Shown: positions 1 through 64,000 of the stretch, one piece after another
Numbering within the stretch: the stretch's first letter is position 1
How the letters are laid out: each line of letters opens with the position of its first letter
Origin: a virus
Taxonomy: Duplodnaviria > Caudoviricetes
Length of the DNA stretch: 64,000 nt
Direction: 5' to 3' (one strand)
IMG/VR virus record: IMGVR_UViG_3300024262_000013
The notes under the pieces: generated by a model
Database searches by the model: none
Told to the model about the DNA's origin: nothing
What the model saw: the letters and a program-made list of their open reading frames with translations, nothing else
Position numbers and translations under genes: made by a program

Positions 1-13
1 TCCTTACTTTTCT

Positions 14-3000
14 ATGGCCGACCTACAAAAAGGTGACGGAATAGTTAATAGTGGAAGACGATTTTCTTACTCAGTATTAGACAGTACTTATAATTTAAAC
101 ATTGCACCTATTAGAGGTAATGAGAGTACAAATCTAATAGGGGAAGGATTAGCCGGTAAGGTTAAAAAATATATGTTCTCATTAGAGAATTTATCATGGA
201 GAACATCAAGAAAAAAAGGTTTTACCTACCAAGACTTACCTCATTGTGAGAGGGGACCTAATGGAGGAAGAATTATGTGGTTCCCTCCTTATGATATGAA
301 AGTTAGTGAACAAAACTCGGTTAATTGGAATACAAACGAATTTTTAGGGAGACCTGAACCGATATACACGTATAATAATACGACAAGACAAGGGTCACTA
401 AGTTGGAAAATTGTTGTTGACCACCCTTCAATATTGAATGCGATTGTTGATAAAGAACTAGCCAATCAAAGTAATAATAATAAAGTAACAAGTATTGTTG
501 ATTCATTCTTTGCGGGGTGTAGAAAGTATGATATATATGAGTTAGCATTGAGATACCCTCAGTTCACATATAGTGATATATATGAAATTATAGTTAATTC
601 ACCGGTTGCTGGTGAAGTAAAAGAAAATTTTGATATAATAAACCCTCAGGTTCCAGGAACTCAAGACCCAACGATTGAAGACTACGAACCTAAGGTTACT
701 GAAACTTCATACGATTTTGCGTATTATTTCCATAATGACGTTCCGGGTCCAAAGGACAAAAATATTACAACAAGTGATGAGACATACCAATCAACTTTAA
801 AGTCTTATATTGCTTTACAACAAGAGTATAAAAACGAATCTTCACCAGAAAATACGGTAGGTGTTGAGGAATTTTATCAAGAAAATATCTTAACAGGGGC
901 AACTAAAGGTCCTCTTTATAAAACACAACAATTTATACGGGGAGTTGGGGAAGCGTTAAACGCGGGTTCTACGGTTAAAATATTACTACAGGGTTCGGCA
1001 TCCGCACCTAATAGTACCGCATATAATAAATCATTATCGAGTAGGAGAATCGATAGTGTAACAAAATATATGTTACCACTAACTCCAGGCGGCACCACTA
1101 AAACCTTACAGCAATGGAAAGACGATGGTAAGTTTATAATAGAATCGGTTAAGTCTGGAGAGGAAATTACTATAGGTGGAGTTAATTGTACCGCCGATTT
1201 ATCTGAAGCCGATAGAACATATTCACCACAAGCCATGGCCTGCAGAAGAGTTCTATTCCATAGTGTTGTTGAAACACCTGAACCGATTCAAGAGGTTCCT
1301 GTGACTGATGAAGTAATTGTACCACCTACGGTATCTAATGATGTCGACCAAAGCACTCAAGAAGTGCCGGCAATAAAACAGCCTGAAAGGACTGAAAAAC
1401 AAAGACAAGAAGTAGCAAAAATAATTGTTAGAAAACTATTAACTGAGTGTGATTACTTCGACTTAGTAAAGGAAAGTTCCCCTATGGTATATAATGGTAT
1501 TAAGGAGAAAATAAAATACTTCCAACCAGCATTCCACTCAACAACCCCAGAAGGTTTAAACTCTAGACTCACGTTCTTACACCAATGTATCAGACCTGGT
1601 GACACTATACCTGTGATTGGGGACGATGGTAGACCAACAGAATTTAACGCTAAGAACACCTCGTTTGGTGCACCACCAATTTGTATACTTAGAATTGGTG
1701 ATTTTTATCATACTAAAATAGCAATTAATCAATTATCGATTACTTATGAACCATTAGTATTTGATTTAAATCCTGAAGGTATTGGTGTGCAACCGATGAT
1801 AGCAGATGTTAATCTATCCTTTTATTTTATTGGGGGACAAGGATTAAAGGAACCCGTTAATAGGTTACAAAACGCACTTTCATTTAATTACTTCGCAAAT
1901 ACTGAAATTTATGATGATAGGGCGGTGGTTACTGAAGATAGAACCGAGTTAAATCAAGAAATATGGGAAGCAATTGAGTCGACAGTACCATTTGGTTCCG
2001 ATAACCGACCGACCACTACAGATATACCGACTAAAGGTGTTACTATTGGTACAATTAAAACAGATGTTATCACAACCTATCCGACAACTGATATTTCTAC
2101 CCTTAGTGGTCAGACATCATTTAAAACTATAATGGCAACAGCAATCGAGGATGTTCAGGGATATACAAGCTCAATAACTGATTCACTTAATGAAGTTGCG
2201 AATAAGTACTCTATCGATGGTTTAGCTTATTTTACAGATGAAAGAGATTATGTCGATGGTAATGTTTTAGGATATTTTACTGACGGGTTCACAGGAACAA
2301 GTACTACAACTAATTTATTTGGTAAACCAAAAGAAGATGAGTTACAAACTAAAATAAATAATTTATTTGATGAAATAATTATTGATGTTAGTAATGGAAA
2401 TTCACCATTATTGAAAAACATACAGAATAAAAATTTCAGTAATGCGGATATAGACCTTTATAAGTTTAATATTATGAACTTAATAAATGAAACTAAAACT
2501 AACTATATCTCTGACTATATGAGTGTTATGTCAAAAGTTGTTAATAATCAATTAAGTTTAGTTCAGACAATTGATAGAATTAATTTTGTTATGACTAATA
2601 CCGATGGTTACGCTTCAAAGGCGAGAAATGTACAACAATCTTTAAATGCCACAGATAAGGTAGATAAGACCTCTAAAAATGTTAATAATACATATGAAGA
2701 GATGCAGGACGATATGATAACGTTAGGTACCGATTTACAGAACTACTACAACCAAATATTCACAGATAATAATAAGCTTGTTGAAAAACCATTTACGTCT
2801 GATTATTCTTTTTCGGTTGAATACCAAAGTGAAGGAATGTATTATGCCAGGTTTATGAACGCGATGTACCAAAAAATATTAAATACTAAAGAAATTATTA
2901 TTGAAAAATTATTGAATGATAGGTTAAACGGTATTAATAAATGGGTAAGGTATGTAAATAATATTGTTGATGACTTAAATAAAGACTACGAAAAAGTTCA

Positions 3001-3223
3001 GAATAAGACTGAAAGAGAATTAGATAGATTTAGTAAACGTAGTTCAGTTAGAAAGTTTAACGACTATTCGCCATTTACTAAAGAAAAAGAAAGAATATTT
3101 TACTATATAGACGTTCCTCTAGCGAATATCAATACAGTTAAAGACGGATACTTCAATAATTTATACTCAGGACTAAATCAGGGTGGTAAGAACTCGTTTA
3201 ATGGAAAAAATACGTTTAATTAA
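14..3223 (+). CDS. Baseplate/tail-tube-initiator-like structural protein with an inserted OmpA-like domain (probably 5'-truncated)
   Basis: The frame is open to the window edge. WFPPY..SE..SVNW...EFLGRPEPIYTYNNTTR and FGAPPICILRIGDFYHTKIAINQLSITYEP resemble tube-initiator/CIS-tube-like segments. The central GSASAP...YNKSLSSRR...CRRV is OmpA_C-like. It lies directly upstream of LysM-like and hub genes. Confidence 0.6.
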   Translation: MADLQKGDGIVNSGRRFSYSVLDSTYNLNIAPIRGNESTNLIGEGLAGKVKKYMFSLENLSWRTSRKKGFTYQDLPHCERGPNGGRIMWFPPYDMKVSEQNSVNWNTNEFLGRPEPIYTYNNTTRQGSLSWKIVVDHPSILNAIVDKELANQSNNNKVTSIVDSFFAGCRKYDIYELALRYPQFTYSDIYEIIVNSPVAGEVKENFDIINPQVPGTQDPTIEDYEPKVTETSYDFAYYFHNDVPGPKDKNITTSDETYQSTLKSYIALQQEYKNESSPENTVGVEEFYQENILTGATKGPLYKTQQFIRGVGEALNAGSTVKILLQGSASAPNSTAYNKSLSSRRIDSVTKYMLPLTPGGTTKTLQQWKDDGKFIIESVKSGEEITIGGVNCTADLSEADRTYSPQAMACRRVLFHSVVETPEPIQEVPVTDEVIVPPTVSNDVDQSTQEVPAIKQPERTEKQRQEVAKIIVRKLLTECDYFDLVKESSPMVYNGIKEKIKYFQPAFHSTTPEGLNSRLTFLHQCIRPGDTIPVIGDDGRPTEFNAKNTSFGAPPICILRIGDFYHTKIAINQLSITYEPLVFDLNPEGIGVQPMIADVNLSFYFIGGQGLKEPVNRLQNALSFNYFANTEIYDDRAVVTEDRTELNQEIWEAIESTVPFGSDNRPTTTDIPTKGVTIGTIKTDVITTYPTTDISTLSGQTSFKTIMATAIEDVQGYTSSITDSLNEVANKYSIDGLAYFTDERDYVDGNVLGYFTDGFTGTSTTTNLFGKPKEDELQTKINNLFDEIIIDVSNGNSPLLKNIQNKNFSNADIDLYKFNIMNLINETKTNYISDYMSVMSKVVNNQLSLVQTIDRINFVMTNTDGYASKARNVQQSLNATDKVDKTSKNVNNTYEEMQDDMITLGTDLQNYYNQIFTDNNKLVEKPFTSDYSFSVEYQSEGMYYARFMNAMYQKILNTKEIIIEKLLNDRLNGINKWVRYVNNIVDDLNKDYEKVQNKTERELDRFSKRSSVRKFNDYSPFTKEKERIFYYIDVPLANINTVKDGYFNNLYSGLNQGGKNSFNGKNTFN

Positions 3224-3225
3224 TT

Positions 3226-3543
3226 ATGAGATATTGGAATAGATATACTGACTTTTTGGTTAATGGACAACAGACCATCGTACCTTTCGTAAGAATACCG
3301 TCAAAACCTTCAGATAAACGGTACATCTTTAGGACAGGACGTAGTAGGTTAGATAAATTAAGTTATGAGTTTTATGAGTCACCATATTTTGGGTGGTTAA
3401 TTTTAGCTGCGAATCCACAATACGGTGGTTTAGAGTCTAATATTCCTGATAACGCACTTTTATTCATACCTTTTCCGTTAACAAACTCGTTACAGGATTA
3501 TAAAGCGGCTGTTGAAAATCACTTCTTCTATTATGGCAGATAA
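3226..3543 (+). CDS. LysM/tail-protein-X-like baseplate protein
   Basis: 105 aa with RLDKLSYEFYESPYFGWLILAANPQ, the LysM-like pattern of tail X/gp53-like proteins. It sits between tube-like and hub genes. Confidence 0.7.
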   Translation: MRYWNRYTDFLVNGQQTIVPFVRIPSKPSDKRYIFRTGRSRLDKLSYEFYESPYFGWLILAANPQYGGLESNIPDNALLFIPFPLTNSLQDYKAAVENHFFYYGR

Positions 3544-6500
3544 TAAATTCTTTGGTAACGATAAAGTTTATGTGGAGACTGATTATGACAATGTTGTTGT
3601 GGTTGACCCAAATAAAGTTGTAAATTCTGACGGTACAGTTCAAGAACGTAACGTTAAGGCAGAGAACTTAATGACATACGCTAACTTAGAGGCTAGAGTT
3701 ATTCCAAGAACTAAACTAGCTGCCGGCTCAAATTATGGGGATAGTGTAAAAAATGTTGGGGTAGCCCAATTAAAAGTTAATTTTTTAGAGGGTAATGCTC
3801 AGAACCAAAAAGAACCTAATGTTAATTTAGGGGGTTCAATGAATGATGACCCAAAGTACTTTGACACCTCTTGGACGGACCAATTTTTTGGGCAAGACAG
3901 CAATGGTTCAACCGATATTTTTAGCGACACTAACAATGTTGATGCGCAACTACTAGGTATTACGAAAATTAATATTAAAATGAACCCCGCCTTTGTACCT
4001 ACAGTAACTATTGAAATGACTGATGTACAGGGTAGAGTACTGTTTGAAAAAGGAGATAAGTCACCTTATTCATTATTCATGAACTTACCTTACCCAATTT
4101 TTATATTAACAGTTAAAGGACACTATGGTAAAGCTATTAAGTTAGAGTTAATGTTAAAAGATTTTAACGCCAGATTTGACCCATCTGATGGTAGTTATAA
4201 AATTACCACATCATATGTTGCTAGGTCACACGCTTTTTTACAAGATACGTTATTAGACTATCTTTATACTACACCACATATGTATCCTAAGAGTTACGAA
4301 TTAGAAAATGTTAAAGGTATTCCCGCCGGAGGAACAGTGGCGATGGATAAGATAGATACGACTAAAGGAATGGAGAAAATAAAAGAAGTCTATTCTTTAT
4401 ATAAATCTAAAGGATTAATTGATGAAGATTTTCCTGAAATAACCCTGAATCAAATGAGGATGAGGTTAGAGTACTTCAATAGGTATGTCATGGAAGCATA
4501 CTCTAAAGAAGATATGTCAGTATTAAATGACGTTGTTAGTTATGAACAAGGTATCAGAACATACCGAACTAAGGTATATCCTGATATTGGTGAGAATTGG
4601 TTTAATCAGTATGTGGATTCGACATCATTATATATTTTAAATGATACCAAAGCCTCTAAGTTATATGGTTTAAAAAAAGAACTTGATGCTCAAGGACGAA
4701 GAACCGCAATTTCTAAATTAAAGATAATCGTTGATGAGGGTAATAAAACATTAAAAGATAATCCCACCTTTTACAGTCCGGGTAAATATGTGATTGAAGG
4801 TAAAGATAATCCATCGAAGATATCAGTTAATATTAAAGCTAGTGATTTTATAACTAATATCACGGACCCAAGCGTTATTAATTATAAAGATACGTATATT
4901 GGACGAAACGGTAATGTCCCAACTGAAACCCAATTAGCGGATTTTGAGTTAAAACTTAAAGCGGAATTTGCGGTTGCGTCAAAAAGCTATAAAGTAGGTC
5001 CTGACGGAGAATTACAAGAAACGGAAAACCCATCAGTCTTAATTTCATTTGGTAATGTAATTAAAGATAAAAACTACATGAATGGAAGTTTCTTAGCTAA
5101 ATTAGCCAAAATTGAGAGTACATTCAAGGAGAAAAGAGAAACTATTGAAAAACAATTATCAGAAGCCTTAGCGAAAAAAATAATATCATCTGATGTAGGT
5201 TTAGGATTTAATCCTACCATGAACAATGTTTTGGCCGTTATATGTGCAAATGCAGAGGCGTTCTATAGGTTAATGGATAATACCCATACCGACGCTTGGG
5301 AGGTTAGAACTGACCCTGTAAGGTTAAGTGCTATCATACCTCCTGAGAAATCTTTTGGTGTTGAGGGTAAAAATTCATTAAAAACAGTTACTGTAGGTGG
5401 ATTAGGTGATACATTAGAAAATCCTCAAATCGTTTACCCTTGGCCTCAATATTTTGAAGAGGAAGTAACCAAAGAAGGAGACTCTAAATATGTTTTAAAG
5501 TATCCCGGGCAAGAAGATGTCATAAACACAATCCAAGGATACGATTATAGTATATGGCCAGAGATACAATTTGTTGAGGAATACCTTACCGCGTCATTAG
5601 AACGAGATAAACCTAAAATTAATATTAATTATGGTAACGAAACTCAAGTTTCTAAATATATTGGTATAAATTCTGTGGAGTTTCCATTTGAACATACCCC
5701 ATATAGTAATGAAGAGTTTGTTTCATTTTTTTACGAAATATATGAAAGAACTTATTTAGGGGCTAACTATACTAAGGTTATAAGAAATAATAATTTTAGA
5801 AAAACATTATATAATGTATTAGCTGATTTTGAATCTGTCAACATTAAGGATGGTTTAGATAATATTCCTGAATTAATGAAAATATTAAAGGAGTTTAAAT
5901 TTAACGCGTCCACATTTAATCAATACCTACTATCTATTTCAAATAACGGGGAAGGTAGTTATTACGCGAGAAAATCAAGAGATATTTTTACTCAGGACTA
6001 TATCAAAGGTTATATGGATGTTGATTTCGGCATTTATAGTATCGAAAGTATGAATTCAAATTCAATGGAAATTGTGTCTTCAGTGGATTCAGTAAAAGAT
6101 TTAGAACAATATATTACAAGTTCATCATCAAACGCAACAACACTAATGGATGTGTACCCATTTAATAACTTAATTTGGTTACAAAAAAATACCTCAAAAG
6201 GTACTTCGGTGGGTAGTATTGAAAAGGCAAATGGTACTGAAAGTGTTATGAATTTTAATATACTTAAAAAAACTATCGCGACATTTGATGACCAATCTGA
6301 TACCGATGAGAGGTATAATAATAGTTATATGACTTATTTTCAGTATGAAAAAAATTACCCATCAAACCCCAACCAAAACACGTCAAATAATAGTGATAGT
6401 ACTCAGTATGAAACAAATGCTCAGTCGATTGTTTACTACAATAATCGAGAAAATAAAGATTTTTATTTAACTGAGGGAAGTTTAAATTATGGTACGGACT

Positions 6501-9500
6501 ATAATGGAGCGACTAATAACCTAACATCAACACAGACAACATCACTTTTAAATACCCCTTATTTTACTAACGCATTATTAAAAGGTGTGTCGGGTGAAAC
6601 TAATGGTAATGTTAATCCATATGTTGGTTTAGGTTACCTTTATTTAAACTCACTTCCATTACCAACACTAAGCGAAAAATATTTAAGTCGAAATGAAAGT
6701 GAGGCGGGTGTTACAACAACTAAATGGGGGGATAACATATATGCGGGACTAAGTAAATTTGCGGCAATACATAAGATACCCTATCTTTGGTTATTAAAAT
6801 ACGGTTCAATATGGCATAGATATAAAGAGGATAAAAATGGTAATGGTGATATATTAAATGATATATGGGGGGATTTTAATTATGTTAACGCGTATGACCC
6901 GATTACCAATAATATAAATAAAGTATATGACATTCAAAACTATACTGGTGGTTCAACGACATACGTACCTCAAACAACTTTAACTACAACTGTTAGTGGT
7001 GTTACAACAGATTTTCAATTCACTAATAATGGTTTTTACCCTAAAGTGGTTAACGATACTTATAAATTTTTTACTGGTAAATCACCCCTAATCAATTATA
7101 GTAATAGTGAAATGAATGACCTTTTTAATAACGGTAATTTTAAATTAGGTAAATCACAAAGTAATATTTTATCTGCGGGGTATGACCCAAGTAATACAGG
7201 TAAGACCATGCAATATAGTAGTTACTTCCAATACTTTGATATTGAAGGTAATACAAGTTTTGATTTTGATATGGGCGGACCATTAGATTTAATGACTGGG
7301 AACACGGCAACCAATAGTAGTAAGATGTTAATAATACCATCGTCAGGGTATTTAAAATTTACACAAGCACAAAGAGAATGTTTAAATGCACAAGGTAAAT
7401 TAACTCAAAATATTGATATTAATAACAAGTCTATTCAGAATGGGAATGTTAGGTCATTATGGTCGGCCTCAAATAACGGTTACTTTAATAACCAATGGGT
7501 TAAAAAGCCAAAGACTACAGAGTATATCAAACTTATTGATAACGATAAAAATCAACAAAATGCGTTTAATTTAATTAATACAAGTAGTGATGATGACTAT
7601 AAATCTATAGAAGAAATCTTTGCAATATTTTCTAAAGAAATGTTAGATGAGTTTGAAAGACATTTCTTAAACTTCTGTAAAAAAGAAAAAGATTACAATC
7701 AGATAGTTTTTAATCCATCCGCTAAAAATGATGACGAGTATTTAGGGTCATTTAATATTGAATATGATAATAACATCGAAAGGGTGATGAAAAGTCTATT
7801 GATTATTGATAAACCTAACTTAGGTACTGATTCAGAAGACGATGCAAAGAGTATTTCGGAAAAACAAATGGAAAACTTTGTTAACTTAAATAAAACACAA
7901 ATTACTGAAAGAGATGTCGTTTTAAAGATTGGTAACCCAGGTAGGTTTAATAGAAGAGTTTTTGACTCATTCTCAACGAATGAAAAAATAGTACCTATTG
8001 ACCCCATAGATTTTAGTTATTATGTAGAAGGTACGGTACCTACGTCATCAAATGCGACTACGTTGTTAGGTAGTCAGGGTAATTTTCCTGATGTATGGAG
8101 TGAGTTATATCTAAGGGTGGGTGACTACTCTGAAAACAATATTAAGTATTCAGATAATGGGTCATACATTACGGACTTCTTTCCAACGATGGATATTAAG
8201 TTTACTAAAGAAAATGTAAGAGATTTGTCACAAATTATTAAAGTATTTGTGACAGAAAAATTTGATAACAACAACCTAACTAAAAGTGATTTTCAACAAA
8301 CCTTTGATTCGTTTATGTCTGAACAGGTTACATATCAAAATAATATGTTAAATCAGATTTTTACTACTTTAAATAAAACTTTACCCTCGGTAAAGGTAAA
8401 TAATACTCAGGTTAGAATATCTAAATTAGACGATAAGGACGGACTACTAAAGACTGAATTATGGTCAACATTTAAAAACTTTAATGATAGGTGGATATCG
8501 GGTCAAGATGTTAAAAATAAAACATTATTCGAACAATTTTTATTTCTAGATAAAGCTAATAGACCTATAGGTGATGATGTAGTTATTAATATTGAAGAGT
8601 TAAGGTATTTCTTAAAAAATTCTAATGGTAGTGCGAGTGTTTTATCTCTTATAGGTCATATTTTAGAAAAAAATAACTTCATTTTTATGCCGACACCGTC
8701 ATATTCAAATTTCTATGGTAGGAATGAAAGAGTTAAAGAAGGTATGCCTGACCCATCTTTTAGTGATATTGCTAATAATACCTTTGGAACATTTTTAGAG
8801 GTGGATACTCACACTTCTGAACCTAAATTACTAGCAATTTATGTTGGTAAAGTTTCTGAGACTATAAATACTTCACCTGAGAATCAGAATTACTTATATG
8901 GTGATGATTCGTTTGATATAACTAAACCTTCACAATCACCCGTTCGAGCATCGGAAGATGGTGTAACAAATTTTTCAAATAGAAACAAAGTAGTTGCGTT
9001 TAATGTAGATTTTGGTATACAAAATCAAAGTATATTTAAGTCTATTTCAATTGATATGGCTCAAAGAAAAAATATTGCTCCAACATTCCAAATATTGGCA
9101 AACATGGGTTCACAGGCTGACGGTCAAAAAGTGGCTCAACAATCGGTCAGTTTATATAATTTTTATAAAAGTGCCAGTTATAATTGTAATGTTACATCAA
9201 TGGGTAATGTGATGATTCAACCCACAATGTATTTTAATTTAAGATATGTACCAATGTTTTATGGTCCTTATTTAATAACTAGTGTAACTCATGATATTAC
9301 AACTAGAGATTTTGTGACTAGCTTTGAGGGTGTACGTATATCAAAATATTCGTTAAAAATGCCTGACGGGTTAATTGCTAGCGTAAATAGAGAAATTGTA
9401 CAAAACTATCTTTCTCAAGTTAGGAGAATACCAACATTGGCTGGTTCAACAGGGGATACGGTTAATAGAGCTAACTCGATTAAAAATAGTACAACTAAAA

Positions 9501-10126
9501 GTGGTAGTAAGACCGAAATAAGTGATGTCCAAAAATGTGTTGCATGTCAAAAAATAAGTAAACCATACGTTAAATTAGAAAAAACCCAATTGAATCAATC
9601 TAATTTTAAAACCATAATTAATAGTGGTACCCTCGATGATAGTGTAAAGAAATTTATTTTTGGTATTGGGTATGTTGAGAATGGGTTTAATACTGAGGTT
9701 AGAAGTGTTAACAATAACCTCTTCAATCTAAAAAATATGAAGGAAAATGCGGCGTGGACCATTAATTTTGAGGAACAAACTTGTGTTGATGATAATAACA
9801 ACGCAATACCTTATCTTTCATTTAAAACCGTAGATGAATCTGTAAGATTTATGGAAAAAGTATGTTCACAATATAGCCAAATAATTGATGCATTCTTAGT
9901 TAATTCAACTATTAATGGTAATATCTCTAAAACTTATGCCTATTTATGGTATTACACTTTTAGATTTACAACTTTTGATAAAGAATTAAGTGCTGGTAGT
10001 AATATTGATGATTCTATTATTGCATCAGTAAACCATGATTTAACCACTAATTCTCAGTCGAAACAACTTTTTGATAATGCTGAAGCGAAATTTAAAAGTA
10101 AAATAATTGTGTGGGATAACAGTTAA
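3533..10126 (+). CDS. Large baseplate hub protein (gp27/GPD-like) with a possible C-terminal glucosaminidase-like domain
   Basis: Likely start is the ATG at 3533 (MADNKFFG), not the TTG at 3512. CNVTSMGNVMIQPTMYFNL...GPYLITSVTHDI...TSFEGVR is typical of late-control-D/gp27 hubs. The C-terminus carries YVENG...NNNLFNLK. Confidence 0.65.
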   Translation: MADNKFFGNDKVYVETDYDNVVVVDPNKVVNSDGTVQERNVKAENLMTYANLEARVIPRTKLAAGSNYGDSVKNVGVAQLKVNFLEGNAQNQKEPNVNLGGSMNDDPKYFDTSWTDQFFGQDSNGSTDIFSDTNNVDAQLLGITKINIKMNPAFVPTVTIEMTDVQGRVLFEKGDKSPYSLFMNLPYPIFILTVKGHYGKAIKLELMLKDFNARFDPSDGSYKITTSYVARSHAFLQDTLLDYLYTTPHMYPKSYELENVKGIPAGGTVAMDKIDTTKGMEKIKEVYSLYKSKGLIDEDFPEITLNQMRMRLEYFNRYVMEAYSKEDMSVLNDVVSYEQGIRTYRTKVYPDIGENWFNQYVDSTSLYILNDTKASKLYGLKKELDAQGRRTAISKLKIIVDEGNKTLKDNPTFYSPGKYVIEGKDNPSKISVNIKASDFITNITDPSVINYKDTYIGRNGNVPTETQLADFELKLKAEFAVASKSYKVGPDGELQETENPSVLISFGNVIKDKNYMNGSFLAKLAKIESTFKEKRETIEKQLSEALAKKIISSDVGLGFNPTMNNVLAVICANAEAFYRLMDNTHTDAWEVRTDPVRLSAIIPPEKSFGVEGKNSLKTVTVGGLGDTLENPQIVYPWPQYFEEEVTKEGDSKYVLKYPGQEDVINTIQGYDYSIWPEIQFVEEYLTASLERDKPKININYGNETQVSKYIGINSVEFPFEHTPYSNEEFVSFFYEIYERTYLGANYTKVIRNNNFRKTLYNVLADFESVNIKDGLDNIPELMKILKEFKFNASTFNQYLLSISNNGEGSYYARKSRDIFTQDYIKGYMDVDFGIYSIESMNSNSMEIVSSVDSVKDLEQYITSSSSNATTLMDVYPFNNLIWLQKNTSKGTSVGSIEKANGTESVMNFNILKKTIATFDDQSDTDERYNNSYMTYFQYEKNYPSNPNQNTSNNSDSTQYETNAQSIVYYNNRENKDFYLTEGSLNYGTDYNGATNNLTSTQTTSLLNTPYFTNALLKGVSGETNGNVNPYVGLGYLYLNSLPLPTLSEKYLSRNESEAGVTTTKWGDNIYAGLSKFAAIHKIPYLWLLKYGSIWHRYKEDKNGNGDILNDIWGDFNYVNAYDPITNNINKVYDIQNYTGGSTTYVPQTTLTTTVSGVTTDFQFTNNGFYPKVVNDTYKFFTGKSPLINYSNSEMNDLFNNGNFKLGKSQSNILSAGYDPSNTGKTMQYSSYFQYFDIEGNTSFDFDMGGPLDLMTGNTATNSSKMLIIPSSGYLKFTQAQRECLNAQGKLTQNIDINNKSIQNGNVRSLWSASNNGYFNNQWVKKPKTTEYIKLIDNDKNQQNAFNLINTSSDDDYKSIEEIFAIFSKEMLDEFERHFLNFCKKEKDYNQIVFNPSAKNDDEYLGSFNIEYDNNIERVMKSLLIIDKPNLGTDSEDDAKSISEKQMENFVNLNKTQITERDVVLKIGNPGRFNRRVFDSFSTNEKIVPIDPIDFSYYVEGTVPTSSNATTLLGSQGNFPDVWSELYLRVGDYSENNIKYSDNGSYITDFFPTMDIKFTKENVRDLSQIIKVFVTEKFDNNNLTKSDFQQTFDSFMSEQVTYQNNMLNQIFTTLNKTLPSVKVNNTQVRISKLDDKDGLLKTELWSTFKNFNDRWISGQDVKNKTLFEQFLFLDKANRPIGDDVVINIEELRYFLKNSNGSASVLSLIGHILEKNNFIFMPTPSYSNFYGRNERVKEGMPDPSFSDIANNTFGTFLEVDTHTSEPKLLAIYVGKVSETINTSPENQNYLYGDDSFDITKPSQSPVRASEDGVTNFSNRNKVVAFNVDFGIQNQSIFKSISIDMAQRKNIAPTFQILANMGSQADGQKVAQQSVSLYNFYKSASYNCNVTSMGNVMIQPTMYFNLRYVPMFYGPYLITSVTHDITTRDFVTSFEGVRISKYSLKMPDGLIASVNREIVQNYLSQVRRIPTLAGSTGDTVNRANSIKNSTTKSGSKTEISDVQKCVACQKISKPYVKLEKTQLNQSNFKTIINSGTLDDSVKKFIFGIGYVENGFNTEVRSVNNNLFNLKNMKENAAWTINFEEQTCVDDNNNAIPYLSFKTVDESVRFMEKVCSQYSQIIDAFLVNSTINGNISKTYAYLWYYTFRFTTFDKELSAGSNIDDSIIASVNHDLTTNSQSKQLFDNAEAKFKSKIIVWDNS

Positions 10127-10151
10127 TTTAAGAAAAAGAGTAATTTGCTTA

Positions 10152-10163
10152 TATTTATAAATA
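10152..10163 (+). promoter_or_regulatory. TATTTATA phage promoter motif (palindromic TATTTATAAATA)
   Basis: Intergenic, just upstream of ATG 10171. The same 8-mer recurs before many genes. Confidence 0.55.
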
Positions 10164-10170
10164 AAAGATT

Positions 10171-10395
10171 ATGGATACTAAAACATTATTAGACCAGTAT
10201 TTGTCAAAAGACACTAGAATTACTGAAAAAAATACAGGTAACGGTTACAAAGAAGTTTGTGATTTAGACACTGGGGACTGTTATACCGTAAGAATGAGAG
10301 ATGGCCTTATAGAACGAGTTGATAATTCTATAAAATTAAATAGGACTTTAAGAGTTGAAACACCTGAAGGGGTGAAGACACTTTTAAACGGTTAA
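10171..10395 (+). CDS. Small hypothetical protein
   Basis: 74 aa ORF after the promoter motif, in the gene-dense + strand. No family recognised. Confidence 0.7.
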   Translation: MDTKTLLDQYLSKDTRITEKNTGNGYKEVCDLDTGDCYTVRMRDGLIERVDNSIKLNRTLRVETPEGVKTLLNG

Positions 10396-10407
10396 AAAAA
10401 AAACAAA

Positions 10408-11028
10408 ATGTCTGTAGATAAAAAAATATTAGAAGAAATACGTAAATATAATAATATTAACCAGTATATTTCGGAACAAGAAATACCTTTACCTGAACCT
10501 ATTGACGGTGGTGAAGAAGAAATTAGTTTAGATAGTGATGAACTTGAAATGGATGACGTACAACCGGTAGATGTCGAGTCTGACCCCGATGTTGAAGTTG
10601 TTGGTGAACCTGAAGTTGATTCAGTAAGTTCAGAAGATAGCGGTACTGAGGAATTAGATATTACCGATTTAGTTACAGCACAAAAAGATATGTCAACTAA
10701 ACAAGAAGAGTACATGGATAGTATGATGGATAGGTTAAACGACTTAACTTCTAAATTATCTGATATGGACACTATAATTACTAAGATTAACGACTTAGAA
10801 AATAAAGTTGAGAAGTACCGTCAAAAGTCTCCTGAAGAAAAATTATCGTTAAGGAGTTTAGATAGTTACCCTTACAATCAAAAGTTAACTGACTTTTTTA
10901 TGGACAAAGGACCTGACATGGAAAAAACGGGAAAAAATGAATATGTTTTAACTTCCGATGAAGTGGAGAGTTATACTGATAGTGATGTTAGGAAATCATT
11001 TGACACACCATTTGAACAAGAGTATTAA
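10408..11028 (+). CDS. Hypothetical acidic/coiled-coil protein
   Basis: 206 aa with a very acidic middle and a heptad-like C-terminal half (MDRLNDLTSKLSDMDTIITKINDLENKVEK). It is followed by a terminator. Confidence 0.75.
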   Translation: MSVDKKILEEIRKYNNINQYISEQEIPLPEPIDGGEEEISLDSDELEMDDVQPVDVESDPDVEVVGEPEVDSVSSEDSGTEELDITDLVTAQKDMSTKQEEYMDSMMDRLNDLTSKLSDMDTIITKINDLENKVEKYRQKSPEEKLSLRSLDSYPYNQKLTDFFMDKGPDMEKTGKNEYVLTSDEVESYTDSDVRKSFDTPFEQEY

Positions 11029-11055
11029 AACCCAAACACAAATATAAATAACACT

Positions 11056-11084
11056 AAAAGACCATTCATTAATGGTCTTTTTTT
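11056..11084 (+). terminator. Intrinsic terminator
   Basis: AAAAGACCATT-CATT-AATGGTCTTTT stem-loop followed by a T run, downstream of the 11028 stop. Confidence 0.85.
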
Positions 11085-11086
11085 AT

Positions 11087-11114
11087 TTGACTTAGTGAGT
11101 TTCTTTGTTATATT
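11087..11114 (+). promoter_or_regulatory. Sigma70-like (early/middle) promoter
   Basis: TTGACT-N16-TATATT with TG upstream of the -10 element, directly after the terminator and before the ssb gene. Confidence 0.6.
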
Positions 11115-11164
11115 ATTACTTGAGTAAACGATAATAATTTAAAAACAGAGAAAACAGAAAAACT

Positions 11165-12025
11165 ATGGCAAATGCATTAGACGCAGTATTGGCTCAGTAT
11201 GAGCAAAATACTTCAAAAACAAACACAGGAAAACAATCTATCTCACAAGAAGATAGACTAAAACGTTATTTCACCACTTACCTACCAAAAGGTACGAAAT
11301 CAGGTCAGAAAAGAGTACGTATTTTACCAACACCTGATGGTTCATCCCCTTTTAAAGAAGTGTGGTACCATGAAGTACAGGTTGACGGTAAATGGACAAA
11401 ACTATATGACCCAGGAAAAAATGACGGAGAACGTTCACCTCTTACTGAGGTTTACGAAGAATTAATCTCAACAGGTAAAGAATCAGATAAAGATTTAGCT
11501 AGACAATATCGTCCACGTAAATTTTATATTGTAAAACTTATCGATAGAGAAAACGAAGACCACGGACCTAAATTTTGGAGATTCAAAGATAACTACAAAC
11601 AAGAAGGTATTTTAGATAAGATTATTCCAATATGGAAAGCTAAGGGAGATATTACAAATGCGGATGAAGGTCGTGACCTAATGGTCGAACTTTCAAAGGC
11701 GAAAACACCTAAAGGTATTGAGTACACAGTTGTTCAAACAGTTATGTATGACGACCCGTGTGTAATCCATGAAGACAAAGCTCAGATGAAAGAATGGATG
11801 ACTGATGGGTCAACATGGCAGGACGTGTACGCTCAGAAACCCGTAGAATACTTAGAGGCTATTGCAAGAGGTGAGACACCTGTTTGGAATACAGATTTAA
11901 AAAAGTACGTTTATGGAGACGATTCGTCTGAAGTTGTATTAGGGGGTTCTAATGAGCCGACTAAGACTGAAGAAACCATTGACCCACAATCAAGTGAAAG
12001 TGTAGACACAAATCTACCGTTTTAA
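11165..12025 (+). CDS. ssb: T4 gp32-like single-stranded DNA-binding protein
   Basis: RVRILP..PF...WYH, KFYIVKLIDRE..GPKFWRF, GDIT..EGRDL motifs and an acidic tail ending in LPF. First gene of the replication block. Confidence 0.85.
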   Translation: MANALDAVLAQYEQNTSKTNTGKQSISQEDRLKRYFTTYLPKGTKSGQKRVRILPTPDGSSPFKEVWYHEVQVDGKWTKLYDPGKNDGERSPLTEVYEELISTGKESDKDLARQYRPRKFYIVKLIDRENEDHGPKFWRFKDNYKQEGILDKIIPIWKAKGDITNADEGRDLMVELSKAKTPKGIEYTVVQTVMYDDPCVIHEDKAQMKEWMTDGSTWQDVYAQKPVEYLEAIARGETPVWNTDLKKYVYGDDSSEVVLGGSNEPTKTEETIDPQSSESVDTNLPF

Positions 12026-12051
12026 AGAAAAACTAATTAATTAATTAATTG

Positions 12052-12079
12052 ATGGTAACGACATTCGTGTCGTTACCAT
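12052..12079 (+). promoter_or_regulatory. Intergenic 12-bp stem-loop with TTCG loop
   Basis: ATGGTAACGACA-TTCG-TGTCGTTACCAT, a perfect stem between ssb and recA with no clean U-tract. Confidence 0.7.
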
Positions 12080-12097
12080 TATTATTCTTAAAAAAAT

Positions 12098-13102
12098 ATG
12101 ACAATAAAGAAAAAAGATTTTAGTAGTATAAAAAAGAAATTTTCTACATCTGCAAAATATAAACCACAAAGGTTTTTTGATTTGGGTGAGGATTTCTTAG
12201 ATGCTGTCGGATTACCCGGGCCAGCAATAGGTCATTTAAATATGTTTTTAGGACATTCAGATACGGGTAAAACAACTGCGTTAGTAAAAGCCGCGGTAGA
12301 CGCGCAGAAAAAAGGTATATTACCTGTATTCATTATTACGGAACAAAAATGGTCTTTTGAACACGCAAAACTTATGGGTTTTGATTGTAATGAAGTGGTT
12401 GATGAAGAAACGGGTGAATTAGATTGGGACGGGTTTTTTATTTTTAATAATAATTTTAATTATATAGAACAAATAACTGACTTTATTAATGAGTTATTAG
12501 ATGCTCAGTCTAAGGGTGAGTTAGATTACGACTTATTGTTCTTATGGGATTCCGTAGGTTCAGTACCATGCAAAATGACTTTTGATGGTAAAGGTGGTAA
12601 AATGCATAATGCGTCCACGTTAGCGGATAAAATAGGTATGGGTATCAACCAAAGAATATCGGGTTCGCGTAGAGCGGATTCTAAGTATGAAAACACTTTA
12701 TTAATCGTTAATCAACCTTGGGTACAACTTCCTGATAATCCATTTGGTCAACCTAAGATAAAGAGTAAAGGGGGTGAAGCGATTTGGTTAAACTCTTCTT
12801 TAGTTTTCTTATTTGGTAATCAAAAAGACGCGGGTACTACCACTATATCTGCAGTTAAGAACAAAAGAAAAGTGAAGTTCGCGTCCAGAACAAAAATATC
12901 GGTAATGAAAAATCATATCAACGGATTAGGGTATGCTGATGGGAAAATAATTGTAACTCCTCACGGATTCTTGGCGGGTAAAGAAAGTACTGAGGAAAAA
13001 AAATCAATTGAAAAATACAAAGGTGAACAATCTGAGTATTGGAAAGAAGTTATCGGAGTTGAAGGTGACTTTAAGTTAGAAGAGGAAAAAAAAGAACAGT
13101 AA
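12098..13102 (+). CDS. recA: RecA/UvsX-like recombinase
   Basis: Walker A GHSDTGKTT, Walker B LFLWDSVGS, and IVNQ..., KSKGGEAI, KNHING motifs. Confidence 0.9.
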   Translation: MTIKKKDFSSIKKKFSTSAKYKPQRFFDLGEDFLDAVGLPGPAIGHLNMFLGHSDTGKTTALVKAAVDAQKKGILPVFIITEQKWSFEHAKLMGFDCNEVVDEETGELDWDGFFIFNNNFNYIEQITDFINELLDAQSKGELDYDLLFLWDSVGSVPCKMTFDGKGGKMHNASTLADKIGMGINQRISGSRRADSKYENTLLIVNQPWVQLPDNPFGQPKIKSKGGEAIWLNSSLVFLFGNQKDAGTTTISAVKNKRKVKFASRTKISVMKNHINGLGYADGKIIVTPHGFLAGKESTEEKKSIEKYKGEQSEYWKEVIGVEGDFKLEEEKKEQ

Positions 13103-13120
13103 CAATTTAACACAAATAAA

Positions 13121-14137
13121 GTGGTTAAAACATTATTAATTGACGGAAATAATTTATTTAAAATAGGTTTTCATGGAGTAAGAGATTTCTATCATGAGGG
13201 AAAACATATTGGAGGTTTATACCATTTTGTTAATACAATCAAAAAGTTTCTTAATGAACACAATCACGATAAAGTGATTGTGTTTTGGGATGGGGAGAAT
13301 AACTCGTCCCAAAGAAAACTTATTTCACCCGAATATAAGGGTAATCGTAAACAGACATTAAACGAAGCAAAAAGAGAATCGTTTGAATGGCAGGTACAAC
13401 AAGTTAAAGCATATCTTGAAGAAATGTTCATTAGGCAAGTATCGGTTAAAGATACTGAGAGCGATGACTTAATTGCGTATTACTGTCAGATATCTGAAAA
13501 TGAATATAAAACTATATATTCTTCAGATAAGGACCTCACACAACTTATATCAGACAAAGTGGAAGTGTACCAACCGATGAAGAAGATAACCCTTAGAAAC
13601 GGAGATTTGGTACCTTTAAAGGATATCTCCATCCCACATCAGAACATAGCAACTTTTAAAATTATATCAGGCGATAAATCTGATAATATTGACGGTATTC
13701 AATATATGGGTGAAAAAACATTTGTTAAGTTATTCCCCAAAATAGTTGATAGTGTAGTAACTATTGACGATATTATAATACGTGCAGAGGAACTACATAA
13801 AACGGATAAAGACAATCGAGCATTACAAAATTTACTCTCTGGTAAAACAAAAAGAGGAATTTACGGTGAAGAGTTTTTTATAATCAATAAAAAACTCGTA
13901 GATTTGTCTCAACCATTATTAAGTGAAGACTCAAAAGTAATTATTAAACAATACCATACAGAAAATTTAGACCCAGATGGTAGAGGATATAAAAATCTAA
14001 TGAGAATGATGATGAGTGATGGAATTTTTAAGTATCTACCAAAACATGATAATGCGTGGGTTGAATTTTTAACCCCTTTTATGAAATTAACAAGAAAAGA
14101 AAAAAGAAGATTTAAAACTAAAAAACGTTTAAGATGA
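13121..14137 (+). CDS. 5'-3' exonuclease / T4 RNase H-like flap nuclease
   Basis: LLIDGNNL, VFWDG, EYKGNR, ESDDLIA, SSDKDLTQL, GDKSDNIDGI..MGEKT motifs. GTG start. Confidence 0.92.
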   Translation: MVKTLLIDGNNLFKIGFHGVRDFYHEGKHIGGLYHFVNTIKKFLNEHNHDKVIVFWDGENNSSQRKLISPEYKGNRKQTLNEAKRESFEWQVQQVKAYLEEMFIRQVSVKDTESDDLIAYYCQISENEYKTIYSSDKDLTQLISDKVEVYQPMKKITLRNGDLVPLKDISIPHQNIATFKIISGDKSDNIDGIQYMGEKTFVKLFPKIVDSVVTIDDIIIRAEELHKTDKDNRALQNLLSGKTKRGIYGEEFFIINKKLVDLSQPLLSEDSKVIIKQYHTENLDPDGRGYKNLMRMMMSDGIFKYLPKHDNAWVEFLTPFMKLTRKEKRRFKTKKRLR

Positions 14138-14586
14138 AAGAAAAAACAGAAACAACCAAATTAGAGTTCTTAATGACTCTAAACGATAACTTTGTTGTAC
14201 AGAGGTACTTTAATGTTAAAGGGTACAATCCTAAAGCTAGGGGAAGCGTTGAGCTTTATGAAGTAGTGAAAACCGCTTCAGAAGTAATTCAAGACGACTT
14301 AAAGACTAAAGCGTCTAATTATTTAACTGAAAACGCTAGTCTTATTGAGGTTAACCCTGAACTTTTAGATACGTCAAATACTGACGGTGACGAGTACTTT
14401 AATATTTATATTAAAATTGGTGATGAGACAATTTGTCATAGAATATGGGACGCTAAATTATACCCACCTAAGACAAGATACACTGTGGATGTACGTCCAC
14501 ACCTAAAAAAGTTACTTCGTGAATTAACTGACACTTTTTCAAGTGAGAATTTAACATATGTCTACATGGATTATCAACTAGTTTAA
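14134..14586 (+). CDS. Hypothetical protein
   Basis: 150 aa with an ATGA-type overlap with the exonuclease stop. No family recognised. Confidence 0.75.
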   Translation: MKEKTETTKLEFLMTLNDNFVVQRYFNVKGYNPKARGSVELYEVVKTASEVIQDDLKTKASNYLTENASLIEVNPELLDTSNTDGDEYFNIYIKIGDETICHRIWDAKLYPPKTRYTVDVRPHLKKLLRELTDTFSSENLTYVYMDYQLV

Positions 14587-14589
14587 CCA

Positions 14590-14597
14590 TATTTATA
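14590..14597 (+). promoter_or_regulatory. TATTTATA motif
   Basis: Intergenic, upstream of the helicase ATG at 14630. Confidence 0.5.
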
Positions 14598-14629
14598 ATT
14601 TATAAACGAAGATTAAAAAGCAATAAAAT

Positions 14630-16009
14630 ATGTCAAAAGAAAAAAATTTCGGGTACCTTGGAAACACCTTTCAGTTACAAATACTTAATAATATTATCCT
14701 ATATAAAGATTTTGCCAGTTCCATTGTAGACGTTCTCGAACCAAAATATTTTGACAATCAATATTTTAAGTTAATCATGCAGATGACCAAGGAGTATTAT
14801 CACAAATATGAACACGCCCCTTCATTCTCAACACTTGAACAAATAACTAAATCTGAGGTTTCATCGCCTATGGCTCAAAAAATGGTCTTAGATATGATAA
14901 CTCAGGTAGTTGACGCCCCTGAAGATGGGTACCAATATGTTCAAGAAAAAGCTTTAAAGTTCTGTAAACAACAAGAGTTACAGAAAGTTATGAGTAAGGC
15001 TCAAAAAATTATCGATAAAGGTGATTTTGAATCTTATGACCATTTAGAAGAAATGGTTAGAGAGGCTTTACAGGTGGGAGAAGTCGATACGGGAACCGCA
15101 GATGTTTTTTTTAATTTAGATGAGGTATTGGATGATGATTTCAGACACCCAATTCCTCTCGGAATAACAGGTATAGATAACCTATTGAAAGGTGGGTTAG
15201 CAAAAGGTGAAATTGGTGTTATTTTAGCTCCGACAGGTGTGGGTAAAACCACAGTTCTTAGTAAGATTGCAAATAATGCATTTAACTTAGGTTATAATGT
15301 TTTACAAATATTTTTTGAGGATAACCCTAAAATTATACAAAGAAAACACTTCACTATGTGGACAAAAATATCGCCCGATAATTTGTCAGTATATAAAGAA
15401 GATGTTTTGGAAAAAGTTAGACAGATTAAAGAAAACGCACCTAATAGACTTATTTTAAAAAAATTACCTTCGGATACATTAACGATGAATCAGATAAAGA
15501 ATCAAATGCGTAAGATGATTGCTGAGGGAATTAAATTAGACTTAGTTGTAGTCGACTACATTGATTGTATCGTTCCCGATAAAAATTTAGGGGATGAGTG
15601 GAAAAGTGAAGGTTCAGTTATGAGAGGATTTGAATCCATGTGTCATGAATTGGATATTGCGGGATGGACCGCCACTCAAGGTAACCGTTCGTCAATATCT
15701 TCTGAAGTCGTAACCACAGACCAAATGGGGGGTTCAATTAAAAAGGCCCAAGTAGGTCACGTTATTATTTCTATTGCAAAATCCCTACAACAGAAAGAAA
15801 TGAATTTAGCAACTATTGCAATTACTAAATCAAGAATTGGTAAAGATGGAATTGTATTTGAAAATTGCAAATTCGATAACGAAATGATAGAGATTGATAC
15901 AGATACTAGTGTTACCTTTTTAGGTATAGAAGAACAGAAAGAGGAGAAAAACAAGGTACGTATTCAAGAACTACTACAAAAGAGAAAACAAAGGGAAAGT
16001 CAAATATAA
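14630..16009 (+). CDS. dnaB: DnaB/gp41-like replicative helicase
   Basis: Walker A APTGVGKTT, FFED, LVVVDYID, WTATQGNR and KSRIG motifs. Confidence 0.92.
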   Translation: MSKEKNFGYLGNTFQLQILNNIILYKDFASSIVDVLEPKYFDNQYFKLIMQMTKEYYHKYEHAPSFSTLEQITKSEVSSPMAQKMVLDMITQVVDAPEDGYQYVQEKALKFCKQQELQKVMSKAQKIIDKGDFESYDHLEEMVREALQVGEVDTGTADVFFNLDEVLDDDFRHPIPLGITGIDNLLKGGLAKGEIGVILAPTGVGKTTVLSKIANNAFNLGYNVLQIFFEDNPKIIQRKHFTMWTKISPDNLSVYKEDVLEKVRQIKENAPNRLILKKLPSDTLTMNQIKNQMRKMIAEGIKLDLVVVDYIDCIVPDKNLGDEWKSEGSVMRGFESMCHELDIAGWTATQGNRSSISSEVVTTDQMGGSIKKAQVGHVIISIAKSLQQKEMNLATIAITKSRIGKDGIVFENCKFDNEMIEIDTDTSVTFLGIEEQKEEKNKVRIQELLQKRKQRESQI

Positions 16010-16032
16010 ATTTTTTTAAAAAGAATAACAAT

Positions 16033-17313
16033 ATGAGCAGACTAATTGATAGTGTCTATAAAGACATTCGTTATGTAATAAAAAGAAGTGGTGATAAGGT
16101 AGTATTTAAATCTGAAAAGATTGAAACCGCCATATTAAACGCAATGAAAAGTATTGGGGAGGTAGATTCTGAAATGGCGGAAAAAATAGCCAGACTAACA
16201 ACTAAAAGTCTTTTCAGGGGAAATAAAGATAATATACCTAATGTGGATGAAATTCACGATATGGTTGAAAATAAATTAATGGATAATGGATTAAATTATG
16301 TTGCAAAAGAATACATTATTTATCGAGCTAAAAACCAACCTAATATCTTTTCAAAAAGAATTAATCTTAAACCTTATGAGTACCCAAACCTAAATGAGTA
16401 TGTTGACGCAATTAGACATTCATATTGGGTACATACGGAGTTTAACTACACGTCTGATATACAAGACTATAAAGTACATTTAAATGAAAAAGAGAAATCT
16501 GCAGTTGAAAGAGCAATGTTAGCTATTTCACAGATTGAAGTTGCGGTAAAGTCATTTTGGGGTGACATTTATAAAAGAATGCCAAAACCTGAGATTGGTA
16601 ATGTTGGAGCAACATTTGCGGAGTCAGAAGTTAGACATGCGGATGCTTACTCACACTTAATTCAACTATTAGGGTTAAATAATGAATTTGAAAATCTATT
16701 AGAGGTACCACAAGTAAGACGAAGAATTAAATATTTAGAAAAGGCTCTCTCAAACTCTAAATCTGTAGACAATAAAGACTATTTTGAATCTATTGTATTA
16801 TTCTCAATGTTTGTTGAAAATGTGTCACTATTTTCACAATTTTTAGTTATTATGTCATTTAATAAACATAAAAACAAATTAAAAGGTATTAGTAATGCCG
16901 TTGAAGCAACATCTAAAGAAGAGAATATACATGCTGAGTTTGGTTTTGATTTAATAAATTTAATTAAGAAAGAAAACCCAAATTGGTGGACACCACAATT
17001 AGTTGAAGATTTAGTATTATCTACAAGAGAAGCGTATGACGCTGAGGTAGATATAGTTAATTGGATATTTGAAAAGGGGGACCTTGACTTTTTAACTAAA
17101 AATCAAACCATGGAGTTTATTAAGAATAGATTTAATGTATCCTTAAACTCTATTGGTATAGATAGTATTTTCGATATCAATGAGACATTATTGGAAACCA
17201 CAGAATGGTTTGACGATGAAATTTTAACCACAAAACATACTGATTTCTTTAATAAAAGAAGTATTAACTACAGTAAGAAATCAAAATCGATAACATCTAA
17301 CGATTTATTTTAA
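16033..17313 (+). CDS. nrdB: Ribonucleotide reductase beta subunit (class Id-like) with N-terminal ATP cone
   Basis: N-terminal VIKRSG...FKSEKI...EIHDMVENKLM...AKEYIIYR (ATP cone). Ferritin-like core SQIEVAVKSFW, ESEVRHADAY, FVENVSLF, KEENIH. Confidence 0.92.
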   Translation: MSRLIDSVYKDIRYVIKRSGDKVVFKSEKIETAILNAMKSIGEVDSEMAEKIARLTTKSLFRGNKDNIPNVDEIHDMVENKLMDNGLNYVAKEYIIYRAKNQPNIFSKRINLKPYEYPNLNEYVDAIRHSYWVHTEFNYTSDIQDYKVHLNEKEKSAVERAMLAISQIEVAVKSFWGDIYKRMPKPEIGNVGATFAESEVRHADAYSHLIQLLGLNNEFENLLEVPQVRRRIKYLEKALSNSKSVDNKDYFESIVLFSMFVENVSLFSQFLVIMSFNKHKNKLKGISNAVEATSKEENIHAEFGFDLINLIKKENPNWWTPQLVEDLVLSTREAYDAEVDIVNWIFEKGDLDFLTKNQTMEFIKNRFNVSLNSIGIDSIFDINETLLETTEWFDDEILTTKHTDFFNKRSINYSKKSKSITSNDLF

Positions 17314-17338
17314 AACAAAATAATAATAAAAAAATAAT

Positions 17339-19045
17339 ATGAAAAATAGAAAACCTTTTAATTGGATTAATGAAGAATCAATAACGTTTCTTCGTAGAGG
17401 TTATTTAAGTGAGGGTGAAGAACCTTTAGATAGAATAAAAACAATTGCTAAACACGCGGAAAAACTTTTAGATAAAGAAGGGTTTGCTGATAAATTTTAC
17501 GAATATATGAGTAAAGGGTGGTATTCATTATCGTCACCAGTATGGGCAAACTTCGGTAAAGAAAGAGGATTACCTGTCAGTTGTTTTGGTTCTAATGTGA
17601 GTGATAACATTGAATCAATTCTTTTCACACAAGCCGAAGTTGGTGAGATGAGTAAAATGGGGGGTGGAACTTCAGGTTACTTTGGTAACCTTCGTGGTCG
17701 TGGAGCCAAAATAACAGATAACGGACATGCTCCTGGAGCGGTTCACTTCATGAATCTTTTTCAAAGTGTGGTGGATAATATTTCACAAGGAGCGACACGT
17801 AGGGGTCGTTTCTCACCCTACTTACCTGTTGAACATCCAGACATTATGGAGTTCTTAGAAATAGGTACTGAAGGGGCATCAATTCAAGATTTAACACATG
17901 CAGTTACTGTGACTGATAAGTTTATGGAAGAAATGATTGCTGGTGATGACGACAAAAGAAAGATATGGGCTAAAGTTATTCAAAGACGAGGTGAGATTGG
18001 TTATCCATATATTATGTTTCATGACACAATGAATAATAATGCACCTGAAGTTTATCGTGATAAAGGAGCTAAAATTTATAACTCTAACCTTTGTTCTGAA
18101 ATAGCATTACATAATTCAGATGACGAATCATTTGTTTGTGTTTTATCTTCTATGAATGTACTTCATTATGATGAATGGAAAGACACTGATGCGGTTGAGA
18201 CTATGGTCTATTTCTTAGACTCAGTAGTTACGGACTATTGTAATAAGTTAGAAGAATTAAGAGACAATGGAACAAGGGAAGGTCGAATGGCGTTTTTCTA
18301 TATGGAAAAAGCTTATAATTTTGCTAAAAGACAAAGAGCACTTGGATTAGGTGTATTGGGTTGGCATTCACTACTCCAATCAAAAGGGTTACCGTTCGAT
18401 ACAAAAGAAACTGCAAAATTAAATGTTGAGGTGTTTAAAACTATTAAAGATAAATCATATCAAGCATCTGAAGAACTTGCTAAAATATTTGGTGAACCTG
18501 AATATTTGAAAGGTTATGGTCGAAGAAATGTAACACTTAATGCTATCGCACCTACGACATCATCGGCGTTTATTCTTGGTCAAGTTTCACAATCAATTGA
18601 ACCTATATGGTCAAATTGTTATGTGAAAGATGTTGCTAAGATGAAAATCACAATTAAAAACCCAGTACTTAAAGAATTATTAAATACTATGGGTAAAGAT
18701 AATAAAGACGTTTGGGATACCATAAAAAAAGCGGATGGTTCAGTTCAACATTTAAATTTCTTAACTGATAATCAAAAAGACGTATTTAGAACATTTGCAG
18801 AAATTAACCAATCATCAATTATTAACCAAGCAGCTATTAGACAAGACTATATTGACCAATCACAATCATTAAATTTAATGATTTCACCTGAAATGCCAAC
18901 TAAAGACGTTAATAAGTTACTTATTGACTCATGGAAGTTAGGGGTAAAAACACTATATTATCAACACTCAATGAATTCTGCACAGGCATTCGCAAGAAAA
19001 AAGTTGAAACTTAATGATTTACAATGTGTTGCGTGTGAGGGGTAA
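17339..19045 (+). CDS. nrdA: Ribonucleotide reductase alpha subunit lacking an ATP cone
   Basis: LPVSCF, SNLCSEI, FVCVLSS, IAPTTSSA, DQSQSLN, KTLYY and a C-terminal CVAC. Confidence 0.95.
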   Translation: MKNRKPFNWINEESITFLRRGYLSEGEEPLDRIKTIAKHAEKLLDKEGFADKFYEYMSKGWYSLSSPVWANFGKERGLPVSCFGSNVSDNIESILFTQAEVGEMSKMGGGTSGYFGNLRGRGAKITDNGHAPGAVHFMNLFQSVVDNISQGATRRGRFSPYLPVEHPDIMEFLEIGTEGASIQDLTHAVTVTDKFMEEMIAGDDDKRKIWAKVIQRRGEIGYPYIMFHDTMNNNAPEVYRDKGAKIYNSNLCSEIALHNSDDESFVCVLSSMNVLHYDEWKDTDAVETMVYFLDSVVTDYCNKLEELRDNGTREGRMAFFYMEKAYNFAKRQRALGLGVLGWHSLLQSKGLPFDTKETAKLNVEVFKTIKDKSYQASEELAKIFGEPEYLKGYGRRNVTLNAIAPTTSSAFILGQVSQSIEPIWSNCYVKDVAKMKITIKNPVLKELLNTMGKDNKDVWDTIKKADGSVQHLNFLTDNQKDVFRTFAEINQSSIINQAAIRQDYIDQSQSLNLMISPEMPTKDVNKLLIDSWKLGVKTLYYQHSMNSAQAFARKKLKLNDLQCVACEG

Positions 19046-19069
19046 GAGGTAGAAATCAAGTATATTATG

Positions 19070-19099
19070 AAAAAAGGTTAGATTCGTCTAACCTTTTTT
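19070..19099. terminator. Intrinsic terminator, probably bidirectional
   Basis: AAAAAAGGTTAGA-TTCG-TCTAACCTTTTTT after nrdA. Confidence 0.9.
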
Positions 19100-19131
19100 C
19101 TTTTATATTTAAATAAAATAATCTGTGATTA

Positions 19132-19138
19132 TATTTAT
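19132..19138 (+). promoter_or_regulatory. TATTTAT motif
   Basis: Ends a few bases before the gp25-like ATG at 19144 and follows the terminator. Confidence 0.5.
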
Positions 19139-19143
19139 GAAAT

Positions 19144-19605
19144 ATGGCAGACGGTAAAACATACGGAGTATTTTTCCCATTTAGAGATAGTTTACAAGGG
19201 GACTACCTTAGATTGACGCGCACATCGAACGAAGAGATTAGGGCAGACTTACTACATCTGATATTAACTAGAAGAGGTAGTAGATATTACTTACCTGATT
19301 TTGGTACCCGTATTTATGAATTTATTTTTGAACCAATGGATGGTCCAACATTTGATGCTATCAAAGCGGATGTTAGAGAAGCGGTCGATAAATATATTCC
19401 TAACTTACAAATAAATGAAATATCGATAGAACCATATCTCGATGCCGAACCTTTAGCGGGTGAAATAAATTATGATGAACTAGGAGGTCAAATCTATAGG
19501 ATAGCAGGACAAGGTACTGAGGAGTACACTGCAAAGCTAAGAATTGACTATACTATCGTTAATGGTACGTTTTCATCTAAAGATTTTGTTATCATTAATA
19601 TTTAA
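19144..19605 (+). CDS. Baseplate wedge protein, T4 gp25/GPW-like
   Basis: IRADLLHLILTRRGSRYYLPDFGTRIYEFIFEP...IPNLQINEI is the gp25 family signature. Confidence 0.92.
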   Translation: MADGKTYGVFFPFRDSLQGDYLRLTRTSNEEIRADLLHLILTRRGSRYYLPDFGTRIYEFIFEPMDGPTFDAIKADVREAVDKYIPNLQINEISIEPYLDAEPLAGEINYDELGGQIYRIAGQGTEEYTAKLRIDYTIVNGTFSSKDFVIINI

Positions 19606-19611
19606 TAGTAT

Positions 19612-21450
19612 ATGGCTAACCGTAAGATATCGTACACAGACAGAGATTTTCAATCCTTAAGACAGGAATTGATTAATTACACACAACAGTATTACCCCGA
19701 ATTAATTGGTAATTTTAATGATGCATCCATTTATTCGGTGTTTATGGATTTAAATGCCGCTATCGGAGATAATCTACATTACCACATGGACCGTAGTATT
19801 CAGGAGACGGTTTTACAATACGCGCAACAAAAATCATCGATATATAATATAGCTAGAACCTATGGATTAAAAATACCGGGTAATAGACCGTCAATAGCTT
19901 TAATTGATGTTTCCATTACCGTACCGGCTTTAGGTGACCAAGAAGATGAAAGATATCTAGGTAATATGAGAGCGGGGTCACAATTTGTGGGTGGAGGTCA
20001 AGTTTTTGAGAACCCTAATGATATTGATTTTAGTTCACAATATAATAGTGAAGGGTACCCTAATCGTACTAAAATACCAAATTTTGATGCAAATAACCGA
20101 TTAATTAATTATACTATGACTAAACGAGAGGTTGTGGTTAATGGGTTAACTAAGACGTTTAAAAAAATTATCAATAATAATGATGTTAGACCATTCTATG
20201 AATTTTTCTTACCAGAAAAAAATGTTATTAGTATAACATCCATAATACAAAAGGATGGTACAAATTATCAATCACCACCAACATATGATGAGTTTATTAA
20301 TGCCCCTAATAGGTGGTATGAAGTTGATGCACTTGCCGAGTCTAAAATTTTCATTGAAGACCCAACAAAACCCGCTGACCAACCAGGGATTAAAGTTGGT
20401 AAATACATTGAGACTGAAACACGATTTGTTTCTGAGTACACACCTGAAGGGTATTGTAAGATAAATTTTGGTGGAGGTACAACAACACCTGAAGAACAAT
20501 TACAAGAGTTTACTAGAACGGGGATACCATTAAGAATACAGGATTATCAAAATAATATTGGATTAGGAGTTACGGTAAGGGCTAACACTACTTTATTTGT
20601 TCAGTATCGAATTGGTGGAGGTAAATCGTCTAATGTTGGTGTTAACGTAATAACTCAATTTGGGACAACATATTTTGATGTAAATGGACCATCTAGTCCA
20701 ATTAGTCAGAATGTTAGTGAAAGTTTAAGGGTAACCAATGTAACCGCGGCTATCGGAGGTGGAGACTTACCAACTACTGAGGAAGTAAGAAATATGGTTT
20801 CGTTTAATTTTGGAGCACAAAAAAGAGCAGTTACCGTTAATGATTATAACTCATTAGTTAGAACAATGCCAAGTAGGTATGGGGCGCCAGCTAAGGCGGC
20901 AATTACCGAAGAAGATAATAAAATTAAGATTGAGATATTATCCTATGACACTCAAGGAAAACTAACGGAGTCAATCTCTAATACATTAAAACAAAATATA
21001 GCAAACTACTTATCGCATTATAGAATGATAAATGATTACATATCTATATCTAGCGCTAATGTGGTTGATTTAGAATTTGAACTTTCAGTAGTTATGGATT
21101 CAACACAAAACCAGGGGCAAATTATTACAAGTATTATTAATTCGGTAGATAGTTATTTCTCACCACAAAAACAACAATTAGGGTTTAATGTAAATGTTTC
21201 TGATGTTAGACGAATTGTGCAAGATATACCTGGTGTCATATCTCTTTCAGATTTAAAAGTTTTTAATAAAGTAGGTGGTAGATACTCTAACTCTCAAACA
21301 TCTCAAAAATATTCGGACAGTCAAACCAAACAGATAAAGTTAATTGATGATACGATATTCGCTCAACCAAATCAGGTTTATCAAATAAGATTTCCTAATA
21401 CGGATATTAAAGTGAGAGCTAAGTCACTTAAAAATGTCGACTTCTCTTAA
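19612..21450 (+). CDS. Baseplate wedge protein, T4 gp6/P2 gpJ-like
   Basis: YTDRDFQSLRQEL, SIYNIARTYG, YRIGGG, AAIGGG...EEVR, RAVTVNDY motifs. Follows gp25. Confidence 0.88.
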   Translation: MANRKISYTDRDFQSLRQELINYTQQYYPELIGNFNDASIYSVFMDLNAAIGDNLHYHMDRSIQETVLQYAQQKSSIYNIARTYGLKIPGNRPSIALIDVSITVPALGDQEDERYLGNMRAGSQFVGGGQVFENPNDIDFSSQYNSEGYPNRTKIPNFDANNRLINYTMTKREVVVNGLTKTFKKIINNNDVRPFYEFFLPEKNVISITSIIQKDGTNYQSPPTYDEFINAPNRWYEVDALAESKIFIEDPTKPADQPGIKVGKYIETETRFVSEYTPEGYCKINFGGGTTTPEEQLQEFTRTGIPLRIQDYQNNIGLGVTVRANTTLFVQYRIGGGKSSNVGVNVITQFGTTYFDVNGPSSPISQNVSESLRVTNVTAAIGGGDLPTTEEVRNMVSFNFGAQKRAVTVNDYNSLVRTMPSRYGAPAKAAITEEDNKIKIEILSYDTQGKLTESISNTLKQNIANYLSHYRMINDYISISSANVVDLEFELSVVMDSTQNQGQIITSIINSVDSYFSPQKQQLGFNVNVSDVRRIVQDIPGVISLSDLKVFNKVGGRYSNSQTSQKYSDSQTKQIKLIDDTIFAQPNQVYQIRFPNTDIKVRAKSLKNVDFS

Positions 21451-21500
21451 ATCTATCCATATACTTTTGACAAAATCAAATTAAAATTAGGATGAATAAC

Positions 21501-21507
21501 TATTTAT
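21501..21507 (+). promoter_or_regulatory. TATTTAT motif
   Basis: Intergenic, upstream of ATG 21522. Confidence 0.45.
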
Positions 21508-21521
21508 CTTAAAAACTAATT

Positions 21522-24500
21522 ATGCCGAAATCAATTAGATTAAGAACACAACCTGGCGTCGATAGAAACATTAATGTTAAAATCGACCAAGATTTTGATT
21601 CTTTAGAAATTTTGTCTTTAAAATTAAGACAAGAAGACCTCTACACACAGTTCTGCGCTGACTATGGTGTGGTAGTTGGTCGTGTGATAGCTAATAATGG
21701 TTTAGGTATACCTAACGCCCACATCTCAATTTTTATACCGTTAGACGCTGTCGATGAGGTTGACCCAATTATATCGACCTTATATCCTTATAAATCACCT
21801 ACAACTAAAAATGAAGATGGTTATAGATATAATTTATTACCATATGAGGATGAATATTACGGACATAACGCCACAGGTACTTTTCCTACTGTTGATGATA
21901 TTTTAACACGTAAAGAAGTATTACAAGTATATGAAAAATATTATAAGTACTCAGTAAGAACTAATGAGTCTGGTGACTTTATGATTGTTGGTGTACCATT
22001 AGGTAGTCAAAAAATTGTTATGGATTTAGATTTATCTAATATGGGTGAATTTTCACTTCGACCTTCTGACCTAATAAGAATGGGTCGAGGGGTACCATCA
22101 CAATTTAACGGTCAATTATTTAAAGATTCAGAAGATATTTCTTCATTACCTCAAATAATGACTGAGATAAAAGACATTGATGTTGGGTCGTTTTGGGGTC
22201 AAGACGATATGTGTGATGTTGGTATTACAAGAGTTGATTTTGATTTAAGTGACCAAGGAGTTGAAATAACACCACATTCAACATTCATGGGTTCAGTATT
22301 TTCTTCAAATGATGGTGACTATATTAAGGCAACATGTAAACCTAAAAAAGATACCGGTAATTTATGTGACACAGTTGCGGGTCCTGGTGAAATTTTAGCG
22401 ATAAGACACACAATTCAAGAAGATGAAAATGGAGACCCAGTACTTGAACAATACCAATTAGAAGATGGTGGTAATGTCATAGATGATAATGGTACTTGGT
22501 TAATTGACATACCAATGAACCTGGAATATATGACCACCAACGAATTTGGTGAGAGAGTGATATCTATCGACCCCACTATTGGTGTCGCAACTAAATCAAA
22601 ATATAGGTTTAAAATTAAATGGCAAAATGAGGCGGGACTACAAACTCAAATTATGAGAGCCAATTATCTTATACCTAACATTAAAGAACATTGGTCACAA
22701 ACTCCTGAGTCAGGACAAAACCCCGCATCTATAGGTAATTCAGGTGGAGTAGACTTAAATAAATCTTATTCTTTTTCACTGGATTGGAATGATTATTACG
22801 ATAAAGATGCCGCAATAAAATGTGAGGATACGTTTTATTTATTTGGTTATAATAAAGTTTATACAACAGGGGCACATATAGACCGTTGGAAATATGGTCT
22901 CAGCCGGGCATCCCATTATGGTATAAAAGAAATACTTGATAAGTCCTGTATGAGTGAAAACAATCGTTTTCCTATGAATGACGGTCAAAGAAATTTTGAT
23001 TTTCTATTTTTCTTATTTAATATATTAATTGGTGTTATTACTCCTACTATTTTTGTTATTATACCGATAATGCATGTTTTAGCATTATTATACCCGATAT
23101 TTAGAATTATTATTAATATAATTCTTTGGATTGTCAATAAGTTAGTTTATGCGATTTGTAAGGTTGTTGCTTTCTTAAGTCGTAAGTTAAAAAAGAGTGA
23201 TTGTAAAAAAGAAACTATAAAACCACTATCGAAGGATAACCCATTTAAAAGGTTAACTCTTCCTATGATTACTTACCCCGATTGTGAGGCTTGTTCTTGT
23301 CAAGATACTCAAATGGCTCCAGCTGAAAGTGAAACTATTGATGATATGGATATTTTATTGGCGAATAATAACGAAAGTAATTTAGCCGATTTCGTAAGTA
23401 TTGGTGCGTATAATGATATTACCTGTTATGGTAATAATCTGGATGATGAATGTTTTGCGTGTTATAACGGTAATGATAATACTTCATTAGCTACACAATA
23501 CAACGGGGTTATGTTTTCAGGTTACGACCCTGAAGTACCTCCGACTTCACCATATATCACACCACCTAATAGTTGGTATAAAACTCCGTATAGTTTAGAA
23601 GAGGCCAGTCAGCAACATACCGTATTTAATACCTCAGTACCTCAATCATTAAACTTAATGAGTCAAAGGGAAAGGTATTTTAATACTTTAAGTTCAGGTT
23701 CTGCAAACGACTTACCTAACCGTATGAGAGTTGATGTGTTAAATAACCAATTTTCAACAAATGGTACACCTCAAACTGTACCATCCAATGGATTTAATCG
23801 ATATGAAGATATGCCACTTATAACTGTTATGGATGGTAATGTTGATATGGACAATGGTCAGTTATTAACATTTGTGGATGGTGAACTAGTTCCTGACCTT
23901 AACGTAAATAATACTGGATTAACTATTAATCAATATGGGTCACAATCCATTACAGGTACTATGGTTAGTAACCTCACCAATTATGTTCAACGACCTTGTA
24001 CATATATTAAACCAGATGGAACTGAAGTAACTTCACTATTAGATTTATATTCTCCGGTATCCGGAGCCTCATATACTTTTAAATCAGGTATTGAGTACTA
24101 TCAAGTAATCGGTAGTATGAGTATATCTGAAATTAGAACTTACTTTTCTGGCACTACCGCGAATTATCAAGATAAATCCATACTATGGAATTATTTTGTA
24201 GATAAACATACTGAATATTTTTGTACTGGGTTTCAGTTGGGTGCTGTTGATGTAGTAACCAGTAAATTGGCTTTAGATTATTTTGACGACTCAGACAACT
24301 TAAAAGTTTATTTCATTGCAAGGGGAGTGGACCCTTATTCTCCGAGACAAACATTAAGTTATGATGTCTCAAAAATATTTGGTGAGACTAGTTATGGGAA
24401 TGACCCTAATTATGTTTTTACAGGTGAATATTACCCAAATATTCCAATACAAAAAACAACAGGGACTTCGGATATTTTTACACCTAAACCCCATTATCCG

Positions 24501-26564
24501 GTTTTAAATAATATAAACGCTACGCCACAATTCGCGGACGTTACTAATAATAATGACGATGACTTATTTCATGGGTCTTATTTATTTACACCTACTACAA
24601 GTGCATTTAGTTCCTTTACAACTACCGCCCTTGCTTACTATTCGTCATTAGGTGTACAATGGGGTTCTTCAACATACATTAATAATAATGGTAGTACTGA
24701 TGGGAAAACTGTTAATACTCTCAGTAATGCAATTGCGGGTTCTTCATTAAATGACATAATGTCAATAAGTACTAGTGTAGGAACTAATGGTCAGGGACGT
24801 ATTGACGGTGCGTCGTATCAATGGACTAATATACAACCTAATTCAAATTTAAACTTCAATAACCCATCTCATAAAGGATTGACTATTTCTCCGTCATATT
24901 GGGTTTGGAATTCAATCGCTCCTAAAATAACTATAAGTAACTCGGATAAATTAGTTTTTAGGTCAGATAGATTACCTACTTCCTCAGTGAGAGACGTAGG
25001 CGGAACTTTCGCACCATACCAAGATTTTCCTTTACATTTAAATGAATCATTTACGTATTGGACCATTTCTGACAATGGTCAGAGCACCACAGTACCACCT
25101 AATAGTTCCGTGGGTAGTACAGATTCGTCTGGAAATATGGGTGACTTTGATGACGACCCCGACTCTAATTTCATGGCTAATGGGATTTTAGAAAGCTTCA
25201 CATGTGAAGGGTTAAAAGTTTTAGAATGTTATACAGGGGACGGGGATACTTTCGCAATAGATGACCCATGTGATTTAGATGATAGAACTCAAGGAGGATG
25301 TTACGTATTTGTAGATAACCCACTTATCGTTAGTATACCAAAAGATTTTAAATTTTTCTTTGAATGGAGAACGAGGTTTAGATTCATGTTTGGAGCGTGT
25401 AGAGGAGTTATTGGACATATGTTTCAAAATAACTGGATTAATGGTACCTTATACATGCCATCATTTCAAAAAAAGACTTTTTATAATAGTGATAATGAGG
25501 TAAAACGTTATAAGTATTGTGGTGACCCTCAATCAGGTTCAGGGGGACTATTCTTTGCTAATAGAGTAAACTGTGGTCCAATATATTTTAATACTGATAG
25601 TAACTCATTCTTCTATAGGTCGGCACCTTACTATAATGGAAATTTTAAACCCCAAACCCAATGTGACGGGGCACTTAATTCTATAGGGGGAAACGAGGGT
25701 AATATTTGGCAACCAACAACAATAATGGATTTGGGACCTAAAACTGACTTTCTAAAAGAAATTTTATTAACTCCAGAATTTCAAGGATATATTATTGATG
25801 AGGTTGAAAGTTCATCATATCAAGACATATCAGGATTATTAAATTTATTTATTATCTCACGATTAATTAGCTCATCTTTCTTAAATAATATTTTAGCTTC
25901 GGGAGACTCTTCGATACAAAAATTATTTTCTAGAGATAACGGAAATAATTTAATACAAAGATTTTTTGATTCAAGAGTTGACGGAGACTACGCTCAAATG
26001 ATTTCTATTAATACTGAGTTTGGAGTACTACCTTATTTATCAGGTAACTATGAGGATGAAGTTTCGGTGGCTGAGGGTATTATGGGTGTGTGGTTTACGG
26101 GTAGTACTAAAAGTACCTATAACACTATTGGTAGTACAGTTGCGGATAGAAGAATACTAGGTCCTGGCCAACTTACATTTTCAGAAAACCCTCTATTAGT
26201 AAACCAATTTAATTATCCTGGAACGCAAGTAGTACCATTTTATACTTGGAAATACGATAATAATAAATTATGGGGGGGTGAAGAGAATACGTGGAAAACT
26301 AATGTAGCTCAATCAGGACCTTATCAGGACGAGACATTTGATGGGGCTAATGAGTACCCTAAACCTTCTGCGGGGTTAGGTACAGGATATATATTTAATA
26401 GACCTATAAACGTTTATACTAATATAAACGCACCAAATGACGCTACCGGACAGGGTTTTCGAGTCGGTTCTCCGTTCCAAAACTATTTTGGATTGAAAAG
26501 GGGTAAAAGTGCGATGAATAGATTCATAACTAAATTTATATTTAATGCTGATTTAAATGGGTAA
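21522..26564 (+). CDS. Large putative baseplate-associated protein with an internal hydrophobic segment
   Basis: 1680 aa. N-terminal beta-sandwich-like GRVIANNGLGIPNAHISIF and a hydrophobic stretch at ~22995-23180. Function inferred from its position within the baseplate cluster. Confidence 0.55.
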   Translation: MPKSIRLRTQPGVDRNINVKIDQDFDSLEILSLKLRQEDLYTQFCADYGVVVGRVIANNGLGIPNAHISIFIPLDAVDEVDPIISTLYPYKSPTTKNEDGYRYNLLPYEDEYYGHNATGTFPTVDDILTRKEVLQVYEKYYKYSVRTNESGDFMIVGVPLGSQKIVMDLDLSNMGEFSLRPSDLIRMGRGVPSQFNGQLFKDSEDISSLPQIMTEIKDIDVGSFWGQDDMCDVGITRVDFDLSDQGVEITPHSTFMGSVFSSNDGDYIKATCKPKKDTGNLCDTVAGPGEILAIRHTIQEDENGDPVLEQYQLEDGGNVIDDNGTWLIDIPMNLEYMTTNEFGERVISIDPTIGVATKSKYRFKIKWQNEAGLQTQIMRANYLIPNIKEHWSQTPESGQNPASIGNSGGVDLNKSYSFSLDWNDYYDKDAAIKCEDTFYLFGYNKVYTTGAHIDRWKYGLSRASHYGIKEILDKSCMSENNRFPMNDGQRNFDFLFFLFNILIGVITPTIFVIIPIMHVLALLYPIFRIIINIILWIVNKLVYAICKVVAFLSRKLKKSDCKKETIKPLSKDNPFKRLTLPMITYPDCEACSCQDTQMAPAESETIDDMDILLANNNESNLADFVSIGAYNDITCYGNNLDDECFACYNGNDNTSLATQYNGVMFSGYDPEVPPTSPYITPPNSWYKTPYSLEEASQQHTVFNTSVPQSLNLMSQRERYFNTLSSGSANDLPNRMRVDVLNNQFSTNGTPQTVPSNGFNRYEDMPLITVMDGNVDMDNGQLLTFVDGELVPDLNVNNTGLTINQYGSQSITGTMVSNLTNYVQRPCTYIKPDGTEVTSLLDLYSPVSGASYTFKSGIEYYQVIGSMSISEIRTYFSGTTANYQDKSILWNYFVDKHTEYFCTGFQLGAVDVVTSKLALDYFDDSDNLKVYFIARGVDPYSPRQTLSYDVSKIFGETSYGNDPNYVFTGEYYPNIPIQKTTGTSDIFTPKPHYPVLNNINATPQFADVTNNNDDDLFHGSYLFTPTTSAFSSFTTTALAYYSSLGVQWGSSTYINNNGSTDGKTVNTLSNAIAGSSLNDIMSISTSVGTNGQGRIDGASYQWTNIQPNSNLNFNNPSHKGLTISPSYWVWNSIAPKITISNSDKLVFRSDRLPTSSVRDVGGTFAPYQDFPLHLNESFTYWTISDNGQSTTVPPNSSVGSTDSSGNMGDFDDDPDSNFMANGILESFTCEGLKVLECYTGDGDTFAIDDPCDLDDRTQGGCYVFVDNPLIVSIPKDFKFFFEWRTRFRFMFGACRGVIGHMFQNNWINGTLYMPSFQKKTFYNSDNEVKRYKYCGDPQSGSGGLFFANRVNCGPIYFNTDSNSFFYRSAPYYNGNFKPQTQCDGALNSIGGNEGNIWQPTTIMDLGPKTDFLKEILLTPEFQGYIIDEVESSSYQDISGLLNLFIISRLISSSFLNNILASGDSSIQKLFSRDNGNNLIQRFFDSRVDGDYAQMISINTEFGVLPYLSGNYEDEVSVAEGIMGVWFTGSTKSTYNTIGSTVADRRILGPGQLTFSENPLLVNQFNYPGTQVVPFYTWKYDNNKLWGGEENTWKTNVAQSGPYQDETFDGANEYPKPSAGLGTGYIFNRPINVYTNINAPNDATGQGFRVGSPFQNYFGLKRGKSAMNRFITKFIFNADLNG

Positions 26565-28305
26565 TCAAAAAAATAATCAAGATATTAGAATTGTTAGGGG
26601 TTCCGACCGTTATGCTGGGGCACCTGATACTGACCTATCTATACAGATACCTATAGAAAACAGTAAGAAAAGTATTATTGAAGGGGACCGAACAGTACTA
26701 TTAAATTTAGAAGAAAGGTTTGACCACGAACGACAAATCTCAACTAAATTTAGAATTGCCGGAAAAATAGTTAACTTGTTTGACAATACTGTTTCGGGTA
26801 GATGTAGTAATTATGCTCCATTTGAGAATGAGTTATATTTACTTAATCCAACACAAGTACTCATTAATTCAGGGGGTTCTATACCAAACGCCATATGGAC
26901 AGGATACCCACCCTATGATGAATTTAATTTTTTTCGTACAACAGGTATACCGAATCATATAATTTATCGTAGTAAAAGTGCCTCTACATATAATTGGTCA
27001 ACGTACATAACTTACCCATATAGTAATGATTCTGGTCAGACAATGACATATACTAATGAGGATAGCGGGAGTAGTCTTTCATTTCAGGTCTCGGATGGTA
27101 TACCGTATTCAATTAAAAATCGAGTCGTGAATGGTAAAAATATGATTAGTTTTTACTGTGGTTATAAACATAATATAAATGAAGGTGATTCTATATATTT
27201 ACAAACCCCTGTAAATGGTAAAAATGTTTTCGAGGTTTATAGTTTAGGTGACCAATCATTTGGAAATGAAGATAAGATAGTTAATGTTTATAACTATGGG
27301 TTTACTGGCGCAACAATTAGTAATGGTGCGATGGGTAACTTAAAAAGGGTTATAAACCCTAAAAATTCAGGAGAAACTATGTCTAAGTATTATGTGAGAA
27401 AACATAAAACATTGACTGATGTATCTAATACTGATTTACATAGGTTAGGTTTTGAAAGAAGTAACTTCCCTATCAGAAAAAAATTAGAATACTCAGCCTT
27501 AACACCTAACCAAGTGGGTAGAATATCTACTAAAGATGGTCGAGACGGAATTGGTTTTTCATTTGATAAAGATATTGACACAATATCTCTTTTGGATAAT
27601 CTTGGTAGACCATTAACCGAATTATTTGTGACAATTATTAATAAAGGGTATATGGGTTACTTTAATAGTCCACCACCTACCACACCCACTAAAGGATTAG
27701 AAATTGGGTGGAGTTTTAATTTCTTAAAAACCACAATAGATAATTGGTGGTCGAAATTAAACGTTAATAATAAAGATAATATTAATGTTGATTTTTATGA
27801 TAAACCAGGGGATAATGGTTTAAATATTAGATTTTATTATAATAAAGATTTACCTATTGGTACCACACTTAAGGGTGATGTATGCGAGTGGAATGAATTC
27901 GAACAAAAGGAAACGGTTACATCCCCAATTTCACATAAATACTCATTTAACCCCTCAGTGTATACAACTTCAGGTACGGTTAATTTACCTGATGGATACA
28001 CATATAGTCCACATCACTCAGTAAAGTTAAGAGTATATTCAGATTATATTGAGGTTGGAGATAGAGACGAGGTCAGTGGTGTACCTGATTACTCGTTCTT
28101 TTCGGAGTATGAAGGACAATGGAGGTGGAGAGACATATATTCCTATGGGTATGTAGATTCAAGTGGAAATGGGGTTAATAATCCTTTTTTAAATGGTGAA
28201 CACTATCCATTTGCTGATGTAATGTTTTTACAAACACCTTTAATGAAAAATAATAACGTTTTCAATAACATAAACTACCAACCTTTAATTGATAATTGTG
28301 AATAA
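26557..28305 (+). CDS. Putative structural protein
   Basis: 582 aa, overlapping both neighbours in the baseplate operon. No family recognised. Confidence 0.6.
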   Translation: MGNQKNNQDIRIVRGSDRYAGAPDTDLSIQIPIENSKKSIIEGDRTVLLNLEERFDHERQISTKFRIAGKIVNLFDNTVSGRCSNYAPFENELYLLNPTQVLINSGGSIPNAIWTGYPPYDEFNFFRTTGIPNHIIYRSKSASTYNWSTYITYPYSNDSGQTMTYTNEDSGSSLSFQVSDGIPYSIKNRVVNGKNMISFYCGYKHNINEGDSIYLQTPVNGKNVFEVYSLGDQSFGNEDKIVNVYNYGFTGATISNGAMGNLKRVINPKNSGETMSKYYVRKHKTLTDVSNTDLHRLGFERSNFPIRKKLEYSALTPNQVGRISTKDGRDGIGFSFDKDIDTISLLDNLGRPLTELFVTIINKGYMGYFNSPPPTTPTKGLEIGWSFNFLKTTIDNWWSKLNVNNKDNINVDFYDKPGDNGLNIRFYYNKDLPIGTTLKGDVCEWNEFEQKETVTSPISHKYSFNPSVYTTSGTVNLPDGYTYSPHHSVKLRVYSDYIEVGDRDEVSGVPDYSFFSEYEGQWRWRDIYSYGYVDSSGNGVNNPFLNGEHYPFADVMFLQTPLMKNNNVFNNINYQPLIDNCE

Positions 28306-29158
28306 ATTTAGATTTACCGTTAATAATAACGACACACAGATTAATTTACCTATTGAAATTAACTTTGATAATTTTGGTAGGGAAGACTTAATTAAACAGT
28401 ATGAGAATGATGTGCTTGAAGAAATTATTAACCCAGTTGAAGATTTTGAGACCACTAGGTATTCACATAAAGAGTGGTTAACAAATAATAATGAGCCTAA
28501 GAATGGGACAACATATGAGTTTTCATTTTTTAATCGGTCAATAGATATTAGTAATACCGTACCAGGAAATAGTAATTTATGGGTTTCTAATTACAACTAT
28601 GTTGACCCATCAGTTTATAATACATATAGTGGTATAACATTCACTAATAAAGAGTTATATTATTATGTTAATTCGTTTAAAAGGAGTTTTTTCAAGTTAG
28701 ATTTTTACGATTCTAATCAATCTGAAAACCAAAGGTTATATTTCACAATAGTAATACCGACTCAACAAGGAGAAAAACAACAAGTTGATATAGGGAGCCC
28801 AAGTATACCTAAACCTGTCGAGATAAGATTACCAACATTTAATTTAGATTATGTTGGGGATAAGGAAGGTTATTTTATTTATTGGTTAAAAAGTAGGGAA
28901 TATATAGATGTTAACACATTTTATATGTCCGCGAAATTCTTTAATGCTAAACTAGGTCAATTTGTGAGAATGACTAATAGACCACAGTCTAGTATGTCAG
29001 AAAAATTTAAATTTAATAAGTCTGAGTACTTTTATTATAAAGTTGACTTAGACGTTAGTAATTATGAATATGAGGTATTTGAAGGGTACGGATTAGGTAA
29101 TCGAGTTGGTCAGTTAACAAATGGCATAAAATGGTACGAATATGTTAATCCACAATAA
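28298..29158 (+). CDS. Putative structural protein
   Basis: The likely GTG start at 28298 overlaps the upstream stop (the ORF track starts at 28289). No family recognised. Confidence 0.6.
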   Translation: MNKFRFTVNNNDTQINLPIEINFDNFGREDLIKQYENDVLEEIINPVEDFETTRYSHKEWLTNNNEPKNGTTYEFSFFNRSIDISNTVPGNSNLWVSNYNYVDPSVYNTYSGITFTNKELYYYVNSFKRSFFKLDFYDSNQSENQRLYFTIVIPTQQGEKQQVDIGSPSIPKPVEIRLPTFNLDYVGDKEGYFIYWLKSREYIDVNTFYMSAKFFNAKLGQFVRMTNRPQSSMSEKFKFNKSEYFYYKVDLDVSNYEYEVFEGYGLGNRVGQLTNGIKWYEYVNPQ

Positions 29159-30240
29159 TGGAAGAAAAATATTATATAAAAATATCTCCTGAGTCAATAA
29201 AAGGTGATGTAATAACGGAATACTTTAGTGGTAATACTTTTGGTGTTTATACTGGTATGACTCAAATATTAAGTGGGGGAACTAATGGAGCTAGTTTATT
29301 AACGGGGTTGACCGTTCCGATAGTGTTTAGGCAAACTTATGAAAATTACGGGTTTTATACTCCTTTTGATGGTTTTGCTTTACAACAGGATGTAGTTTCT
29401 AATTTCATAACATCAGGTGACACAACAAATCAATATACTATAAGACTATTTAATACTTCTGATGAGTTTAAAGGGTTTTTAAAGTTAGCAAACTATATGG
29501 TTAATTGGGGTGATGGTAATAGCGAACCATTAACTTCAAACGCGCCACAATTTCTATCCCACACATACCCTAATATACCGACTAATTATACTATTACTTT
29601 AACTCAAAATAATCCATGGGGTCAGACAATAGTAGAAAAAAAGGTATATGTACCAACCACAGGTGTTACAATTAATAATCCTTACGGTAATATTACATTT
29701 ACACCTCAGGGAGGAAGTTGGTCGGGAATACCAATAAATTATAACTATATTTTTACGGGGGATAGTTCAAACACAGTACAAAGTCAGACATCTAATAATT
29801 TTACAACGGTACCATTTATATTAAGTGGTTTTAGTTCTTCAAGATTAACCGAACTAAAACTATACGGTACGACTCAATTTGATGTAACAACAACAGTAGT
29901 TAAGGGAGGTCAACCTTTTGGTAAGGTAGATGAAATAACTAGTGGTTATACATCGTACACAATAAATAATGTTCAGTACTACGATTACCTTGACGGTACA
30001 ACATTTTACATAGCCGAATCTTCAGGATTAACAAGTAATGAGTTAGTTGCATCAGCGATTACGAAACAAGAAGTATTAATTAACGTAGTTGACTCGCCAG
30101 AAATACAATCTGAAATATTTATTGAGAGAGGTAAGCTTTCAGGGTTTGAATCATTACAAAGACTTGGGGAGGTAGATAACTTAGGTGACATGGTATCTTA
30201 TGGGTATGGTTACTATAGAATAAACAATAATAACGAGTAA
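29158..30240 (+). CDS. Putative structural protein with a PKD-like motif
   Basis: YMVNWGDG...SHTY...YTITLT is PKD-like. TAATG-coupled to the upstream gene. Confidence 0.6.
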   Translation: MEEKYYIKISPESIKGDVITEYFSGNTFGVYTGMTQILSGGTNGASLLTGLTVPIVFRQTYENYGFYTPFDGFALQQDVVSNFITSGDTTNQYTIRLFNTSDEFKGFLKLANYMVNWGDGNSEPLTSNAPQFLSHTYPNIPTNYTITLTQNNPWGQTIVEKKVYVPTTGVTINNPYGNITFTPQGGSWSGIPINYNYIFTGDSSNTVQSQTSNNFTTVPFILSGFSSSRLTELKLYGTTQFDVTTTVVKGGQPFGKVDEITSGYTSYTINNVQYYDYLDGTTFYIAESSGLTSNELVASAITKQEVLINVVDSPEIQSEIFIERGKLSGFESLQRLGEVDNLGDMVSYGYGYYRINNNNE

Positions 30241-30245
30241 ATAAA

Positions 30246-31154
30246 ATGGCATTAGGAACATACGGAACAGTAAGACCAGCTGACATGTCTCCAGAAGATG
30301 TAGAGATAATTTTAAATTATACTCCATCAAGAGACGTTACAACAAATTTTGTTTTAACAAAACTGAACGCCGCAGATGTTTTAACACCTTATTTCCACAG
30401 TTCAACAACCGGTGGTAATGCTGATGTTGAAATATTAGGTGGTTTATATAATTTAAAACTCCCAGCTGAAGAATTTAATAAAATTGGTATATATACATTA
30501 TATATAAGACCTGTGGAGATACGGACAACAATTACTGATTGTGGTGTGTTATCATCATTACCTAACGTAAAAGGTATAATCATAGATTTAAATAGTGTAC
30601 CACAAGAGTTTAGAAACAGATTCATAAATCAAGGACTAATCGGGTATCGTATTGAATATTTAAATAGTGACGGCACTAAAATACCGAACTTTTATAGGGT
30701 CGTTACATCGGCATTTTACTGTGAGCCGGTAGTAACTAATTTAAGTAATAGTTCGCAGAAAGCGATTCGTTATAGATATGTTGACGGAGGAAGTGATTTA
30801 ATCTTCTGTACCGTATCACCTTCAAGTGCACCATCTAATAAAGCTAACGCGACACCATTCATTGGTCAACCTAATCAGAATATTGTGATGACTAATACTT
30901 TTTTTAATCCAATAAGTGTTGACGTGGAATTGGCGGAACACGATATAGATACATTAGCTATTGCGCTTTATGGTAATCAGACTAAGAGTATGGAAGACGG
31001 GATATACACAATGTATGATAGTAGTCTTAATATTTACAAACAATATAACTTATTTGAGATTAGAGATGAGTTTAATGATTTACTATATGAGGTTCGACAA
31101 GATAGGGACGATAATATTGATTTTAGTAAGAATTTCAACAATATAATTAACTAA
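30246..31154 (+). CDS. Putative structural protein
   Basis: 302 aa within the baseplate operon. No family recognised. Confidence 0.6.
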   Translation: MALGTYGTVRPADMSPEDVEIILNYTPSRDVTTNFVLTKLNAADVLTPYFHSSTTGGNADVEILGGLYNLKLPAEEFNKIGIYTLYIRPVEIRTTITDCGVLSSLPNVKGIIIDLNSVPQEFRNRFINQGLIGYRIEYLNSDGTKIPNFYRVVTSAFYCEPVVTNLSNSSQKAIRYRYVDGGSDLIFCTVSPSSAPSNKANATPFIGQPNQNIVMTNTFFNPISVDVELAEHDIDTLAIALYGNQTKSMEDGIYTMYDSSLNIYKQYNLFEIRDEFNDLLYEVRQDRDDNIDFSKNFNNIIN

Positions 31155-31156
31155 GT

Positions 31157-34120
31157 ATGGCAAATAACAACAATAATAAGTATTTCTATCCACCGGCACC
31201 ACCAAGTGCGGACGAATCATTTTCACCAGATTTGGTAGGTCTTCAAGTAGTTGCGGGTGGTGGGTTAACTCAGGGTAATTTTGAGTTTTCTACATCTATT
31301 GTTGAAAAAGTTAATAGAACATTTGAAACTGGTGTTTTTAGTAGTCCTATTTCATTAACAGATTTGGATGTTACGAGTATTGAAGAGTCGAAAGCGATAG
31401 CGATAAAGAATTATAGGGTTTACCCAAATTACGACATTAGTCAAGTTACTAATTACGCTCTTTACGGTTCATTACAAAAAAGACTTTCAGCTTCAATCAC
31501 AAAGATAATTAATTTCTTTCCTGCGTCGATACAAGTTAATAGATTGTCACTACCAACGTATTCAAGTGCTAATACCGCTAATAATATATCGTTCGATAGT
31601 ATTGAACAAGTAACAACATTTACGATGGACGTTACAAGATTCGATAACCCTTTTGATATTGACTACTCGGTGAATGCTGCACGTAATGTTTCTGTTAGAG
31701 CGTACCCAACAAGTCCTTTAAGAGATATGACCACTAACTATAACAAATATGCGTTATACGTTAATGATATGGAAACAGAATATCAGTTTGTTAATTTTAT
31801 AGCGTCACAAAATGTATCTGCGGGTACGGTTACTGTAAGCGTATTAGGCAACCCATTTAGTGGTCTAACAGCTACTACTGATACACTAATTTTAAGACCA
31901 AATACTTTCCAAACTGAATTTGCATTTCAAGAGTATTTTGATGAGGTTGAAGATTTTCTACTTAATAGATTTAGTAATCCTCCATATACCGCAACTTTTG
32001 ATTTAGTTGAGGAAAACGATAACGGTCAGTTCGTTAAAAGTAAGAAAAAAGTTACATGGCCTAAATTTGGGGTATGGAATTTAGATATATTAACAGTAAG
32101 GTTTGATAACTATCTTACACAGGTTAGTCAGATTGGTGAACTCATTGATAGATACAAAACAGATTTAATTGTTAGATTTTTAACTACCGGAGCATTTAAA
32201 GATTTCGATACTGGAGATAAAAAAGTAGAAAAAGTCTTACAGATTTACGGTAGAAGTTTTGATGAATCTAAAAAATTCATAGATGCGTTATCTTTTATGA
32301 ATTCGGTACACTATACTCCGCAAAACGATATACCATCTGAATTATTACAAAATTTAGCACAAACTTTAGGTTGGGACACAAATATATCACCAATTACTAA
32401 TGAAGATTTTTTAACATCTATTTTTGGTACAAAAAATAAGTCTATTTATTCTGGATTTCAAAATGACCCCACACCAAATCAGTTAAACTACCAATTCTAC
32501 AGGAATTTAATATTAAATTCCGCTTACCTCTTTAAATCTAAGGGTACCCGACATTCAATTGAGGCTATTCTGAGAATGGTGGGAGCACCTAAAGATTTGA
32601 TTGAATTTAATGAGATTGTTTATGTTGCCGATGGGCCGATAAATGTTAAAAGGTTTGAGGGTGAATTCTTAAAGTTTTCTGGAGGTACTAAAGTTGACGA
32701 TGTTCCCTCATTAGACCCTGCGGTTGTTTATAATATCCAAGGGGTGACGTACACTGGATTTACAACGTCTAAATATGTCACACAAACTAACACGGTTAGA
32801 GGTGATTACCCTATGAATGAGTATGGTTACCCAAAAAGAGCAATTACAAACAACGAATACTTTTTTGAAAAAGGAGCGGGATGGTATATCGAGACTCCGG
32901 ACCATAGAGCCGTAGAAAAACTTGATATTACTAATTCAACATTTACAGGGGCGAATCCTAGTATTCAAACATCTTTAGAGACTTTCACTTATGGTCAAAA
33001 ATATTTTGATAGGTTCAGGAAATTTCCATTTATGGATGTTGGTTTTGGTTTAACTAGAACTATCGATAATAATAAGTCTTGGGATGATACGGAAACGGGT
33101 ATAAGAAGAAACCGAGACGGAGCGTATAACGCGTATTATGAGGTTTTTGATGAAAAATTAGTGCTTAACGCCAAAAATGTAGAAATATATTTAAATATGG
33201 CTCAAGGTATAACCTACGATATATGGAGAATGTCGAGAAGATATGATTATCCTTTTCCTTCTTCAGGTTTAACGTCACCTTATCCGTCACCTGGTGGTCA
33301 GGATTGGACAGTAATTAATCCACTTCCTAAAGAAAAGACATTTTTTGAGTTTGCTCAGACTTTTTATAATACATTAATTAATGTAAGAAATAGGCAGACA
33401 ATTAGTGATGGTGCAGTTAATAGTTATCCGACATTACAATCAATATATTGGAAATATTTACAATCAGACTCCGCAGTTAACATACCGTCTAATCAATATA
33501 CGTATCAAAAAATGATTGATTTTACTTTAGGTATTGGGGATTATTGGACGAAACTAATTGAACAAATGATTCCGGCGTCTACGATATGGATGGGTGGTCA
33601 AAAAATGGTTAATAATGTCCTACAAAGACAAAAACATGTATGGAGAAGGCAAAGAGGTTGTGAGATAATACCTATCGATTGTATCCCCTGTATATATTAT
33701 GGTCAATTATTTAGGGATGACTGCATTGACCAAACACTAACATGTGATGTTAATATCTCTTCGATGCCGACATTACTAACTAATAGTGTTAATCAATGTG
33801 TTGCGAAGTCAGGATACACAGTTAATGATTGTATTCAATCTTCATTGACGAGTACGTGGTATGTAGATGTAAGGTTAGATTCGACCATTTTAGTCCAAGA
33901 AATTTTCTATATAGGTTATGGAATGCAAGATTACCCAACATTTATTGAATGGATTAATGCATTGAATAGTAAGTTACAGTATTTATATCAAAGTGGTTTA
34001 AATTATAGTATAGATAGTAATAATATTTTAACAGTCAGTAATACTGGGTGTAATGATGATTTTACCAATAAAACTTTAACAGTTAATGTTGGAGTAAACA
34101 TAGAAATTAATTGTAGTTAA
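31157..34120 (+). CDS. Baseplate wedge protein, T4 gp7/P2 gpI-like
   Basis: LLQNLAQTLGW...FYRNLILNSAYLFKSKGTRHSIEAILRMVG matches the P2 gpI/gp7 pattern. Confidence 0.75.
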   Translation: MANNNNNKYFYPPAPPSADESFSPDLVGLQVVAGGGLTQGNFEFSTSIVEKVNRTFETGVFSSPISLTDLDVTSIEESKAIAIKNYRVYPNYDISQVTNYALYGSLQKRLSASITKIINFFPASIQVNRLSLPTYSSANTANNISFDSIEQVTTFTMDVTRFDNPFDIDYSVNAARNVSVRAYPTSPLRDMTTNYNKYALYVNDMETEYQFVNFIASQNVSAGTVTVSVLGNPFSGLTATTDTLILRPNTFQTEFAFQEYFDEVEDFLLNRFSNPPYTATFDLVEENDNGQFVKSKKKVTWPKFGVWNLDILTVRFDNYLTQVSQIGELIDRYKTDLIVRFLTTGAFKDFDTGDKKVEKVLQIYGRSFDESKKFIDALSFMNSVHYTPQNDIPSELLQNLAQTLGWDTNISPITNEDFLTSIFGTKNKSIYSGFQNDPTPNQLNYQFYRNLILNSAYLFKSKGTRHSIEAILRMVGAPKDLIEFNEIVYVADGPINVKRFEGEFLKFSGGTKVDDVPSLDPAVVYNIQGVTYTGFTTSKYVTQTNTVRGDYPMNEYGYPKRAITNNEYFFEKGAGWYIETPDHRAVEKLDITNSTFTGANPSIQTSLETFTYGQKYFDRFRKFPFMDVGFGLTRTIDNNKSWDDTETGIRRNRDGAYNAYYEVFDEKLVLNAKNVEIYLNMAQGITYDIWRMSRRYDYPFPSSGLTSPYPSPGGQDWTVINPLPKEKTFFEFAQTFYNTLINVRNRQTISDGAVNSYPTLQSIYWKYLQSDSAVNIPSNQYTYQKMIDFTLGIGDYWTKLIEQMIPASTIWMGGQKMVNNVLQRQKHVWRRQRGCEIIPIDCIPCIYYGQLFRDDCIDQTLTCDVNISSMPTLLTNSVNQCVAKSGYTVNDCIQSSLTSTWYVDVRLDSTILVQEIFYIGYGMQDYPTFIEWINALNSKLQYLYQSGLNYSIDSNNILTVSNTGCNDDFTNKTLTVNVGVNIEINCS

Positions 34121-37100
34121 TGGCGTTTCAGTATTTTCAATTACAACAGGCCTCATCGGTCTCTTCTCCGATAACCGGAGATACAATCACATTAAGGTGG
34201 GATGACACTATAGTTCCTGCGGGGAATACTCAGGCCAGTACTTTAAGTCTTTTAGGCTTATTTCCAAACTCAACATGGAAATTTAGGTCACGTATATGGA
34301 CAGTTGTCTCTTTAGGTTCATCACCAATATCTTTTGATACCGAAATACTATCTGGCGAATTATGGGTATTAGATTTAACTGCGGGTAGGACAGTTTGGGT
34401 TGGAAACACTTTCGATATTAATACTACGTTTTTTGCTCAAAATTATATAGAAATTGAAACGGGTACAGGAACGACCGTTTACTCGCCTAGATACTATACC
34501 TCATTCTATAGTGCAAATACATTCAATAACCAATTATTGGTAATAGGTTCAGATACTAATCGATATGACCCCATTTATTTACTTAGTTTAGAGGATTATA
34601 ACCATATAACTAATCAAGGTGTTGTTAACTACGATTTTGATACTGCAACGTCTGTTACTTCAGATATTAGTCCGGCGGTATCTACTTTAATACCATATAC
34701 TGCAACATCAGCTAGAAACTATTTTAATGGGTTGTATGATGGATGGGTTACGGCTTCTGATGATTGTTATGGTAATGTGTTTACCTCGAATACACTGGTC
34801 ATTAAATATCCTGGGGATATGCATGATAGGGATGAGTCGTACTCATCGAAATGGGGTGGACCTTGTTTAAGAGTTAATAGTGCTCAATCACCGTACAGTG
34901 GTAGTGTCACAAATTATCCGGTGATTGTTGATTCGTGGTATACTGATTGTGTTGACTGTGAAACAAGTAATTCTAATTTAAACGTTTATAAGTATAGTGC
35001 GGATACTACTTGTGAAGGTAATTCAGTTAGTTTAGCTAAATTTAGTGCTGACACAATAAGTTGGGGTAGTCCCTTAGGGATACACGCAACTAGTATTCCT
35101 GTTGATGGTAACTTTGTAAAGTTACAAAAACCATCGTGTTATGGAGGTGATAGTGGTCCAATAACTCAAATTTTGGTTTCTGAGTCAACTAACGAGGAAC
35201 TAACTTTAATTTTTGACACTTGCGATGACTGTACCGGTAACACTAACCCATCAGTATTACATTATTACTTTTCCGGATGTAATAATAGTGATGTTTATCG
35301 TGTTAATAGTATTGATTATGACGCGTTGTTGGTGACACCTCCCGTTTTACTTAATCTTTACTTACTTGAAAATTTTATAACAATACCTGATGGTTGTTAT
35401 AGTTATATCTCATCTGCGGTAACATATACTGACATTACTAATATATATGCTTCAGCTACCTCTACTGATGGTATTGCGACTTGCTCAGACTCGTTATGTC
35501 TTCCAGCATCTACCCCGACACCAACGCCAACAATGACTGTTACCCCAACACCAACAGTAACGATAACTAATACCGTTACACCTACTCTAACACCAACGAT
35601 TACACCAACTTTAACAACGACACCAACCTTAACTCCTACGATAACGGCAACACCATCTCCTAGTTCAGGGAAAGCTCCAGAATTAGCCGACAAATTAAAT
35701 AGTTGTGAGGTAATAAGCGAAAGTCAAAAAGTTTTTGTTTTTTACGATGCAACATCATTAGATGCGGCACAAGCTCAAGACGCTTCGGATTCTATACGTA
35801 CTTGGTATAACACGAAAGTAACTAACGGAGAGTTAAGTGCGAATAATTTATATGAGGGAGTTATTGGTGAAAATTCAAACAATGGTGAGAATTGGATGTG
35901 GTGGGCATCTTATCCGTATTTAGGTTCATTAAGTGGGGGTACGGTTAATGGAACTCAAATTAATGAGTTTAGTAGTCCGGTAACTAATTCAATTTATAAT
36001 AGTCAATGGTGTTGGAGTGGTAATACTAGTCTGTGTGTACCTAAACCATCAGAATTTAACGATGAATTGACGACTGGGGATATTTACCGAAGAATTAATA
36101 GGGGGTATATGTTAACAGGCTCCTATGGTATTAGCGATAGTAGAACTAATGGTGTACCATTTAGTCATAACGATTTAGACGGTTCCTCATCTACCGGTCC
36201 GGGTACGTTCTCAGGTCAAGAAAGTAATTATATATCAATTTTTATTATAGATGAGTCCGACAGTTATGTTGGTCTTTATACTGGTGAGTACGATAAAGCC
36301 GAACATATTTATACATTACCATTTAATTTAAGGGGTACATATTGGAATAGTAATTTAATAACACAATATACGGATAGATTTCAGTATGATTATGAATCGT
36401 ATTTACAAGTTTGGGATGAAATAAGACAAAGTGGTGGAACTATAAACGGTTTAGTTTATCCTGTAGTTACCTCTAATATGGGAGGCACACCGGCATTTGC
36501 TTTCCATTCAGTTGCGGCATCTCAGGGTGAAACTATTGACGCTTCGACTTTCTTATCAACTTACGGTGATAATATATTTCAGGTTGGACCACAGATTTTA
36601 AATTTCAGTGCGTTAACCACAACTAATGTTTATTCTGGTCTTACTGGAACAACCGCGTATCAAAATCTACCCGCCCAATACAAAAATGGTTCGGGACTTA
36701 AAAACTTTGGTATATTAAGTGACCCTACAGTTAGTAATTTCACGGTGGGAGTTGTAACACCATCTTTAGATAGTTTCTTACTTAATATACAAACACCATT
36801 AAACATCATTTATGTCCCTACCGGTGGAAGAAATACAAATGAAGTTTATAATCTATCAGGTGATTGTTATACGGTTGAAGAGGTTAATATTAATACCTCT
36901 CAACCACTTAGTAATGCCTCTAATCAAATAGGTCCCTTTACGAGTTGTAACGAATGTGAAACTACGGGATGTTTTTCAGGTGTAACTACTGGATTTTATA
37001 CGTATACTGATTGTTGTGGTGTTATACAACAAGGTAGTCAAGTTGGATTAAATGTCTGTGTTGATACTTCAGTGAGTTACTCGGAAGTTCGAATAACTAC

Positions 37101-40100
37101 TGATGCGTGTGTACAGGGGTGTGACGAAGGGCCATTAGACTATACTTTTGATGTTACAGGTACATGTGTTAGTGGTAGTGGAATTATAATTATTTCACCA
37201 TTATACGGCACTAAACCTTATACTATAACAAATACGTCAACAACTTCATCATCAGGTCTTCTATTACTTCCTCAAACGGGTAACGGACCCTTTACATTTA
37301 ATGGTGTAGATGAAGGTAATTATGTGTTTATATTATCAGATAGTTCTGGTGGTTCAAATCAAGATGTCACTATAAATGTAACTGTTGCTGGATGTTTTAC
37401 CGCTCAAATAATAGGTGTGTCAGGAACAACATGTGGTAACTTTAATTCCGGACAATTAACGGTTACGAGTAATTCCTTATCTTCGCCATATCAATACGAT
37501 TTATATAATAGTGTAGGTATTACACAATCAAACAATAGTTTATTACCTAGCCAAGGATTTATAGGGTTAATACCGGGTACCTATTATGCCATAGTTACTG
37601 ATTTCGGAGGTGCAACGGCACAAACAAATAACGCGGTAATAGTTAATACTTCGGTAATTAGTTATAATGTTGTTGTTGTTGATGACTCACCATGTGGCGT
37701 TGGAGTTGGTAGTGCCACGGTTACTGATATTACCGGAGGTACACCACCATATACGTATTTATGGTCAAATAATCAGACAGGTGTAACCACAACAGGGTTA
37801 GGTCAAGGTAATTGGTCAGTTAATGTGACGGACTCACTTGGATGTGTGGTTAGTGATTCATTTAACGTTGGTCTAGCTAGTCCATTAGGTGTTGTGTCAA
37901 CAATTCCAACCCAAGCCGATTGTTTCATATGTGATGGTCAAGTTAATATCACGATATCTGGAGGTAGTGCACCATATATTTTTCAAAACAGTAGTGGTCC
38001 TGTTGTAACCACTAATAATTTAAGTCAGGTATTTACAGGTTTATGTGGAGGGTTTAATAGTACCATAATCACAGATGCTGGTGGGTGTAGTATAACATCT
38101 ATTCAAAATATAACGTCAACTGCCGGATTTAACATTGTTAGTGTTAATACCACAAACTCTGACTGTAATAATGACGGGGATATATCTATACAGATTAGCG
38201 CCCCACAAGGGATATTCACTTATAGTGTAACTGACAGTAATGGTTCAGTACAGTCTATTAGTACGAGTTCCCAATCACACACTTTTAATAATTTACCTTC
38301 AGATACCTATACTGTTACTGTATCAACACAAAATGGTTCTTGTACTTATACTACTCAAGAAACCATAACTAATAATCCAAAATTCACTGTAGGTACTACG
38401 ATAGTTAGCGGGACTTGTGGTAATAATGGTGAGATTAATGTTACTTTAACTGCGGGTTCATTACCATTACAACTTCCATTTGATTATACATTAACTAACA
38501 TAAACACAAGTGCGGTTGTTTATTCGGTAATAGATGTTAATCTAACTACATTACAAATATCTAATTTAGTCCCATCGACATACCTTTTAGAAGTAACTGA
38601 CCGTTTAAATTGTACGGTATCGGAAACCATTACTATAGGTGCATCAACAGGTATGGATTTCTCTATCATGACAACTAACTGTGTTACGGGTAACGATGGT
38701 ACTGCAACTATATCTATCTTCCAAGGGTTAGCTCCTTTTGTTATTCAGTGGGACAATGGTGAAACTACCATGTCAATTAGTGGTTTAAGTGGTGGTACAT
38801 ATTCTGCGACCATAATAGATGCCAATGGTTGTGTCGATACTGATTCGGTAACAATTAACTGTAACAGTCAAAATGTTGAATGTTACGAATTAAACGAGAT
38901 TTGTGAGAATGACTTTATAACTACGTCAGCAGGTATTAGGGATTTTGAAACAATGTTAAATGAAGGGTTTAATGATTTAACCTCAGGACATACTGATTGT
39001 ACTTTAAATAGTGCGGTATTCTACGCGATAGTTGATTTTTCAGGGGGAGTGATAACTCCACCAATACATATCGAATACCCATTTTATACGGGAACAACAT
39101 TAAGTGAATACCCAAGTGCTCAACAATGGATGGATGCCGTTAACACTATACTTTTACTAATACCGCAAATTGAAAGCTTTACATTAGACATTAATAATAA
39201 TCAAATAACTATTATTTCTGACTGTGAAGAATTAAAGGGAGTGTACTTTAGGTTGAGTACTAAGATTATATATGACATAACGTGTATTGATATTCCGACA
39301 CCAACACCAACACCAACAAATACTTTAACGCCAACACCTACTCCGACACAAGCAGTGGTTGTAATTGATGATGAAACCGAAATTAATATATTCTTTGATG
39401 ATTCAGGTTCTATGAGTGGTACTGAAACGCCATTAAATACTATGGCGACTACTATTCTTAAAACATGTCTACTACCGTTTTACAACAATGACTCAGCACT
39501 ATATGATAGTAGAGTTAGAGTTTTAGAAATGGCGGCGGACGTGGGATTATTTGAGAGAGGATATGCATGTTTAGCGACAACCGGTACAACATCATCAATT
39601 ACTAAAGTTATTAACTTATCGTTCCAAGACGAGGCAAGTCCATATGGTGGGGCTGGCGGTTGGACTTTTTTAACACCGAGAACCTCTACCTTTAATACCG
39701 ACATAACAACTTTAAGGTCGAACATCGATAATAATCCAACTAATTATATTCTTGGTGAGTATTTCCAAGTTCAGACATCAACTTCCGGCATATTCGCTAA
39801 TTTTAAAGAATTATTACAGTCGGTTGAAGGTGGTTTAGGTCAATATACGGTACCTTTTGGGTTATCCGATAAAACCGAAATACATAATACGTATGATGTG
39901 ACACCTAGTTCCACACCACAATATTATATGGACCTAATAATTACAGCAATTAATAATTTAGGTTATAATGTACCACCATGTGGACCTTCACCAACCCCAA
40001 CCCCAACTCCTACACCGACACCAGCGGCGTCAACGTTAACTATTCAAACTAATGCTCAAGATTGTTCATTTGGTTCGATAACTATAACTAACGGTTCGTC

Positions 40101-40365
40101 AACAATATTTAATTATAGTAGAGTGTCGGGTACAGGCACATATGCTAATACTCAGAATATACCCTTACAAATTGGGGATGTAATATCAATCAATGGAACT
40201 AGTCAGATACCTACAGGTAGTAGATGTATTCAATATCCGACAACTAACTTAACTGTTACTGTTGATGGTGTTATACAAATAAATGTTGATAATGCGAGTG
40301 GAAATCACCAATTCACTGTCGCAACAACGAATCCGAATATTTTGATAGGGTATACGGTATCATAG
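34120..40365 (+). CDS. Multidomain adhesin-like virion protein (Cys-rich modules, PT linkers, two vWA-like domains, SprB-like repeats)
   Basis: GGTPPYTYLWSN...GLGQGNWSVNVTDSLGC-type repeats at ~37.1-38.9 kb. MIDAS-like FDDSGSM at ~39.4 kb, degenerate FYDATS at ~35.74 kb, and short PT tracts. Confidence 0.7.
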   Translation: MAFQYFQLQQASSVSSPITGDTITLRWDDTIVPAGNTQASTLSLLGLFPNSTWKFRSRIWTVVSLGSSPISFDTEILSGELWVLDLTAGRTVWVGNTFDINTTFFAQNYIEIETGTGTTVYSPRYYTSFYSANTFNNQLLVIGSDTNRYDPIYLLSLEDYNHITNQGVVNYDFDTATSVTSDISPAVSTLIPYTATSARNYFNGLYDGWVTASDDCYGNVFTSNTLVIKYPGDMHDRDESYSSKWGGPCLRVNSAQSPYSGSVTNYPVIVDSWYTDCVDCETSNSNLNVYKYSADTTCEGNSVSLAKFSADTISWGSPLGIHATSIPVDGNFVKLQKPSCYGGDSGPITQILVSESTNEELTLIFDTCDDCTGNTNPSVLHYYFSGCNNSDVYRVNSIDYDALLVTPPVLLNLYLLENFITIPDGCYSYISSAVTYTDITNIYASATSTDGIATCSDSLCLPASTPTPTPTMTVTPTPTVTITNTVTPTLTPTITPTLTTTPTLTPTITATPSPSSGKAPELADKLNSCEVISESQKVFVFYDATSLDAAQAQDASDSIRTWYNTKVTNGELSANNLYEGVIGENSNNGENWMWWASYPYLGSLSGGTVNGTQINEFSSPVTNSIYNSQWCWSGNTSLCVPKPSEFNDELTTGDIYRRINRGYMLTGSYGISDSRTNGVPFSHNDLDGSSSTGPGTFSGQESNYISIFIIDESDSYVGLYTGEYDKAEHIYTLPFNLRGTYWNSNLITQYTDRFQYDYESYLQVWDEIRQSGGTINGLVYPVVTSNMGGTPAFAFHSVAASQGETIDASTFLSTYGDNIFQVGPQILNFSALTTTNVYSGLTGTTAYQNLPAQYKNGSGLKNFGILSDPTVSNFTVGVVTPSLDSFLLNIQTPLNIIYVPTGGRNTNEVYNLSGDCYTVEEVNINTSQPLSNASNQIGPFTSCNECETTGCFSGVTTGFYTYTDCCGVIQQGSQVGLNVCVDTSVSYSEVRITTDACVQGCDEGPLDYTFDVTGTCVSGSGIIIISPLYGTKPYTITNTSTTSSSGLLLLPQTGNGPFTFNGVDEGNYVFILSDSSGGSNQDVTINVTVAGCFTAQIIGVSGTTCGNFNSGQLTVTSNSLSSPYQYDLYNSVGITQSNNSLLPSQGFIGLIPGTYYAIVTDFGGATAQTNNAVIVNTSVISYNVVVVDDSPCGVGVGSATVTDITGGTPPYTYLWSNNQTGVTTTGLGQGNWSVNVTDSLGCVVSDSFNVGLASPLGVVSTIPTQADCFICDGQVNITISGGSAPYIFQNSSGPVVTTNNLSQVFTGLCGGFNSTIITDAGGCSITSIQNITSTAGFNIVSVNTTNSDCNNDGDISIQISAPQGIFTYSVTDSNGSVQSISTSSQSHTFNNLPSDTYTVTVSTQNGSCTYTTQETITNNPKFTVGTTIVSGTCGNNGEINVTLTAGSLPLQLPFDYTLTNINTSAVVYSVIDVNLTTLQISNLVPSTYLLEVTDRLNCTVSETITIGASTGMDFSIMTTNCVTGNDGTATISIFQGLAPFVIQWDNGETTMSISGLSGGTYSATIIDANGCVDTDSVTINCNSQNVECYELNEICENDFITTSAGIRDFETMLNEGFNDLTSGHTDCTLNSAVFYAIVDFSGGVITPPIHIEYPFYTGTTLSEYPSAQQWMDAVNTILLLIPQIESFTLDINNNQITIISDCEELKGVYFRLSTKIIYDITCIDIPTPTPTPTNTLTPTPTPTQAVVVIDDETEINIFFDDSGSMSGTETPLNTMATTILKTCLLPFYNNDSALYDSRVRVLEMAADVGLFERGYACLATTGTTSSITKVINLSFQDEASPYGGAGGWTFLTPRTSTFNTDITTLRSNIDNNPTNYILGEYFQVQTSTSGIFANFKELLQSVEGGLGQYTVPFGLSDKTEIHNTYDVTPSSTPQYYMDLIITAINNLGYNVPPCGPSPTPTPTPTPTPAASTLTIQTNAQDCSFGSITITNGSSTIFNYSRVSGTGTYANTQNIPLQIGDVISINGTSQIPTGSRCIQYPTTNLTVTVDGVIQINVDNASGNHQFTVATTNPNILIGYTVS

Positions 40366-40450
40366 AAATGGGTGTTATATATATATAATAAGTTATAACT
40401 AAAAACCAAATAAAAAAGTAAATAGAAGATTGTATTTTACAATCTTGTAG

Positions 40451-40458
40451 TATTTATA
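40451..40458 (+). promoter_or_regulatory. TATTTATA motif
   Basis: Upstream of ATG 40477 and preceded by a 9-bp inverted repeat. Confidence 0.55.
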
Positions 40459-40476
40459 TAACAAACGTATTAATAA

Positions 40477-43308
40477 ATGTCTCAAGTAATAATAAGATTA
40501 ACCTTAAGTTCAAATGCAGTCGGACCATTCAGTATATATACGGGCTCTACCGCAACTACGCCGATTAAAACGGGTGTAACTAGAGACCAAATTATTGCGG
40601 GAGTTGTTTTAGACTTACCAGGTTCAGTTGCAGGTATTCAATACCTTATACTTGTAGTTAATAAACAAGTTGGTTGTAATAATGAAACTGTCTCTAAACA
40701 GGTAGTTGTTTACGAATCGGCAGTCACACCGACTGTTACTCCAACTCTTACTGTTACTCCAACTCTTACTCCAACAAATACAGTTACTCCAACAAACACT
40801 CCGACTCAGGCTCAGGCCACTCCAACGCCAACACAGACAGTAACGATGACTATGACAGTCACTCCAACAGTTACTACTACTCCAACAAACACTATTGATG
40901 TTACACCTACTAATACTCCAACTCAAACTGTGACGGTAACACCGACAGATACTCCAGGTGCTAGCCCAACAAGTACACCAACAAATACAGTAACTCCTAC
41001 AATTACTCCTACAGTAACATTAACGTCTACACCAACTAACACACCAACAGGAACACCATCAACTACTCCAGGTGTTACTCCAACTAACACACCAACAAAT
41101 ACAGTCACTAATACAGTAACTCCTACAATTACTGCAACGGTTACTAGTTCACCAACAGGTACGCCATCCGTTACTCCAACTAACACACCAACAGGAACAC
41201 CAGCAACTACTCCAGGGATAACACCAACAAATACACCAACTAATACTGTAACTCCATCAATAACTGCTGAAGTTACACCTTCAGTAACTGCAACAGTTAC
41301 ACCAACAGGTACACCATCTGTTACCGTTACTAACACACCAACAAATACAGTTACACCGACAGGTACACCATCTGTTACCGTAACTAATACTCCAACAAAT
41401 ACTGTAACTCCAACAGGTACACCATCAGTTACGGTAACTAATACGCCAACAAATACTGTAACTCCAACAGGTACACCATCAGTTACGGTAACTAATACGC
41501 CAACAGTTACTACTACACCGACAGATACTCCAGGTGCTAGCCCAACAGTGACACCAACAAATACTGCGACACCATCCGTTACGCCAACTAACACACCAAC
41601 TAACACACCAACTAACACAGTTACTCCAACAGGAACTGCTCAAGTAACTCCTACAATTACACCTACAAATACTGTAACACCAACTCAAACTGCTGTAGTA
41701 ACTCAAACTCCGACTCCAACCAATACGGTGACACCATCTGCCACTGCTGAGGTAACACCAACACCTTCGGTAACCACTACAATCACACCTACCGCTACTG
41801 CTGAAATTACCCCAACACCTTCGGTAACGACTACAGTTACTCCAACAGGAACCGCTCAAGTTACACCAACAATAACGCCGACAAATACAGTTACTCCAAC
41901 TAATACACCAACAGGTACTGCGTCAGTAACTCCGACTAATACTCCAACAAATACTGTAACTCCAACAGATACTCCATCTGTTACTCCAACAGGTACACCA
42001 TCAGTTACGGTAACTAATACGCCAACAGTTACTACTACACCGACAGATACTCCATCCGTTACACCAACAGGTACCGCGTCAGTAACTCCAACTAACACAC
42101 CAACTAATACTGTAACACCAACTAATACTCCAACTAACACAGTTACTCCAACAGGAACTGCTCAAGTAACACCAACGATAACGCCAACAAATACCGTTAC
42201 CCCAACAGGTACCGCTCAAGTAACACCAACTAATACACCAACTAATACTGTAACTCCAACAGGAACTGCTGCGGTAACATCAACTCCAAAACCAACTATT
42301 ACAATTACGCCAACTAATACTGTAACTCCAACAGTTACTCCAACTAATACTCCAACAGGAACTCCGGCGGTAACATCAACTCCAGAACCAACTAATACGG
42401 TCACTCCAACTAATACTCCAACAGGTACCGCTCAAGTAACACCAACTCCAGGACCAACTAATACGGTTACTCCGACTAATACTCCAACAGGTACGGCAGC
42501 GGTAACTCCGACAATTACGCCAACTAATACTGTAACTCCAACAGTTACACCAACTAATACACCAACAGGAACTGCGGCGGTAACATCAACACCAGAACCA
42601 ACTAATACGGTTACTCCGACTAATACTCCAACTAATACTTCAACGCCGACAAACACTCCAACCAACACCCCAACGACTACACCAACAAATACACCAACAA
42701 ATACACCAACTAATACTGTAACACCAACACCAACACCAACTCAAGGAGTAATACCTAAAGCTTTATTATTTATTATTGAAAGTACTAATAACAACGCATT
42801 TGCGACTTATATGAATAACCAAGGGTCAGGATTCTTTGGGTTTGGTTTCTCAACACCACCATCTACAGGTTCAGATATTGTAACATTTATGGATTGGCCA
42901 GGGTTCTATAACGGTACCGCACCTACTGTAATTGAGGCGGTTATACCTCAAACGTCAGGAGGGGTTGATTCCTTTGGTAATGCAATTACTCAATATAATT
43001 TTGAAACGACTGAAATACCTATAGGAACAGTTTCAGGAGCAGCTTGGTACTATTGGTTAATACCACAATCTCAGTTAGGATTAACATCTAATAGACAATT
43101 AGATATTGGTTATAATATTAATTCTGACCCTGGTGTACTCACTGCTAGGTCTCTGAGTCCATCAATATATAATTTAGCGGGTAATTATAGTGGAGTTAAT
43201 TGGGCGGCCGATACTTATAGAATGTATACTTCGTATGGTAATACCGCATTTAACATCCAGAATAATAATACTGATGATATATATTTTAAAGGTTTGACTG
43301 TCGGATAA
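40477..43308 (+). CDS. Mucin-like Thr/Pro-repeat protein
   Basis: ~80 aa N-terminal domain, ~670 aa of TPT(N/V/G)T repeats and a ~185 aa globular C-terminal domain. Confidence 0.8.
40727..42744 (+). repeat. Coding Thr/Pro repeat tract
   Basis: Includes a 54-bp-period tandem ([18 protein letters not shown], ~41.3-41.5 kb) and an exact 72-nt dispersed copy (41461-41532 = 41983-42054). Confidence 0.9.
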
Positions 43309-43350
43309 AAAATAAGAATTAAAAAAACAAATACTAAGGTGGTTTTAAAC

Positions 43351-43358
43351 TACTTATA
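43351..43358 (+). promoter_or_regulatory. TACTTATA variant of the promoter motif
   Basis: One mismatch to TATTTATA, upstream of ATG 43396. The same variant occurs at 60936. Confidence 0.35.
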
Positions 43359-43395
43359 GTAATAATAATAATAATAAAAATAATAAAGGTAACAA

Positions 43396-44868
43396 ATGTC
43401 GTTTATATATAGAAACCCTAGTTCCGGAGCACCATTACCACAACCAAACGTTGTTTCCCCCGTAGAAATTATAGGGACTAACTTTAGTGTATTAGGTGCT
43501 GGAGGTTATATGGAAGTGTGGTCACTTTCTAATTTAACTTACCAAACTTTTGGGGCGAGTGGGGTTATATATAATAGTGGTAATACTATACCTATTTTTT
43601 ATAGTAAATCTAACCTTGGATTTATACCTAGTAAGTTAACCATTGAAAATGATGGTATAACATCGGGTAGACGTAGATTAGGTATGCAAGTTTACGTTCA
43701 TGAAACAGATACAGTTTATCAGTATATTATACCTAATTATGAAACTTTATTTAATGCTGCGAGTGGAGCGACTGAAACCGACGCGTTCGAAGGAAGTTAT
43801 ACAGTATCCGATAACACAACACCAGGTTTAGCTTTAGTTAACGCATGGTTAGACTCCTCAATAGAAGGAGTTAGTGGAGTTACACGAACAAACGCCAGAT
43901 GGAGAATATTTTATGGTACCGATATTACAGTAACAGGTGGTACCTATAGTAATGGTACAGCCATCTTTACTAATACTACGGGTGGGACATTCAACGTTAC
44001 AGGATTCAGTACGGGTAGTTCTAGTTCTTACACGAGTTGGTTTGCTGAAGGTGATAATCAAGCTCCGGCAGTACCGATTGATGTTGTTGACGGATTTACT
44101 TTAAAGTTTGCTGGCATTATTACATCAGGAGGAGCGGGAATAGCTACCGATTCGGCGATTAGTGCTAACGAGATGACCATTGGTTTAATTAATAATGGTG
44201 GTACTCCTGATTCAACAACATTCTATAGGGGTGATGGGCAATGGATAGTACCTACAGATATTGTGGTTAGTGGTGGTACTTACGATAATGCCTCTGGGAT
44301 ATTAACTTTAAATAGAAGTGATGGTGGTAGTTTACCAATCTCAGGATTCACTACGGGAACTACAGAGGACACTTATGTGACAGGAATGTCGTATAGTCAA
44401 GTATCAAAAGAATTAACTTTAGGGTTAAATGACGGAGTGGATTTTATTGCCACAGGATTTGCCGCTGAGGTAACGGGAGGTACATATAATAGTGGTGGTA
44501 CAATTACATTAAATAATAATGATGGTACCACATCTACAATAACAGGGTTAGGAACCATAAATACTAATATTTATACGGATGACGGTACACTTCAAGGTGA
44601 CCGCGTCGTAGAACAAGACACTCATCACATAACATTTAGTGGTGGAACAGGAGTGTCAATAGGTACAGGAACAACGTCACCTGTATGCGCCTTATTAGAG
44701 TTAGCGAGTGAAAATCAGGGGTTATTAATACCTAGGATGACACAAACTCAGAGAGAAAACATACCCACACCTTTACCTGGGCTTTTACTGTATTGTACAA
44801 ACACTACTGAAGGAGCTGAGGAAGGTTTATATATGTATAAATCTTTAGGATGGGTAAGTATACTATAA
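43396..44868 (+). CDS. Tail-fibre/spike-like protein
   Basis: Gly/Thr-rich VTGGTY..GTLTL repeats. C-terminal NIYTDDGTL and GLLIPRMT..QR..I..P..GL..Y module. Confidence 0.6.
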   Translation: MSFIYRNPSSGAPLPQPNVVSPVEIIGTNFSVLGAGGYMEVWSLSNLTYQTFGASGVIYNSGNTIPIFYSKSNLGFIPSKLTIENDGITSGRRRLGMQVYVHETDTVYQYIIPNYETLFNAASGATETDAFEGSYTVSDNTTPGLALVNAWLDSSIEGVSGVTRTNARWRIFYGTDITVTGGTYSNGTAIFTNTTGGTFNVTGFSTGSSSSYTSWFAEGDNQAPAVPIDVVDGFTLKFAGIITSGGAGIATDSAISANEMTIGLINNGGTPDSTTFYRGDGQWIVPTDIVVSGGTYDNASGILTLNRSDGGSLPISGFTTGTTEDTYVTGMSYSQVSKELTLGLNDGVDFIATGFAAEVTGGTYNSGGTITLNNNDGTTSTITGLGTINTNIYTDDGTLQGDRVVEQDTHHITFSGGTGVSIGTGTTSPVCALLELASENQGLLIPRMTQTQRENIPTPLPGLLLYCTNTTEGAEEGLYMYKSLGWVSIL

Positions 44869-44917
44869 GCCTAACTAATACTAAGAGGATAATAACCAAT
44901 TAAAAAAATATAATAAC

Positions 44918-46951
44918 ATGGCAACAAATGGTTTAAATTTACAAGCAAACGGTTTAAAACTGTCAACGGGAACAGTAGAGAGACAATTCATCACCAGCGC
45001 AGGTGATTTTGGTTTCAACACACTGACTCCGAGTACCGACTTTCACTTTAAAGGTGTATCAGGAGGAACGACAGGGTTTAGAATCGAAAGTTTGGGGGCG
45101 TCCAGTTCAAACACTAATTTTTTAGTCTCGGACGCTAACGGTGTCCTCGAAACACGTAATGATATCGCCGTAGGTACGGTAGTAACAGGAGTAACAGAGG
45201 CATCTAACGTAGTAACAGTCGCGTATAACGATACAGGGGATACATCATTCACTATCGACGCATTAACAAACATGTCCTATGATAGTTCATGGGGACTTAC
45301 AGGTTCAGGTACAGGTACTGTAAATGGAACTTTTGAGCTTCCATTCATTACTTCAGGAACATACAACGCAGGTACAATTACCTTAGCGATAAACGCAGGA
45401 TTAGAATCTGACATTACAATTACAGGTCTCGATGTGGGAACTATGAGTAGTTGGAAAATAGGTTCTACTTCAGGTACAGACCAAGACGTATCAGACGGAG
45501 AGACTGTTGATATAGTAGGTGGTACTGGTATATCAGGTGTAATTGGAGGTACAAGAACAGTTACTTTAACTCTTGACGACACGTCAGTAACTACAGGTTC
45601 TTACGGAGCGGCTAATACGGTAGCAACATTTGATGTTGATGACCAAGGTAGATTAACTGCGGCGTCTGACGTATCAATTGATATTACGGCATCTCAAGTT
45701 TCTGACTTTACGGCAGCATCTGAAACAGCTATCTTTACAACGGCTAACTTTGTAGATACTACAGGAGCGTCAGGTATTAACTTCACAGTAGTTAACGGAG
45801 CATCCGTATCAGGAGTTTTAGTAAACTCATCTATTAATACTGCTGGTACTACAGGTACTGGTTCGGTAGATTTAGGTGGAACAATAACGTACAGTTCATC
45901 TGATAGTTCAGTAGTAATTGCTGATAACGGTTCAGGTACATTTGACCTTACGGTTAACGCGGCATCGGTTTCGGATTCATATGTAACAGGTGGTACAGTC
46001 TCAGGTCAAAACTTAACATTAACTGTAAGTAACGGTAAACCTAACGTAGTAGTTTCAGGATTCAGATTTAATTTATCTGCACAATCAGGAATTAGTAACA
46101 TTGTTGATATGGGTAATACCATAATCTTAAATGGAGGTACAGGTATATCTTCTGTAGGTTCAGCAAGTGATACAGTAACATTCAATCTTGATAATACTAC
46201 GGTAACTGCAGCTTCTTACGGAGCGGCTAATACGGTAGCAACATTTGATGTTGATGCTCAAGGTAGATTAACTGCGGCGGCTGACGTAGGAATCATAATA
46301 ACGTCATCTGAAGTTTCTGACTTTACGGCAGCATCTGAAACAGCTATCTTTACAACGGCTAACTTTGTAGATTCGTCTGAACTTAATTTCACGGTAAGTG
46401 CAGGAGCATCAGTAACGGCAGCGTTAATTGATGGTTCTATTGCAAACGCAAGATTAGTGAATGATTCATTAACATTTGCGGGAACTGCAGGAACAGACTC
46501 AGAGGTGGACTTAGGTGGAACATTAACCTTCTCATCTTCTGATGGTTCAGCGATAATTACTTCAACTGCGGGAACTGATACGATTGACATTACAATTGAT
46601 GGTTCAGTAACATCTCAAAACATCTATACAGATGATGGTACTTTGGCAGCAGATAGAACAGTTACTCAAAGTGGTAATGCATTAACCTTTACAGGTGGTG
46701 ATGTTCAACTTGGTGGTGGAGTTTTCCATTATGATAGGATTAACACTAATGTTGGTATAGGTACAAGTACACCGGTAGTATCAGCGAAATTAGAGGTATC
46801 GTCAACTACTCAAGGTTTCTTATTCCCAAGGATGACATCAGCTCAACGTACAGGTATTGGTTCACCGGCAACGGGACTTATGGTTTACCAAACAGATGCT
46901 GAAGAAGGTGTTTATATTAATAAATCATTTGGGTGGGTACAAGTGATATAA
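44918..46951 (+). CDS. Tail-fibre-like protein with an internal duplication
   Basis: Duplicated GSYGAANTVATFDVD.QGRLTAA fibre segment. The C-terminal GFLFPRMTSAQR..GLMVYQ module is shared with the upstream gene. Confidence 0.7.
   Translation: MATNGLNLQANGLKLSTGTVERQFITSAGDFGFNTLTPSTDFHFKGVSGGTTGFRIESLGASSSNTNFLVSDANGVLETRNDIAVGTVVTGVTEASNVVTVAYNDTGDTSFTIDALTNMSYDSSWGLTGSGTGTVNGTFELPFITSGTYNAGTITLAINAGLESDITITGLDVGTMSSWKIGSTSGTDQDVSDGETVDIVGGTGISGVIGGTRTVTLTLDDTSVTTGSYGAANTVATFDVDDQGRLTAASDVSIDITASQVSDFTAASETAIFTTANFVDTTGASGINFTVVNGASVSGVLVNSSINTAGTTGTGSVDLGGTITYSSSDSSVVIADNGSGTFDLTVNAASVSDSYVTGGTVSGQNLTLTVSNGKPNVVVSGFRFNLSAQSGISNIVDMGNTIILNGGTGISSVGSASDTVTFNLDNTTVTAASYGAANTVATFDVDAQGRLTAAADVGIIITSSEVSDFTAASETAIFTTANFVDSSELNFTVSAGASVTAALIDGSIANARLVNDSLTFAGTAGTDSEVDLGGTLTFSSSDGSAIITSTAGTDTIDITIDGSVTSQNIYTDDGTLAADRTVTQSGNALTFTGGDVQLGGGVFHYDRINTNVGIGTSTPVVSAKLEVSSTTQGFLFPRMTSAQRTGIGSPATGLMVYQTDAEEGVYINKSFGWVQVI
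45598..46372 (+). repeat. 160-bp direct repeat pair, 615 bp apart
   Basis: 45598-45757 versus 46213-46372, with exact runs of 44 nt and 62 nt. Confidence 0.95.
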
Positions 46952-46988
46952 TTAAGATAGAAAATTTCAATATAATTTGTATTGAAAC

Positions 46989-46996
46989 TATTTATA
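46989..46996 (+). promoter_or_regulatory. TATTTATA motif
   Basis: Intergenic, upstream of ATG 47060 and preceded by an 8-bp inverted repeat. Confidence 0.55.
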
Positions 46997-47013
46997 ATTA
47001 AACTATAATTAAC

Positions 47014-47035
47014 GGGAGAGATTAACGTCTCTCCC
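47014..47035 (+). promoter_or_regulatory. GC-rich hairpin in the putative 5' UTR
   Basis: GGGAGAGA-TTAACG-TCTCTCCC with no U-tract, between the promoter motif and the ATG. Confidence 0.6.
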
Positions 47036-47059
47036 AAAGCCAAAAATAAAAAAAAACGA

Positions 47060-48145
47060 ATGGCCACTAACGGAACATATTACAGTAATTCAGGAGGATT
47101 AGACCTAACATCGGGAGGCAGTGCACGAATAAACATTGCCACTGGAGGAGGAATAACCTTTAATGGTGGTTACACATTCCCAACTGCGGATGGAAGTGCA
47201 AATGAAGTCTTAATAACTGATGGTGGGGGTAACGTTACTTTTAGTACGTTACCAAACGCATCACTTGACAATTCATCGTTTAGTGTAACTGCGGGTATAG
47301 GTATTGATACGTCAACCGCTTCCGTATCGTTAGGGGGTAATTTATCGTTAACGATTGACCTTTCAGAACTAACGACTACCACAACTGCGGGTAATGCGGA
47401 CTTCTTTACTGTTGTAAATTCAACTAATAGTCAATATAAAATAGCTCCAGGAAATATTAATATTTCTACATTTAATAATGATGCTGGATTTATTACATCT
47501 GCCGGTAATACCAACATATACAATACCAGTGGGTCATTAACTGCGAATAGAGTGATTACTCAAGGTGGTAATAACTTACAGATAAGAGAAACTACAGCGA
47601 CCGCATCAAATTTAAACATTTATTCAAGTAGTAACGCAACAATTAACACGCCAAGAGTTAGGATTGAGGGGGATAGTTCATATAATACGGTTCTTGAGTT
47701 AAAAATCGATGACAAATCAGTGTCAATTGTTGAGGGGTATAACGAACTTGGGGGATTAGTTTTCTCAGTTGACGGTTCGGGTAACTTAACCGCCAATTCT
47801 AAATCTTTCTTAATTCCGCATCCTTCAAAAGAGGGGTATAGTTTAAGGTATGGTTCTTTAGAGGGTCCTGAACATGGTGTTTATGTTAGAGGTAAAGTAG
47901 ATGGAACGAATACGATTGAATTACCGGAATATTGGTTAGACTTAGTAGATGAAGATACGATAACTGTTCAATTAACTCCAATAGGTTCACACCAAAACTT
48001 ATATGTGAAAGATGTATTAAATAATACTATAGTTATTGGTAACTCAAATATATTAAGTGCAAAAATTAAGTGTTTTTACTTAGTACAAGCCGAAAGAAAA
48101 GATATTGGTAAAATGGATGTAGAATATCCAAATACGATAAAGTAA
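47060..48145 (+). CDS. Tail-fibre-like protein with a conserved C-terminal domain
   Basis: YTFPTADGSANEVLITDGGGN fibre motif. The C-terminal KSFLIPHP...LEGPEHGVYVRG...LPEYW..LV...ITVQLTPIG pattern is common at the ends of phage fibre proteins. Confidence 0.75.
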   Translation: MATNGTYYSNSGGLDLTSGGSARINIATGGGITFNGGYTFPTADGSANEVLITDGGGNVTFSTLPNASLDNSSFSVTAGIGIDTSTASVSLGGNLSLTIDLSELTTTTTAGNADFFTVVNSTNSQYKIAPGNINISTFNNDAGFITSAGNTNIYNTSGSLTANRVITQGGNNLQIRETTATASNLNIYSSSNATINTPRVRIEGDSSYNTVLELKIDDKSVSIVEGYNELGGLVFSVDGSGNLTANSKSFLIPHPSKEGYSLRYGSLEGPEHGVYVRGKVDGTNTIELPEYWLDLVDEDTITVQLTPIGSHQNLYVKDVLNNTIVIGNSNILSAKIKCFYLVQAERKDIGKMDVEYPNTIK

Positions 48146-48172
48146 TATAAAATATTAGATTAAATAGAATTT

Positions 48173-48197
48173 AAAGAGGACTTAGTCCTCTTTTTTT
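48173..48197. terminator. Bidirectional intrinsic terminator
   Basis: AAAGAGGAC-TTA-GTCCTCTTT plus a T run, between convergent genes. Confidence 0.85.
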
Positions 48198-48349
48198 ATT
48201 TCATCATATATCTGAAATAATCTAAGACTTTCATCAAGATTATTTTCTAATATCTCCAACTCTTTAGCGTCTGTAGTTTGAGAAGATGCTTTAACATATA
48301 TGTCTTCGGCTTCATTAACTATTTGTATTATGGTTTTTAAAAGTTTCAT
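48182..48349 (-). CDS. Small hypothetical protein (55 aa), absent from the ORF track
   Basis: Manually translated: MKLLKTIIQIVNEAEDIYVKASSQTTDAKELEILENNLDESLRLFQIYDEIKKED*. It has a strand-matched TATTTATA motif 6 nt upstream and its stop codon lies in the terminator loop. Confidence 0.7.
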   Translation of the reverse strand: MKLLKTIIQIVNEAEDIYVKASSQTTDAKELEILENNLDESLRLFQIYDEIKKED

Positions 48350-48355
48350 CTTGTT

Positions 48356-48363
48356 TATAAATA
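48356..48363 (-). promoter_or_regulatory. TATTTATA motif on the minus strand
   Basis: TATAAATA on +, oriented toward the minus-strand ORF at 48349. Confidence 0.55.
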
Positions 48364-48456
48364 CTCAAAAAAGGTGTTTAGTTCTTTACTATTGATAAAT
48401 TTATATGATTTTTTAGTATACGAATATAAATATAAACTTTTAAAGAAAATAATAAA

Positions 48457-49725
48457 ATGGCACGTAAATCGCAAACAATTTTTGTACAAATAGCCGCCTA
48501 CAGGGACCCTGAATTAGTCAAAACTATCGAAAATATGATAGAAAATGCTAAAAGACCACAAAACCTTGTGTTAGGTATTTGTCGTCAATATCACCCTGAA
48601 GACGGGTTTGATAATTTAGATAAATATAGGGAAGATAAACGATTCCGAATTAGCGATGTCTTGTATACCGACGCTAAGGGGGTATGTTGGGCTAGGAACC
48701 AAGTACAACAATTATATGATGGAGAAATGTATACCCTACAGATTGATTCACATATGAGATTTGCCCCTGATTGGGATGTTGAGTTAATAAAGATGATTAA
48801 GGACCTCCAAAAGAAGGGAATACCAAAACCATTGTTGACAGGATACGTTTCGTCATATGACCCTGATAATGACCCTAAAGGACGAGTACAAGAACCATGG
48901 AGAATGGTTTTTGACCGGTTTATTCCTGAAGGAGCTGTATTCTTTTTACCTGAAACAATACCAGGACATAAAGAACTTGATATCCCTGTACCATCAAGAT
49001 TTTACTCAGCACATATGTGTTTTACTTTAGGTGAGTTTGCTGAAGAGGTACAACATAATCCTGAGTATTATTTTCATGGAGAAGAAATATCAATAGCGGT
49101 AAGAGCATTTACGTGGGGTTATGATTTATTTCATCCACATAAGACACTAATTTGGCATGAATATACACGTAAAGGTAGAACTAAACAATGGGACGATGAC
49201 TCAACATGGGGAGACAAAAATAGTCACTCACATTTAACAAATAGAAAGTTGTTCGGTATGGATGGCGAAAAACAAGAAGGGCATGAGGGTATTTATGGTT
49301 TTGGTACTGAAAGAACATTAAGGGATTATGAGGAGTATTCAGGGCTATTATTCTCTAAAAGAGCGATACAACAACATACGATAGATAAAAATTATCCACC
49401 AAATCCAGGAATAAGTGATTTTAAAAATGAGGAAGAGTGGATAGAAAGTTTTTCATCGATATTTAAACACTGTATAGATGTTGGTTTTGATAAGGTTCCT
49501 GAGAAAGATTATGACTATTGGGTTGTGGCCTTTCATGGTGAAAACGATAAAACTTTATTTAGAAAAGATGCCGATAAAAATGAGATTGATAGAATGATGA
49601 AGGACCCCGAAAAATACTGTAAAGTATGGAGAGAATTCCCAACTGCAGAAAAACCTAAATATTGGGTTGTTTGGCCGTATTCTAAATCTAAAGGTTGGTG
49701 TGAGAGGATAACAGGTAATTTATAA
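48457..49725 (+). CDS. GT60-like (Skp1/polypeptide GlcNAc-transferase-like) glycosyltransferase
   Basis: IFVQIAAYRDPEL..TI, GVCWARNQVQQLY.GEMYTLQIDSHMRF..DWD, LLTGY, FYSAHMCF, YFHGEEISIAVRAFTWGYDLFHP...WHEY all match the GT60/GlcNAc (PF11397-type) pattern. Confidence 0.8.
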   Translation: MARKSQTIFVQIAAYRDPELVKTIENMIENAKRPQNLVLGICRQYHPEDGFDNLDKYREDKRFRISDVLYTDAKGVCWARNQVQQLYDGEMYTLQIDSHMRFAPDWDVELIKMIKDLQKKGIPKPLLTGYVSSYDPDNDPKGRVQEPWRMVFDRFIPEGAVFFLPETIPGHKELDIPVPSRFYSAHMCFTLGEFAEEVQHNPEYYFHGEEISIAVRAFTWGYDLFHPHKTLIWHEYTRKGRTKQWDDDSTWGDKNSHSHLTNRKLFGMDGEKQEGHEGIYGFGTERTLRDYEEYSGLLFSKRAIQQHTIDKNYPPNPGISDFKNEEEWIESFSSIFKHCIDVGFDKVPEKDYDYWVVAFHGENDKTLFRKDADKNEIDRMMKDPEKYCKVWREFPTAEKPKYWVVWPYSKSKGWCERITGNL

Positions 49726-51308
49726 TGGTAGAAAAAATGGCAAATATAGCATTTTATGGTTCACATAATGCAACTGTGGCGGTAGAAAAAGAAGGTAAAA
49801 TAATAACAGTAATTGAGGTAGAAAGATTCTTATCGATGAAAAATGCGGGTTACGCTCAGTATTTGATATCGTACACTAGACCTTACTTAATGAAATATAT
49901 TTTAAAATATATTGAAGACGAATATGGTATTTCAGAATATGAAAACTGTTATTATTTAAATACAGATACGATAGAAAATGGGACTAAAGTTCATTATGAG
50001 AAACTTATATCCGCAAAAAATTACCATAATTCATTACATCACTTAAGTCATGCTGCTTGTGCATTATATCAAACTGATTATCAAGAAGCTTTAATAATTT
50101 CATTTGATGGCGGTGGTAATGATGGATTCTTCAATATATATTTAGCTAAAGATAGAGATAATATTCAATTATTAGAGAAGTATAATTTAGATTTAGGTTT
50201 TCCTTATATGTCTTTTGGGGACTATTTAAGTGATATTCGTAAAGAACCGGCACTTAATATAGGTAATTTAGTTTATTCAGGTAAAATAATGGGTTTATGT
50301 TCTTATGGTAACGTTAATAAAGAATGGTTACCTTATTTTGAGAATTATTATCGAAGAAAACCTGATGGGTTAAACTACAAAGAGTATTTAAATGATTTAA
50401 GTAATGAAACAGGTTTAATCTTTGATATTAATAATAGACTTACAGGTCAAACCGCTTGGGATTTAAGTGCTACTTCTCAAGAGGCATTTGAAAATGTTTT
50501 TATGGAAATGGCTCAACCATTTTTAGATAAGTACCCTAATATTCCATTGATAACTGTTGGTGGATGTGCGTTAAACATTTTATTAAATACCAAATTACAA
50601 AAAATGTTAGATAGACCTGTTTTTGTACCACCAAATCCTAACGATTGTGGTATCGCATCCGGTATGATATTAAATCACATCAAACCTAAAACCGCGATTG
50701 ATTTAACTTATGCCGGTACAGAAGTGTTAGATAAACATACTTTAATGTCACACGTTGAAGAAAGAAGAGCTAAGGAGTTAGATATTAACATATTATCTAA
50801 AGACTTGTCAGAAGGTAAAATTGTTGGAGTCGTAAGAGGAACGTCAGAACATGGACCTAGAGCGTTAGGTAATAGAAGTATTATTTGTAACCCCGCTTAT
50901 CCTGATATGAAAGACACATTAAACGCTAAAGTTAAAAATCGTGAGTGGTATAGACCTTTCGCTCCCGTATGTAGATTAGAGGACGTTGAAAAATACTTTA
51001 ATTTTTCAGGTGAAAGTAAATGGATGAGTTTTTGTCCGACAGTTAGAGAAGAATGGAGAGAAAAATTAACATCAATAACACACGTTGATGGTACGGCTAG
51101 AGTTCAAACAGTTACTTATGAACAAAACCCTTGGTTATATAATTTAATTGGGGAGTTTGAAAAATTATCAGGTATTGGGGTTTTATTGAATACGTCATTC
51201 AACGTTAACGGTAAACCAATCTTGAGTAGATATGCAGATGCGTTAACTGTATACGATAAAACTAAACTAGATTGTTTAGTACTCTCAGATTATTATTTTA
51301 AAAAATGA
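49725..51308 (+). CDS. NodU/CmcH-family O-carbamoyltransferase
   Basis: HNATVA..ERF, HHLSHAA, DGGG, GKIMGLCSYG, GGCALN, PNDCG, EHGPRALGNRSI, KNREWYRPFAP, HVDGTARVQTV and LLNTSFN motifs. Confidence 0.95.
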   Translation: MVEKMANIAFYGSHNATVAVEKEGKIITVIEVERFLSMKNAGYAQYLISYTRPYLMKYILKYIEDEYGISEYENCYYLNTDTIENGTKVHYEKLISAKNYHNSLHHLSHAACALYQTDYQEALIISFDGGGNDGFFNIYLAKDRDNIQLLEKYNLDLGFPYMSFGDYLSDIRKEPALNIGNLVYSGKIMGLCSYGNVNKEWLPYFENYYRRKPDGLNYKEYLNDLSNETGLIFDINNRLTGQTAWDLSATSQEAFENVFMEMAQPFLDKYPNIPLITVGGCALNILLNTKLQKMLDRPVFVPPNPNDCGIASGMILNHIKPKTAIDLTYAGTEVLDKHTLMSHVEERRAKELDINILSKDLSEGKIVGVVRGTSEHGPRALGNRSIICNPAYPDMKDTLNAKVKNREWYRPFAPVCRLEDVEKYFNFSGESKWMSFCPTVREEWREKLTSITHVDGTARVQTVTYEQNPWLYNLIGEFEKLSGIGVLLNTSFNVNGKPILSRYADALTVYDKTKLDCLVLSDYYFKK

Positions 51309-52192
51309 AAACAAAAATAGTTACATTCGTATATTTTGGCATAAATGACTTTCCTTTTTATGGTCACGAACCACAGGCTAGGTGGGATAGATATAAAAAT
51401 TCACTTTTACAATTATCAGAAATGGGTTTACCTATAGTTTGTTATTGTGGTAGTAACGTTTACCCTGAATTAAAAAAATTACTTGAAACCAATGAGGTAA
51501 AAAATATAGATTTAAGAATTAGGGAATTAGAAGATTTTCGTCATAGTAAAAGTATGATTAAGATTAAAGAAAAAAACCCTGAAAAATTTAACTTTTACTT
51601 AGAAGTCGGATGGGCTAAAATTGCCTTAATGGAAGAGGAAATGGAAGATGATTTAGATTATTTATATTGGGTCGATATTGGTTTATCTCATGTTGGGTTA
51701 TTTCCTTTTAGATTTAATAGTAATGGTGATAAGATTACAGGTACGTCAACAAATAAATATAGATACACTTTCGATAAAATTTTTAATACAGATACTTTTA
51801 AAAAAATTAATAATTGGGTAGGTGATAAATTAATTAATTTAACGAACACTCAATTTTTTCATAATGCAACTACACTTAATAATACTTTAGATAAAAAACA
51901 CAAATATAAGTCTTTAACCGTTGGTGGAATTATTGGGGGACATGTTAGTAAACTTCCTAACTTTTTTAAATCATTTGAAGAATACTCTCAAGTATGTTTA
52001 GAAAAAGAGTATTTACTAAATCATGAAGCGATGATGTCTACAATCTCTTACGATAGACCTGAGGATTATGAAACATTTATATTTGGAACATGGTATCACG
52101 AGGATACACCAATGAAACATGTTACAACAGAATTTTTAAACAGTAAAAAGAGTTTTTATAAATTCTTTGAGGAAATAGAAAATAAAAAATGA
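51305..52192 (+). CDS. HtrL/YibB (WlaTC)-like glycosyltransferase
   Basis: YLYWVDIGLSH, VGGIIGG and NHEAMMS parallel the FWLDAG / GGFFGG / TEESLFS motifs of the HtrL-like domain in the 52742 gene. Confidence 0.55.
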   Translation: MKTKIVTFVYFGINDFPFYGHEPQARWDRYKNSLLQLSEMGLPIVCYCGSNVYPELKKLLETNEVKNIDLRIRELEDFRHSKSMIKIKEKNPEKFNFYLEVGWAKIALMEEEMEDDLDYLYWVDIGLSHVGLFPFRFNSNGDKITGTSTNKYRYTFDKIFNTDTFKKINNWVGDKLINLTNTQFFHNATTLNNTLDKKHKYKSLTVGGIIGGHVSKLPNFFKSFEEYSQVCLEKEYLLNHEAMMSTISYDRPEDYETFIFGTWYHEDTPMKHVTTEFLNSKKSFYKFFEEIENKK

Positions 52193-52218
52193 AAGAATTA
52201 GAAAATAAAAAAAAATGA
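52189..52218 (+). other. 9-codon mini-ORF (MKELENKKK) linking two ATGA overlaps
   Basis: The ATG at 52189 overlaps the upstream TGA, and its own TGA (52216-52218) overlaps the ATG at 52215. Confidence 0.5.
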
Positions 52219-52742
52219 AAGATTTAAATCAAATTTTCCCACAATTAAAAGACCTCGACACCAACTTAAATAATTTAGACGGTTGGGCACTATCTATAGA
52301 GTGTTTTTATTGGATATATAATAATATTGAAAAAGGTTCAAACATTATTGAGATAGGTAGTGGTCCTGGAACGATGGAGTTATCTAAACACTTCAACACA
52401 TATAGTTTAGAACATCAAGAGAGATTTACAAAATTAGCACCTAAAGCTAATTATATACTAACAGAATTAGTAGATGGTTGGTACGAACCTGAAATAGTTT
52501 TTAATTCTTTACCTGAAGAATATTCTCTTATTATTGTTGATGGTCCACCTAACTTAGGTCAAGAAAAAACTAGAAATAATATTAAAAAGTATTGGGATAG
52601 GTTCGATACTTCAGTACCTATAATTATGGATGATACACATAGACAAGATGAATATGAATTTGCTATTGAAACTGCAAAAGAATTAAATAAAGAGTGGACT
52701 CAATACGAAGGGTGGCAAAAAAACTTTATAGTGTTGACATAA
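52215..52742 (+). CDS. Class I SAM-dependent methyltransferase
   Basis: IIEIGSGPGT (motif I), YSLEH, LIIVDGPP and IIMDDTHR motifs. Confidence 0.8.
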   Translation: MKDLNQIFPQLKDLDTNLNNLDGWALSIECFYWIYNNIEKGSNIIEIGSGPGTMELSKHFNTYSLEHQERFTKLAPKANYILTELVDGWYEPEIVFNSLPEEYSLIIVDGPPNLGQEKTRNNIKKYWDRFDTSVPIIMDDTHRQDEYEFAIETAKELNKEWTQYEGWQKNFIVLT

Positions 52743-55126
52743 TGATAGAATTAAAAAAAACAGATTATTTTAATGATGCTCTACATCATTTGGGTAAAAA
52801 GGGTGAGAAATTATTCACACTTAATATCGGTGCGATGGATGGGATTACTTTTGATGAGATGTCAGGGTATATAAAAATGTATAACTTTAAAGGGTTATAT
52901 GTTGAACCTATTCCTGTTTATTATGACTTATTAAAAGAAAATTATAATGATGATGGTAATTTATTTGAAAATAGTGCAATTTCAGATTATGATGGAGAAA
53001 TAACAATGTTAACCATTGATAAATCAGTTATTGACCAAGGATTAGTTCATCCAGCATTTTTAGGGATGAGTGCGGTATACCCACCAAAGAATGGACTAGG
53101 TAGTGAAGGTGACCGTGAAGTGGTTGAAAAATACGGAAAAAAAATTACAGTACCATGTATTACCTTCAATCATCTATTAACTAAACATAATATAGATAGT
53201 TTTGATGTTGTTAAAATTGATGCCGAAGGACATGATTATAATATTTTTAAACAAATTGATTTAAAAAAATATAGACCTAGAATTGTAAGAGCGGAATGGT
53301 CAAGTATTGAGGATTTTGAGAAAACATCTTTGATAGAACAATTAAATAGTGCGAATTACATATATGGTATCGAAGCAGATGATATTGTTGGTATTACTAA
53401 AGAGTTATATGATGAGATTTACAATAAAAAAGAAGAAATAATGGTAGATATGAAAAGTAATGGGGTTACTATAGTCACAGGTTTATGGGATATAAAAAGA
53501 GATGGACTTACAGAAGGATGGTCACGTAGTTATGAGCATTATTTAGAGAAGTTTTCACAATTATTAGAGACACCTAATAATATGATTATTTTTGGAGATA
53601 AAAAATTAGAAGAATTTGTCTTTAAAATTAGACAACATGAGAATACTCAATTTATTGTTAGAGACCAAAGTTGGTTTAAAGGAGAATTTTATGAACCAAT
53701 TCAAAAAATAAGAACTAATAAAGAATGGTATAATCAAACAGGATGGTTAGGGGAATCAACCCAAGCTAAATTAGATTTATATAATCCATTAGTGATGTCT
53801 AAACCATATCTTTTACATGACGCAAAAATTATGGATAAATTTAAATCCACTCATTTATTTTGGTTAGATGCCGGTATCACCAATACTGTACATAACGGAT
53901 ATTTTGTTAAGGATTTATTTTTAGGTAAGATGGAAAAAACTGACAAAATGACGTTCATTGCCTTTCCATATGAGACTAATAGTGAAATTCATGGGTTCGA
54001 ATATAATAAATTAAATGAATTGGCCGGTGGTAAAGTAAATAAAGTATGTAGAGGGGGGTTTTTTGGGGGACCAGTTGAAGATATATCTGATTTTAATACG
54101 GAATACTATAATTTAATGAAAAGTACTCTAAAAGACGGATATATGGGTACAGAAGAGTCTCTATTTTCGATTCTTTTATATCGTTACCCCGAAAATTACC
54201 AATACTATCTTATAGAGGGAAATGGGTTGATTAATAAATTTTTTGAAGATGTTAAAAATGATAATCATGTAGTATTAAGTGAGTCAAAAACTATATCATT
54301 AAAAAATGATTTAGATATTAATAATACTGCACTCTATGTGATAACATTTAATAGTCCTAATCAGGTTAAAACATTAATAAAATCAATGAAAGAATATGAT
54401 GAAGATTTTGTTACTAAACCAAAATGGATTTTATTAGATAATTCAACAGATTTAAGTACCACACCAGAATATGAGAGATTATGTGAAGAGTATGGGATTA
54501 CTCATATTAAAAAAGATAATTTAGGTATCTGCGGTGGTAGACAATGGGTTGCTGAACACGCCGAAGAGAATGGGTACGACTACTATTTCTTTTTTGAAGA
54601 CGATATGTTTTTTTATCCTAAGAAAGGTGAGGTCGGTAAAAACGGTTTTAATAGGTTTGTTAGTGGGTTATATAGGAAATCCTTACAAATATCTAAAAAA
54701 AATAATTTTGACTTTTTAAAATTATCATTTAGTGAATTTTACGGAGATAATAGAGTTCAATGGGCTTGGTACAATGTACCTCAAGAATTTAGAGAAATTC
54801 ATTGGCCCGAAAAACCAACATTACCTGTCCAAGGTTTAGACCCTAATGCTCCTAAAACTAAGATAACTAAAATAGATACATTTAACGGTGTACCGTATGC
54901 TCACGGGGAAATTTACTATTGTAATTGGCCTCAAGTGGTATCTAAATATGGTAATAGAAAAATGTTTTTAACTGAAAAATGGTCTAGACCATTTGAACAA
55001 ACATGGATGTCATATATATTTCAAGAAACTGTAAAAGGTAATATTAATCCAGGAATTTTACTACTTACTCCAACTGAACATGACCGATTTGACCATTATG
55101 ATGGTAAATTAAGAAAAGAGTCATAA
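52742..55126 (+). CDS. Fusion of an FkbM-family methyltransferase, an HtrL/YibB-like GT and a GT2-like GT
   Basis: Likely ATG at 52742 (TAATG overlap). NIGAMDG, YVEPIP, VKIDAEGHD (FkbM); VTIVTGLWDIKR, FWLDAG, GGFFGG (HtrL-like); YVITFN, LLDNS, NLGICGGR, YYFFFEDDM (GT-A fold). Confidence 0.8.
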   Translation: MIELKKTDYFNDALHHLGKKGEKLFTLNIGAMDGITFDEMSGYIKMYNFKGLYVEPIPVYYDLLKENYNDDGNLFENSAISDYDGEITMLTIDKSVIDQGLVHPAFLGMSAVYPPKNGLGSEGDREVVEKYGKKITVPCITFNHLLTKHNIDSFDVVKIDAEGHDYNIFKQIDLKKYRPRIVRAEWSSIEDFEKTSLIEQLNSANYIYGIEADDIVGITKELYDEIYNKKEEIMVDMKSNGVTIVTGLWDIKRDGLTEGWSRSYEHYLEKFSQLLETPNNMIIFGDKKLEEFVFKIRQHENTQFIVRDQSWFKGEFYEPIQKIRTNKEWYNQTGWLGESTQAKLDLYNPLVMSKPYLLHDAKIMDKFKSTHLFWLDAGITNTVHNGYFVKDLFLGKMEKTDKMTFIAFPYETNSEIHGFEYNKLNELAGGKVNKVCRGGFFGGPVEDISDFNTEYYNLMKSTLKDGYMGTEESLFSILLYRYPENYQYYLIEGNGLINKFFEDVKNDNHVVLSESKTISLKNDLDINNTALYVITFNSPNQVKTLIKSMKEYDEDFVTKPKWILLDNSTDLSTTPEYERLCEEYGITHIKKDNLGICGGRQWVAEHAEENGYDYYFFFEDDMFFYPKKGEVGKNGFNRFVSGLYRKSLQISKKNNFDFLKLSFSEFYGDNRVQWAWYNVPQEFREIHWPEKPTLPVQGLDPNAPKTKITKIDTFNGVPYAHGEIYYCNWPQVVSKYGNRKMFLTEKWSRPFEQTWMSYIFQETVKGNINPGILLLTPTEHDRFDHYDGKLRKES

Positions 55127-55154
55127 TAAAATGTTACAAAATCGCTTATGCGAT

Positions 55155-55162
55155 TATTTATA
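55155..55162 (+). promoter_or_regulatory. TATTTATA motif
   Basis: Upstream of ATG 55181 and abutting a 6-bp inverted repeat. Confidence 0.55.
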
Positions 55163-55180
55163 TAGAAAGTATTTAAGTAT

Positions 55181-58100
55181 ATGGTTGGATATAAGGTAGG
55201 TCAAAAAGTTTTATTGCTTGACGGGTCTTTTTTGAATATTGAAAATGTTCAAGAAGGTATGTTATTGCAAACTATTGCTTTGCCCAATGATGATATAACT
55301 AAAGATGGTTTACAATGGTCCACTAAAGAAATAAAGGAGTTACGATATGTTTCTTCTGAAGTTAACAAAGTTTCCAAACAAAATAATGAATTTATTAGTA
55401 TTAATGAATTATCATTAAATGATAAGGAAATATTGGTATATGATACCGTAGATTCGAAGTTCGAGTTTAAAAATGTTAAAGACTTATCCTTAGGTGATGA
55501 TTATAAGTTAGTAAGAATTGATGGAGATAGTATACTATTGGAAAATATTTATAGTTATGAAAAATCTAATAACGAAGAAGATTTAATATCTATAAGTTTA
55601 AATGGTCCTTTTCATTATCTTTTAGATGGGTACATAGTACATAATGATGTTCCAAACATTTGTGTTCGTAATTGTTCTAATAATGCGATAGCATGTATTG
55701 GTAATACCTCGACACCACCTTTAGTGGCGGGTAGTACTGGGTTTATAGATAATTTTGGTAATTGTTGGTTAGCGATTAGTGACTGCAATAGTTGTACCCC
55801 TACCGTATCATTTACAGGTACAATACAGTCGGTATGGAATGGTAGCTCATGTCTTGATTGTCCTAGTAGTGATGTAACACCAACCCCAACACCAACCCCA
55901 ACAATTACACCTACAATAAATAATGGTCAATTTCAGTCTTGTTGTCCTCCTTTTGGCTCTACTAATCTTTCATATACAAATGGGTCTATAAATGATATAT
56001 TTATTTATAATGGTGGTTGTTATAAACTCATAAATTCTTTGGGTTTCGGTGGTCCAATGGCTACATTGTCCACAGAATTTGCCGATTGTGAAAAGTGTGT
56101 TTTGGAAAATCCTTGTTCTGAACCAACTCCGACTCCAACCAATACTCCTACTCAAACTCCGACTCCAACCAATACTCCTACTCAAACACCTACAAATACC
56201 CCGACTATAACTCCTACGGAAACAGTAAGTTATCGTGAATTACGAATTAGAGATTGTTGTACTGATACTTTAGAACTATCTATTATGGTTCCTGACGCTT
56301 TAATTAATAATTTTATTACCACTGGTGCTGCATTCATTTTTAATGATTGTTGTTATTATGCGTTTGCTACAGGTGGAAGTGGTAGTGATGGTGTTAGAAA
56401 CACATCCGATTCAACTGATTGTAATAAATGTCAGACGACGCATCCATGTGCCGAATGGTTAATAGATGCTATTGATTGTTGTGATGAATCGATAACGTTA
56501 TCAGAAAAATTCATAGTGGCTTGTTCCGACCCACTAATAAAACCTAGTGTATTATACGGCGATGTTTTTACTTATAATGGTACGTGTTGGGATATTGTAA
56601 GTGAAACCCAAACAACAGGAGCAACAATAACGTTAGATATTAGTGACTTTTATAATGACTGTCCTTCTTGTGTGACTTGTCCAACAAACACACCTACCAA
56701 TACTCCAACAAACACACCGAAACCAACAGTAACTCCATCTGTAACTACTACTCCATCTGTAACTACAACTCCAACAGATACTCCAGCTGTAACTAAAACT
56801 CCAGCTGTAACTACAACACCAACAGGTACTCCAGCTGTAACTAAAACGCCATCAGTAACAGTAACTCCAGCTGTAACTACAACACCAACAGGTACTCCAG
56901 CTGTAACTAAAACGCCATCAGTAACAGTAACTCCAGCTGTAACTACAACTCCAACAGATACTCCATCTGTAACAGTAACTCCATCTGTAACTGTAACTCC
57001 ATCTGTAACTACAACTCCAACAGATACTCCATCAGTAACAGTAACTCCAGCTGTAACTACAACTCCAACAGATACTCCATCAGTAACAGGTACTCCAGCT
57101 GTAACTACAACGCCATCTGTAACTGTAACACCAGATGTAACTACAACTCCAACCAATACACCTACTCAAACGCCAACAGGAACTGCTCAAATAACTTTGA
57201 CTCCAACTAACACCCCTACTCAAACGCCAACTAATACACCAACAGGTACTCCTTTATCTACTCCTGGTGTAACACCTACTAATACTCCGACAGGAACTGC
57301 TCAAATAACTTTGACTCCAACCAATACACCTACTCAAACGCCTACTAATACTCCAACTAATACTCCAACTGAAACGCCGACTAATACACCTACCGAAACA
57401 GCTAACGTAACTGCTACACCTACTGAAACACCTACAAATACCCCAACTAATACTCCGACCAATACAGTAACTCCAACAGGTACTCCTCAAGTAACTCCAA
57501 CGAATACCGTTACCCCAACAGGTACGGCAGCGGTAACTCCAACTAATACTCCGACCAATACAGTAACTCCAACAGGTACTCCATCAGTTACACCTACAAA
57601 TACCCCAACAAATACTGTAACTCCAACAGGAACTGCACAAGTTACTCCGACAATTACACCAACAAATACGGTTACTCCAACTAATACGGTTACTCAAACT
57701 GTTACGCCAACTAATACGCCAACTCAGACTGTTACGGTGACTCCAACGGATACTCCAGGTGCGAGTCCAACATCGACACCTACTAATACGGTAACCCCTA
57801 CAGTTACACCAACAAATACACCAACAACTACTGTAACTCCTTCAATAACTGCTGAAGTTACACCAACAGGTACTCCTTCAGTAACAGTAACGCCAGATGT
57901 AACTGTAACTCCATCAGTAACAGTAACTCCATCAGTTACACCTACAAATACACCAACTGAAACTGCTAACGTAACTCAAACTCCTACTGAAACTCCAACT
58001 AATACTCCAACAGGTACTCCTGGTGTAACACAAACTCCTACTGAAACACCAACTGAAACACCAACCAATACGCCTACTAATACACCAACAGGTACTCCTG

Positions 58101-60895
58101 GTGTAACACAAACTAATACACCTACCGAAACTGCTAACGTAACTCAAACTCCTACTCAAACGCCTACTGAAACACCAACTAATACTCCAACGGGAACTGC
58201 TCAAGTAACTCAAACACCTACTGAAACTCCGACAAATACCCCGACAGGAACTGCTCAAGTAACTTTGACCCCTACCGCTACTTTGACATCTACACCAACA
58301 AATACCCCAACTAACACTGTTACACCAACAGGAACACCATCAGTTACACAAACTAATACACCAACTCTTACTGTTACACCAACAGGTACCGCTCAAGTTA
58401 CTCCAACGAATACCCCAACAAACACAATTACTCCCTCAATTACAAGTAGTGTTACACCAACTATTACTCCAACTAATACAGTAACACCAACGATAACACC
58501 AACAGTTAGTGTCACTGTCACGCCAACAGGTACACCGGGAGCAAGTCCAACATCCACTCCAACTAACACTCCAACTAATACTGTAACACCAACTATAACC
58601 CCTACCAATACTGTAACACCAACTAATACTCCAACATTAACCCCAACATCTTCGACTGCTGGGTGTTCGGCAATTATAACCACAGGTACTACTGTGACCT
58701 CTACACCAACACCAACACCAACACCAACACCAACACCTCAAGGGGGTACATCTGTCGGTGGTGAGGTGACTTTCGTAATTGACCAAGGATATTTTGACTG
58801 TGGTGAAGTAGCAAGATTAACTAATTGTGTAAACCTTAGTAATGTAATACAAGAATTTTACGTTACGTCCCCAATAACTTATAGTGGAGGTACCGTAACA
58901 TCGGGTACAACATTTAATGGTACTATAGATGGTATAGAATATTGCTTAACGTTTGTTGAGGAAATTGATGGTTCTTCAACACATATTTTAACATCTGTTA
59001 ATAGTGTAGATGCCGATTGTGCCGATTGTATTACACCTAGCCCAACACCAACAGTTGAATATTTTAGTCTATTTGAAAGATGTAATGGTGTACCATGTAC
59101 AGAAACTGGTATTAACTTTGGTGAACAAACCGACCCTAATACGATTATCTCTAATTGGGTTAGATTCTCATCATTCGCAGGTGTTAATTATCCTGGAACA
59201 ACTATTAAATCAGGATTACAAACAAATGGTAGTATAATTACTAATGACCCTTCAAAATATTTCTATACAGGTACAACTAACCTTGATTACTTAGGTGTTT
59301 TATCTTCTGTAATGACAGAAGGTGAAAACGTTGGACCATCAGGTTTACAACAAAATAATACTGATAGTGGTAAATTCTACTATAATAACTTTATTAATAA
59401 ATTTGTAGTTTGGTTTAATGTCAAGGGACAAACAAATGGTTGGAAATGGGCAACATGGGACCCAACAGAAAATACCGGTTTACAATACGGTAACCCGACA
59501 GCCACAAGATTTTTAACTACAAGTACTAATTGGTCGACAGCATCTTTAACTATTTCAAATCTAACCGTTAGTGGGGCATCTAATACAGTTGTTACTGCAA
59601 TTAATAAGATTACTGATGCTGGTGGTGTTACGGATATGATTCAGTGTTCGCAGAATAGTGGGTTATATAATGGTTTTTACTCTACTTGTGGATATGAGGA
59701 ATATACACATGAGGTTACTATGGGTAGTACCGCGACTGATAATGATACTATAGGTCTTGTCTTAGCAGCATTTAAAGATAATGATGGTATATATGGTCCA
59801 TCAGGTCAAACACAAACGTTACAATTAACTATTAACGGGGATAATAATAACTCTAGAATAATTTTCAATCAAAATAATAATACTCAATCGTTTACTGATG
59901 GTGCCGGTAATTTCAATACTTTAGTATGGCAAGGTACTTCACCATATGGTTCGGGTAATTATAACGGTAAAGGTCAAATTAGATTTAAAGTTGTAAAAAC
60001 AGGTACAACAATAAGTGTTTATAATACAAGTAAAATGGGTACAGGTAATGGTCAATTACCTATAGGTTCAACTAACCCATATACACTATTAGTTTCTATA
60101 GATTTAACTGATGATGCTACATGGACAAACAAACCTTCATATGCAGTTGGAACTGAGTTATTAAGGTTTACGGGTGGTACTCAATTTGGGTACTTAACCG
60201 CATCACAAAGACAAACACAATTCTACGATATTGTATTCTCAGGTTCACAACAGACAAATGATGATTCATTATATGCTGTAGGTCTTACAACCCCTGGAGC
60301 TAATAACGTATCAACCTTTAACGAAGTGGGTGGTTGTTGGGATTATGTAGGTGAAGTAACGGGATATACGGGTCCAACATATTCATTAACTATAGACAAT
60401 GTATACGTTAATTGTACTCAATGTCCTACAGATGATACACCTTTACCATCTAGTACACCATTAAGTAGTAGTGTACCAACATCAACACCGACACCTACTC
60501 CAACACAAACACCTATAATACTACCGACCCCAACACCAACTCCGACGCCACAACCATCGGGTCCTCATCAAATATGGGTATCAGGACCAGTAGGTCCTAG
60601 TAGTTGTAGTACTTTCTGTTCAATAAACTATAATGTAAGTTTAGAATTAACTTGTGATGGGATAGACGCAACCCAACCAACACATATATTTGGTATTCAA
60701 AATGGTATTGAAGGTGGTCACTACGCTTATTATTGGATTGGTGCATCTAATACTGGTACCGGAAATACAGGAGTATTTAGAATTGCTCAATGTAGTACTG
60801 AAAATGACCCATCAAGTCCAAATTATGGGTTATTCGGTAAATGTGATGGTGATTTATTTGAATGTGGTGCAGGGTCACAATGTGTACCAATTTAA
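55181..60895 (+). CDS. Giant mucin-like protein: N-terminal Hint-like domain, Cys-rich modules, ~690 aa Thr/Pro stalk, C-terminal beta-rich domain
   Basis: aa 1-155 are Hint-like, ending YIVHN. Repeated ...DCxxC modules precede a PT tract at 56681-58740. Confidence 0.8.
56681..58740 (+). repeat. Coding Thr/Pro repeat tract
   Basis: Includes a perfect 66-bp tandem repeat of ~2.3 copies at 56798-56949. Confidence 0.9.
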
Positions 60896-61002
60896 ATGAT
60901 ATGAATAAAAAAAATAAAATTGAAAGAGAGATTAATACTTATAGTAACATAACATATTCACTTAATAACGTGAGTGATTATAATAATAGGATAGACAAAT
61001 AA

Positions 61003-62298
61003 ATGACTACAGTATCAGTAAATACGGCAACAGGAACATCACCCTTTCAAATATGGGTGGCAAATGGTTGTGGAGTTAATGCTCAACAAACTTATATTAG
61101 TCAAATTATTAGTGCGGATATCCCATATACATTTAACTTACCATCTCAGTATGAAAATTCTCCATTCTGTGTTAAAGTAATTGATTCGGATAATTGCGAA
61201 GTTTGTGATTGTTTTGGTTTTGGTCCGACGCCAACACCTTCAGTAACCGCAACGGTAACTCCTACGGTAACTGTTACTCCAACACTGACTCCGACACCTA
61301 CCGTTTCTGCACCATGTCCAACTCCGACATATTACTATGGTTCATTTACAGGTAACGGATTTACCTCATCCGCAACATATACCTTATCTCCAACATTACA
61401 CAATGGAAGAGCTCAGTGGGTCTCACCAAGTAACGGAACAATACAGTGGGTTGGGAATAGATGGGAAGTGTCATTTTATAATTTAGCTGGTGTTTTATAT
61501 TATAACCTAAATATGACTATAGATTCACCTGATACTATAAATTGGGTATTACAGGGATGTGCCGCGGATTTCCAATGTGCGGTTTCATTCACAATTGGAG
61601 GATGTGGTTTACCGACCCCAACACCTACTACTACTCCAACAATGACTCCAACCCCTACCGTCACATCAAGTCCGGGAGCTAGTCAAACACCAACACCTAC
61701 GAATACGCCAACCAATACGCCAACCAACACTCCGACTCAAACACCAACTAACACACCTACCAATACTCCAACAAATACTCCAACAAATACTCCAACACCA
61801 ACTAATACCCCAACGACTACTCCAACGACTACCCCAACGACTACTCCAACGACTACTCCAACTAATACGACTACTAACACACCGACTCCAACAGTTACTC
61901 CTTCATCGACAAGAGGCGTGATTTATAACTTCTATTATACGATGGCATTAGGTAGTAGTGGTATGAGTAATGGTAAAATAATGTTTAGTCCGAATGGTTC
62001 AATCAGTAGCTCAACGTTATCGATAACGGGGGCGACAGATATTTTAGTTGCGAGAGAAGAAAATGGTTCTATCGATAGAACTGATGAACTAACAGGTGTA
62101 ACTACAGGTAGTGAATTTTTAATTACATCCATAGATAATCCTTTTGAAAATGTTGTATTAACAGTTGATGAGCCCGACCCACTATTCAGCGTAGCCCAAA
62201 GTTTTGTTAGGTTTCCTATATTAACTTTAGAAAGTTACACAAATGAGCCACCTTTTAGTGCTGGTGAATCATTAGAATTAACAATAACCTTACAATGA
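61003..62298 (+). CDS. Thr/Pro-repeat protein with small globular domains
   Basis: PT tracts at ~61.23-61.32 kb and ~61.61-61.91 kb. TACTTATA lies upstream at 60936-60943. Confidence 0.75.
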   Translation: MTTVSVNTATGTSPFQIWVANGCGVNAQQTYISQIISADIPYTFNLPSQYENSPFCVKVIDSDNCEVCDCFGFGPTPTPSVTATVTPTVTVTPTLTPTPTVSAPCPTPTYYYGSFTGNGFTSSATYTLSPTLHNGRAQWVSPSNGTIQWVGNRWEVSFYNLAGVLYYNLNMTIDSPDTINWVLQGCAADFQCAVSFTIGGCGLPTPTPTTTPTMTPTPTVTSSPGASQTPTPTNTPTNTPTNTPTQTPTNTPTNTPTNTPTNTPTPTNTPTTTPTTTPTTTPTTTPTNTTTNTPTPTVTPSSTRGVIYNFYYTMALGSSGMSNGKIMFSPNGSISSSTLSITGATDILVAREENGSIDRTDELTGVTTGSEFLITSIDNPFENVVLTVDEPDPLFSVAQSFVRFPILTLESYTNEPPFSAGESLELTITLQ

Positions 62299-62320
62299 TT
62301 AGTAATTTAAAAAATAAATA

Positions 62321-63958
62321 ATGGCGGCACTATCAGGAAATCAATGTACAATAATAACCATAATACCGATGGAGGTAGAATGTAACGTCACTAATGCTTC
62401 AACACCTACATCATCTGATGGTATTGCTCAAGTTCAGGTATTTGGTGGTACCCCACCTTATTCGATTACATGGACTAACGGTATTACTTCGCAACAGGGA
62501 GATACATTGAGTAATTTATTACCTGGTACTTACTCCGCAACTGTCGTTGACTATTTTGGGGATTATAGTATCACTACCGAATGTGTGGTTGGAAGTGCAA
62601 GTGGAGTAATATATCAATTTGATTCGTGTGTTGGATTTGCAGCTCAAACGATATATGTTTCAGGTAGTACATATGCGCCACCATTCCCTAATGTTAAACC
62701 TATCATTAAATTTAATGAAATTGTAGATTGTTGGGAATTTATCGGACCAATTAGTAGTCTTGGTTTAACGTATTCAGCACTTACAGTTTCTAATTCATAC
62801 GGTAATTGTAGTAGTTGTAATCCACCAACCCCAACACCGTTACCGCAAGACACACTATGTTTAACCGGTATAAATACTAACCCCGCATTATCTCAACAAT
62901 ATGAATTCACTGCAAATGGTACGGACAGTAATGGTAACTATCAATGGGTTGATAGTGCTAATGGTCTTACAATGTCATATAATATTAGTAGTGGGAGATG
63001 GGAAGTATTAACATGGACATCTATTGGTGGTAATATAGGTAATATGGTTCTAACTCAGAGCCCACCGACATCCCAACCTTTAGGTACGTGGACCAATAAT
63101 GGTGGTAACCCTAAATTCACATGGAATGTTGCGGTTGGACCTTGTACTGGTCCCCCACTTTCTTTAACTACGTCAGTAAGTAACCCTAATTGTGAAGGTT
63201 CTAATGGTAGTATCCTAATGACCGCATCCCAAGGAGTACCACCATACACATATAGTATACAAGGTGTAACACCAACTCAATCCTCAGGACAGTTTACAGG
63301 TATTGTACCAGGTTCTTACGTTGGTTTAGTGACTGATAGTGATACCCCACCAAATACTACGACAGATACCATTATAATTAATAATGGGTTACCATCGATA
63401 ACACATACTTTATTTGTGACTAAATCTAATGAGGTAATATCTAATCAAGCGAGTAACCTACAAGTGGTGACATATGATTATTCAGTTACTGTTAGTCCGG
63501 CATTACCTAATAATGTTTCATTAACATTTGATTTGAATTTTACACATATAGAAACAAGAACAAACTCAACATCTCAAGGACAAATAACGTTCTTCGATTT
63601 AATAACAGGTAATTTAAATGGGTCCCCATTAACATTTACATCAACATCACCTACAACATTAAATGGTAATCCATCACCAAATTGTCCATCACCTAATACT
63701 GTACTAATAGATACGTTTACTACAACAACGGCAATATCACTCACTAACACAACAACCTTAACGGGTACTGTTACTTCAAGTACAGATTTAAACTTCTTAC
63801 CGGCTGGTAGTTGTGCATGTCCAATCGAAGCGACAAATAAAATTAATGTTCAAGCGAATAATATAGTTATTTCTGGAGGAAATTGTAATTCTGTAGTTAA
63901 TAATTCGAACACAGAGAGTGGAGAATCCTTTCAATCGGGATGTTATCCTCTTTTGTAG
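62321..63958 (+). CDS. SprB-repeat, Cys-rich putative virion protein
   Basis: VFGGTPPYSITWTNG...LLPGTYSATVVD and QGVPPYTYSIQG...PGSYVGLVTD repeats plus a YGNCSSC module. Confidence 0.7.
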   Translation: MAALSGNQCTIITIIPMEVECNVTNASTPTSSDGIAQVQVFGGTPPYSITWTNGITSQQGDTLSNLLPGTYSATVVDYFGDYSITTECVVGSASGVIYQFDSCVGFAAQTIYVSGSTYAPPFPNVKPIIKFNEIVDCWEFIGPISSLGLTYSALTVSNSYGNCSSCNPPTPTPLPQDTLCLTGINTNPALSQQYEFTANGTDSNGNYQWVDSANGLTMSYNISSGRWEVLTWTSIGGNIGNMVLTQSPPTSQPLGTWTNNGGNPKFTWNVAVGPCTGPPLSLTTSVSNPNCEGSNGSILMTASQGVPPYTYSIQGVTPTQSSGQFTGIVPGSYVGLVTDSDTPPNTTTDTIIINNGLPSITHTLFVTKSNEVISNQASNLQVVTYDYSVTVSPALPNNVSLTFDLNFTHIETRTNSTSQGQITFFDLITGNLNGSPLTFTSTSPTTLNGNPSPNCPSPNTVLIDTFTTTTAISLTNTTTLTGTVTSSTDLNFLPAGSCACPIEATNKINVQANNIVISGGNCNSVVNNSNTESGESFQSGCYPLL

Positions 63959-63991
63959 TATAAAAAATTAAAAAAAATTAGAGAATAAAAC

Positions 63992-63999
63992 TATTTATA
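63992..63999 (+). promoter_or_regulatory. TATTTATA motif
   Basis: Intergenic at the window end, presumably for the next gene outside the window. Confidence 0.4.
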
Positions 64000-64000
64000 A

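Follow-up and report, generated by a model that had tools for sequence, protein, structure and literature searches.

A glycan cassette among Thr/Pro stalk genes points to probable mucin-type O-glycosylation of virion appendages by a giant phage

What does a set of glycan enzymes do among the tail-appendage genes of a phage? We addressed this question in a window of 64,000 nucleotides, the whole stretch of DNA analysed here, whose source is an uncultured aquatic giant phage. The window contains a five-enzyme glycan cassette (48457-55126) flanked by two ORFs with Thr/Pro tracts (40477-43308 and 55181-60895), and the structural context comes from a baseplate-wedge PHROG match at 19612-21450 together with tail-fibre and virion-protein PHROG matches of the 55181 protein. 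An earlier note had placed the cassette inside the structural region and interpreted it as a phage O-glycosylation system. All of the features were recovered where the note had located them, and the interpretation is supported by genomic inference, every element that could be checked having held. Since the cassette lies among tail-appendage genes with 700-residue Thr/Pro stalks, gene content suggests that the phage is most likely sugar-coating its own fibres. The best reading of the locus would be a cytoplasmic mucin-type O-glycosylation of virion stalks encoded by the phage, to which we assign a probability of roughly 0.7. The features on which the argument turns are these:

34120-40365, + strand: 2081-aa appendage protein with SprB repeats (Pfam SprB, E = 3e-11); candidate minor substrate
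40477-43308, + strand: 943-aa stalk protein; main candidate substrate
43396-44868, 44918-46951 and 47060-48145, + strand: three genes separating the stalk gene from the cassette, with no Pfam matches
48173-48193, + strand: terminator-like hairpin followed by a T run, 5' of the cassette, from a consensus scan only, in which such sites were no more numerous than in shuffles
48457-49725, + strand: GT60-family (PF11397) soluble GT-A glycosyltransferase, 422 aa; proposed initiating polypeptide HexNAc-transferase
49725-51308, + strand: predicted NodU/CmcH-type O-carbamoyltransferase; putative accessory decoration enzyme
51305-52192, + strand: 295-aa HtrL/YibB-like protein; putative glycosyltransferase
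52215-52742, + strand: 175-aa protein; possible methyltransferase of the small SAM-dependent type (Methyltransf_24-like)
52742-55126, + strand: predicted three-domain enzyme (FkbM methyltransferase, HtrL_YibB, C-terminal GT-A glycosyltransferase)
55181-60895, + strand: 1904-aa appendage protein with Cys-rich modules, a Thr/Pro tract and a tail-fibre-like domain in its C-terminal region
61003-62298, + strand: 431-aa protein whose Thr/Pro tracts span aa 70-113 and 195-310; additional candidate substrate

Along the cassette, the genes overlap by 1 nt at the first junction and by 4 nt at the second, are 22 nt apart at the third and share a TAATG overlap at the fourth, the last of which assumes that the final gene starts at ATG 52742 and not at the GTG 52694 chosen by the ORF finder. 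The 55181 gene starts 55 bp 3' of the cassette. As the earlier note had claimed, no nucleotide-sugar synthesis genes were detected among the scanned ORFs.

Thr/Pro tracts were defined by a combined Thr and Pro content of at least 60% in 30-aa windows. The 40477 protein comprises a 78-aa N-terminal domain, a 686-aa tract (aa 79-764; 44% Thr, 19% Pro, 328 Ser+Thr) and a 180-aa C-terminal domain, both terminal domains being conserved in loci L012-L014, L033/34, L053 and L074. In the 55181 protein, two runs (aa 494-906 and 910-1197) amount to ~700 aa with 335 Ser+Thr, and the C-terminal part matched PHROGs for virion structural protein (E = 2e-8) and tail fibre (E = 7e-7). The long flanking tracts described earlier were hence found in both proteins, and the same scan recovered the shorter ones claimed for 34120, which has two spacers (aa 458-521 and 1714-1743), and for 61003, which also contains degenerate tandem repeats. 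Synteny of the intervening gene trio (43396-48145) is kept in the closest relatives (L011-L013, L053 and L074), and the product of 47060-48145 matched PHROGs 17490 and 28536, both function-unknown entries. Gene context and weak PHROG matches suggest that the Thr/Pro proteins of the window are located in the virion.

Within the tracts, Thr is strictly periodic, occupying every second position, and Pro is not: a further Thr follows at +2 for 83% of Thr residues and at +1 for just 5%. The motifs PTNT, PTGT and PTVT occur 47, 19 and 8 times in the long tract of 40477, and 42, 17 and 2 times in that of 55181. Furthermore, two genes have in common an identical 34-aa peptide despite differing at 16 of its 34 codons, which suggests that the tracts are under protein-level constraint.

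The first enzyme of the cassette had been said to resemble GT60, and our analysis bears this out. The 48457 protein matched PF11397 over profile positions 95-349 and an N-terminal stretch (216.5 bits, cut-off 21, E = 9e-64) as well as PHROG 24687 (E = 3e-163), and PF11397 was present in every relative examined. It carries a DSH metal motif (D97-S98-H99) in which D97 and H99 are invariant across 16 sequences, while its C-terminal ~120 aa lie outside any assigned family. Confidence in the structural model was moderate (mean pLDDT 62; residues 1-135 above 80). The top reviewed fold match was Dictyostelium Gnt1 (Q8T1C6; E = 1e-21), also the only reviewed GT60 match of the protein, and the matches that followed were nearly all GT27 polypeptide GalNAc-transferases. 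GalNAc-T2 was the top PDB match of the model; searches with the sequence itself returned no PDB matches. The mucin-type enzymes of Dictyostelium and Trypanosoma cruzi are GT60/PF11397 polypeptide alpha-GlcNAc-transferases.

The remaining enzymes largely conform to what had been proposed. The 49725 protein contains both carbamoyltransferase domains (Carbam_trans_C PF16861, E = 7e-63; Carbam_trans_N PF02543, E = 1e-19) and matches PHROG 1601; it scored 163 bits against a NodU equivalog cut-off of 1000, indicating a family member and not NodU itself. The last gene encodes FkbM (PF05050, 68.2 bits, cut-off 22.7; TIGR01444, 47.2, cut-off 37.7) and HtrL_YibB domains (aa 258-509; PF09612, 60.1 bits, cut-off 24.1), and scored 71.9 against the YibB equivalog, below the cut-off of 264.9. 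Its GT-A domain (aa 515-810) gave a model with a pLDDT of 79.6, whose best PDB matches were TarP, TarS, GnT-I and RmlT (TM 0.46-0.48); the acidic motif E121-D122-D123 is invariant, and the score against Pfam GT2 (18.4 bits) is below the cut-off of 23.3. Homologues aligned over aa 256-810 occur in 76 of 80 related loci, and the HtrL and GT-A part is the second conserved core gene of the predicted system. The HtrL membership of the 51305 protein is weak: it had no Pfam matches, matched the HtrL domain of the last gene by BLASTP (E = 5e-5), and gave an Atlas feature match of 0.97 to HtrL_YibB clusters. Its homologues were found in 51 of 80 loci and in phage XacN1. Two HtrL-like proteins and an additional glycosyltransferase domain are consequently present, in line with the earlier claim. 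Of the two methyltransferases also claimed, the FkbM domain is supported by Pfam, and the second, the 52215 protein, is a lead only, from an Atlas (language-model) feature match of 0.94 with 204 shared features; it had no matches in Pfam or NCBIfam.

We next consider the linkage between GT60 and Thr/Pro ORFs, the latter counted at 150 aa or more. A Thr/Pro ORF stood beside the GT60 gene in 71 of 80 related viral loci (GT60 identity 59-98%), most of which come from one lineage and so are not independent events. All 135 flanking Thr/Pro ORFs had the orientation of the GT60 gene, at a median distance of 84 bp, and a set of 80 random viral loci (702 kb) contained no such ORF (Fisher p = 1e-35, ignoring kinship). 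A cassette common in relatives without tracts, which would speak against the reading, was not seen: five of the nine exceptions are cut within ~2.3 kb upstream of GT60. Among the four with full flanks, L025 and L076 have Thr/Pro pattern matches elsewhere on the contig, and the sole tract shown by the pair L063/L064 is 51 aa long and runs on the other strand, the L063 contig being without a pattern match. The reverse search found PF11397 in 17 of 40 viral contigs chosen solely for a Thr/Pro ORF, compared with 0 of 28 controls (p = 3e-5). Thr/Pro tracts are nevertheless not specific to GT60 phages, as many phages have tracts without GT60; PF11397 was missing from 6 of 9 near-complete viral genomes bearing them. 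In a bacterial genome collection, a Thr/Pro ORF lay within 10 kb of GT60 in only 23 of 80 loci. Bacterial GT60 homologues adjoin a Thr/Pro protein in Jiulongibacter and Arcticibacterium, and Thr/Pro-tailed VgrG spikes in Burkholderiales; another GT60 homologue adjoins a Thr/Pro protein with a crAss muzzle domain. The middle of the cassette varies among related loci, which carry GT10, GT11, GT25, GT61, GT_PLOD, FkbM, TylF and CmcI-like genes there, and this variability fits an oligosaccharide-building locus. The carbamoyltransferase is found in only 5 of the 80 loci, and in XacN1 and Xoo-sp13.

The co-occurrence expected from the earlier note proved strong in the phage's own lineage, in the jumbo phages of Xanthomonas and Stenotrophomonas, and at some of the bacterial loci. 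The GT60-positive phages XacN1, Xoo-sp13, CM1 and RAS14 (the last two Stenotrophomonas phages), which differ from the window in having gammaproteobacterial hosts, likewise encode many Thr/Pro-tract proteins (54, 42, 13 and 13 pattern matches, respectively), while seven GT60-negative jumbo-phage relatives had none. XacN1 ORF330-334 encode GT60, a carbamoyltransferase, an HtrL-like protein, a small protein and an HtrL-GT-A fusion in the same order as the window; these collinear genes share 28-47% identity with the window's, and the one compared backbone gene (RNaseH) 27%. Conversely, the XacN1 cassette adjoins replication genes (DNA polymerase, RNaseH), lies ~4-5 kb from the giant baseplate-adjacent ORF325 and has a longer carbamoyltransferase (765 aa). 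ORF369, 370, 372 and 384 of XacN1 are true Thr/Pro proteins beside tail genes. XacN1 virions contain at least two Schiff-stained glycoproteins, seen as stained bands only, and the authors proposed that phage glycosyltransferases make virion glycoproteins, drawing no link between these enzymes and Thr/Pro tracts (PMC5852040).

The cassette could instead make or alter a non-protein glycan during infection (host lipopolysaccharide, capsule or free oligosaccharide), the tracts being unglycosylated spacers and the adjacency arising from a common variable host-range module. HtrL/YibB and GT25 families are known from lipopolysaccharide loci, and both the many phages with tracts but without GT60 and the majority of bacterial GT60 loci, without a nearby Thr/Pro ORF, would fit. 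However, the characterised members and nearest structural neighbours of the invariant first enzyme glycosylate polypeptides. None of the five cassette enzymes has a membrane segment, the 48457 protein being free of hydrophobic segments, and within the cassette we detected neither an undecaprenyl-phosphate priming transferase nor a flippase or polymerase. Direct adjacency is also maintained across 59-98% GT60 identity, and a second lineage shows whole-genome co-occurrence although the genes are not adjacent there. We consider this explanation rather unlikely. It seems a little less likely again that phage proteins are glycosylated elsewhere than at tract Thr, on hydroxyproline or on virion proteins of the capsid or tail-tube type. 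The closest reviewed relative of the 48457 protein is a soluble cytoplasmic Skp1 hydroxyproline GlcNAc-transferase of equal length. Gnt1-type chemistry needs a prolyl 4-hydroxylase partner, however, and the prolyl-hydroxylase domain PF13640 (2OG-Fe(II)) was not found in five GT60-positive phage genomes (G003, G032, G072, XacN1 and Xoo-sp13), control genomes being positive. Each long tract offers ~130 Pro, but the periodic residue is Thr; and the tightly linked genes are Thr/Pro ORFs and not the capsid or tube genes whose subunits are the ones concerned in the phage virion glycosylation summarised in PMC12619734.

Hypermodification of phage DNA, by glycosylation and carbamoylation of 5-hydroxymethyl-pyrimidines, is very improbable, given that searches for hydroxymethylase and TET genes were negative. 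The DNA-modifying counterparts would be T-even phage glucosyltransferases and TET-associated glycosyltransferases. The GT-A domain weakly matches the DNA glycosyltransferase families TAGT (E = 7e-4) and PHROG 842 (E = 6.5e-6), and beta-glucosyl-HMC-alpha-glucosyltransferase, but its model is closest to TarP, TarS and GnT-I. The neighbouring DNA polymerase and RNaseH genes in XacN1 would also suit a role in DNA modification, as would the phage carbamoyltransferase of the same Pfam families that makes 5-carbamoyloxymethylcytosine; yet such DNA-modifying enzymes in MetaGPA co-occur with thymidylate-synthase homologues, whereas carbamoyltransferases on unmodified contigs are flanked by glycosyltransferases, like that of the window (PMC8670742). 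Furthermore, in the complete relative G003 the sole PF00303 gene scores above the NCBIfam equivalog cut-offs for true thymidylate synthase (ThyA), the complete relative G032 has no PF00303 gene, and 75 of the 80 related loci lack a carbamoyltransferase. The publications on DNA glycosyltransferases that we compared mention no GT60, HtrL, FkbM or carbamoyl. Tet_JBP gave no matches in five GT60-positive genomes, a weak argument given that control genomes were equally silent.

Support for cytoplasmic O-glycosylation of the virion stalks is at the genomic level: gene identities by family and fold, tract anatomy, and genomic linkage with co-occurrence. We infer the acceptor residue, sugars, order of steps, virion presence and biological role as follows. 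Late in infection, the soluble 48457 enzyme would place a first sugar, by family analogy a HexNAc from a host UDP-sugar, on Thr (and Ser) hydroxyls of the long tracts of three neighbouring appendage proteins (40477, 55181 and 61003), with 34120 as a lesser substrate. The glycan would then be extended by 52742, through its HtrL and GT-A domains, and by the HtrL-like 51305 protein, with decoration by the FkbM domain, by the small methyltransferase-like 52215 protein and by the carbamoyltransferase. Related phages keep the initiator and HtrL-GT-A core and swap the genes in between, which would yield lineage-specific glycans. The glycosylated tracts may form stiff, protease-resistant, hydrated stalks bearing the terminal domains of tail and baseplate appendages. 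We propose, tentatively and at somewhat less than even odds, that the GT60 initiator and HtrL-GT-A core constitute a general prokaryotic cytoplasmic mucin-type pathway for Thr/Pro stalks on several machines. If so, it would dress jumbo-phage fibres, crAss-like muzzle proteins, VgrG spikes of type VI secretion and some bacterial proteins, and the swappable middle genes would give the appendages of phages, and those derived from phages, a lineage-specific glyco-code that parallels the diversity of O-antigens.

Among known systems, Gnt1 (Q8T1C6) shares with the 48457 protein the PF11397 family, the GT-A fold, the DSH motif, solubility and a length of ~420 aa. Identity is only 24%, however, and the window enzyme is phage-encoded, would act in a bacterial cytoplasm, and has ~120 C-terminal residues outside assigned families and no prolyl hydroxylase found alongside; Gnt1 acts on a hydroxyproline of Skp1, whereas Thr of (xT)n tracts is the presumed phage acceptor. 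GT27 GalNAc-transferases such as GalNAc-T2 come closest among solved structures (Foldseek E = 3.5e-10 at best), have a DxH motif and initiate dense O-glycans on Thr/Pro-rich mucin repeats in animals and Toxoplasma, but they belong to another CAZy family (10-16% identity) and are type II membrane proteins of the Golgi that carry a ricin-type lectin domain.

The phage carbamoyltransferase of MetaGPA that acts on 5hmC is similarly phage-borne and built of Carbam_trans_N and Carbam_trans_C; its partners are thymidylate-synthase-like hydroxymethylases, whereas the window's neighbours are glycosyltransferases and a hydroxymethylase was not found (PMC8670742). T-even and TAGT DNA glycosylation differs in the acceptor-supplying hydroxymethylase or TET/JBP dioxygenase, neither of which was found here (Tet_JBP controls were silent). 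Mycobacteriophages (Freeman et al. 2023) and chloroviruses, as far as summarised in PMC12619734 and PMC5852040, resemble the window in directing a virus-encoded glycosyltransferase set at their own structural proteins with no secretory pathway. Their glycans are on the C-termini of capsid and tail-tube subunits in the summary of PMC12619734, whereas the genes linked to the window's GT60 initiator encode long Thr/Pro baseplate or fibre stalks. We rate the present system as a variant of a kind already known, virus-encoded virion glycosylation.

The window is phage DNA with a G+C content of ~33%, and its upstream part has phage-family matches for SSB, a UvsX-like recombinase, an exonuclease, a DnaB-like helicase and both ribonucleotide reductase subunits. 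Downstream of the baseplate gene lie very large ORFs in the same orientation, two of which carry SprB repeats, a feature of Bacteroidota gliding adhesins. The closest GT60 relatives within genome bins carry the label Saprospiraceae (71-74% identity). The repeats and these relatives both hint at a host in the Bacteroidota. A megablast search with 12 kb of the window gave no match among isolated phages, and the nearest record is a 162-kb fragment (G001) whose end (161,886) falls inside a Thr/Pro tract. A dozen metagenome studies, with marine, lake, freshwater, brine and subsurface samples, contain near-identical cassette DNA, and more than 7,000 protein clusters from metagenomes are related to the GT60 protein at 74-93% identity. 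The relevant features of the window are as follows.

19612-21450, baseplate wedge subunit (phage-family match)
34120-40365, SprB-repeat appendage protein with a shorter Thr/Pro tract
40477-43308, stalk protein, Thr/Pro tract at aa 79-764
48457-55126, plus strand, five-gene cassette (48457, 49725, 51305, 52215 and the last gene)
55181-60895, stalk protein, Thr/Pro tract at aa 494-1197
61003-62298, protein with a shorter Thr/Pro tract
62321-63958, SprB-repeat appendage protein

The first cassette enzyme, 48457, had been described as GT60-like, and it is a clear member of PF11397 (CAZy GT60) that also matches PHROG 24687 (E 3e-163). Its structural model is confident in the N-terminal GT-A half, with a mean pLDDT of 62 overall. 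The best reviewed fold match is Dictyostelium Gnt1 (E 1e-21, 24% identity), the next ones are nearly all polypeptide GalNAc-transferases, and the best PDB structure match is GalNAc-T2; a sequence search of the PDB with the same protein found nothing. Within the DSH motif, neither Asp97 nor His99 varies among homologues down to 28% identity.

The extension and capping enzymes proposed in the earlier note are of the described types, two of them only as candidates. Both carbamoyltransferase domains are present in 49725, and the last gene, which probably starts at an ATG at 52742 overlapping the stop codon of the preceding gene, encodes FkbM and HtrL_YibB domains. Its C-terminal 296 residues are modeled as a GT-A glycosyltransferase (pLDDT 80) with an invariant Glu-Asp-Asp motif, most similar to TarP, TarS and GnT-I. 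The 51305 product is a putative HtrL-like protein, with no Pfam match, a weak alignment to the last gene's HtrL domain (E 5e-5) and HtrL-type language-model features, and the methyltransferase assigned to 52215 is a lead from language-model features. A hydrophobic segment is absent from all five cassette proteins, which makes the cytoplasm the predicted site where these enzymes should act.

The Thr/Pro tracts reported earlier, long in the 40477 and 55181 proteins and shorter in those of 34120 and 61003, are all present in the translations. Thr makes up 43-44% of the residues of the long tracts and follows an alternating pattern, with another Thr at +2 for 83% of Thr and at +1 for 5%, the intervening positions being Pro, Asn, Val or Gly. 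Each long tract thus offers ~330 Ser/Thr. The underlying DNA consists of degenerate tandem arrays, each with a period that is a multiple of three. Furthermore, an identical 34-residue peptide is common to both long proteins although its codons differ at 16 of 34 positions, suggesting a constraint on protein sequence. No ORF of the Thr/Pro type was found in 80 random viral loci totaling 702 kb. In the stalk proteins, the end domains have no Pfam match, and all Atlas leads for the C-terminal region of the 55181 protein scored below 0.9. The N-terminus of the 55181 protein (~155 residues, window 55181-55650) had been considered as a Hint domain lacking the first nucleophile; this is not supported, as Pfam gives no Hint or intein match there and reaches only E 0.18 on a related protein of the viral genome G030.

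The earlier note proposed examining whether the cassette co-occurs with Thr/Pro genes, and it does so in the window's lineage: 71 of 80 IMG/VR GT60 loci have at least one Thr/Pro ORF in the available flank. All 135 Thr/Pro ORFs at these loci are on the GT60 strand, with a median gap to GT60 of 84 bp. Upstream sequence is missing in five of the nine remaining loci. Two exceptions (L025 and L076) have Thr/Pro pattern matches elsewhere on their own contigs, and the pair L063/L064 has a single 51-aa tract on the opposite strand, the contig of L063 (56% complete) being devoid of pattern matches. GT60 and the HtrL-GT-A protein form a conserved core present at 76 of 80 loci; the carbamoyltransferase occurs at only 5 of 80. 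The genes between the two core genes vary by locus and include GT10, GT11, GT25, GT61, a PLOD-type GT, FkbM, TylF and CmcI-like genes. A constant initiator combined with changing extension and decoration genes looks like a lineage-specific oligosaccharide pathway. At one locus (L030:17057-19194), genes for a PRK/uridine-kinase-family protein and a class II aldolase-like protein come after a run of glycosyltransferase genes; the two may be sugar-precursor enzymes tied to the GT10/GT11 fucosyltransferase-like genes of this locus.

In the reverse direction, IMG/VR was scanned for DNA encoding (TPTx)3TPT, which returned mostly large contigs. The (TPTx)n DNA pattern is strand-blind, and the reading frames of all pattern-based contigs were checked by translation, revealing genuine Thr/Pro ORFs in 40 of the 42 searched contigs. 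PF11397 was found on 17 of these 40 contigs vs none of 28 contigs retrieved with an unrelated pattern; since many Thr/Pro contigs are fragments broken within repeats, and the controls were much shorter and not length-matched, 17/40 is a lower bound and the comparison only indicative. Contigs of the window's lineage (G001, G005 and G085) tend to end within or right after Thr/Pro tracts, repeats that break assemblies and therefore hide the cassette from many contigs. Likewise, relatives fetched via the baseplate wedge gene were mostly short fragments ending in Thr/Pro tracts, and are therefore uninformative on the presence or absence of the cassette. Isolated jumbo phages were chosen for comparison by DNA polymerase relatedness. 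Four with GT60 had 13-54 pattern matches, seven without GT60 had none, and reversed-pattern controls were all zero; the four GT60-positive phages form one clade and thus represent one or two independent events rather than four.

G030 was dropped as a Thr/Pro case, its pattern matches being antisense of a (VG)n protein. This viral genome is complete at 108 kb, and in it a 735-aa PASTA-domain protein with long (Val-Gly)n repeats (L342:8333-10540) has a divergent GT60-like gene as its immediate neighbor. The last 160 residues of this protein are similar to the N-terminal end of the 55181 protein (27.5% identity, E 7e-11).

Bacterial and archaeal genomes were scanned as well, yielding 308 GT60 relatives, isolates included; many are on MAG contigs, which may be phage DNA. 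Two chromosomal versions of the cassette and an example of a second arrangement are listed here.

L366:7948-15145, Jiulongibacter sediminis, cassette with an extra short GT60
L392:8654-14474, second chromosomal version, cassette
L397:12291-15152, Ralstonia sp. 25C, VgrG with Thr/Pro tail (Phage_GPD, Phage_base_V, gp5_C); also at L405, L409 and L423

In J. sediminis and an Arcticibacterium genome, the GT60, carbamoyltransferase and HtrL-GT-A set is divergent from an adjacent protein whose Thr/Pro/Ser tract is 120-150 aa long; at L366 and L392, this neighbor has ~300 aa and its C-terminus contains a conserved motif starting KNIWIGP. On Burkholderiales chromosomes (Ralstonia, Achromobacter, Paraburkholderia), the Thr/Pro neighbor of GT60 is the type VI secretion spike VgrG, which ends in a C-terminal Thr/Pro tail 90-150 aa long. 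The GT60 homologues found there align with the phage enzyme over its residues 1 to ~330 alone and are thus missing the C-terminal part. Overall, a Thr/Pro ORF lies within 10 kb at only 23 of 80 bacterial and archaeal GT60 loci, hence a weaker association than in phages. One of the Thr/Pro proteins that flank GT60 on a contig of 18 kb, assigned to a Planctomycetaceae bin, has a crAss muzzle C-terminal domain (L375:7499-9262), and the pairing may also exist in crAss-like phages.

Cytoplasmic mucin-type O-glycosylation of the stalks by the cassette, to which we give a probability of about 0.7, was weighed against other substrates. Hypermodification of phage DNA was examined since 5-carbamoyloxymethylcytosine is the product of one phage carbamoyltransferase (PMC8670742). 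However, the DNA-modifying subgroup co-occurs with thymidylate-synthase-like hydroxymethylases, whereas carbamoyltransferases on unmodified contigs lie among glycosyltransferases (PMC8670742). Of the complete relatives, G003 has a genuine ThyA only and G032 lacks any such gene; a search of five GT60-positive genomes for a TET/JBP domain gave no match, but was also silent in control genomes. We thus regard this reading as very improbable. A non-protein glycan as the target is unlikely, if less so, as it leaves unexplained both the polypeptide-glycosylating type of the invariant enzyme and its gene-to-gene adjacency with Thr/Pro genes. Hydroxyproline as the acceptor appears unlikely, as a search of five GT60-positive phage genomes for a prolyl-hydroxylase domain gave no match. 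O-glycosylation of the Thr/Pro stalks by the phage is a supported candidate, backed by every available genomic test.

Should this reading hold, a very widespread group of jumbo phages from aquatic habitats would dress its appendages in self-made mucin-like glycans, with hundreds of potential glycan sites per stalk. Phage models of fiber length, stiffness, protease resistance, receptor recognition, particle stickiness and antibody recognition would need revision, and a glycosyltransferase family characterized mainly in eukaryotes would reach phage and bacterial biology. The cassette would also provide a soluble enzyme set with which designed Thr/Pro polymers could be densely O-glycosylated in bacteria.

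Virus-encoded virion glycosylation is an already known kind of system; we found no description of a GT60-initiated mucin-like system acting on Thr/Pro stalks of phage appendages in the literature searched. This reading is directly testable because both Xanthomonas phage XacN1 and Xoo-sp13 are available in culture, and virions of XacN1 have already been stained for glycoprotein. At least two Schiff-stained glycoprotein bands were reported in XacN1 virions, and phage glycosyltransferases were suggested as their makers; the bands were not assigned to proteins and Thr/Pro tracts were not mentioned (PMC5852040). The XacN1 cassette is collinear with that of the window at 28-47% identity, the single backbone gene compared being 27% identical, and the XacN1 Thr/Pro proteins follow the same grammar as those of the window and adjoin tail genes.

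Follow-up and report, generated by a model that had tools for sequence, protein, structure and literature searches.

How does a single phage genome come to encode the same 34-residue peptide in two genes 16.8 kb apart using different codons? The DNA in question, a stretch of 64,000 nt that we refer to as the window, comes from an uncultured T4-like jumbo phage of marine origin, since it encodes homologs of gp32, a UvsX-like protein, RNase H, a gp41-like helicase, RNR, gp25 and gp6. Megablast of the region against GenBank phages returned no match, a more distant search matched RNR genes only, and a search of the literature on phage mucin-like proteins and on silent-site divergence in repeats found nothing directly relevant. 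A sequence-only reading of the locus had proposed that the two copies are old residents of this genome, kept identical as a sequence-specific recognition site. We consider it likely that the peptide instead belongs to a conserved Thr-Pro module, that one of its copies lies in a mosaic block exchanged with a diverged lineage, and that purifying selection of ordinary strength accounts for the rest. Our verdict is that the locus represents a tidy example of mosaicism produced by an ordinary mechanism. The two genes, their tracts and the two codon versions of the 34-mer, alpha and beta, are as follows.

40477..43308, + strand: gene A (P0002, 943 aa), from open reading frame and translation
40699..42780, + strand: Thr-Pro tract of gene A (aa 75-768; Thr 43%, Pro 18%), from composition and tandem arrays
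40900..41001, + strand: 34-mer in gene A, codon version alpha
55181..60895, + strand: gene B (P0003, 1904 aa), from open reading frame and translation
56645..58786, + strand: main Thr-Pro tract of gene B (aa 489-1202), with blocks of different repeat styles
57701..57802, + strand: 34-mer in gene B (codon version beta), lying in a patch that is locally rich in G3

Gene A, for which 68 orthologs were found in metagenomes, has a small N-domain (aa 1-82), the Thr-Pro tract and a beta-rich C-terminal domain of 175 aa. The AF2 model of the C-domain was confident (pLDDT 91.6); Foldseek found no match to it in the PDB at E ≤ 0.001, and the best hits of a VIA-wide search were generic beta-sandwiches (Z 4.6). 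A single-sequence AF2 model of residues 1-260 had a pLDDT of 46 and hence was uninformative on tract structure, and a search with the N-domain produced two distant homologs, neither with the motif discussed below. Gene B consists of Cys-rich modules, a mosaic Thr-Pro tract and a large C-terminal region with only weak PHROGs matches to virion and tail-fiber families; Pfam searches of the folded parts of both genes gave no match. The tracts are mucin-like in being long, rich in Thr (42-43%) and Pro (18%) across 694 and 714 residues, and built of tandem units with periods of 12-144 nt (18-144 nt in gene A). We attributed antisense open reading frames across the tracts (40923-41618 and 56650-57156) to codon composition and disregarded them; the 34-mer of gene B lies outside both.

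The reported identity of the two peptides was borne out, as both translations are the same, and it is real rather than an artefact of composition. Alpha and beta differ at 18 of 102 bases, affecting 16 of the 34 codons, among them those for Ser22 (AGC/AGT) and Ser25 (AGT/TCG). The claim that all 16 differences are synonymous holds for the end states but not for the path between them, as AGT cannot become TCG by single synonymous steps; a Nei-Gojobori count gave 15.5 synonymous and 2.5 non-synonymous changes. The route at residue 25 requires a non-serine intermediate, and this is the single variable position of the motif (S, N, T, V or P across copies), likely the sole part of the peptide where parallel change fits. 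Independent codon choice would produce 18.2±2.8 codon differences, and pS between the two versions is 0.51. Alpha is exclusive to this gene A site in close relatives (L004 and L023-L025, with 1 nt difference), beta is identical in gene B of a close relative (L003/L007), and exact-string scans of IMG/VR with both versions matched the close relative only.

The 34-mer is not the only such match. A run of 32 residues is common to A and B with 18 of 32 codons different (starting at A546 and B803), another of 31 residues has 15 codon differences (A373 and B804), and dozens of 15-25-mers show the same pattern of shared peptide and differing codons. Most of the long matches map to aa 750-886 of gene B, and the identities of 34, 32 and 31 residues all lie in one block of that gene.

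42112..42207, + strand: gene A side of the 32-residue identity (aa 546-577), 18 of 32 codons different
57587..57682, + strand: gene B side of the 32-residue identity (aa 803-834), from A-B peptide comparison
57440..57837, + strand: A-like mosaic block of gene B, from nucleotide identity to gene A of L041

This block has a close counterpart in L041, a diverged phage on a TARA scaffold. Beta is identical to the gene A of L041 at 100 of 102 nt, as opposed to its 18 differences from alpha. The surrounding DNA is shared as well: positions 57692-57837 of the window are 96.6% identical to L041 3906-4051 (146 nt), positions 57440-57687 are 90% identical to L041 5214-5473 (260 nt), and a third block of 193 nt (96.9%) is shared between gene B of the close relative and gene A of L041. 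These blocks were recovered with megablast settings, and were lost in long low-identity alignments when default-scoring blastn was combined with an identity filter. In a three-way alignment (A1) the edges of identity are sharp. Local identity of 90-98% across 146-260 nt is far above the background between the window and L041, which elsewhere approach synonymous saturation: pS is 0.52 in the gene A N-domain and 0.60 in a neighboring gene, with 75-77% nucleotide identity in a flanking gene. The alpha-beta pS of 0.51 equals this inter-lineage divergence. Therefore, because beta sits in a block shared with L041, the 16 silent differences represent divergence between lineages and not local ageing.

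Support for the two arrangements comes from independent data. The window arrangement was reproduced in independent assemblies (L003/L007, L004 and L023-L025). In L041, error-free unitigs of 215 and 198 nt bridge both junctions in four runs, each from a different study, support that covers the two junctions rather than the entire L041 gene, and metagenome assemblies of repeats can be chimeric. L041 is the single carrier of beta found beyond the close relatives. To regard beta as simply the alpha of L041 is too simple, as the L041 module sits off the site orthologous to alpha. In addition, the patch that holds beta is richer in G3 than either of its contexts, which hints at a third source.

Comparison with more diverged phages showed which part of the 34-mer recurs, namely a core of only 13-21 residues around PGASPT.

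40939..41001, + strand: 21-residue core of the 34-mer (gene A aa 155-175), centered on PGASPT and identical in L005
41503..41565, + strand: second PGASPT segment of gene A (aa 343-363), with Val at the variable position
58514..58579, + strand: second PGASPT segment of gene B (aa 1112-1133), from motif comparison
61651..61716, + strand: PGASQT, a degenerate variant in the Thr-Pro protein that follows (431 aa), from motif comparison

In the diverged ortholog L005 and the rest of its group, the core occupies the same place and has the same peptide, encoded with differences in 12 of 21 codons, and the second segment of gene A is likewise conserved in L005A (21 residues, 10 codon differences); no exact tract match to L005 is longer than these two. 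More widely, a PGA[ST]PTxTPTNT core recurs in the tracts of 16 viral contigs. In the A/B family, the serine of the "GAS" motif is encoded by AGY in 19 of 19 distinct nucleotide versions, relative to a background of 35% AGY in these tracts and to the use of TCN for this serine in unrelated lineages. The PGAS modules of the family thus share common descent, because the serine codon box is invariant. We also considered whether the gene B copy is closer to the L005 or the L002 versions, and it is not, all being mutually saturated.

The sequence-only reading had described the copies as old and under strict purifying selection. The second half of that description stood: since the silent sites are deeply diverged and the protein is unchanged, selection at the amino-acid level has acted. 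The first half, that the copies are old resident paralogs, did not, as the nearest carrier of beta beyond the close relatives is the non-orthologous gene A of L041. The ω of the 34-mer is ~0.04, and that of the adjoining N-domain is 0.12. The dN/dS comparison that had been recommended, conducted between the window and its close relative, confirmed constraint across the tracts generally, with an ω of 0.19 in the Thr-Pro parts as against 0.40 in the globular parts of the same proteins (LRT p=0.03). If residues changed uniformly at the rate of the N-domain, an identical run of 34 residues would be expected ~0.1 times per tract, and the module is somewhat better conserved than its surroundings. 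The constraint is real without being exceptional, and it does not exceed that on the conserved virion proteins that these phages encode: at equal synonymous divergence, ordinary virion proteins reach identical runs of 34-39 and 116 residues.

These observations are consistent with a scenario in which genes A and B would be virion-module proteins whose ~700-residue Thr-Pro tracts were assembled from homologous repeat modules. The 34-mer would be one such module, lying around the best conserved landmark of the family, its 21-residue core, and existing in two codon versions, alpha at its home site in gene A and beta in gene B. The ~400-nt A-like block of gene B would have been exchanged by recombination, in either direction, with the gene A tract of a diverged lineage. 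Silent divergence between lineages would thereby be present within one genome, in place of an ageing local duplicate, and the unchanged peptide would reflect purifying selection about as strong as in conserved virion domains. The tracts may form extended stalks, probably O-GlcNAc-initiated and glycosylated, in which the regular spacing of Thr and Pro would be what selection maintains, and the Gly-Ala-Ser core would briefly interrupt the Thr pattern, for instance as a hinge or spacer, rather than serve as a sequon required by GT60.

Possible glycosylation is suggested by the genes that lie between A and B.

48457..49725, + strand: GT60-type polypeptide GlcNAc-transferase gene (PF11397, E 9e-64)
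49725..55126, + strand: glycan-tailoring cassette (carbamoyltransferase, 295-aa and 175-aa proteins, and an FkbM methyltransferase fused to an HtrL/TAGT-like protein)

The first of these is a candidate initiating polypeptide HexNAc-transferase by its PF11397 family match, and a candidate for modifying the tracts. We judge it unlikely that the 34-mer is an old within-genome duplicate held identical as a glycosyltransferase acceptor or assembly site. Consistent with this idea are the lack of amino-acid differences at a pS of 0.51, the conservation of the 21-residue core at the same place in a diverged ortholog and its recurrence among viral contigs, and the distinct tailoring cassette of the motif-bearing lineage, a contrast that compares roughly one lineage with two (other genes replace the cassette, except for the HtrL part, in lineages R2 and R4). 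However, the nearest relative of beta lies in gene A of another lineage, and the enzyme itself argues against an obligate acceptor. Three relatives have it at 91-98% identity, and the 34-mer is missing from two of them; in those of the G002 and G005 lineages it is 91-92% identical, and neither GASPT nor a near-match to the 34-mer was found in their gene B (L006 and L008) or in gene A of G002 (L001). The peptide also varies among homologous substrates. The proposal had named free substitution in homologs as evidence against itself, and this is largely what we observed: among ~60 homologs examined, the 34-mer occurs only in close relatives and L041, and outside these the best match has 5 mismatches and most have 8-12. 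Its first 13 residues vary even in the L005 group, in addition to the variability of residue 25. Furthermore, the GT60-type enzyme of T. cruzi, when assayed on a plain Thr-run peptide, accepted it, which suits a generic requirement better than a motif-specific one (PMC3769586). A sequence-specific acceptor reading of the 34-mer is thus unsupported. If the tracts are glycosylated, as the GT60 cluster suggests, the initiating enzyme would require a generic Thr-Pro context and not this peptide.

A bolder and rather improbable possibility is that Thr-Pro modules with fixed landmarks such as PGASPT constitute a transferable code on phage fibers. Lineage-specific tailoring enzymes would read the landmark, or it would set the assembly register, and modules would be traded between fiber genes to match the enzymes. 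If true, this would explain the tract "dialect" that is common to two genes without shared nucleotides, why the sole recently exchanged tract segment that was found carries the landmark, and the presence of a separate carbamoyl- and methyl-transferase cassette in the motif-bearing lineage.

It is very unlikely that the silent differences were selected against nucleotide identity, on the premise that direct repeats at a distance of 17 kb would, if they stayed identical, recombine and remove the intervening genes. T4-type phages do recombine avidly, and the longest nucleotide run shared by A and B is only 29 bases. However, shared runs are neither shorter nor fewer than in synonymous shuffles (27.1±2.9 for the longest run), and 15- and 20-mers are in slight excess (88 shared 20-mers against 40±14). 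Accelerated change is also unneeded when the alpha-beta pS equals the genome-wide inter-lineage value, and beta is stable between lineages, at 98% identity.

Chance or convergent identity of low-complexity sequence has almost nothing to recommend it: although Thr makes up half of the residues and short words such as TPTNTPT recur everywhere, the AGY serine box signals common descent, the nucleotide identity of beta to L041 shows copying, and no simulation in 300 reached 30 residues at Markov orders 1-3. Across 300 iid shuffles the longest shared peptide did not exceed 12 residues, and the corresponding upper limits at orders 1, 2 and 3 were 19, 27 and 29 residues, respectively, so the objection that simulated repeats of the same composition might often give such a match leaves the finding intact; orders of at least 5 do reach 34 residues, but these memorize the sequence.

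The preferred reading, exchange of a conserved module between lineages, has wider implications. An identical peptide with different codons in one genome can arise when recombination imports a diverged conserved module, so the pattern need not mean long-term selection on two resident copies, and caution is warranted for dN/dS values derived from repeats. Nor are the long Thr-Pro tracts free-drifting linkers in these marine jumbo phages, given their low ω relative to the folded parts and a landmark motif kept through synonymous saturation. They evolve mainly via gain and loss of units and exchange of blocks.

Several known systems share features with these tracts. The mucins of T. cruzi, whose Thr-rich domains are acceptors of GT60 polypeptide alpha-GlcNAc-transferases, are similar in that Thr-rich repeats are encoded beside a PF11397/GT60-family enzyme (PMC3769586). 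Here, in contrast, the protein belongs to a phage virion made in bacterial cytoplasm, and its tracts alternate Thr with Pro, Asn or Val and do not consist of Thr runs. Bacterial and fungal cellulases have Pro/Thr-rich O-glycosylated linkers that are conserved in length and composition rather than in sequence; Thr-Pro composition and a role as extended spacer between folded domains are shared with the phage tracts, although the latter are ten times longer and have specific modules conserved through synonymous saturation. The Ser-Asp repeats of staphylococcal cell-wall adhesins, to which GlcNAc is added by SdgA/SdgB, are likewise long and of low complexity, with varied synonymous codons including both serine boxes and dedicated GlcNAc enzymes. 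Theirs is a dipeptide repeat, however, whereas the phage module is of higher order, with a unique landmark and lateral exchange. Polyubiquitin units and histones, in which identical peptides with near-random codon differences are a signature of strong purifying selection, resemble the 34-mer in their identical protein sequence and saturated silent sites, but are folded and universally conserved, unlike a module confined to few phage lineages. In T-even phages, tail fibers are reportedly mosaic, with segments of gp37/gp38 swapped between phages. What was swapped in the present case is a low-complexity Thr-Pro module and not a receptor-binding domain; it lies in gene A of one lineage and in the non-orthologous gene B of the other, and has no conserved nucleotide "linker" motifs around it. 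Shared with the T-even fibers is a short, near-identical, sharp-edged segment in a long virion fiber-type gene of phages that are otherwise strongly diverged.

The same 34-residue Thr-Pro peptide (the 34-mer) is translated from 40900-41001, in gene A, and from 57701-57802, in gene B. The codon versions in gene A (alpha) and gene B (beta) differ in 16 of 34 codons and at 18 bases, with alpha/beta serine codons AGC/AGT at Ser22 and AGT/TCG at Ser25. Translation and codon comparison confirmed what the sequence-only reading had noticed, namely identity despite 16 synonymous codon differences, including a serine switch from AGT to TCG. The window (34% GC, genes all in one direction) is from a T4-like phage, because it encodes gp32, a RecA/UvsX-like protein, RNase H, a DnaB/gp41-like helicase, both RNR subunits and the baseplate homologues gp25 and gp6. 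Genes A and B are placed within the structural module, with glycan-related genes between them.

Genes A and B and the genes between them
40477-43308, + strand: gene A, long ORF, 943 aa, holding alpha
48457-49725: GT60-type GlcNAc-transferase (PF11397, E 9e-64), between A and B
49725-55126: glycan-tailoring cassette, between GT60 and gene B
between A and B: carbamoyltransferase
between A and B: FkbM methyltransferase fused to an HtrL/TAGT-like protein
55181-60895, + strand: gene B, long ORF, 1904 aa, holding beta

Each gene has a Thr-Pro tract of ~700 residues (42-43% Thr, 18% Pro) made of imperfect tandem units, at 40699-42780 in gene A and 56645-58786 in gene B. The tracts would form extended stalks of virion fibres, probably glycosylated. 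The C-terminal domain of gene A (aa 769-943; 42781-43308) gave a confident, mostly beta AF2 model (pLDDT 91.6) with no convincing PDB match by Foldseek or VIA-align (best Z 4.6), and may be an undescribed fibre-tip fold. Two large proteins near by (34120-40365 and 62321-63958) contain SprB repeats (PF13573), which are characteristic of gliding adhesins in Bacteroidota and may hint at the phage's host group. Long antisense ORFs cross the tracts (40923-41618 and 56650-57156, both on the - strand, in the window; 3834-6011, - strand, in contig L001, where they reach 725 aa) and are most likely a by-product of codon composition, not genes.

Chance is not the origin of the identity. Across 300 simulations per model, the tracts never shared a peptide longer than 12 residues in iid shuffles, or longer than 19, 27 and 29 residues under Markov orders 1, 2 and 3, so that simulated repeats failed to give 34-residue matches; these appeared only at orders of at least 5, which reproduce the real sequence. 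Other long A-B identities occur at A546/B803 (32 residues, 18 codon differences) and A373/B804 (31 residues, 15 codon differences), along with many shared 15-25-mers with 30-65% codon differences. Independent codon draws from the tracts' own usage would differ at 18.2±2.8 of 34 positions, compared with 16 observed, and therefore common descent has left hardly any trace at the silent sites. Within the A/B family the motif nonetheless occurs in 19 versions distinct at the nucleotide level, and all 19 use AGY for the serine of the Gly-Ala-Ser core, against an AGY background of 35% in the tracts and TCN in the unrelated lineages L011 and L015. This codon-box signature demonstrates common descent: the Thr-Pro modules of the A/B family are homologous, and their silent sites are saturated. 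There is no sign of recoding against recombination, as the longest nucleotide run shared by the tracts (29) is not shorter than in synonymous shuffles of both (27.1±2.9), and the tracts have slightly more 15- and 20-mers in common than the shuffles, not fewer.

IMG/VR and metagenome scans recovered a close relative (gene A in L004 and L023-L025, gene B in L003/L007) and diverged lineages (L005 and its group, L002/L016, R2 [L001/L006] and R4 [L008]), with 68 gene-A orthologues in all (N-domain identity 42-99%). In contigs L063 and L064 the orthologue ends after 80 residues, with only the N-domain in frame (match at 3201-3440), which may reflect gene splitting, a frameshift or misassembly of the repeat. 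In the close relative, at a dS of only ~0.03, each copy retains its own codons (one difference in alpha, none in beta), and most tract differences are indels of units or block replacements. In the L005 group (pS 0.47-0.63 to the window), the 34-mer survives intact over its last 21 residues, in the same place after a common TVTMTMTV landmark, with 12/21 codons different; its first 13 residues are not conserved. A second PGASPT segment of gene A is also retained, and the two are the longest exact tract matches between the window and these lineages. L002 keeps only a 13-residue core, three times, within a plain (TPTN)n tract, and the motif is absent altogether from R2, R4 and more distant homologues. 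Strict invariance of the whole peptide was thus not borne out, its only exact occurrence outside close relatives among ~60 homologues being in gene A of L041, a TARA scaffold of a diverged lineage.

The serine switch falls on the motif's single variable position, which is AGT in alpha and its L005 orthologue, TCN in B and L002 copies, and ACT (Thr), AAT (Asn), GTN (Val) or CCA (Pro) in others. A single step leads from either AGT or TCG to a Thr codon, and the common serine is best read as a parallel or reverted change rather than unbroken conservation.

L041 places the age of the two copies in a different light. Its gene-A N-domain is 85% identical to the window's, and its 34-mer has beta codons, 2/102 nt off the gene B copy and 16 off alpha. 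The shared blocks have sharp identity edges, which on the left in L041 adjoin a small insert with Cys, similar in type to those of R2 gene A. Such inserts of ~20 residues (…SGLGCELVVEGSF…) lie inside the tract of some gene-A orthologues, and the window's gene A has none.

Blocks shared with gene B, and Cys-containing inserts
L041 3906-4051 vs window 57692-57837: 96.6% identical
L041 5214-5473 vs window 57440-57687: 90% identical
L041 4125-4317 vs the close relative's gene B: 96.9% identical
L041 3840-3900 (A aa 213-228): Cys-containing insert
L001 gene A aa 218-235 and 257-275: Cys-containing inserts

Background divergence between the window and L041 is near silent-site saturation (pS 0.52 for the A N-domain and 0.60 for the gene upstream), the same as the pS of 0.51 between alpha and beta. 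The A-B identities of 34, 32 and 31 residues all lie within an A-like block of gene B. An assembly slip at the L041 junctions is ruled out by error-free unitigs across both (215 nt, 3780-3994; 198 nt, 3969-4166), seen in four runs from four studies; 14 runs from five studies hold at least 95% of the 31-letter words sampled from L041:3700-4300, a 601-base stretch that contains the patch. Downstream of beta (57803-58500 vs L007 6939-7600) the tract blocks of the window and its close relative are wholly different, with 40-59 nucleotide differences per 50 codons as against 0-1 upstream. On the relative's side the block is a 97% match to L041 gene A; blocks in the gene B tract have therefore been replaced recently and repeatedly. 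The beta module coincides with a patch of G-ending codons (57665-57790; G3 up to 0.27 vs 0.03-0.10 elsewhere in the tract; ACG 5/13 Thr codons) that is also conspicuous in L041 gene A, and so may have come from a third source. These alignments show that the beta block was laterally exchanged: beta entered, or left, the window lineage when Thr-Pro tracts belonging to different genes recombined between phages. The silent alpha/beta differences reflect divergence between lineages and not ageing in place.

The absence of any amino-acid difference at a pS of 0.51 still calls for purifying selection. By Nei-Gojobori, alpha and beta gave ω ~0.04, with 2.5 non-synonymous steps from the serine box switch, compared with 0.12 in the adjoining N-domain. 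This low ω reflects constraint of ordinary strength for these phages: where silent sites have diverged equally, stretches of 34-39 identical residues occur in a 987-aa virion protein (86% identical) and one of 116 in a 302-aa protein. Uniform change at the N-domain rate predicts ~0.1 such 34-residue runs per tract; therefore the module is among the better conserved pieces, as its role as a landmark would suggest, yet no outlier. Between the window and its close relative, ω is lower in the tracts (0.19) than in the folded parts (0.40; LRT p=0.03). Selection would act on the regular Thr/Pro pattern, and the Gly-Ala-Ser core may be a short non-Thr break, e.g., a hinge or spacer.

The proposal that the 34-mer is an acceptor motif for glycosylation enzymes fared poorly. 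R2 and R4 retain the GT60 enzyme at 91-92% identity, and their tracts lack both the 34-mer and the PGASPT core and have a different (TPTN)n "dialect". The one described acceptor that was checked for enzymes of this family is a peptide with a plain run of Thr (PMC3769586); therefore the 34-mer is no sequon needed by the initiating enzyme, which is independent of it. Within one genome, A and B tracts share more 8-mers (0.37-0.52) than with orthologues elsewhere (0.11-0.33) and are more alike in composition, their codons nonetheless randomised; R2 has the same likeness, with (TPTN)n in both genes. In this small sample, dialect and cassette type vary together. Both the window and its close relative encode the carbamoyltransferase, 295-aa and 175-aa proteins and the FkbM domain fused to the HtrL-like protein, whereas R2 and R4 (L006 30-1650; L008 1-860) have a 332-aa unknown, a 204-aa methyltransferase-like protein and an HtrL-like protein that lacks FkbM. 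Together these leave a small, anecdotal opening for specific recognition, at about one lineage versus two.

The sequence-only reading therefore stands in its observation and in selection at the amino-acid level, with zero residue differences at that divergence; copies ageing in place, given that beta is nearest to L041 gene A, and a sequon needed by GT60 do not. What is new here is the exchange of a Thr-Pro module between genes of different phage lineages. Known processes account for the pattern: a conserved module is kept by purifying selection, and mosaic recombination, which is typical of phage fibre genes, has moved it.

Follow-up and report, generated by a model that had tools for sequence, protein, structure and literature searches.

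A GT60 gene among phage appendage genes

The stretch of DNA analyzed here, 64,000 nucleotides of the IMG/VR virus record IMGVR_UViG_3300024262_000013 (Duplodnaviria; Caudoviricetes), is referred to below as the window. It is phage DNA, with genes for a baseplate wedge protein, gp25, gp32, UvsX-like and DnaB-like proteins, and ribonucleotide reductase. The record nearest to it is a 162-kb IMG/VR contig with an estimated completeness of 52%, and a DNA-level search of cultured phages found no match to the phage of the window. In the late tail/baseplate module of this lytic-type jumbo phage we found a gene for a GT60-family glycosyltransferase, which is the first gene of a cassette that also encodes a carbamoyltransferase, HtrL-like proteins, and a methyltransferase (Table 1).

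Table 1. Features of the window, with positions counted from its first nucleotide
Feature	Position (nt)	Strand	Basis
943-aa candidate acceptor, in which a 685-aa Pro-Thr tract (nt 40714-42768) separates small domains at the N and C termini	40477..43308	+	Tract scan
Three fiber-like proteins rich in Thr, Ser, and Gly (490, 677, and 361 aa), encoded immediately before the cassette	43396..48145	+	ORFs; context only
GT60-family glycosyltransferase with C-terminal beta-sandwich tail, 422 aa (P0121)	48457..49725	+	ATG-to-stop ORF; Pfam PF11397, PHROG 24687
GT-A catalytic core, aa 1-298, with DSH motif (D97, H99), E209/E210, and H234	48457..49350	+	Extent of Pfam match
Tail domain, aa ~332-422, predicted seven-strand Ig/FN3-like beta-sandwich	49450..49722	+	Standalone fold; conserved residues
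NodU/CmcH-type O-carbamoyltransferase	49725..51308	+	Carbam_trans_C 7e-63, Carbam_trans_N 1e-19 (Pfam); PHROG 1601
295-aa protein, distantly HtrL-like	51305..52192	+	No Pfam match; homologue of XacN1 ORF332
175-aa cassette protein, function unknown	52215..52742	+	ORF; no significant Pfam/PHROG match
Three-part enzyme (810 aa): FkbM methyltransferase, HtrL_YibB, C-terminal GT-A-like part	52694..55126	+	Pfam
1904-aa protein, Cys-rich modules, Pro-Thr tracts at nt 56093-56248, 56651-58762, and 60416-60556; candidate acceptor	55181..60895	+	Translation, tract scan
431-aa protein, two shorter Pro-Thr tracts (nt 61210-61350, 61579-61947)	61003..62298	+	Tract scan

The start of the carbamoyltransferase gene overlaps the GT60 stop codon. 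The 295-aa protein shows weak similarity (E = 5e-5) to the HtrL-like portion of the three-part enzyme, which itself matched the Pfam families Methyltransf_21 (E = 1e-18), HtrL_YibB (3e-16), and, weakly, TAGT (0.003). Upstream of the cassette, the third fiber-like protein matches PHROGs 17490 and 28536, and related contigs carry PTL_trimer genes at the position of the fiber-like genes. Of the long Pro-Thr tracts on either side of the cassette, one of 685 aa lies 5.7 kb before it and one of ~750 aa lies 0.9 kb beyond it, and Pro is as abundant in them as Thr. The scan detected no tract in the window's first 35 kb. Because the GT60 gene lies between appendage genes with very long Pro-Thr stalks, its product most likely sugar-coats the phage's own particle.

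The catalytic core and its C-terminal tail

Profile searches placed the 422-aa protein in family GT60. PF11397 (GlcNAc, CAZy GT60) matched aa ~6 to 298 at 216.5 bits against a cutoff of 21 bits (E = 9.3e-64), and PHROG 24687, a phage glycosyltransferase family, aligned with aa 6 to 419 over profile positions 2 to 406 of 409, tail included (E = 3.2e-163). Judged by these profiles, the assignment is far above chance, and the two matches bear out the sequence-only reading, which had proposed a GT60-like enzyme in a phage. The motifs cited in that reading are all present in the translated ORF: IAAYRDPE (aa 12 to 19), QIDSHMRF (95 to 102), FHGEE (206 to 210), and FHPHKTLIWHEY (225 to 236) in the core, and FKHCIDV (from aa 337), WVVAFH (356 to 361), and YWVVWPYSKSKGW (402 to 414) in the tail. 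A set of 45 homologues, 36 to 93% identical, shows no variation at D97, H99, E209, E210, and H234, and by analogy with GT27 the D97-S98-H99 motif and H234 would serve as Mn ligands. The chain begins with strand 1 of the Rossmann-like fold and has neither a signal nor a membrane segment, and the protein is most likely soluble and cytoplasmic.

A full-length AlphaFold2 model of the protein (pLDDT 95.6, pTM 0.90) was compared with known and predicted structures. The best Foldseek match was Dictyostelium Gnt1 (Q8T1C6; E = 1.3e-25, 25% identity, TM 0.64), followed exclusively by animal GT27 polypeptide GalNAc-transferases among the top matches; among solved structures, GT27 enzymes take nearly all of the highest ranks (E ~1e-10). 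As a check on the earlier assignment, this places the protein nearest to Gnt1 and the GT27 polypeptide HexNAc-transferases and not to GT-A enzymes that act on lipids or small molecules. A sequence search of solved structures gave no match at E values up to 1. Membership in GT27 itself was rejected: PF11397 is the only Pfam match, identity to GT27 structures is 10 to 16%, and the tail is Ig/FN3-like, not a trefoil.

The characterized GT60 enzymes are eukaryotic, as the sequence-only reading had stated and as a review confirms (PMC8724618), but uncharacterized prokaryotic and phage members number in the thousands. In phages and bacteria we found more than 7,000 close relatives, and ~4,500 clusters at 50% identity. 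Literature searches returned nothing relevant on GT60 or PF11397 in phages, or on jumbo-phage carbamoyltransferases with glycosyltransferases. GT60 enzymes with known function come, to our knowledge, from protists only.

The structural match to Gnt1 stops at residue 332 and leaves the tail uncovered, so the C-terminal ~90 to 110 aa constitute an extra domain. This part of the earlier proposal also held: the domain is real and discrete, lies beyond the PF11397 match (which ends at aa 298), and folds alone (aa 312 to 422; pLDDT 94.9, pTM 0.81). A Pfam scan of aa 300 to 422 found no family, and Foldseek gave no match to the tail below an E value of 0.001 in the PDB. A wide VIA-align search returned FN3 and GH2 Ig-like domains with Z scores of up to 7.6, about background, and the tail is therefore named no further than an Ig/FN3-like sandwich. 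The predicted models nearest to it are the tails of viral PF11397 clusters (TM 0.85); a feature search of the ESM Atlas with PF11397 clusters left out, a weak test, gave no usable match. The sandwich fold is a common one and is in itself silent on what the tail does.

Of 150 cluster representatives, 77 have a tail after the GT60 core, as do 66 of 80 bacterial homologues, and PHROG 24687 spans it. It is thus a family-specific module and not a one-off, and within the family it is not unusual. The likeness drawn in the sequence-only reading to the C-terminal lectin domain of GT27 enzymes did not survive either, the predicted fold being a beta-sandwich and not a ricin-type beta-trefoil. Conserved tail residues are R369, D371, P400, W406, P407, and W414; three aromatic positions and a W-P pair are among the most conserved.

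The sequence-only reading had suggested that the tail could recognize a peptide or a glycan. The tail most likely helps to hold an extended Pro-Thr acceptor or a growing glycopeptide, in which case it would be a functional analogue, not a homologue, of the ricin-type lectin domain of GT27. The conserved aromatics and the W-P pair could suit binding of a polyproline-II peptide or of sugar. We think it somewhat unlikely that the catalytic reading is right and the tail is instead an oligomerization or docking domain that joins the cassette enzymes, or purely a structural cap. Ig/FN3-like sandwiches often mediate protein-protein contacts, several representatives have GT60 core-tail units fused to HtrL_YibB domains, and core-tail-core-tail tandems occur. 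In addition, the pTM of 0.90 indicates that the modeled tail is packed rigidly on the core, unlike a lectin tethered by a linker. The aromatic and W-P positions may speak against docking or capping as its role, and the occurrence of arrays of 2 to 4 cores without any tail argues that core folding does not need one. Cofolding the enzyme with a 61-aa Pro-Thr segment (P0272, residues 140 to 200) gave a score of 0.00 and a partner pLDDT of ~26, which says nothing either way.

Pro-Thr tracts near GT60 genes in viruses and bacteria

The association seen in the window recurs in related phages. A Pro-Thr tract lies within 10 kb in 69 of 80 related viral loci, and three complete GT60-bearing jumbo phage genomes, among them that of the distant Xanthomonas phage XacN1, have 3 to 23 tracts each. 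For the converse test, viral records were fetched solely by a DNA pattern for (TPTx)3TPT, with a random 14-mer sample as the control. PF11397 was present in 21 of the 73 records fetched in this way and in 0 of 48 controls (Fisher p = 6e-6), counts that are not independent events because the viral records are often related to one another. Among fetched records of at least 100 kb, 12 of 18 carry PF11397; limited to records below 100 kb, the test gave a p value of 0.003.

Each strict Pro-Thr match in the genomes of four Burkholderiales lies at most 10 kb from the GT60 gene, an arrangement with a binomial estimate of ~2e-7 if the genomes are treated as independent. In each of the four, the tract is the C-terminal tail of a type VI secretion system (T6SS) VgrG spike. 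Other phyla have PqqD-plus-Pro-Thr proteins or Tat-signal-like Pro-Thr proteins adjoining the GT60 gene. The link is not universal, since the strict (TPTx)3TPT tract is absent from 28 of 40 GT60-bearing bacterial genomes and the tracts of Acidobacteriaceae are far from the GT60 gene. Across bacterial loci, 12 tracts were observed no more than 1.5 kb from the GT60 gene, against 7.7 expected, a modest enrichment (p = 0.06) that is marginal and on which we do not rely.

The VgrG-linked Burkholderiales enzymes had been taken as tail-less because tblastn alignments stop near residues 320 to 330. This was rejected when an HMM found the tail at loci L398 and L417; the enzymes at L428, L442, and L450 end in an extension about as long, which goes unrecognized by the HMM.

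Candidate acceptors and a proposed mucin-like coat

A putative polypeptide acceptor (Thr/Ser or hydroxyproline) has strong support from comparative genomics, although many bacterial genomes lack the link to tracts, and the virions of XacN1, which encodes the same cassette, contain glycoproteins. We postulate, with a probability of about 0.55, that the GT60 enzyme glycosylates Thr in the Pro-Thr tracts of the phage's own appendages and that the cassette extends and decorates the sugar, giving the virion a mucin-like coat. During infection, a cytoplasmic, retaining GT-A enzyme would transfer the first HexNAc onto Thr of the long tracts in tail or baseplate appendage proteins. Family analogy suggests UDP-GlcNAc as the donor and alpha-GlcNAc as the sugar transferred, an assignment of donor and acceptor that draws on distant eukaryotic relatives (25% identical). 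The two HtrL-like transferases, the GT-A domain, the O-carbamoyltransferase, and the FkbM methyltransferase may then extend and decorate this sugar, and the stalks of the virion would end up covered by mucin-like glycans. The fusion of GT60 core-tail units to HtrL_YibB domains in several representatives also speaks for this reading.

The choice of Thr over hydroxyproline as the acceptor is favored by two observations, the very long Pro-Thr tracts next door and the lack of a PF13640 prolyl hydroxylase. The sequence-only reading had noted no such enzyme in the window, and indeed none was detected among the window ORFs scanned; PF13640-type hydroxylases were likewise absent from all five complete related genomes, while the control search found the family in 2 of 14 known genomes. 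A strict Gnt1-like enzyme would instead glycosylate hydroxyproline, in the tracts or in another protein, after a host or unrecognized phage prolyl hydroxylase had acted. Such an enzyme would fit the facts that the structurally closest characterized relative is the Skp1 hydroxyproline GlcNAc-transferase Gnt1, soluble and cytoplasmic like the phage protein, and that the candidate tracts hold as much Pro as Thr. The Swiss-Prot structure library, however, contains no GT60 member besides Gnt1, whose top rank therefore cannot separate hydroxyproline from Thr specificity, and with no PF13640 2-oxoglutarate oxygenase in the genomes and ORFs above we give the hydroxyproline reading very little weight.

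Targets other than protein were also considered. HtrL_YibB is named for its neighborhood in the LPS-core locus, which makes a polysaccharide target conceivable, and the genes downstream of the GT60 gene vary between related phages as O-antigen clusters do. Carbamoyl and methyl decorations, of the kind that the cassette enzymes are predicted to add, are characteristic of bacterial polysaccharides and of Nod factors. The cassette might thus alter the LPS core, O-antigen, or capsule of the host, with a sugar or lipid-linked acceptor for the GT60 enzyme, and so block superinfection or change receptors. We consider this improbable: the nearest structural relatives all modify polypeptides, the enzyme has no membrane anchor, the gene sits in a late tail/baseplate module of a lytic-type phage, and the strong link with Pro-Thr tracts would be left unexplained.

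Still less probable, in our view, is that the cassette hypermodifies phage DNA, its glycosyltransferases and carbamoyltransferase acting on 5-hydroxymethyl-pyrimidines to evade restriction. There is a precedent in a characterized phage carbamoyltransferase that converts 5hmC to 5-carbamoyloxymethylcytosine (PMC8670742). The 810-aa protein weakly matches TET-associated (E = 0.003) and beta-glucosyl-HMC (6.5e-6) glycosyltransferase families, and a thymidylate-synthase-family gene is present in five of five related complete genomes. In those genomes, however, the PF00303 thymidylate synthase gene lies 60 to 170 kb from the cassette, whereas in the 5hmC study the DNA-modifying carbamoyltransferases lay within 3 kb of the thymidylate synthase homologue and those adjacent to glycosyltransferases were on unmodified contigs (PMC8670742). 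No thymidylate-synthase-family hydroxymethylase was found among the window ORFs scanned. A Tet/JBP search gave no gene, but its control was also silent and the result is uninformative. We know of no DNA glycosyltransferase with a GT60 or GT27 fold.

The preferred reading, a coat initiated on Thr of appendage stalks, has parallels in known systems. Like the phage enzyme, Gnt1 matches PF11397, is soluble and cytoplasmic, lacks a lectin domain, and is of nearly the same length (423 versus 422 aa). It differs in having no counterpart of the beta-sandwich tail and in acting on one hydroxyproline of one protein in dependence on a prolyl hydroxylase, whereas the likely acceptors of the phage enzyme are long Pro-Thr arrays. 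GT27 enzymes such as GalNAc-T2 and T4 share the GT-A fold, the D-x-H metal motif, and the arrangement of a catalytic and a C-terminal accessory domain, but are only 10 to 16% identical, and as accessory domain they carry a ricin-type beta-trefoil lectin, tethered by a flexible linker, in place of a ~90-aa beta-sandwich packed on the core. Glycosyltransferases encoded by mycobacteriophages reportedly modify structural proteins of the phage itself, in the cytoplasm (Freeman et al. 2023, as cited in PMC12619734); the acceptors there are said to be C-terminal extensions of capsid and tail-tube subunits, unlike mucin-like stalks. The enzyme families also differ.

Dictyostelium Gnt2 and Trypanosoma cruzi OGNT are also close counterparts. 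These GT60 polypeptide alpha-GlcNAc-transferases initiate mucin-type O-glycosylation of domains rich in Thr and Ser and do not have the ricin-like domain of GT27 (PMC8724618). The Pro-Thr tracts of the window would be the same kind of substrate. By their descriptions, Gnt2 and OGNT are set apart as eukaryotic Golgi enzymes, whereas the phage enzyme is predicted to be cytoplasmic, carries an Ig-like domain in addition, and is encoded upstream of carbamoyl- and methyltransferases. Work in the Golgi implies membrane-anchored proteins of the secretory pathway, and mucin-type O-glycosylation is regarded as a eukaryotic process of that pathway.

A broader proposal, which we advance tentatively and at somewhat less than even odds, is that prokaryotes and their viruses have a widespread cytoplasmic form of mucin-type O-glycosylation, in which a GT60 core with an Ig-like, acceptor-holding domain coats Pro-Thr stalks with glycans, which in jumbo phages would also be carbamoylated and methylated. 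Its targets may include the stalks of contractile injection machines (phage tail appendages and T6SS VgrG tails), Tat-exported proteins, and other proteins folded in the cytoplasm. The GT60 family is very abundant in phages and bacteria, has its own accessory domain, and is linked to the Pro-Thr stalks of virion appendages and T6SS spikes. If the broader proposal is true, the eukaryotic GT60 and GT27 enzymes that initiate mucin-type glycans originate among bacteria and phages, and many abundant aquatic jumbo phages wear a self-made glycan coat. If the phage enzyme acts as postulated, large aquatic and plant-pathogen phages would build their own coat, which would affect host recognition, the stability of the particle, and its adhesion to mucus or biofilm; many Pro-Thr "linkers" of phage and bacterial proteins may be glycosylation arrays and not passive spacers; and dense O-HexNAc modification would gain a tool that is soluble and easily expressed.

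The cassette is conserved in XacN1, where ORF334 to ORF330 include homologues of the GT60, carbamoyltransferase, 295-aa, and HtrL-GT proteins in the same order. ORF334 (GT60 plus tail) is 47% identical to the enzyme of the window over 98% of its length, and ORF333, likewise next after the GT60 gene, is 46% identical to the carbamoyltransferase. ORF332 matches the 295-aa protein at 28% identity (E = 4e-29), and ORF330 (HtrL-GT) matches aa 255 to 810 of the 810-aa protein at 40% (E = 2e-143). XacN1 differs in its 50% GC genome, its proteobacterial host, a 240-aa extension of the carbamoyltransferase, and the lack of an FkbM fusion. Unlike in the window, none of its 23 Pro-Thr tracts is within 10 kb of the cassette. 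Its authors called ORF334 only a "glycosyltransferase family protein" and drew no link to GT60 or to Pro-Thr tracts (PMC5852040). XacN1 is in culture and its virion proteomics data are public, which makes the idea directly testable. Purified XacN1 virions are reported to show at least two bands that stain as glycoproteins with Schiff reagent, and two candidate glycosyltransferases were named (PMC5852040).

GT60-family enzyme and its C-terminal domain

The 422-aa protein matches PF11397 over approximately residues 6 to 298 (216.5 bits, E 9.3e-64, Pfam). This family, named "GlcNAc" in Pfam, was built around Dictyostelium Gnt1 and corresponds to CAZy GT60. The sequence-only reading had called a GT60-type enzyme here; its ORF position was exact, every motif it quoted was found, and the Pfam and structural matches bear out its family assignment. 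Across 45 full-length homologues (36 to 93% identical), Q44, R80, D97, H99, F102, W106, D107, E209, E210, and H234 are invariant. The D-S-H motif and a later His resemble the GT27 metal site, from which the putative ligands were assigned by analogy.

An AlphaFold2 model built from this alignment (pLDDT 95.6, pTM 0.90) was compared with reviewed UniProt models. The first match was Dictyostelium Gnt1 (E 1.3e-25, 25% identity, query residues 4 to 332), and all other matches listed were GT27 polypeptide GalNAc-transferases. Among solved structures, GT27 enzymes made up nearly all of the best 50 matches, with GlfT2 and chondroitin polymerase ranking lower. Gnt1 and GT27 enzymes thus lead, not the lipid- or small-molecule-acting GT-A enzymes named beforehand as evidence against a polypeptide transferase, and on this point the fold does not refute that reading. 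The chain opens directly in strand 1 of the nucleotide-binding fold, and neither the sequence nor the model of the 422-aa protein contains a signal or membrane segment; therefore, the enzyme is cytoplasmic, as Gnt1 is.

Because the PF11397 match ends at residue 298 and no Pfam model matched residues 300 to 422, the extra C-terminal domain proposed earlier is real. Modelled alone, residues 312 to 422 fold by themselves (pLDDT 94.9, pTM 0.81) into a seven-strand beta-sandwich over residues ~332 to 422. This is no ricin-type trefoil, and the parallel hinted at earlier with the C-terminal lectin of GT27 was wrong. Foldseek found no match to this tail in the PDB under E 0.001. Exhaustive alignment against 48,161 chains reached at most Z 7.6, for FN3 domains and for Ig-like domains from GH2 and GH76 glycosidases; the alignment tool itself rates such a score as about background when the sandwich is small. 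Close structural matches came only from the tails of further PF11397 proteins, namely one 360-aa "glycosyl transferase" in the AFDB clusters (TM 0.74) and two ESM Atlas clusters of 422- to 430-aa proteins, 80 to 97% viral (TM 0.85 to 0.86). This confinement marks the tail as a family-specific domain of predicted Ig/FN3-like fold.

Among the 150 best cluster representatives, a tail HMM detected the domain in 77, every time directly after the GT60 core and sometimes as core-tail-core-tail or core-tail-tail. No tail is present in tandem arrays of two to four cores (proteins of 600 to 2,500 aa); P0123, P0124, P0125, P0133, P0136, P0154, and P0223 (1,490 to 2,461 aa) each carry four such cores. The tail also occurs in 66/80 bacterial homologues, and PHROG 24687 includes it. 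Its best-conserved positions are R369, D371, P400, W406, P407, and W414, together with aromatics at 354 and 403. A review gives the absence of a ricin-like domain as the main difference between GT60 and GT27 (PMC8724618); thus, GT60 with another accessory domain is a distinct architecture, and the common prokaryotic one. The enzyme thus belongs to a family already known, here found in a new setting and with a distinct architecture. We speculate that the tail could hold the acceptor; a docking or oligomerization module is a serious alternative.

Jumbo-phage setting and downstream cassette

The phage setting claimed for the gene was confirmed by genes in the window for a baseplate wedge protein, gp25, a gp32-like protein, a UvsX-like recombinase, a DnaB-like helicase, and ribonucleotide reductase. 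The nearest IMG/VR record is a 162-kb contig rated 52% complete. Given this gene content and close relatives on contigs of ~290 to 320 kb, the source phage is a jumbo myovirus. GC content of the window is ~32%. Two giant structural proteins contain SprB repeats. The closest GT60 gene copies in "bacterial" MAGs (L376 to L379, labelled Saprospiraceae or Bacteroidia) are 71 to 74% identical; these contigs, which could be phage DNA binned with bacterial sequence, hint at a Bacteroidota host. Separately, Bacteroidota hosts have been predicted for a jumbo-phage lineage of aquatic origin that has four core groups of glycosyltransferases (PMC12619734). The GT60 gene and the last fibre-like gene before it are separated by a gap that a 55-aa minus-strand ORF occupies; this ORF may be real and conserved, since related contigs L003 and L004 have a 58-aa minus-strand gene called at the equivalent position.

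The GT60 gene opens a same-strand run of genes, the core of which recurs in the same order in the Xanthomonas jumbo phages XacN1 and Xoo-sp13. Compared with XacN1, the glycosyltransferase is 47% identical, the carbamoyltransferase 46%, the 295-aa protein 28% (E 4e-29), and the HtrL-GT part 40% (E 2e-143). Closer relatives retain the glycosyltransferase gene, with variable genes downstream. GT60 core-tail units also occur fused to HtrL_YibB domains, which argues that the two act in one pathway. The true start of the 810-aa ORF may lie further downstream than listed.

DNA hypermodification is a rival reading of the cassette, suggested by a characterized 5hmC carbamoyltransferase (PMC8670742). 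However, that study placed DNA-modifying carbamoyltransferases no more than 3 kb from a thymidylate-synthase homologue and found those adjoining glycosyltransferases on unmodified contigs; here the PF00303 gene lies 60 to 170 kb away, as measured in five related complete genomes.

Features of the window and of comparison loci
Feature	Position	Strand	Remark
55-aa ORF	48182-48349	-	
GT60-family glycosyltransferase gene	48457..49725	+	422 aa; ORF and Pfam PF11397
Carbamoyltransferase	49725-51308	+	start overlaps GT stop
295-aa protein	after carbamoyltransferase	+	cassette member
175-aa protein	after 295-aa gene	+	cassette member
810-aa fusion	after 175-aa gene	+	FkbM methyltransferase, HtrL_YibB domain, GT-A-like part; listed GTG start overlaps 175-aa ORF by 49 nt (52694-52742)
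SprB-repeat proteins	34120-40365; 62321-63958		
XacN1 ORF232-237	AP018399.1 124048-133104		six consecutive ORFs, same strand
VgrG-Pro-Thr genes	L417:12291-15152; L398:13903-16389; L428:15055-17523; L442:15096-17582	-	
PqqD-Pro-Thr proteins	L390:9329-9967; L387:8510-9232	+	Gemmatimonadota
Tat-like Pro-Thr ORFs	L420, L435, L440, L409, L410, L431, L447		

Pro-Thr tract proteins as candidate acceptors in phages

Upstream of the GT60 gene lie three fibre-like proteins and then a 943-aa protein, 685 aa of which are a (TPTxT)n tract flanked by two small domains. Directly after the cassette come a 1904-aa protein with ~750 aa of (TPTxT)n-type tract and then a 431-aa protein whose two tracts are shorter. 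A tract scan found none within the window's first 35 kb. A tract lies within 10 kb in 69/80 related IMG/VR loci, a count of limited weight because these loci are close relatives. Three complete GT60-bearing genomes carry 3, 20, and 23 tracts, the last being XacN1, which has 50% GC and a host of a different phylum.

We also ran the converse test, retrieving viral records solely by a DNA pattern for (TPTx)3TPT, with a random 14-mer as the control. PF11397 was present in 21/73 pattern-retrieved records versus 0/48 controls (Fisher p = 6e-6; p = 0.003 for records <100 kb) and in 12 of the 18 pattern-retrieved records of at least 100 kb. Records of that size made up 18/73 by pattern (L138 to L217) and 2/48 by random 14-mer (L258 to L337); the pattern-retrieved contigs being much larger, long Pro-Thr tracts seem to be chiefly a large-phage feature. 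Modification of a host polysaccharide is another rival reading, suggested by the decorating enzymes of the cassette and by the name HtrL, but it would leave the fold relatives and the Pro-Thr link unexplained.

In XacN1, tracts occur in ORFs 174, 180, 190, 232 to 237, 350, 369, 370, 372, and 384, several of which adjoin head and tail-sheath genes. ORF232 to ORF237, all "hypothetical proteins" with a tract, resemble a family of tandem paralogues and are candidate glycoproteins. Purified XacN1 virions gave at least two Schiff-stained glycoprotein bands, reported at band level, and the two glycosyltransferases that XacN1 encodes, ORF328 and ORF334, were proposed to produce them; GT60 and Pro-Thr tracts are not mentioned there (PMC5852040). 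We found ORF334 to be a homologue of the GT60 protein.

The PF13640 2OG-oxygenase is absent from 5/5 complete related genomes (the control search was positive in known genomes), and none was seen among the window ORFs scanned. Together with tracts that carry Thr at every second residue, this favours Thr over hydroxyproline as the acceptor, as the sequence-only reading had preferred; a hydroxyproline route may run through a host hydroxylase.

GT60 genes and Pro-Thr tracts in bacteria

Forty GT60-bearing bacterial genomes were scanned genome-wide for strict (TPTx)3TPT, which was found in 12 and not in the other 28. In Paraherbaspirillum, Ralstonia, Achromobacter, and Paraburkholderia, all strict matches of the genome fell inside the 21-kb GT60 locus (binomial ~2e-7 if the genomes are independent; all four are Burkholderiales). 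In each of these genomes, a T6SS VgrG spike that has Phage_GPD, Phage_base_V, and Gp5_trimer_C domains carries the tract as its C-terminal tail. This long (PT)n tail, encoded 1 to 4 kb from the GT60 gene, is the sole strict tract per genome. Acidobacteriaceae have tracts elsewhere in the genome, away from the GT60 gene, and a proximity test within bacterial loci was marginal (p = 0.06).

In other phyla, GT60 neighbours include proteins that combine PqqD with Pro-Thr and small Pro-Thr proteins whose N terminus is Tat-signal-like. In Gemmatimonadota, a small PqqD-domain protein with a C-terminal Pro-Thr tract is encoded 34 to 64 bp upstream of the GT60-plus-tail gene; the presence of PqqD suggests that the context is one of peptide recognition or is RiPP-like. 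The putative Tat proteins (N terminus RRQFV.. or RRRLLQALG..) adjoin GT60 genes in several phyla, and Tat export after glycosylation in the cytoplasm would fit these predicted proteins.
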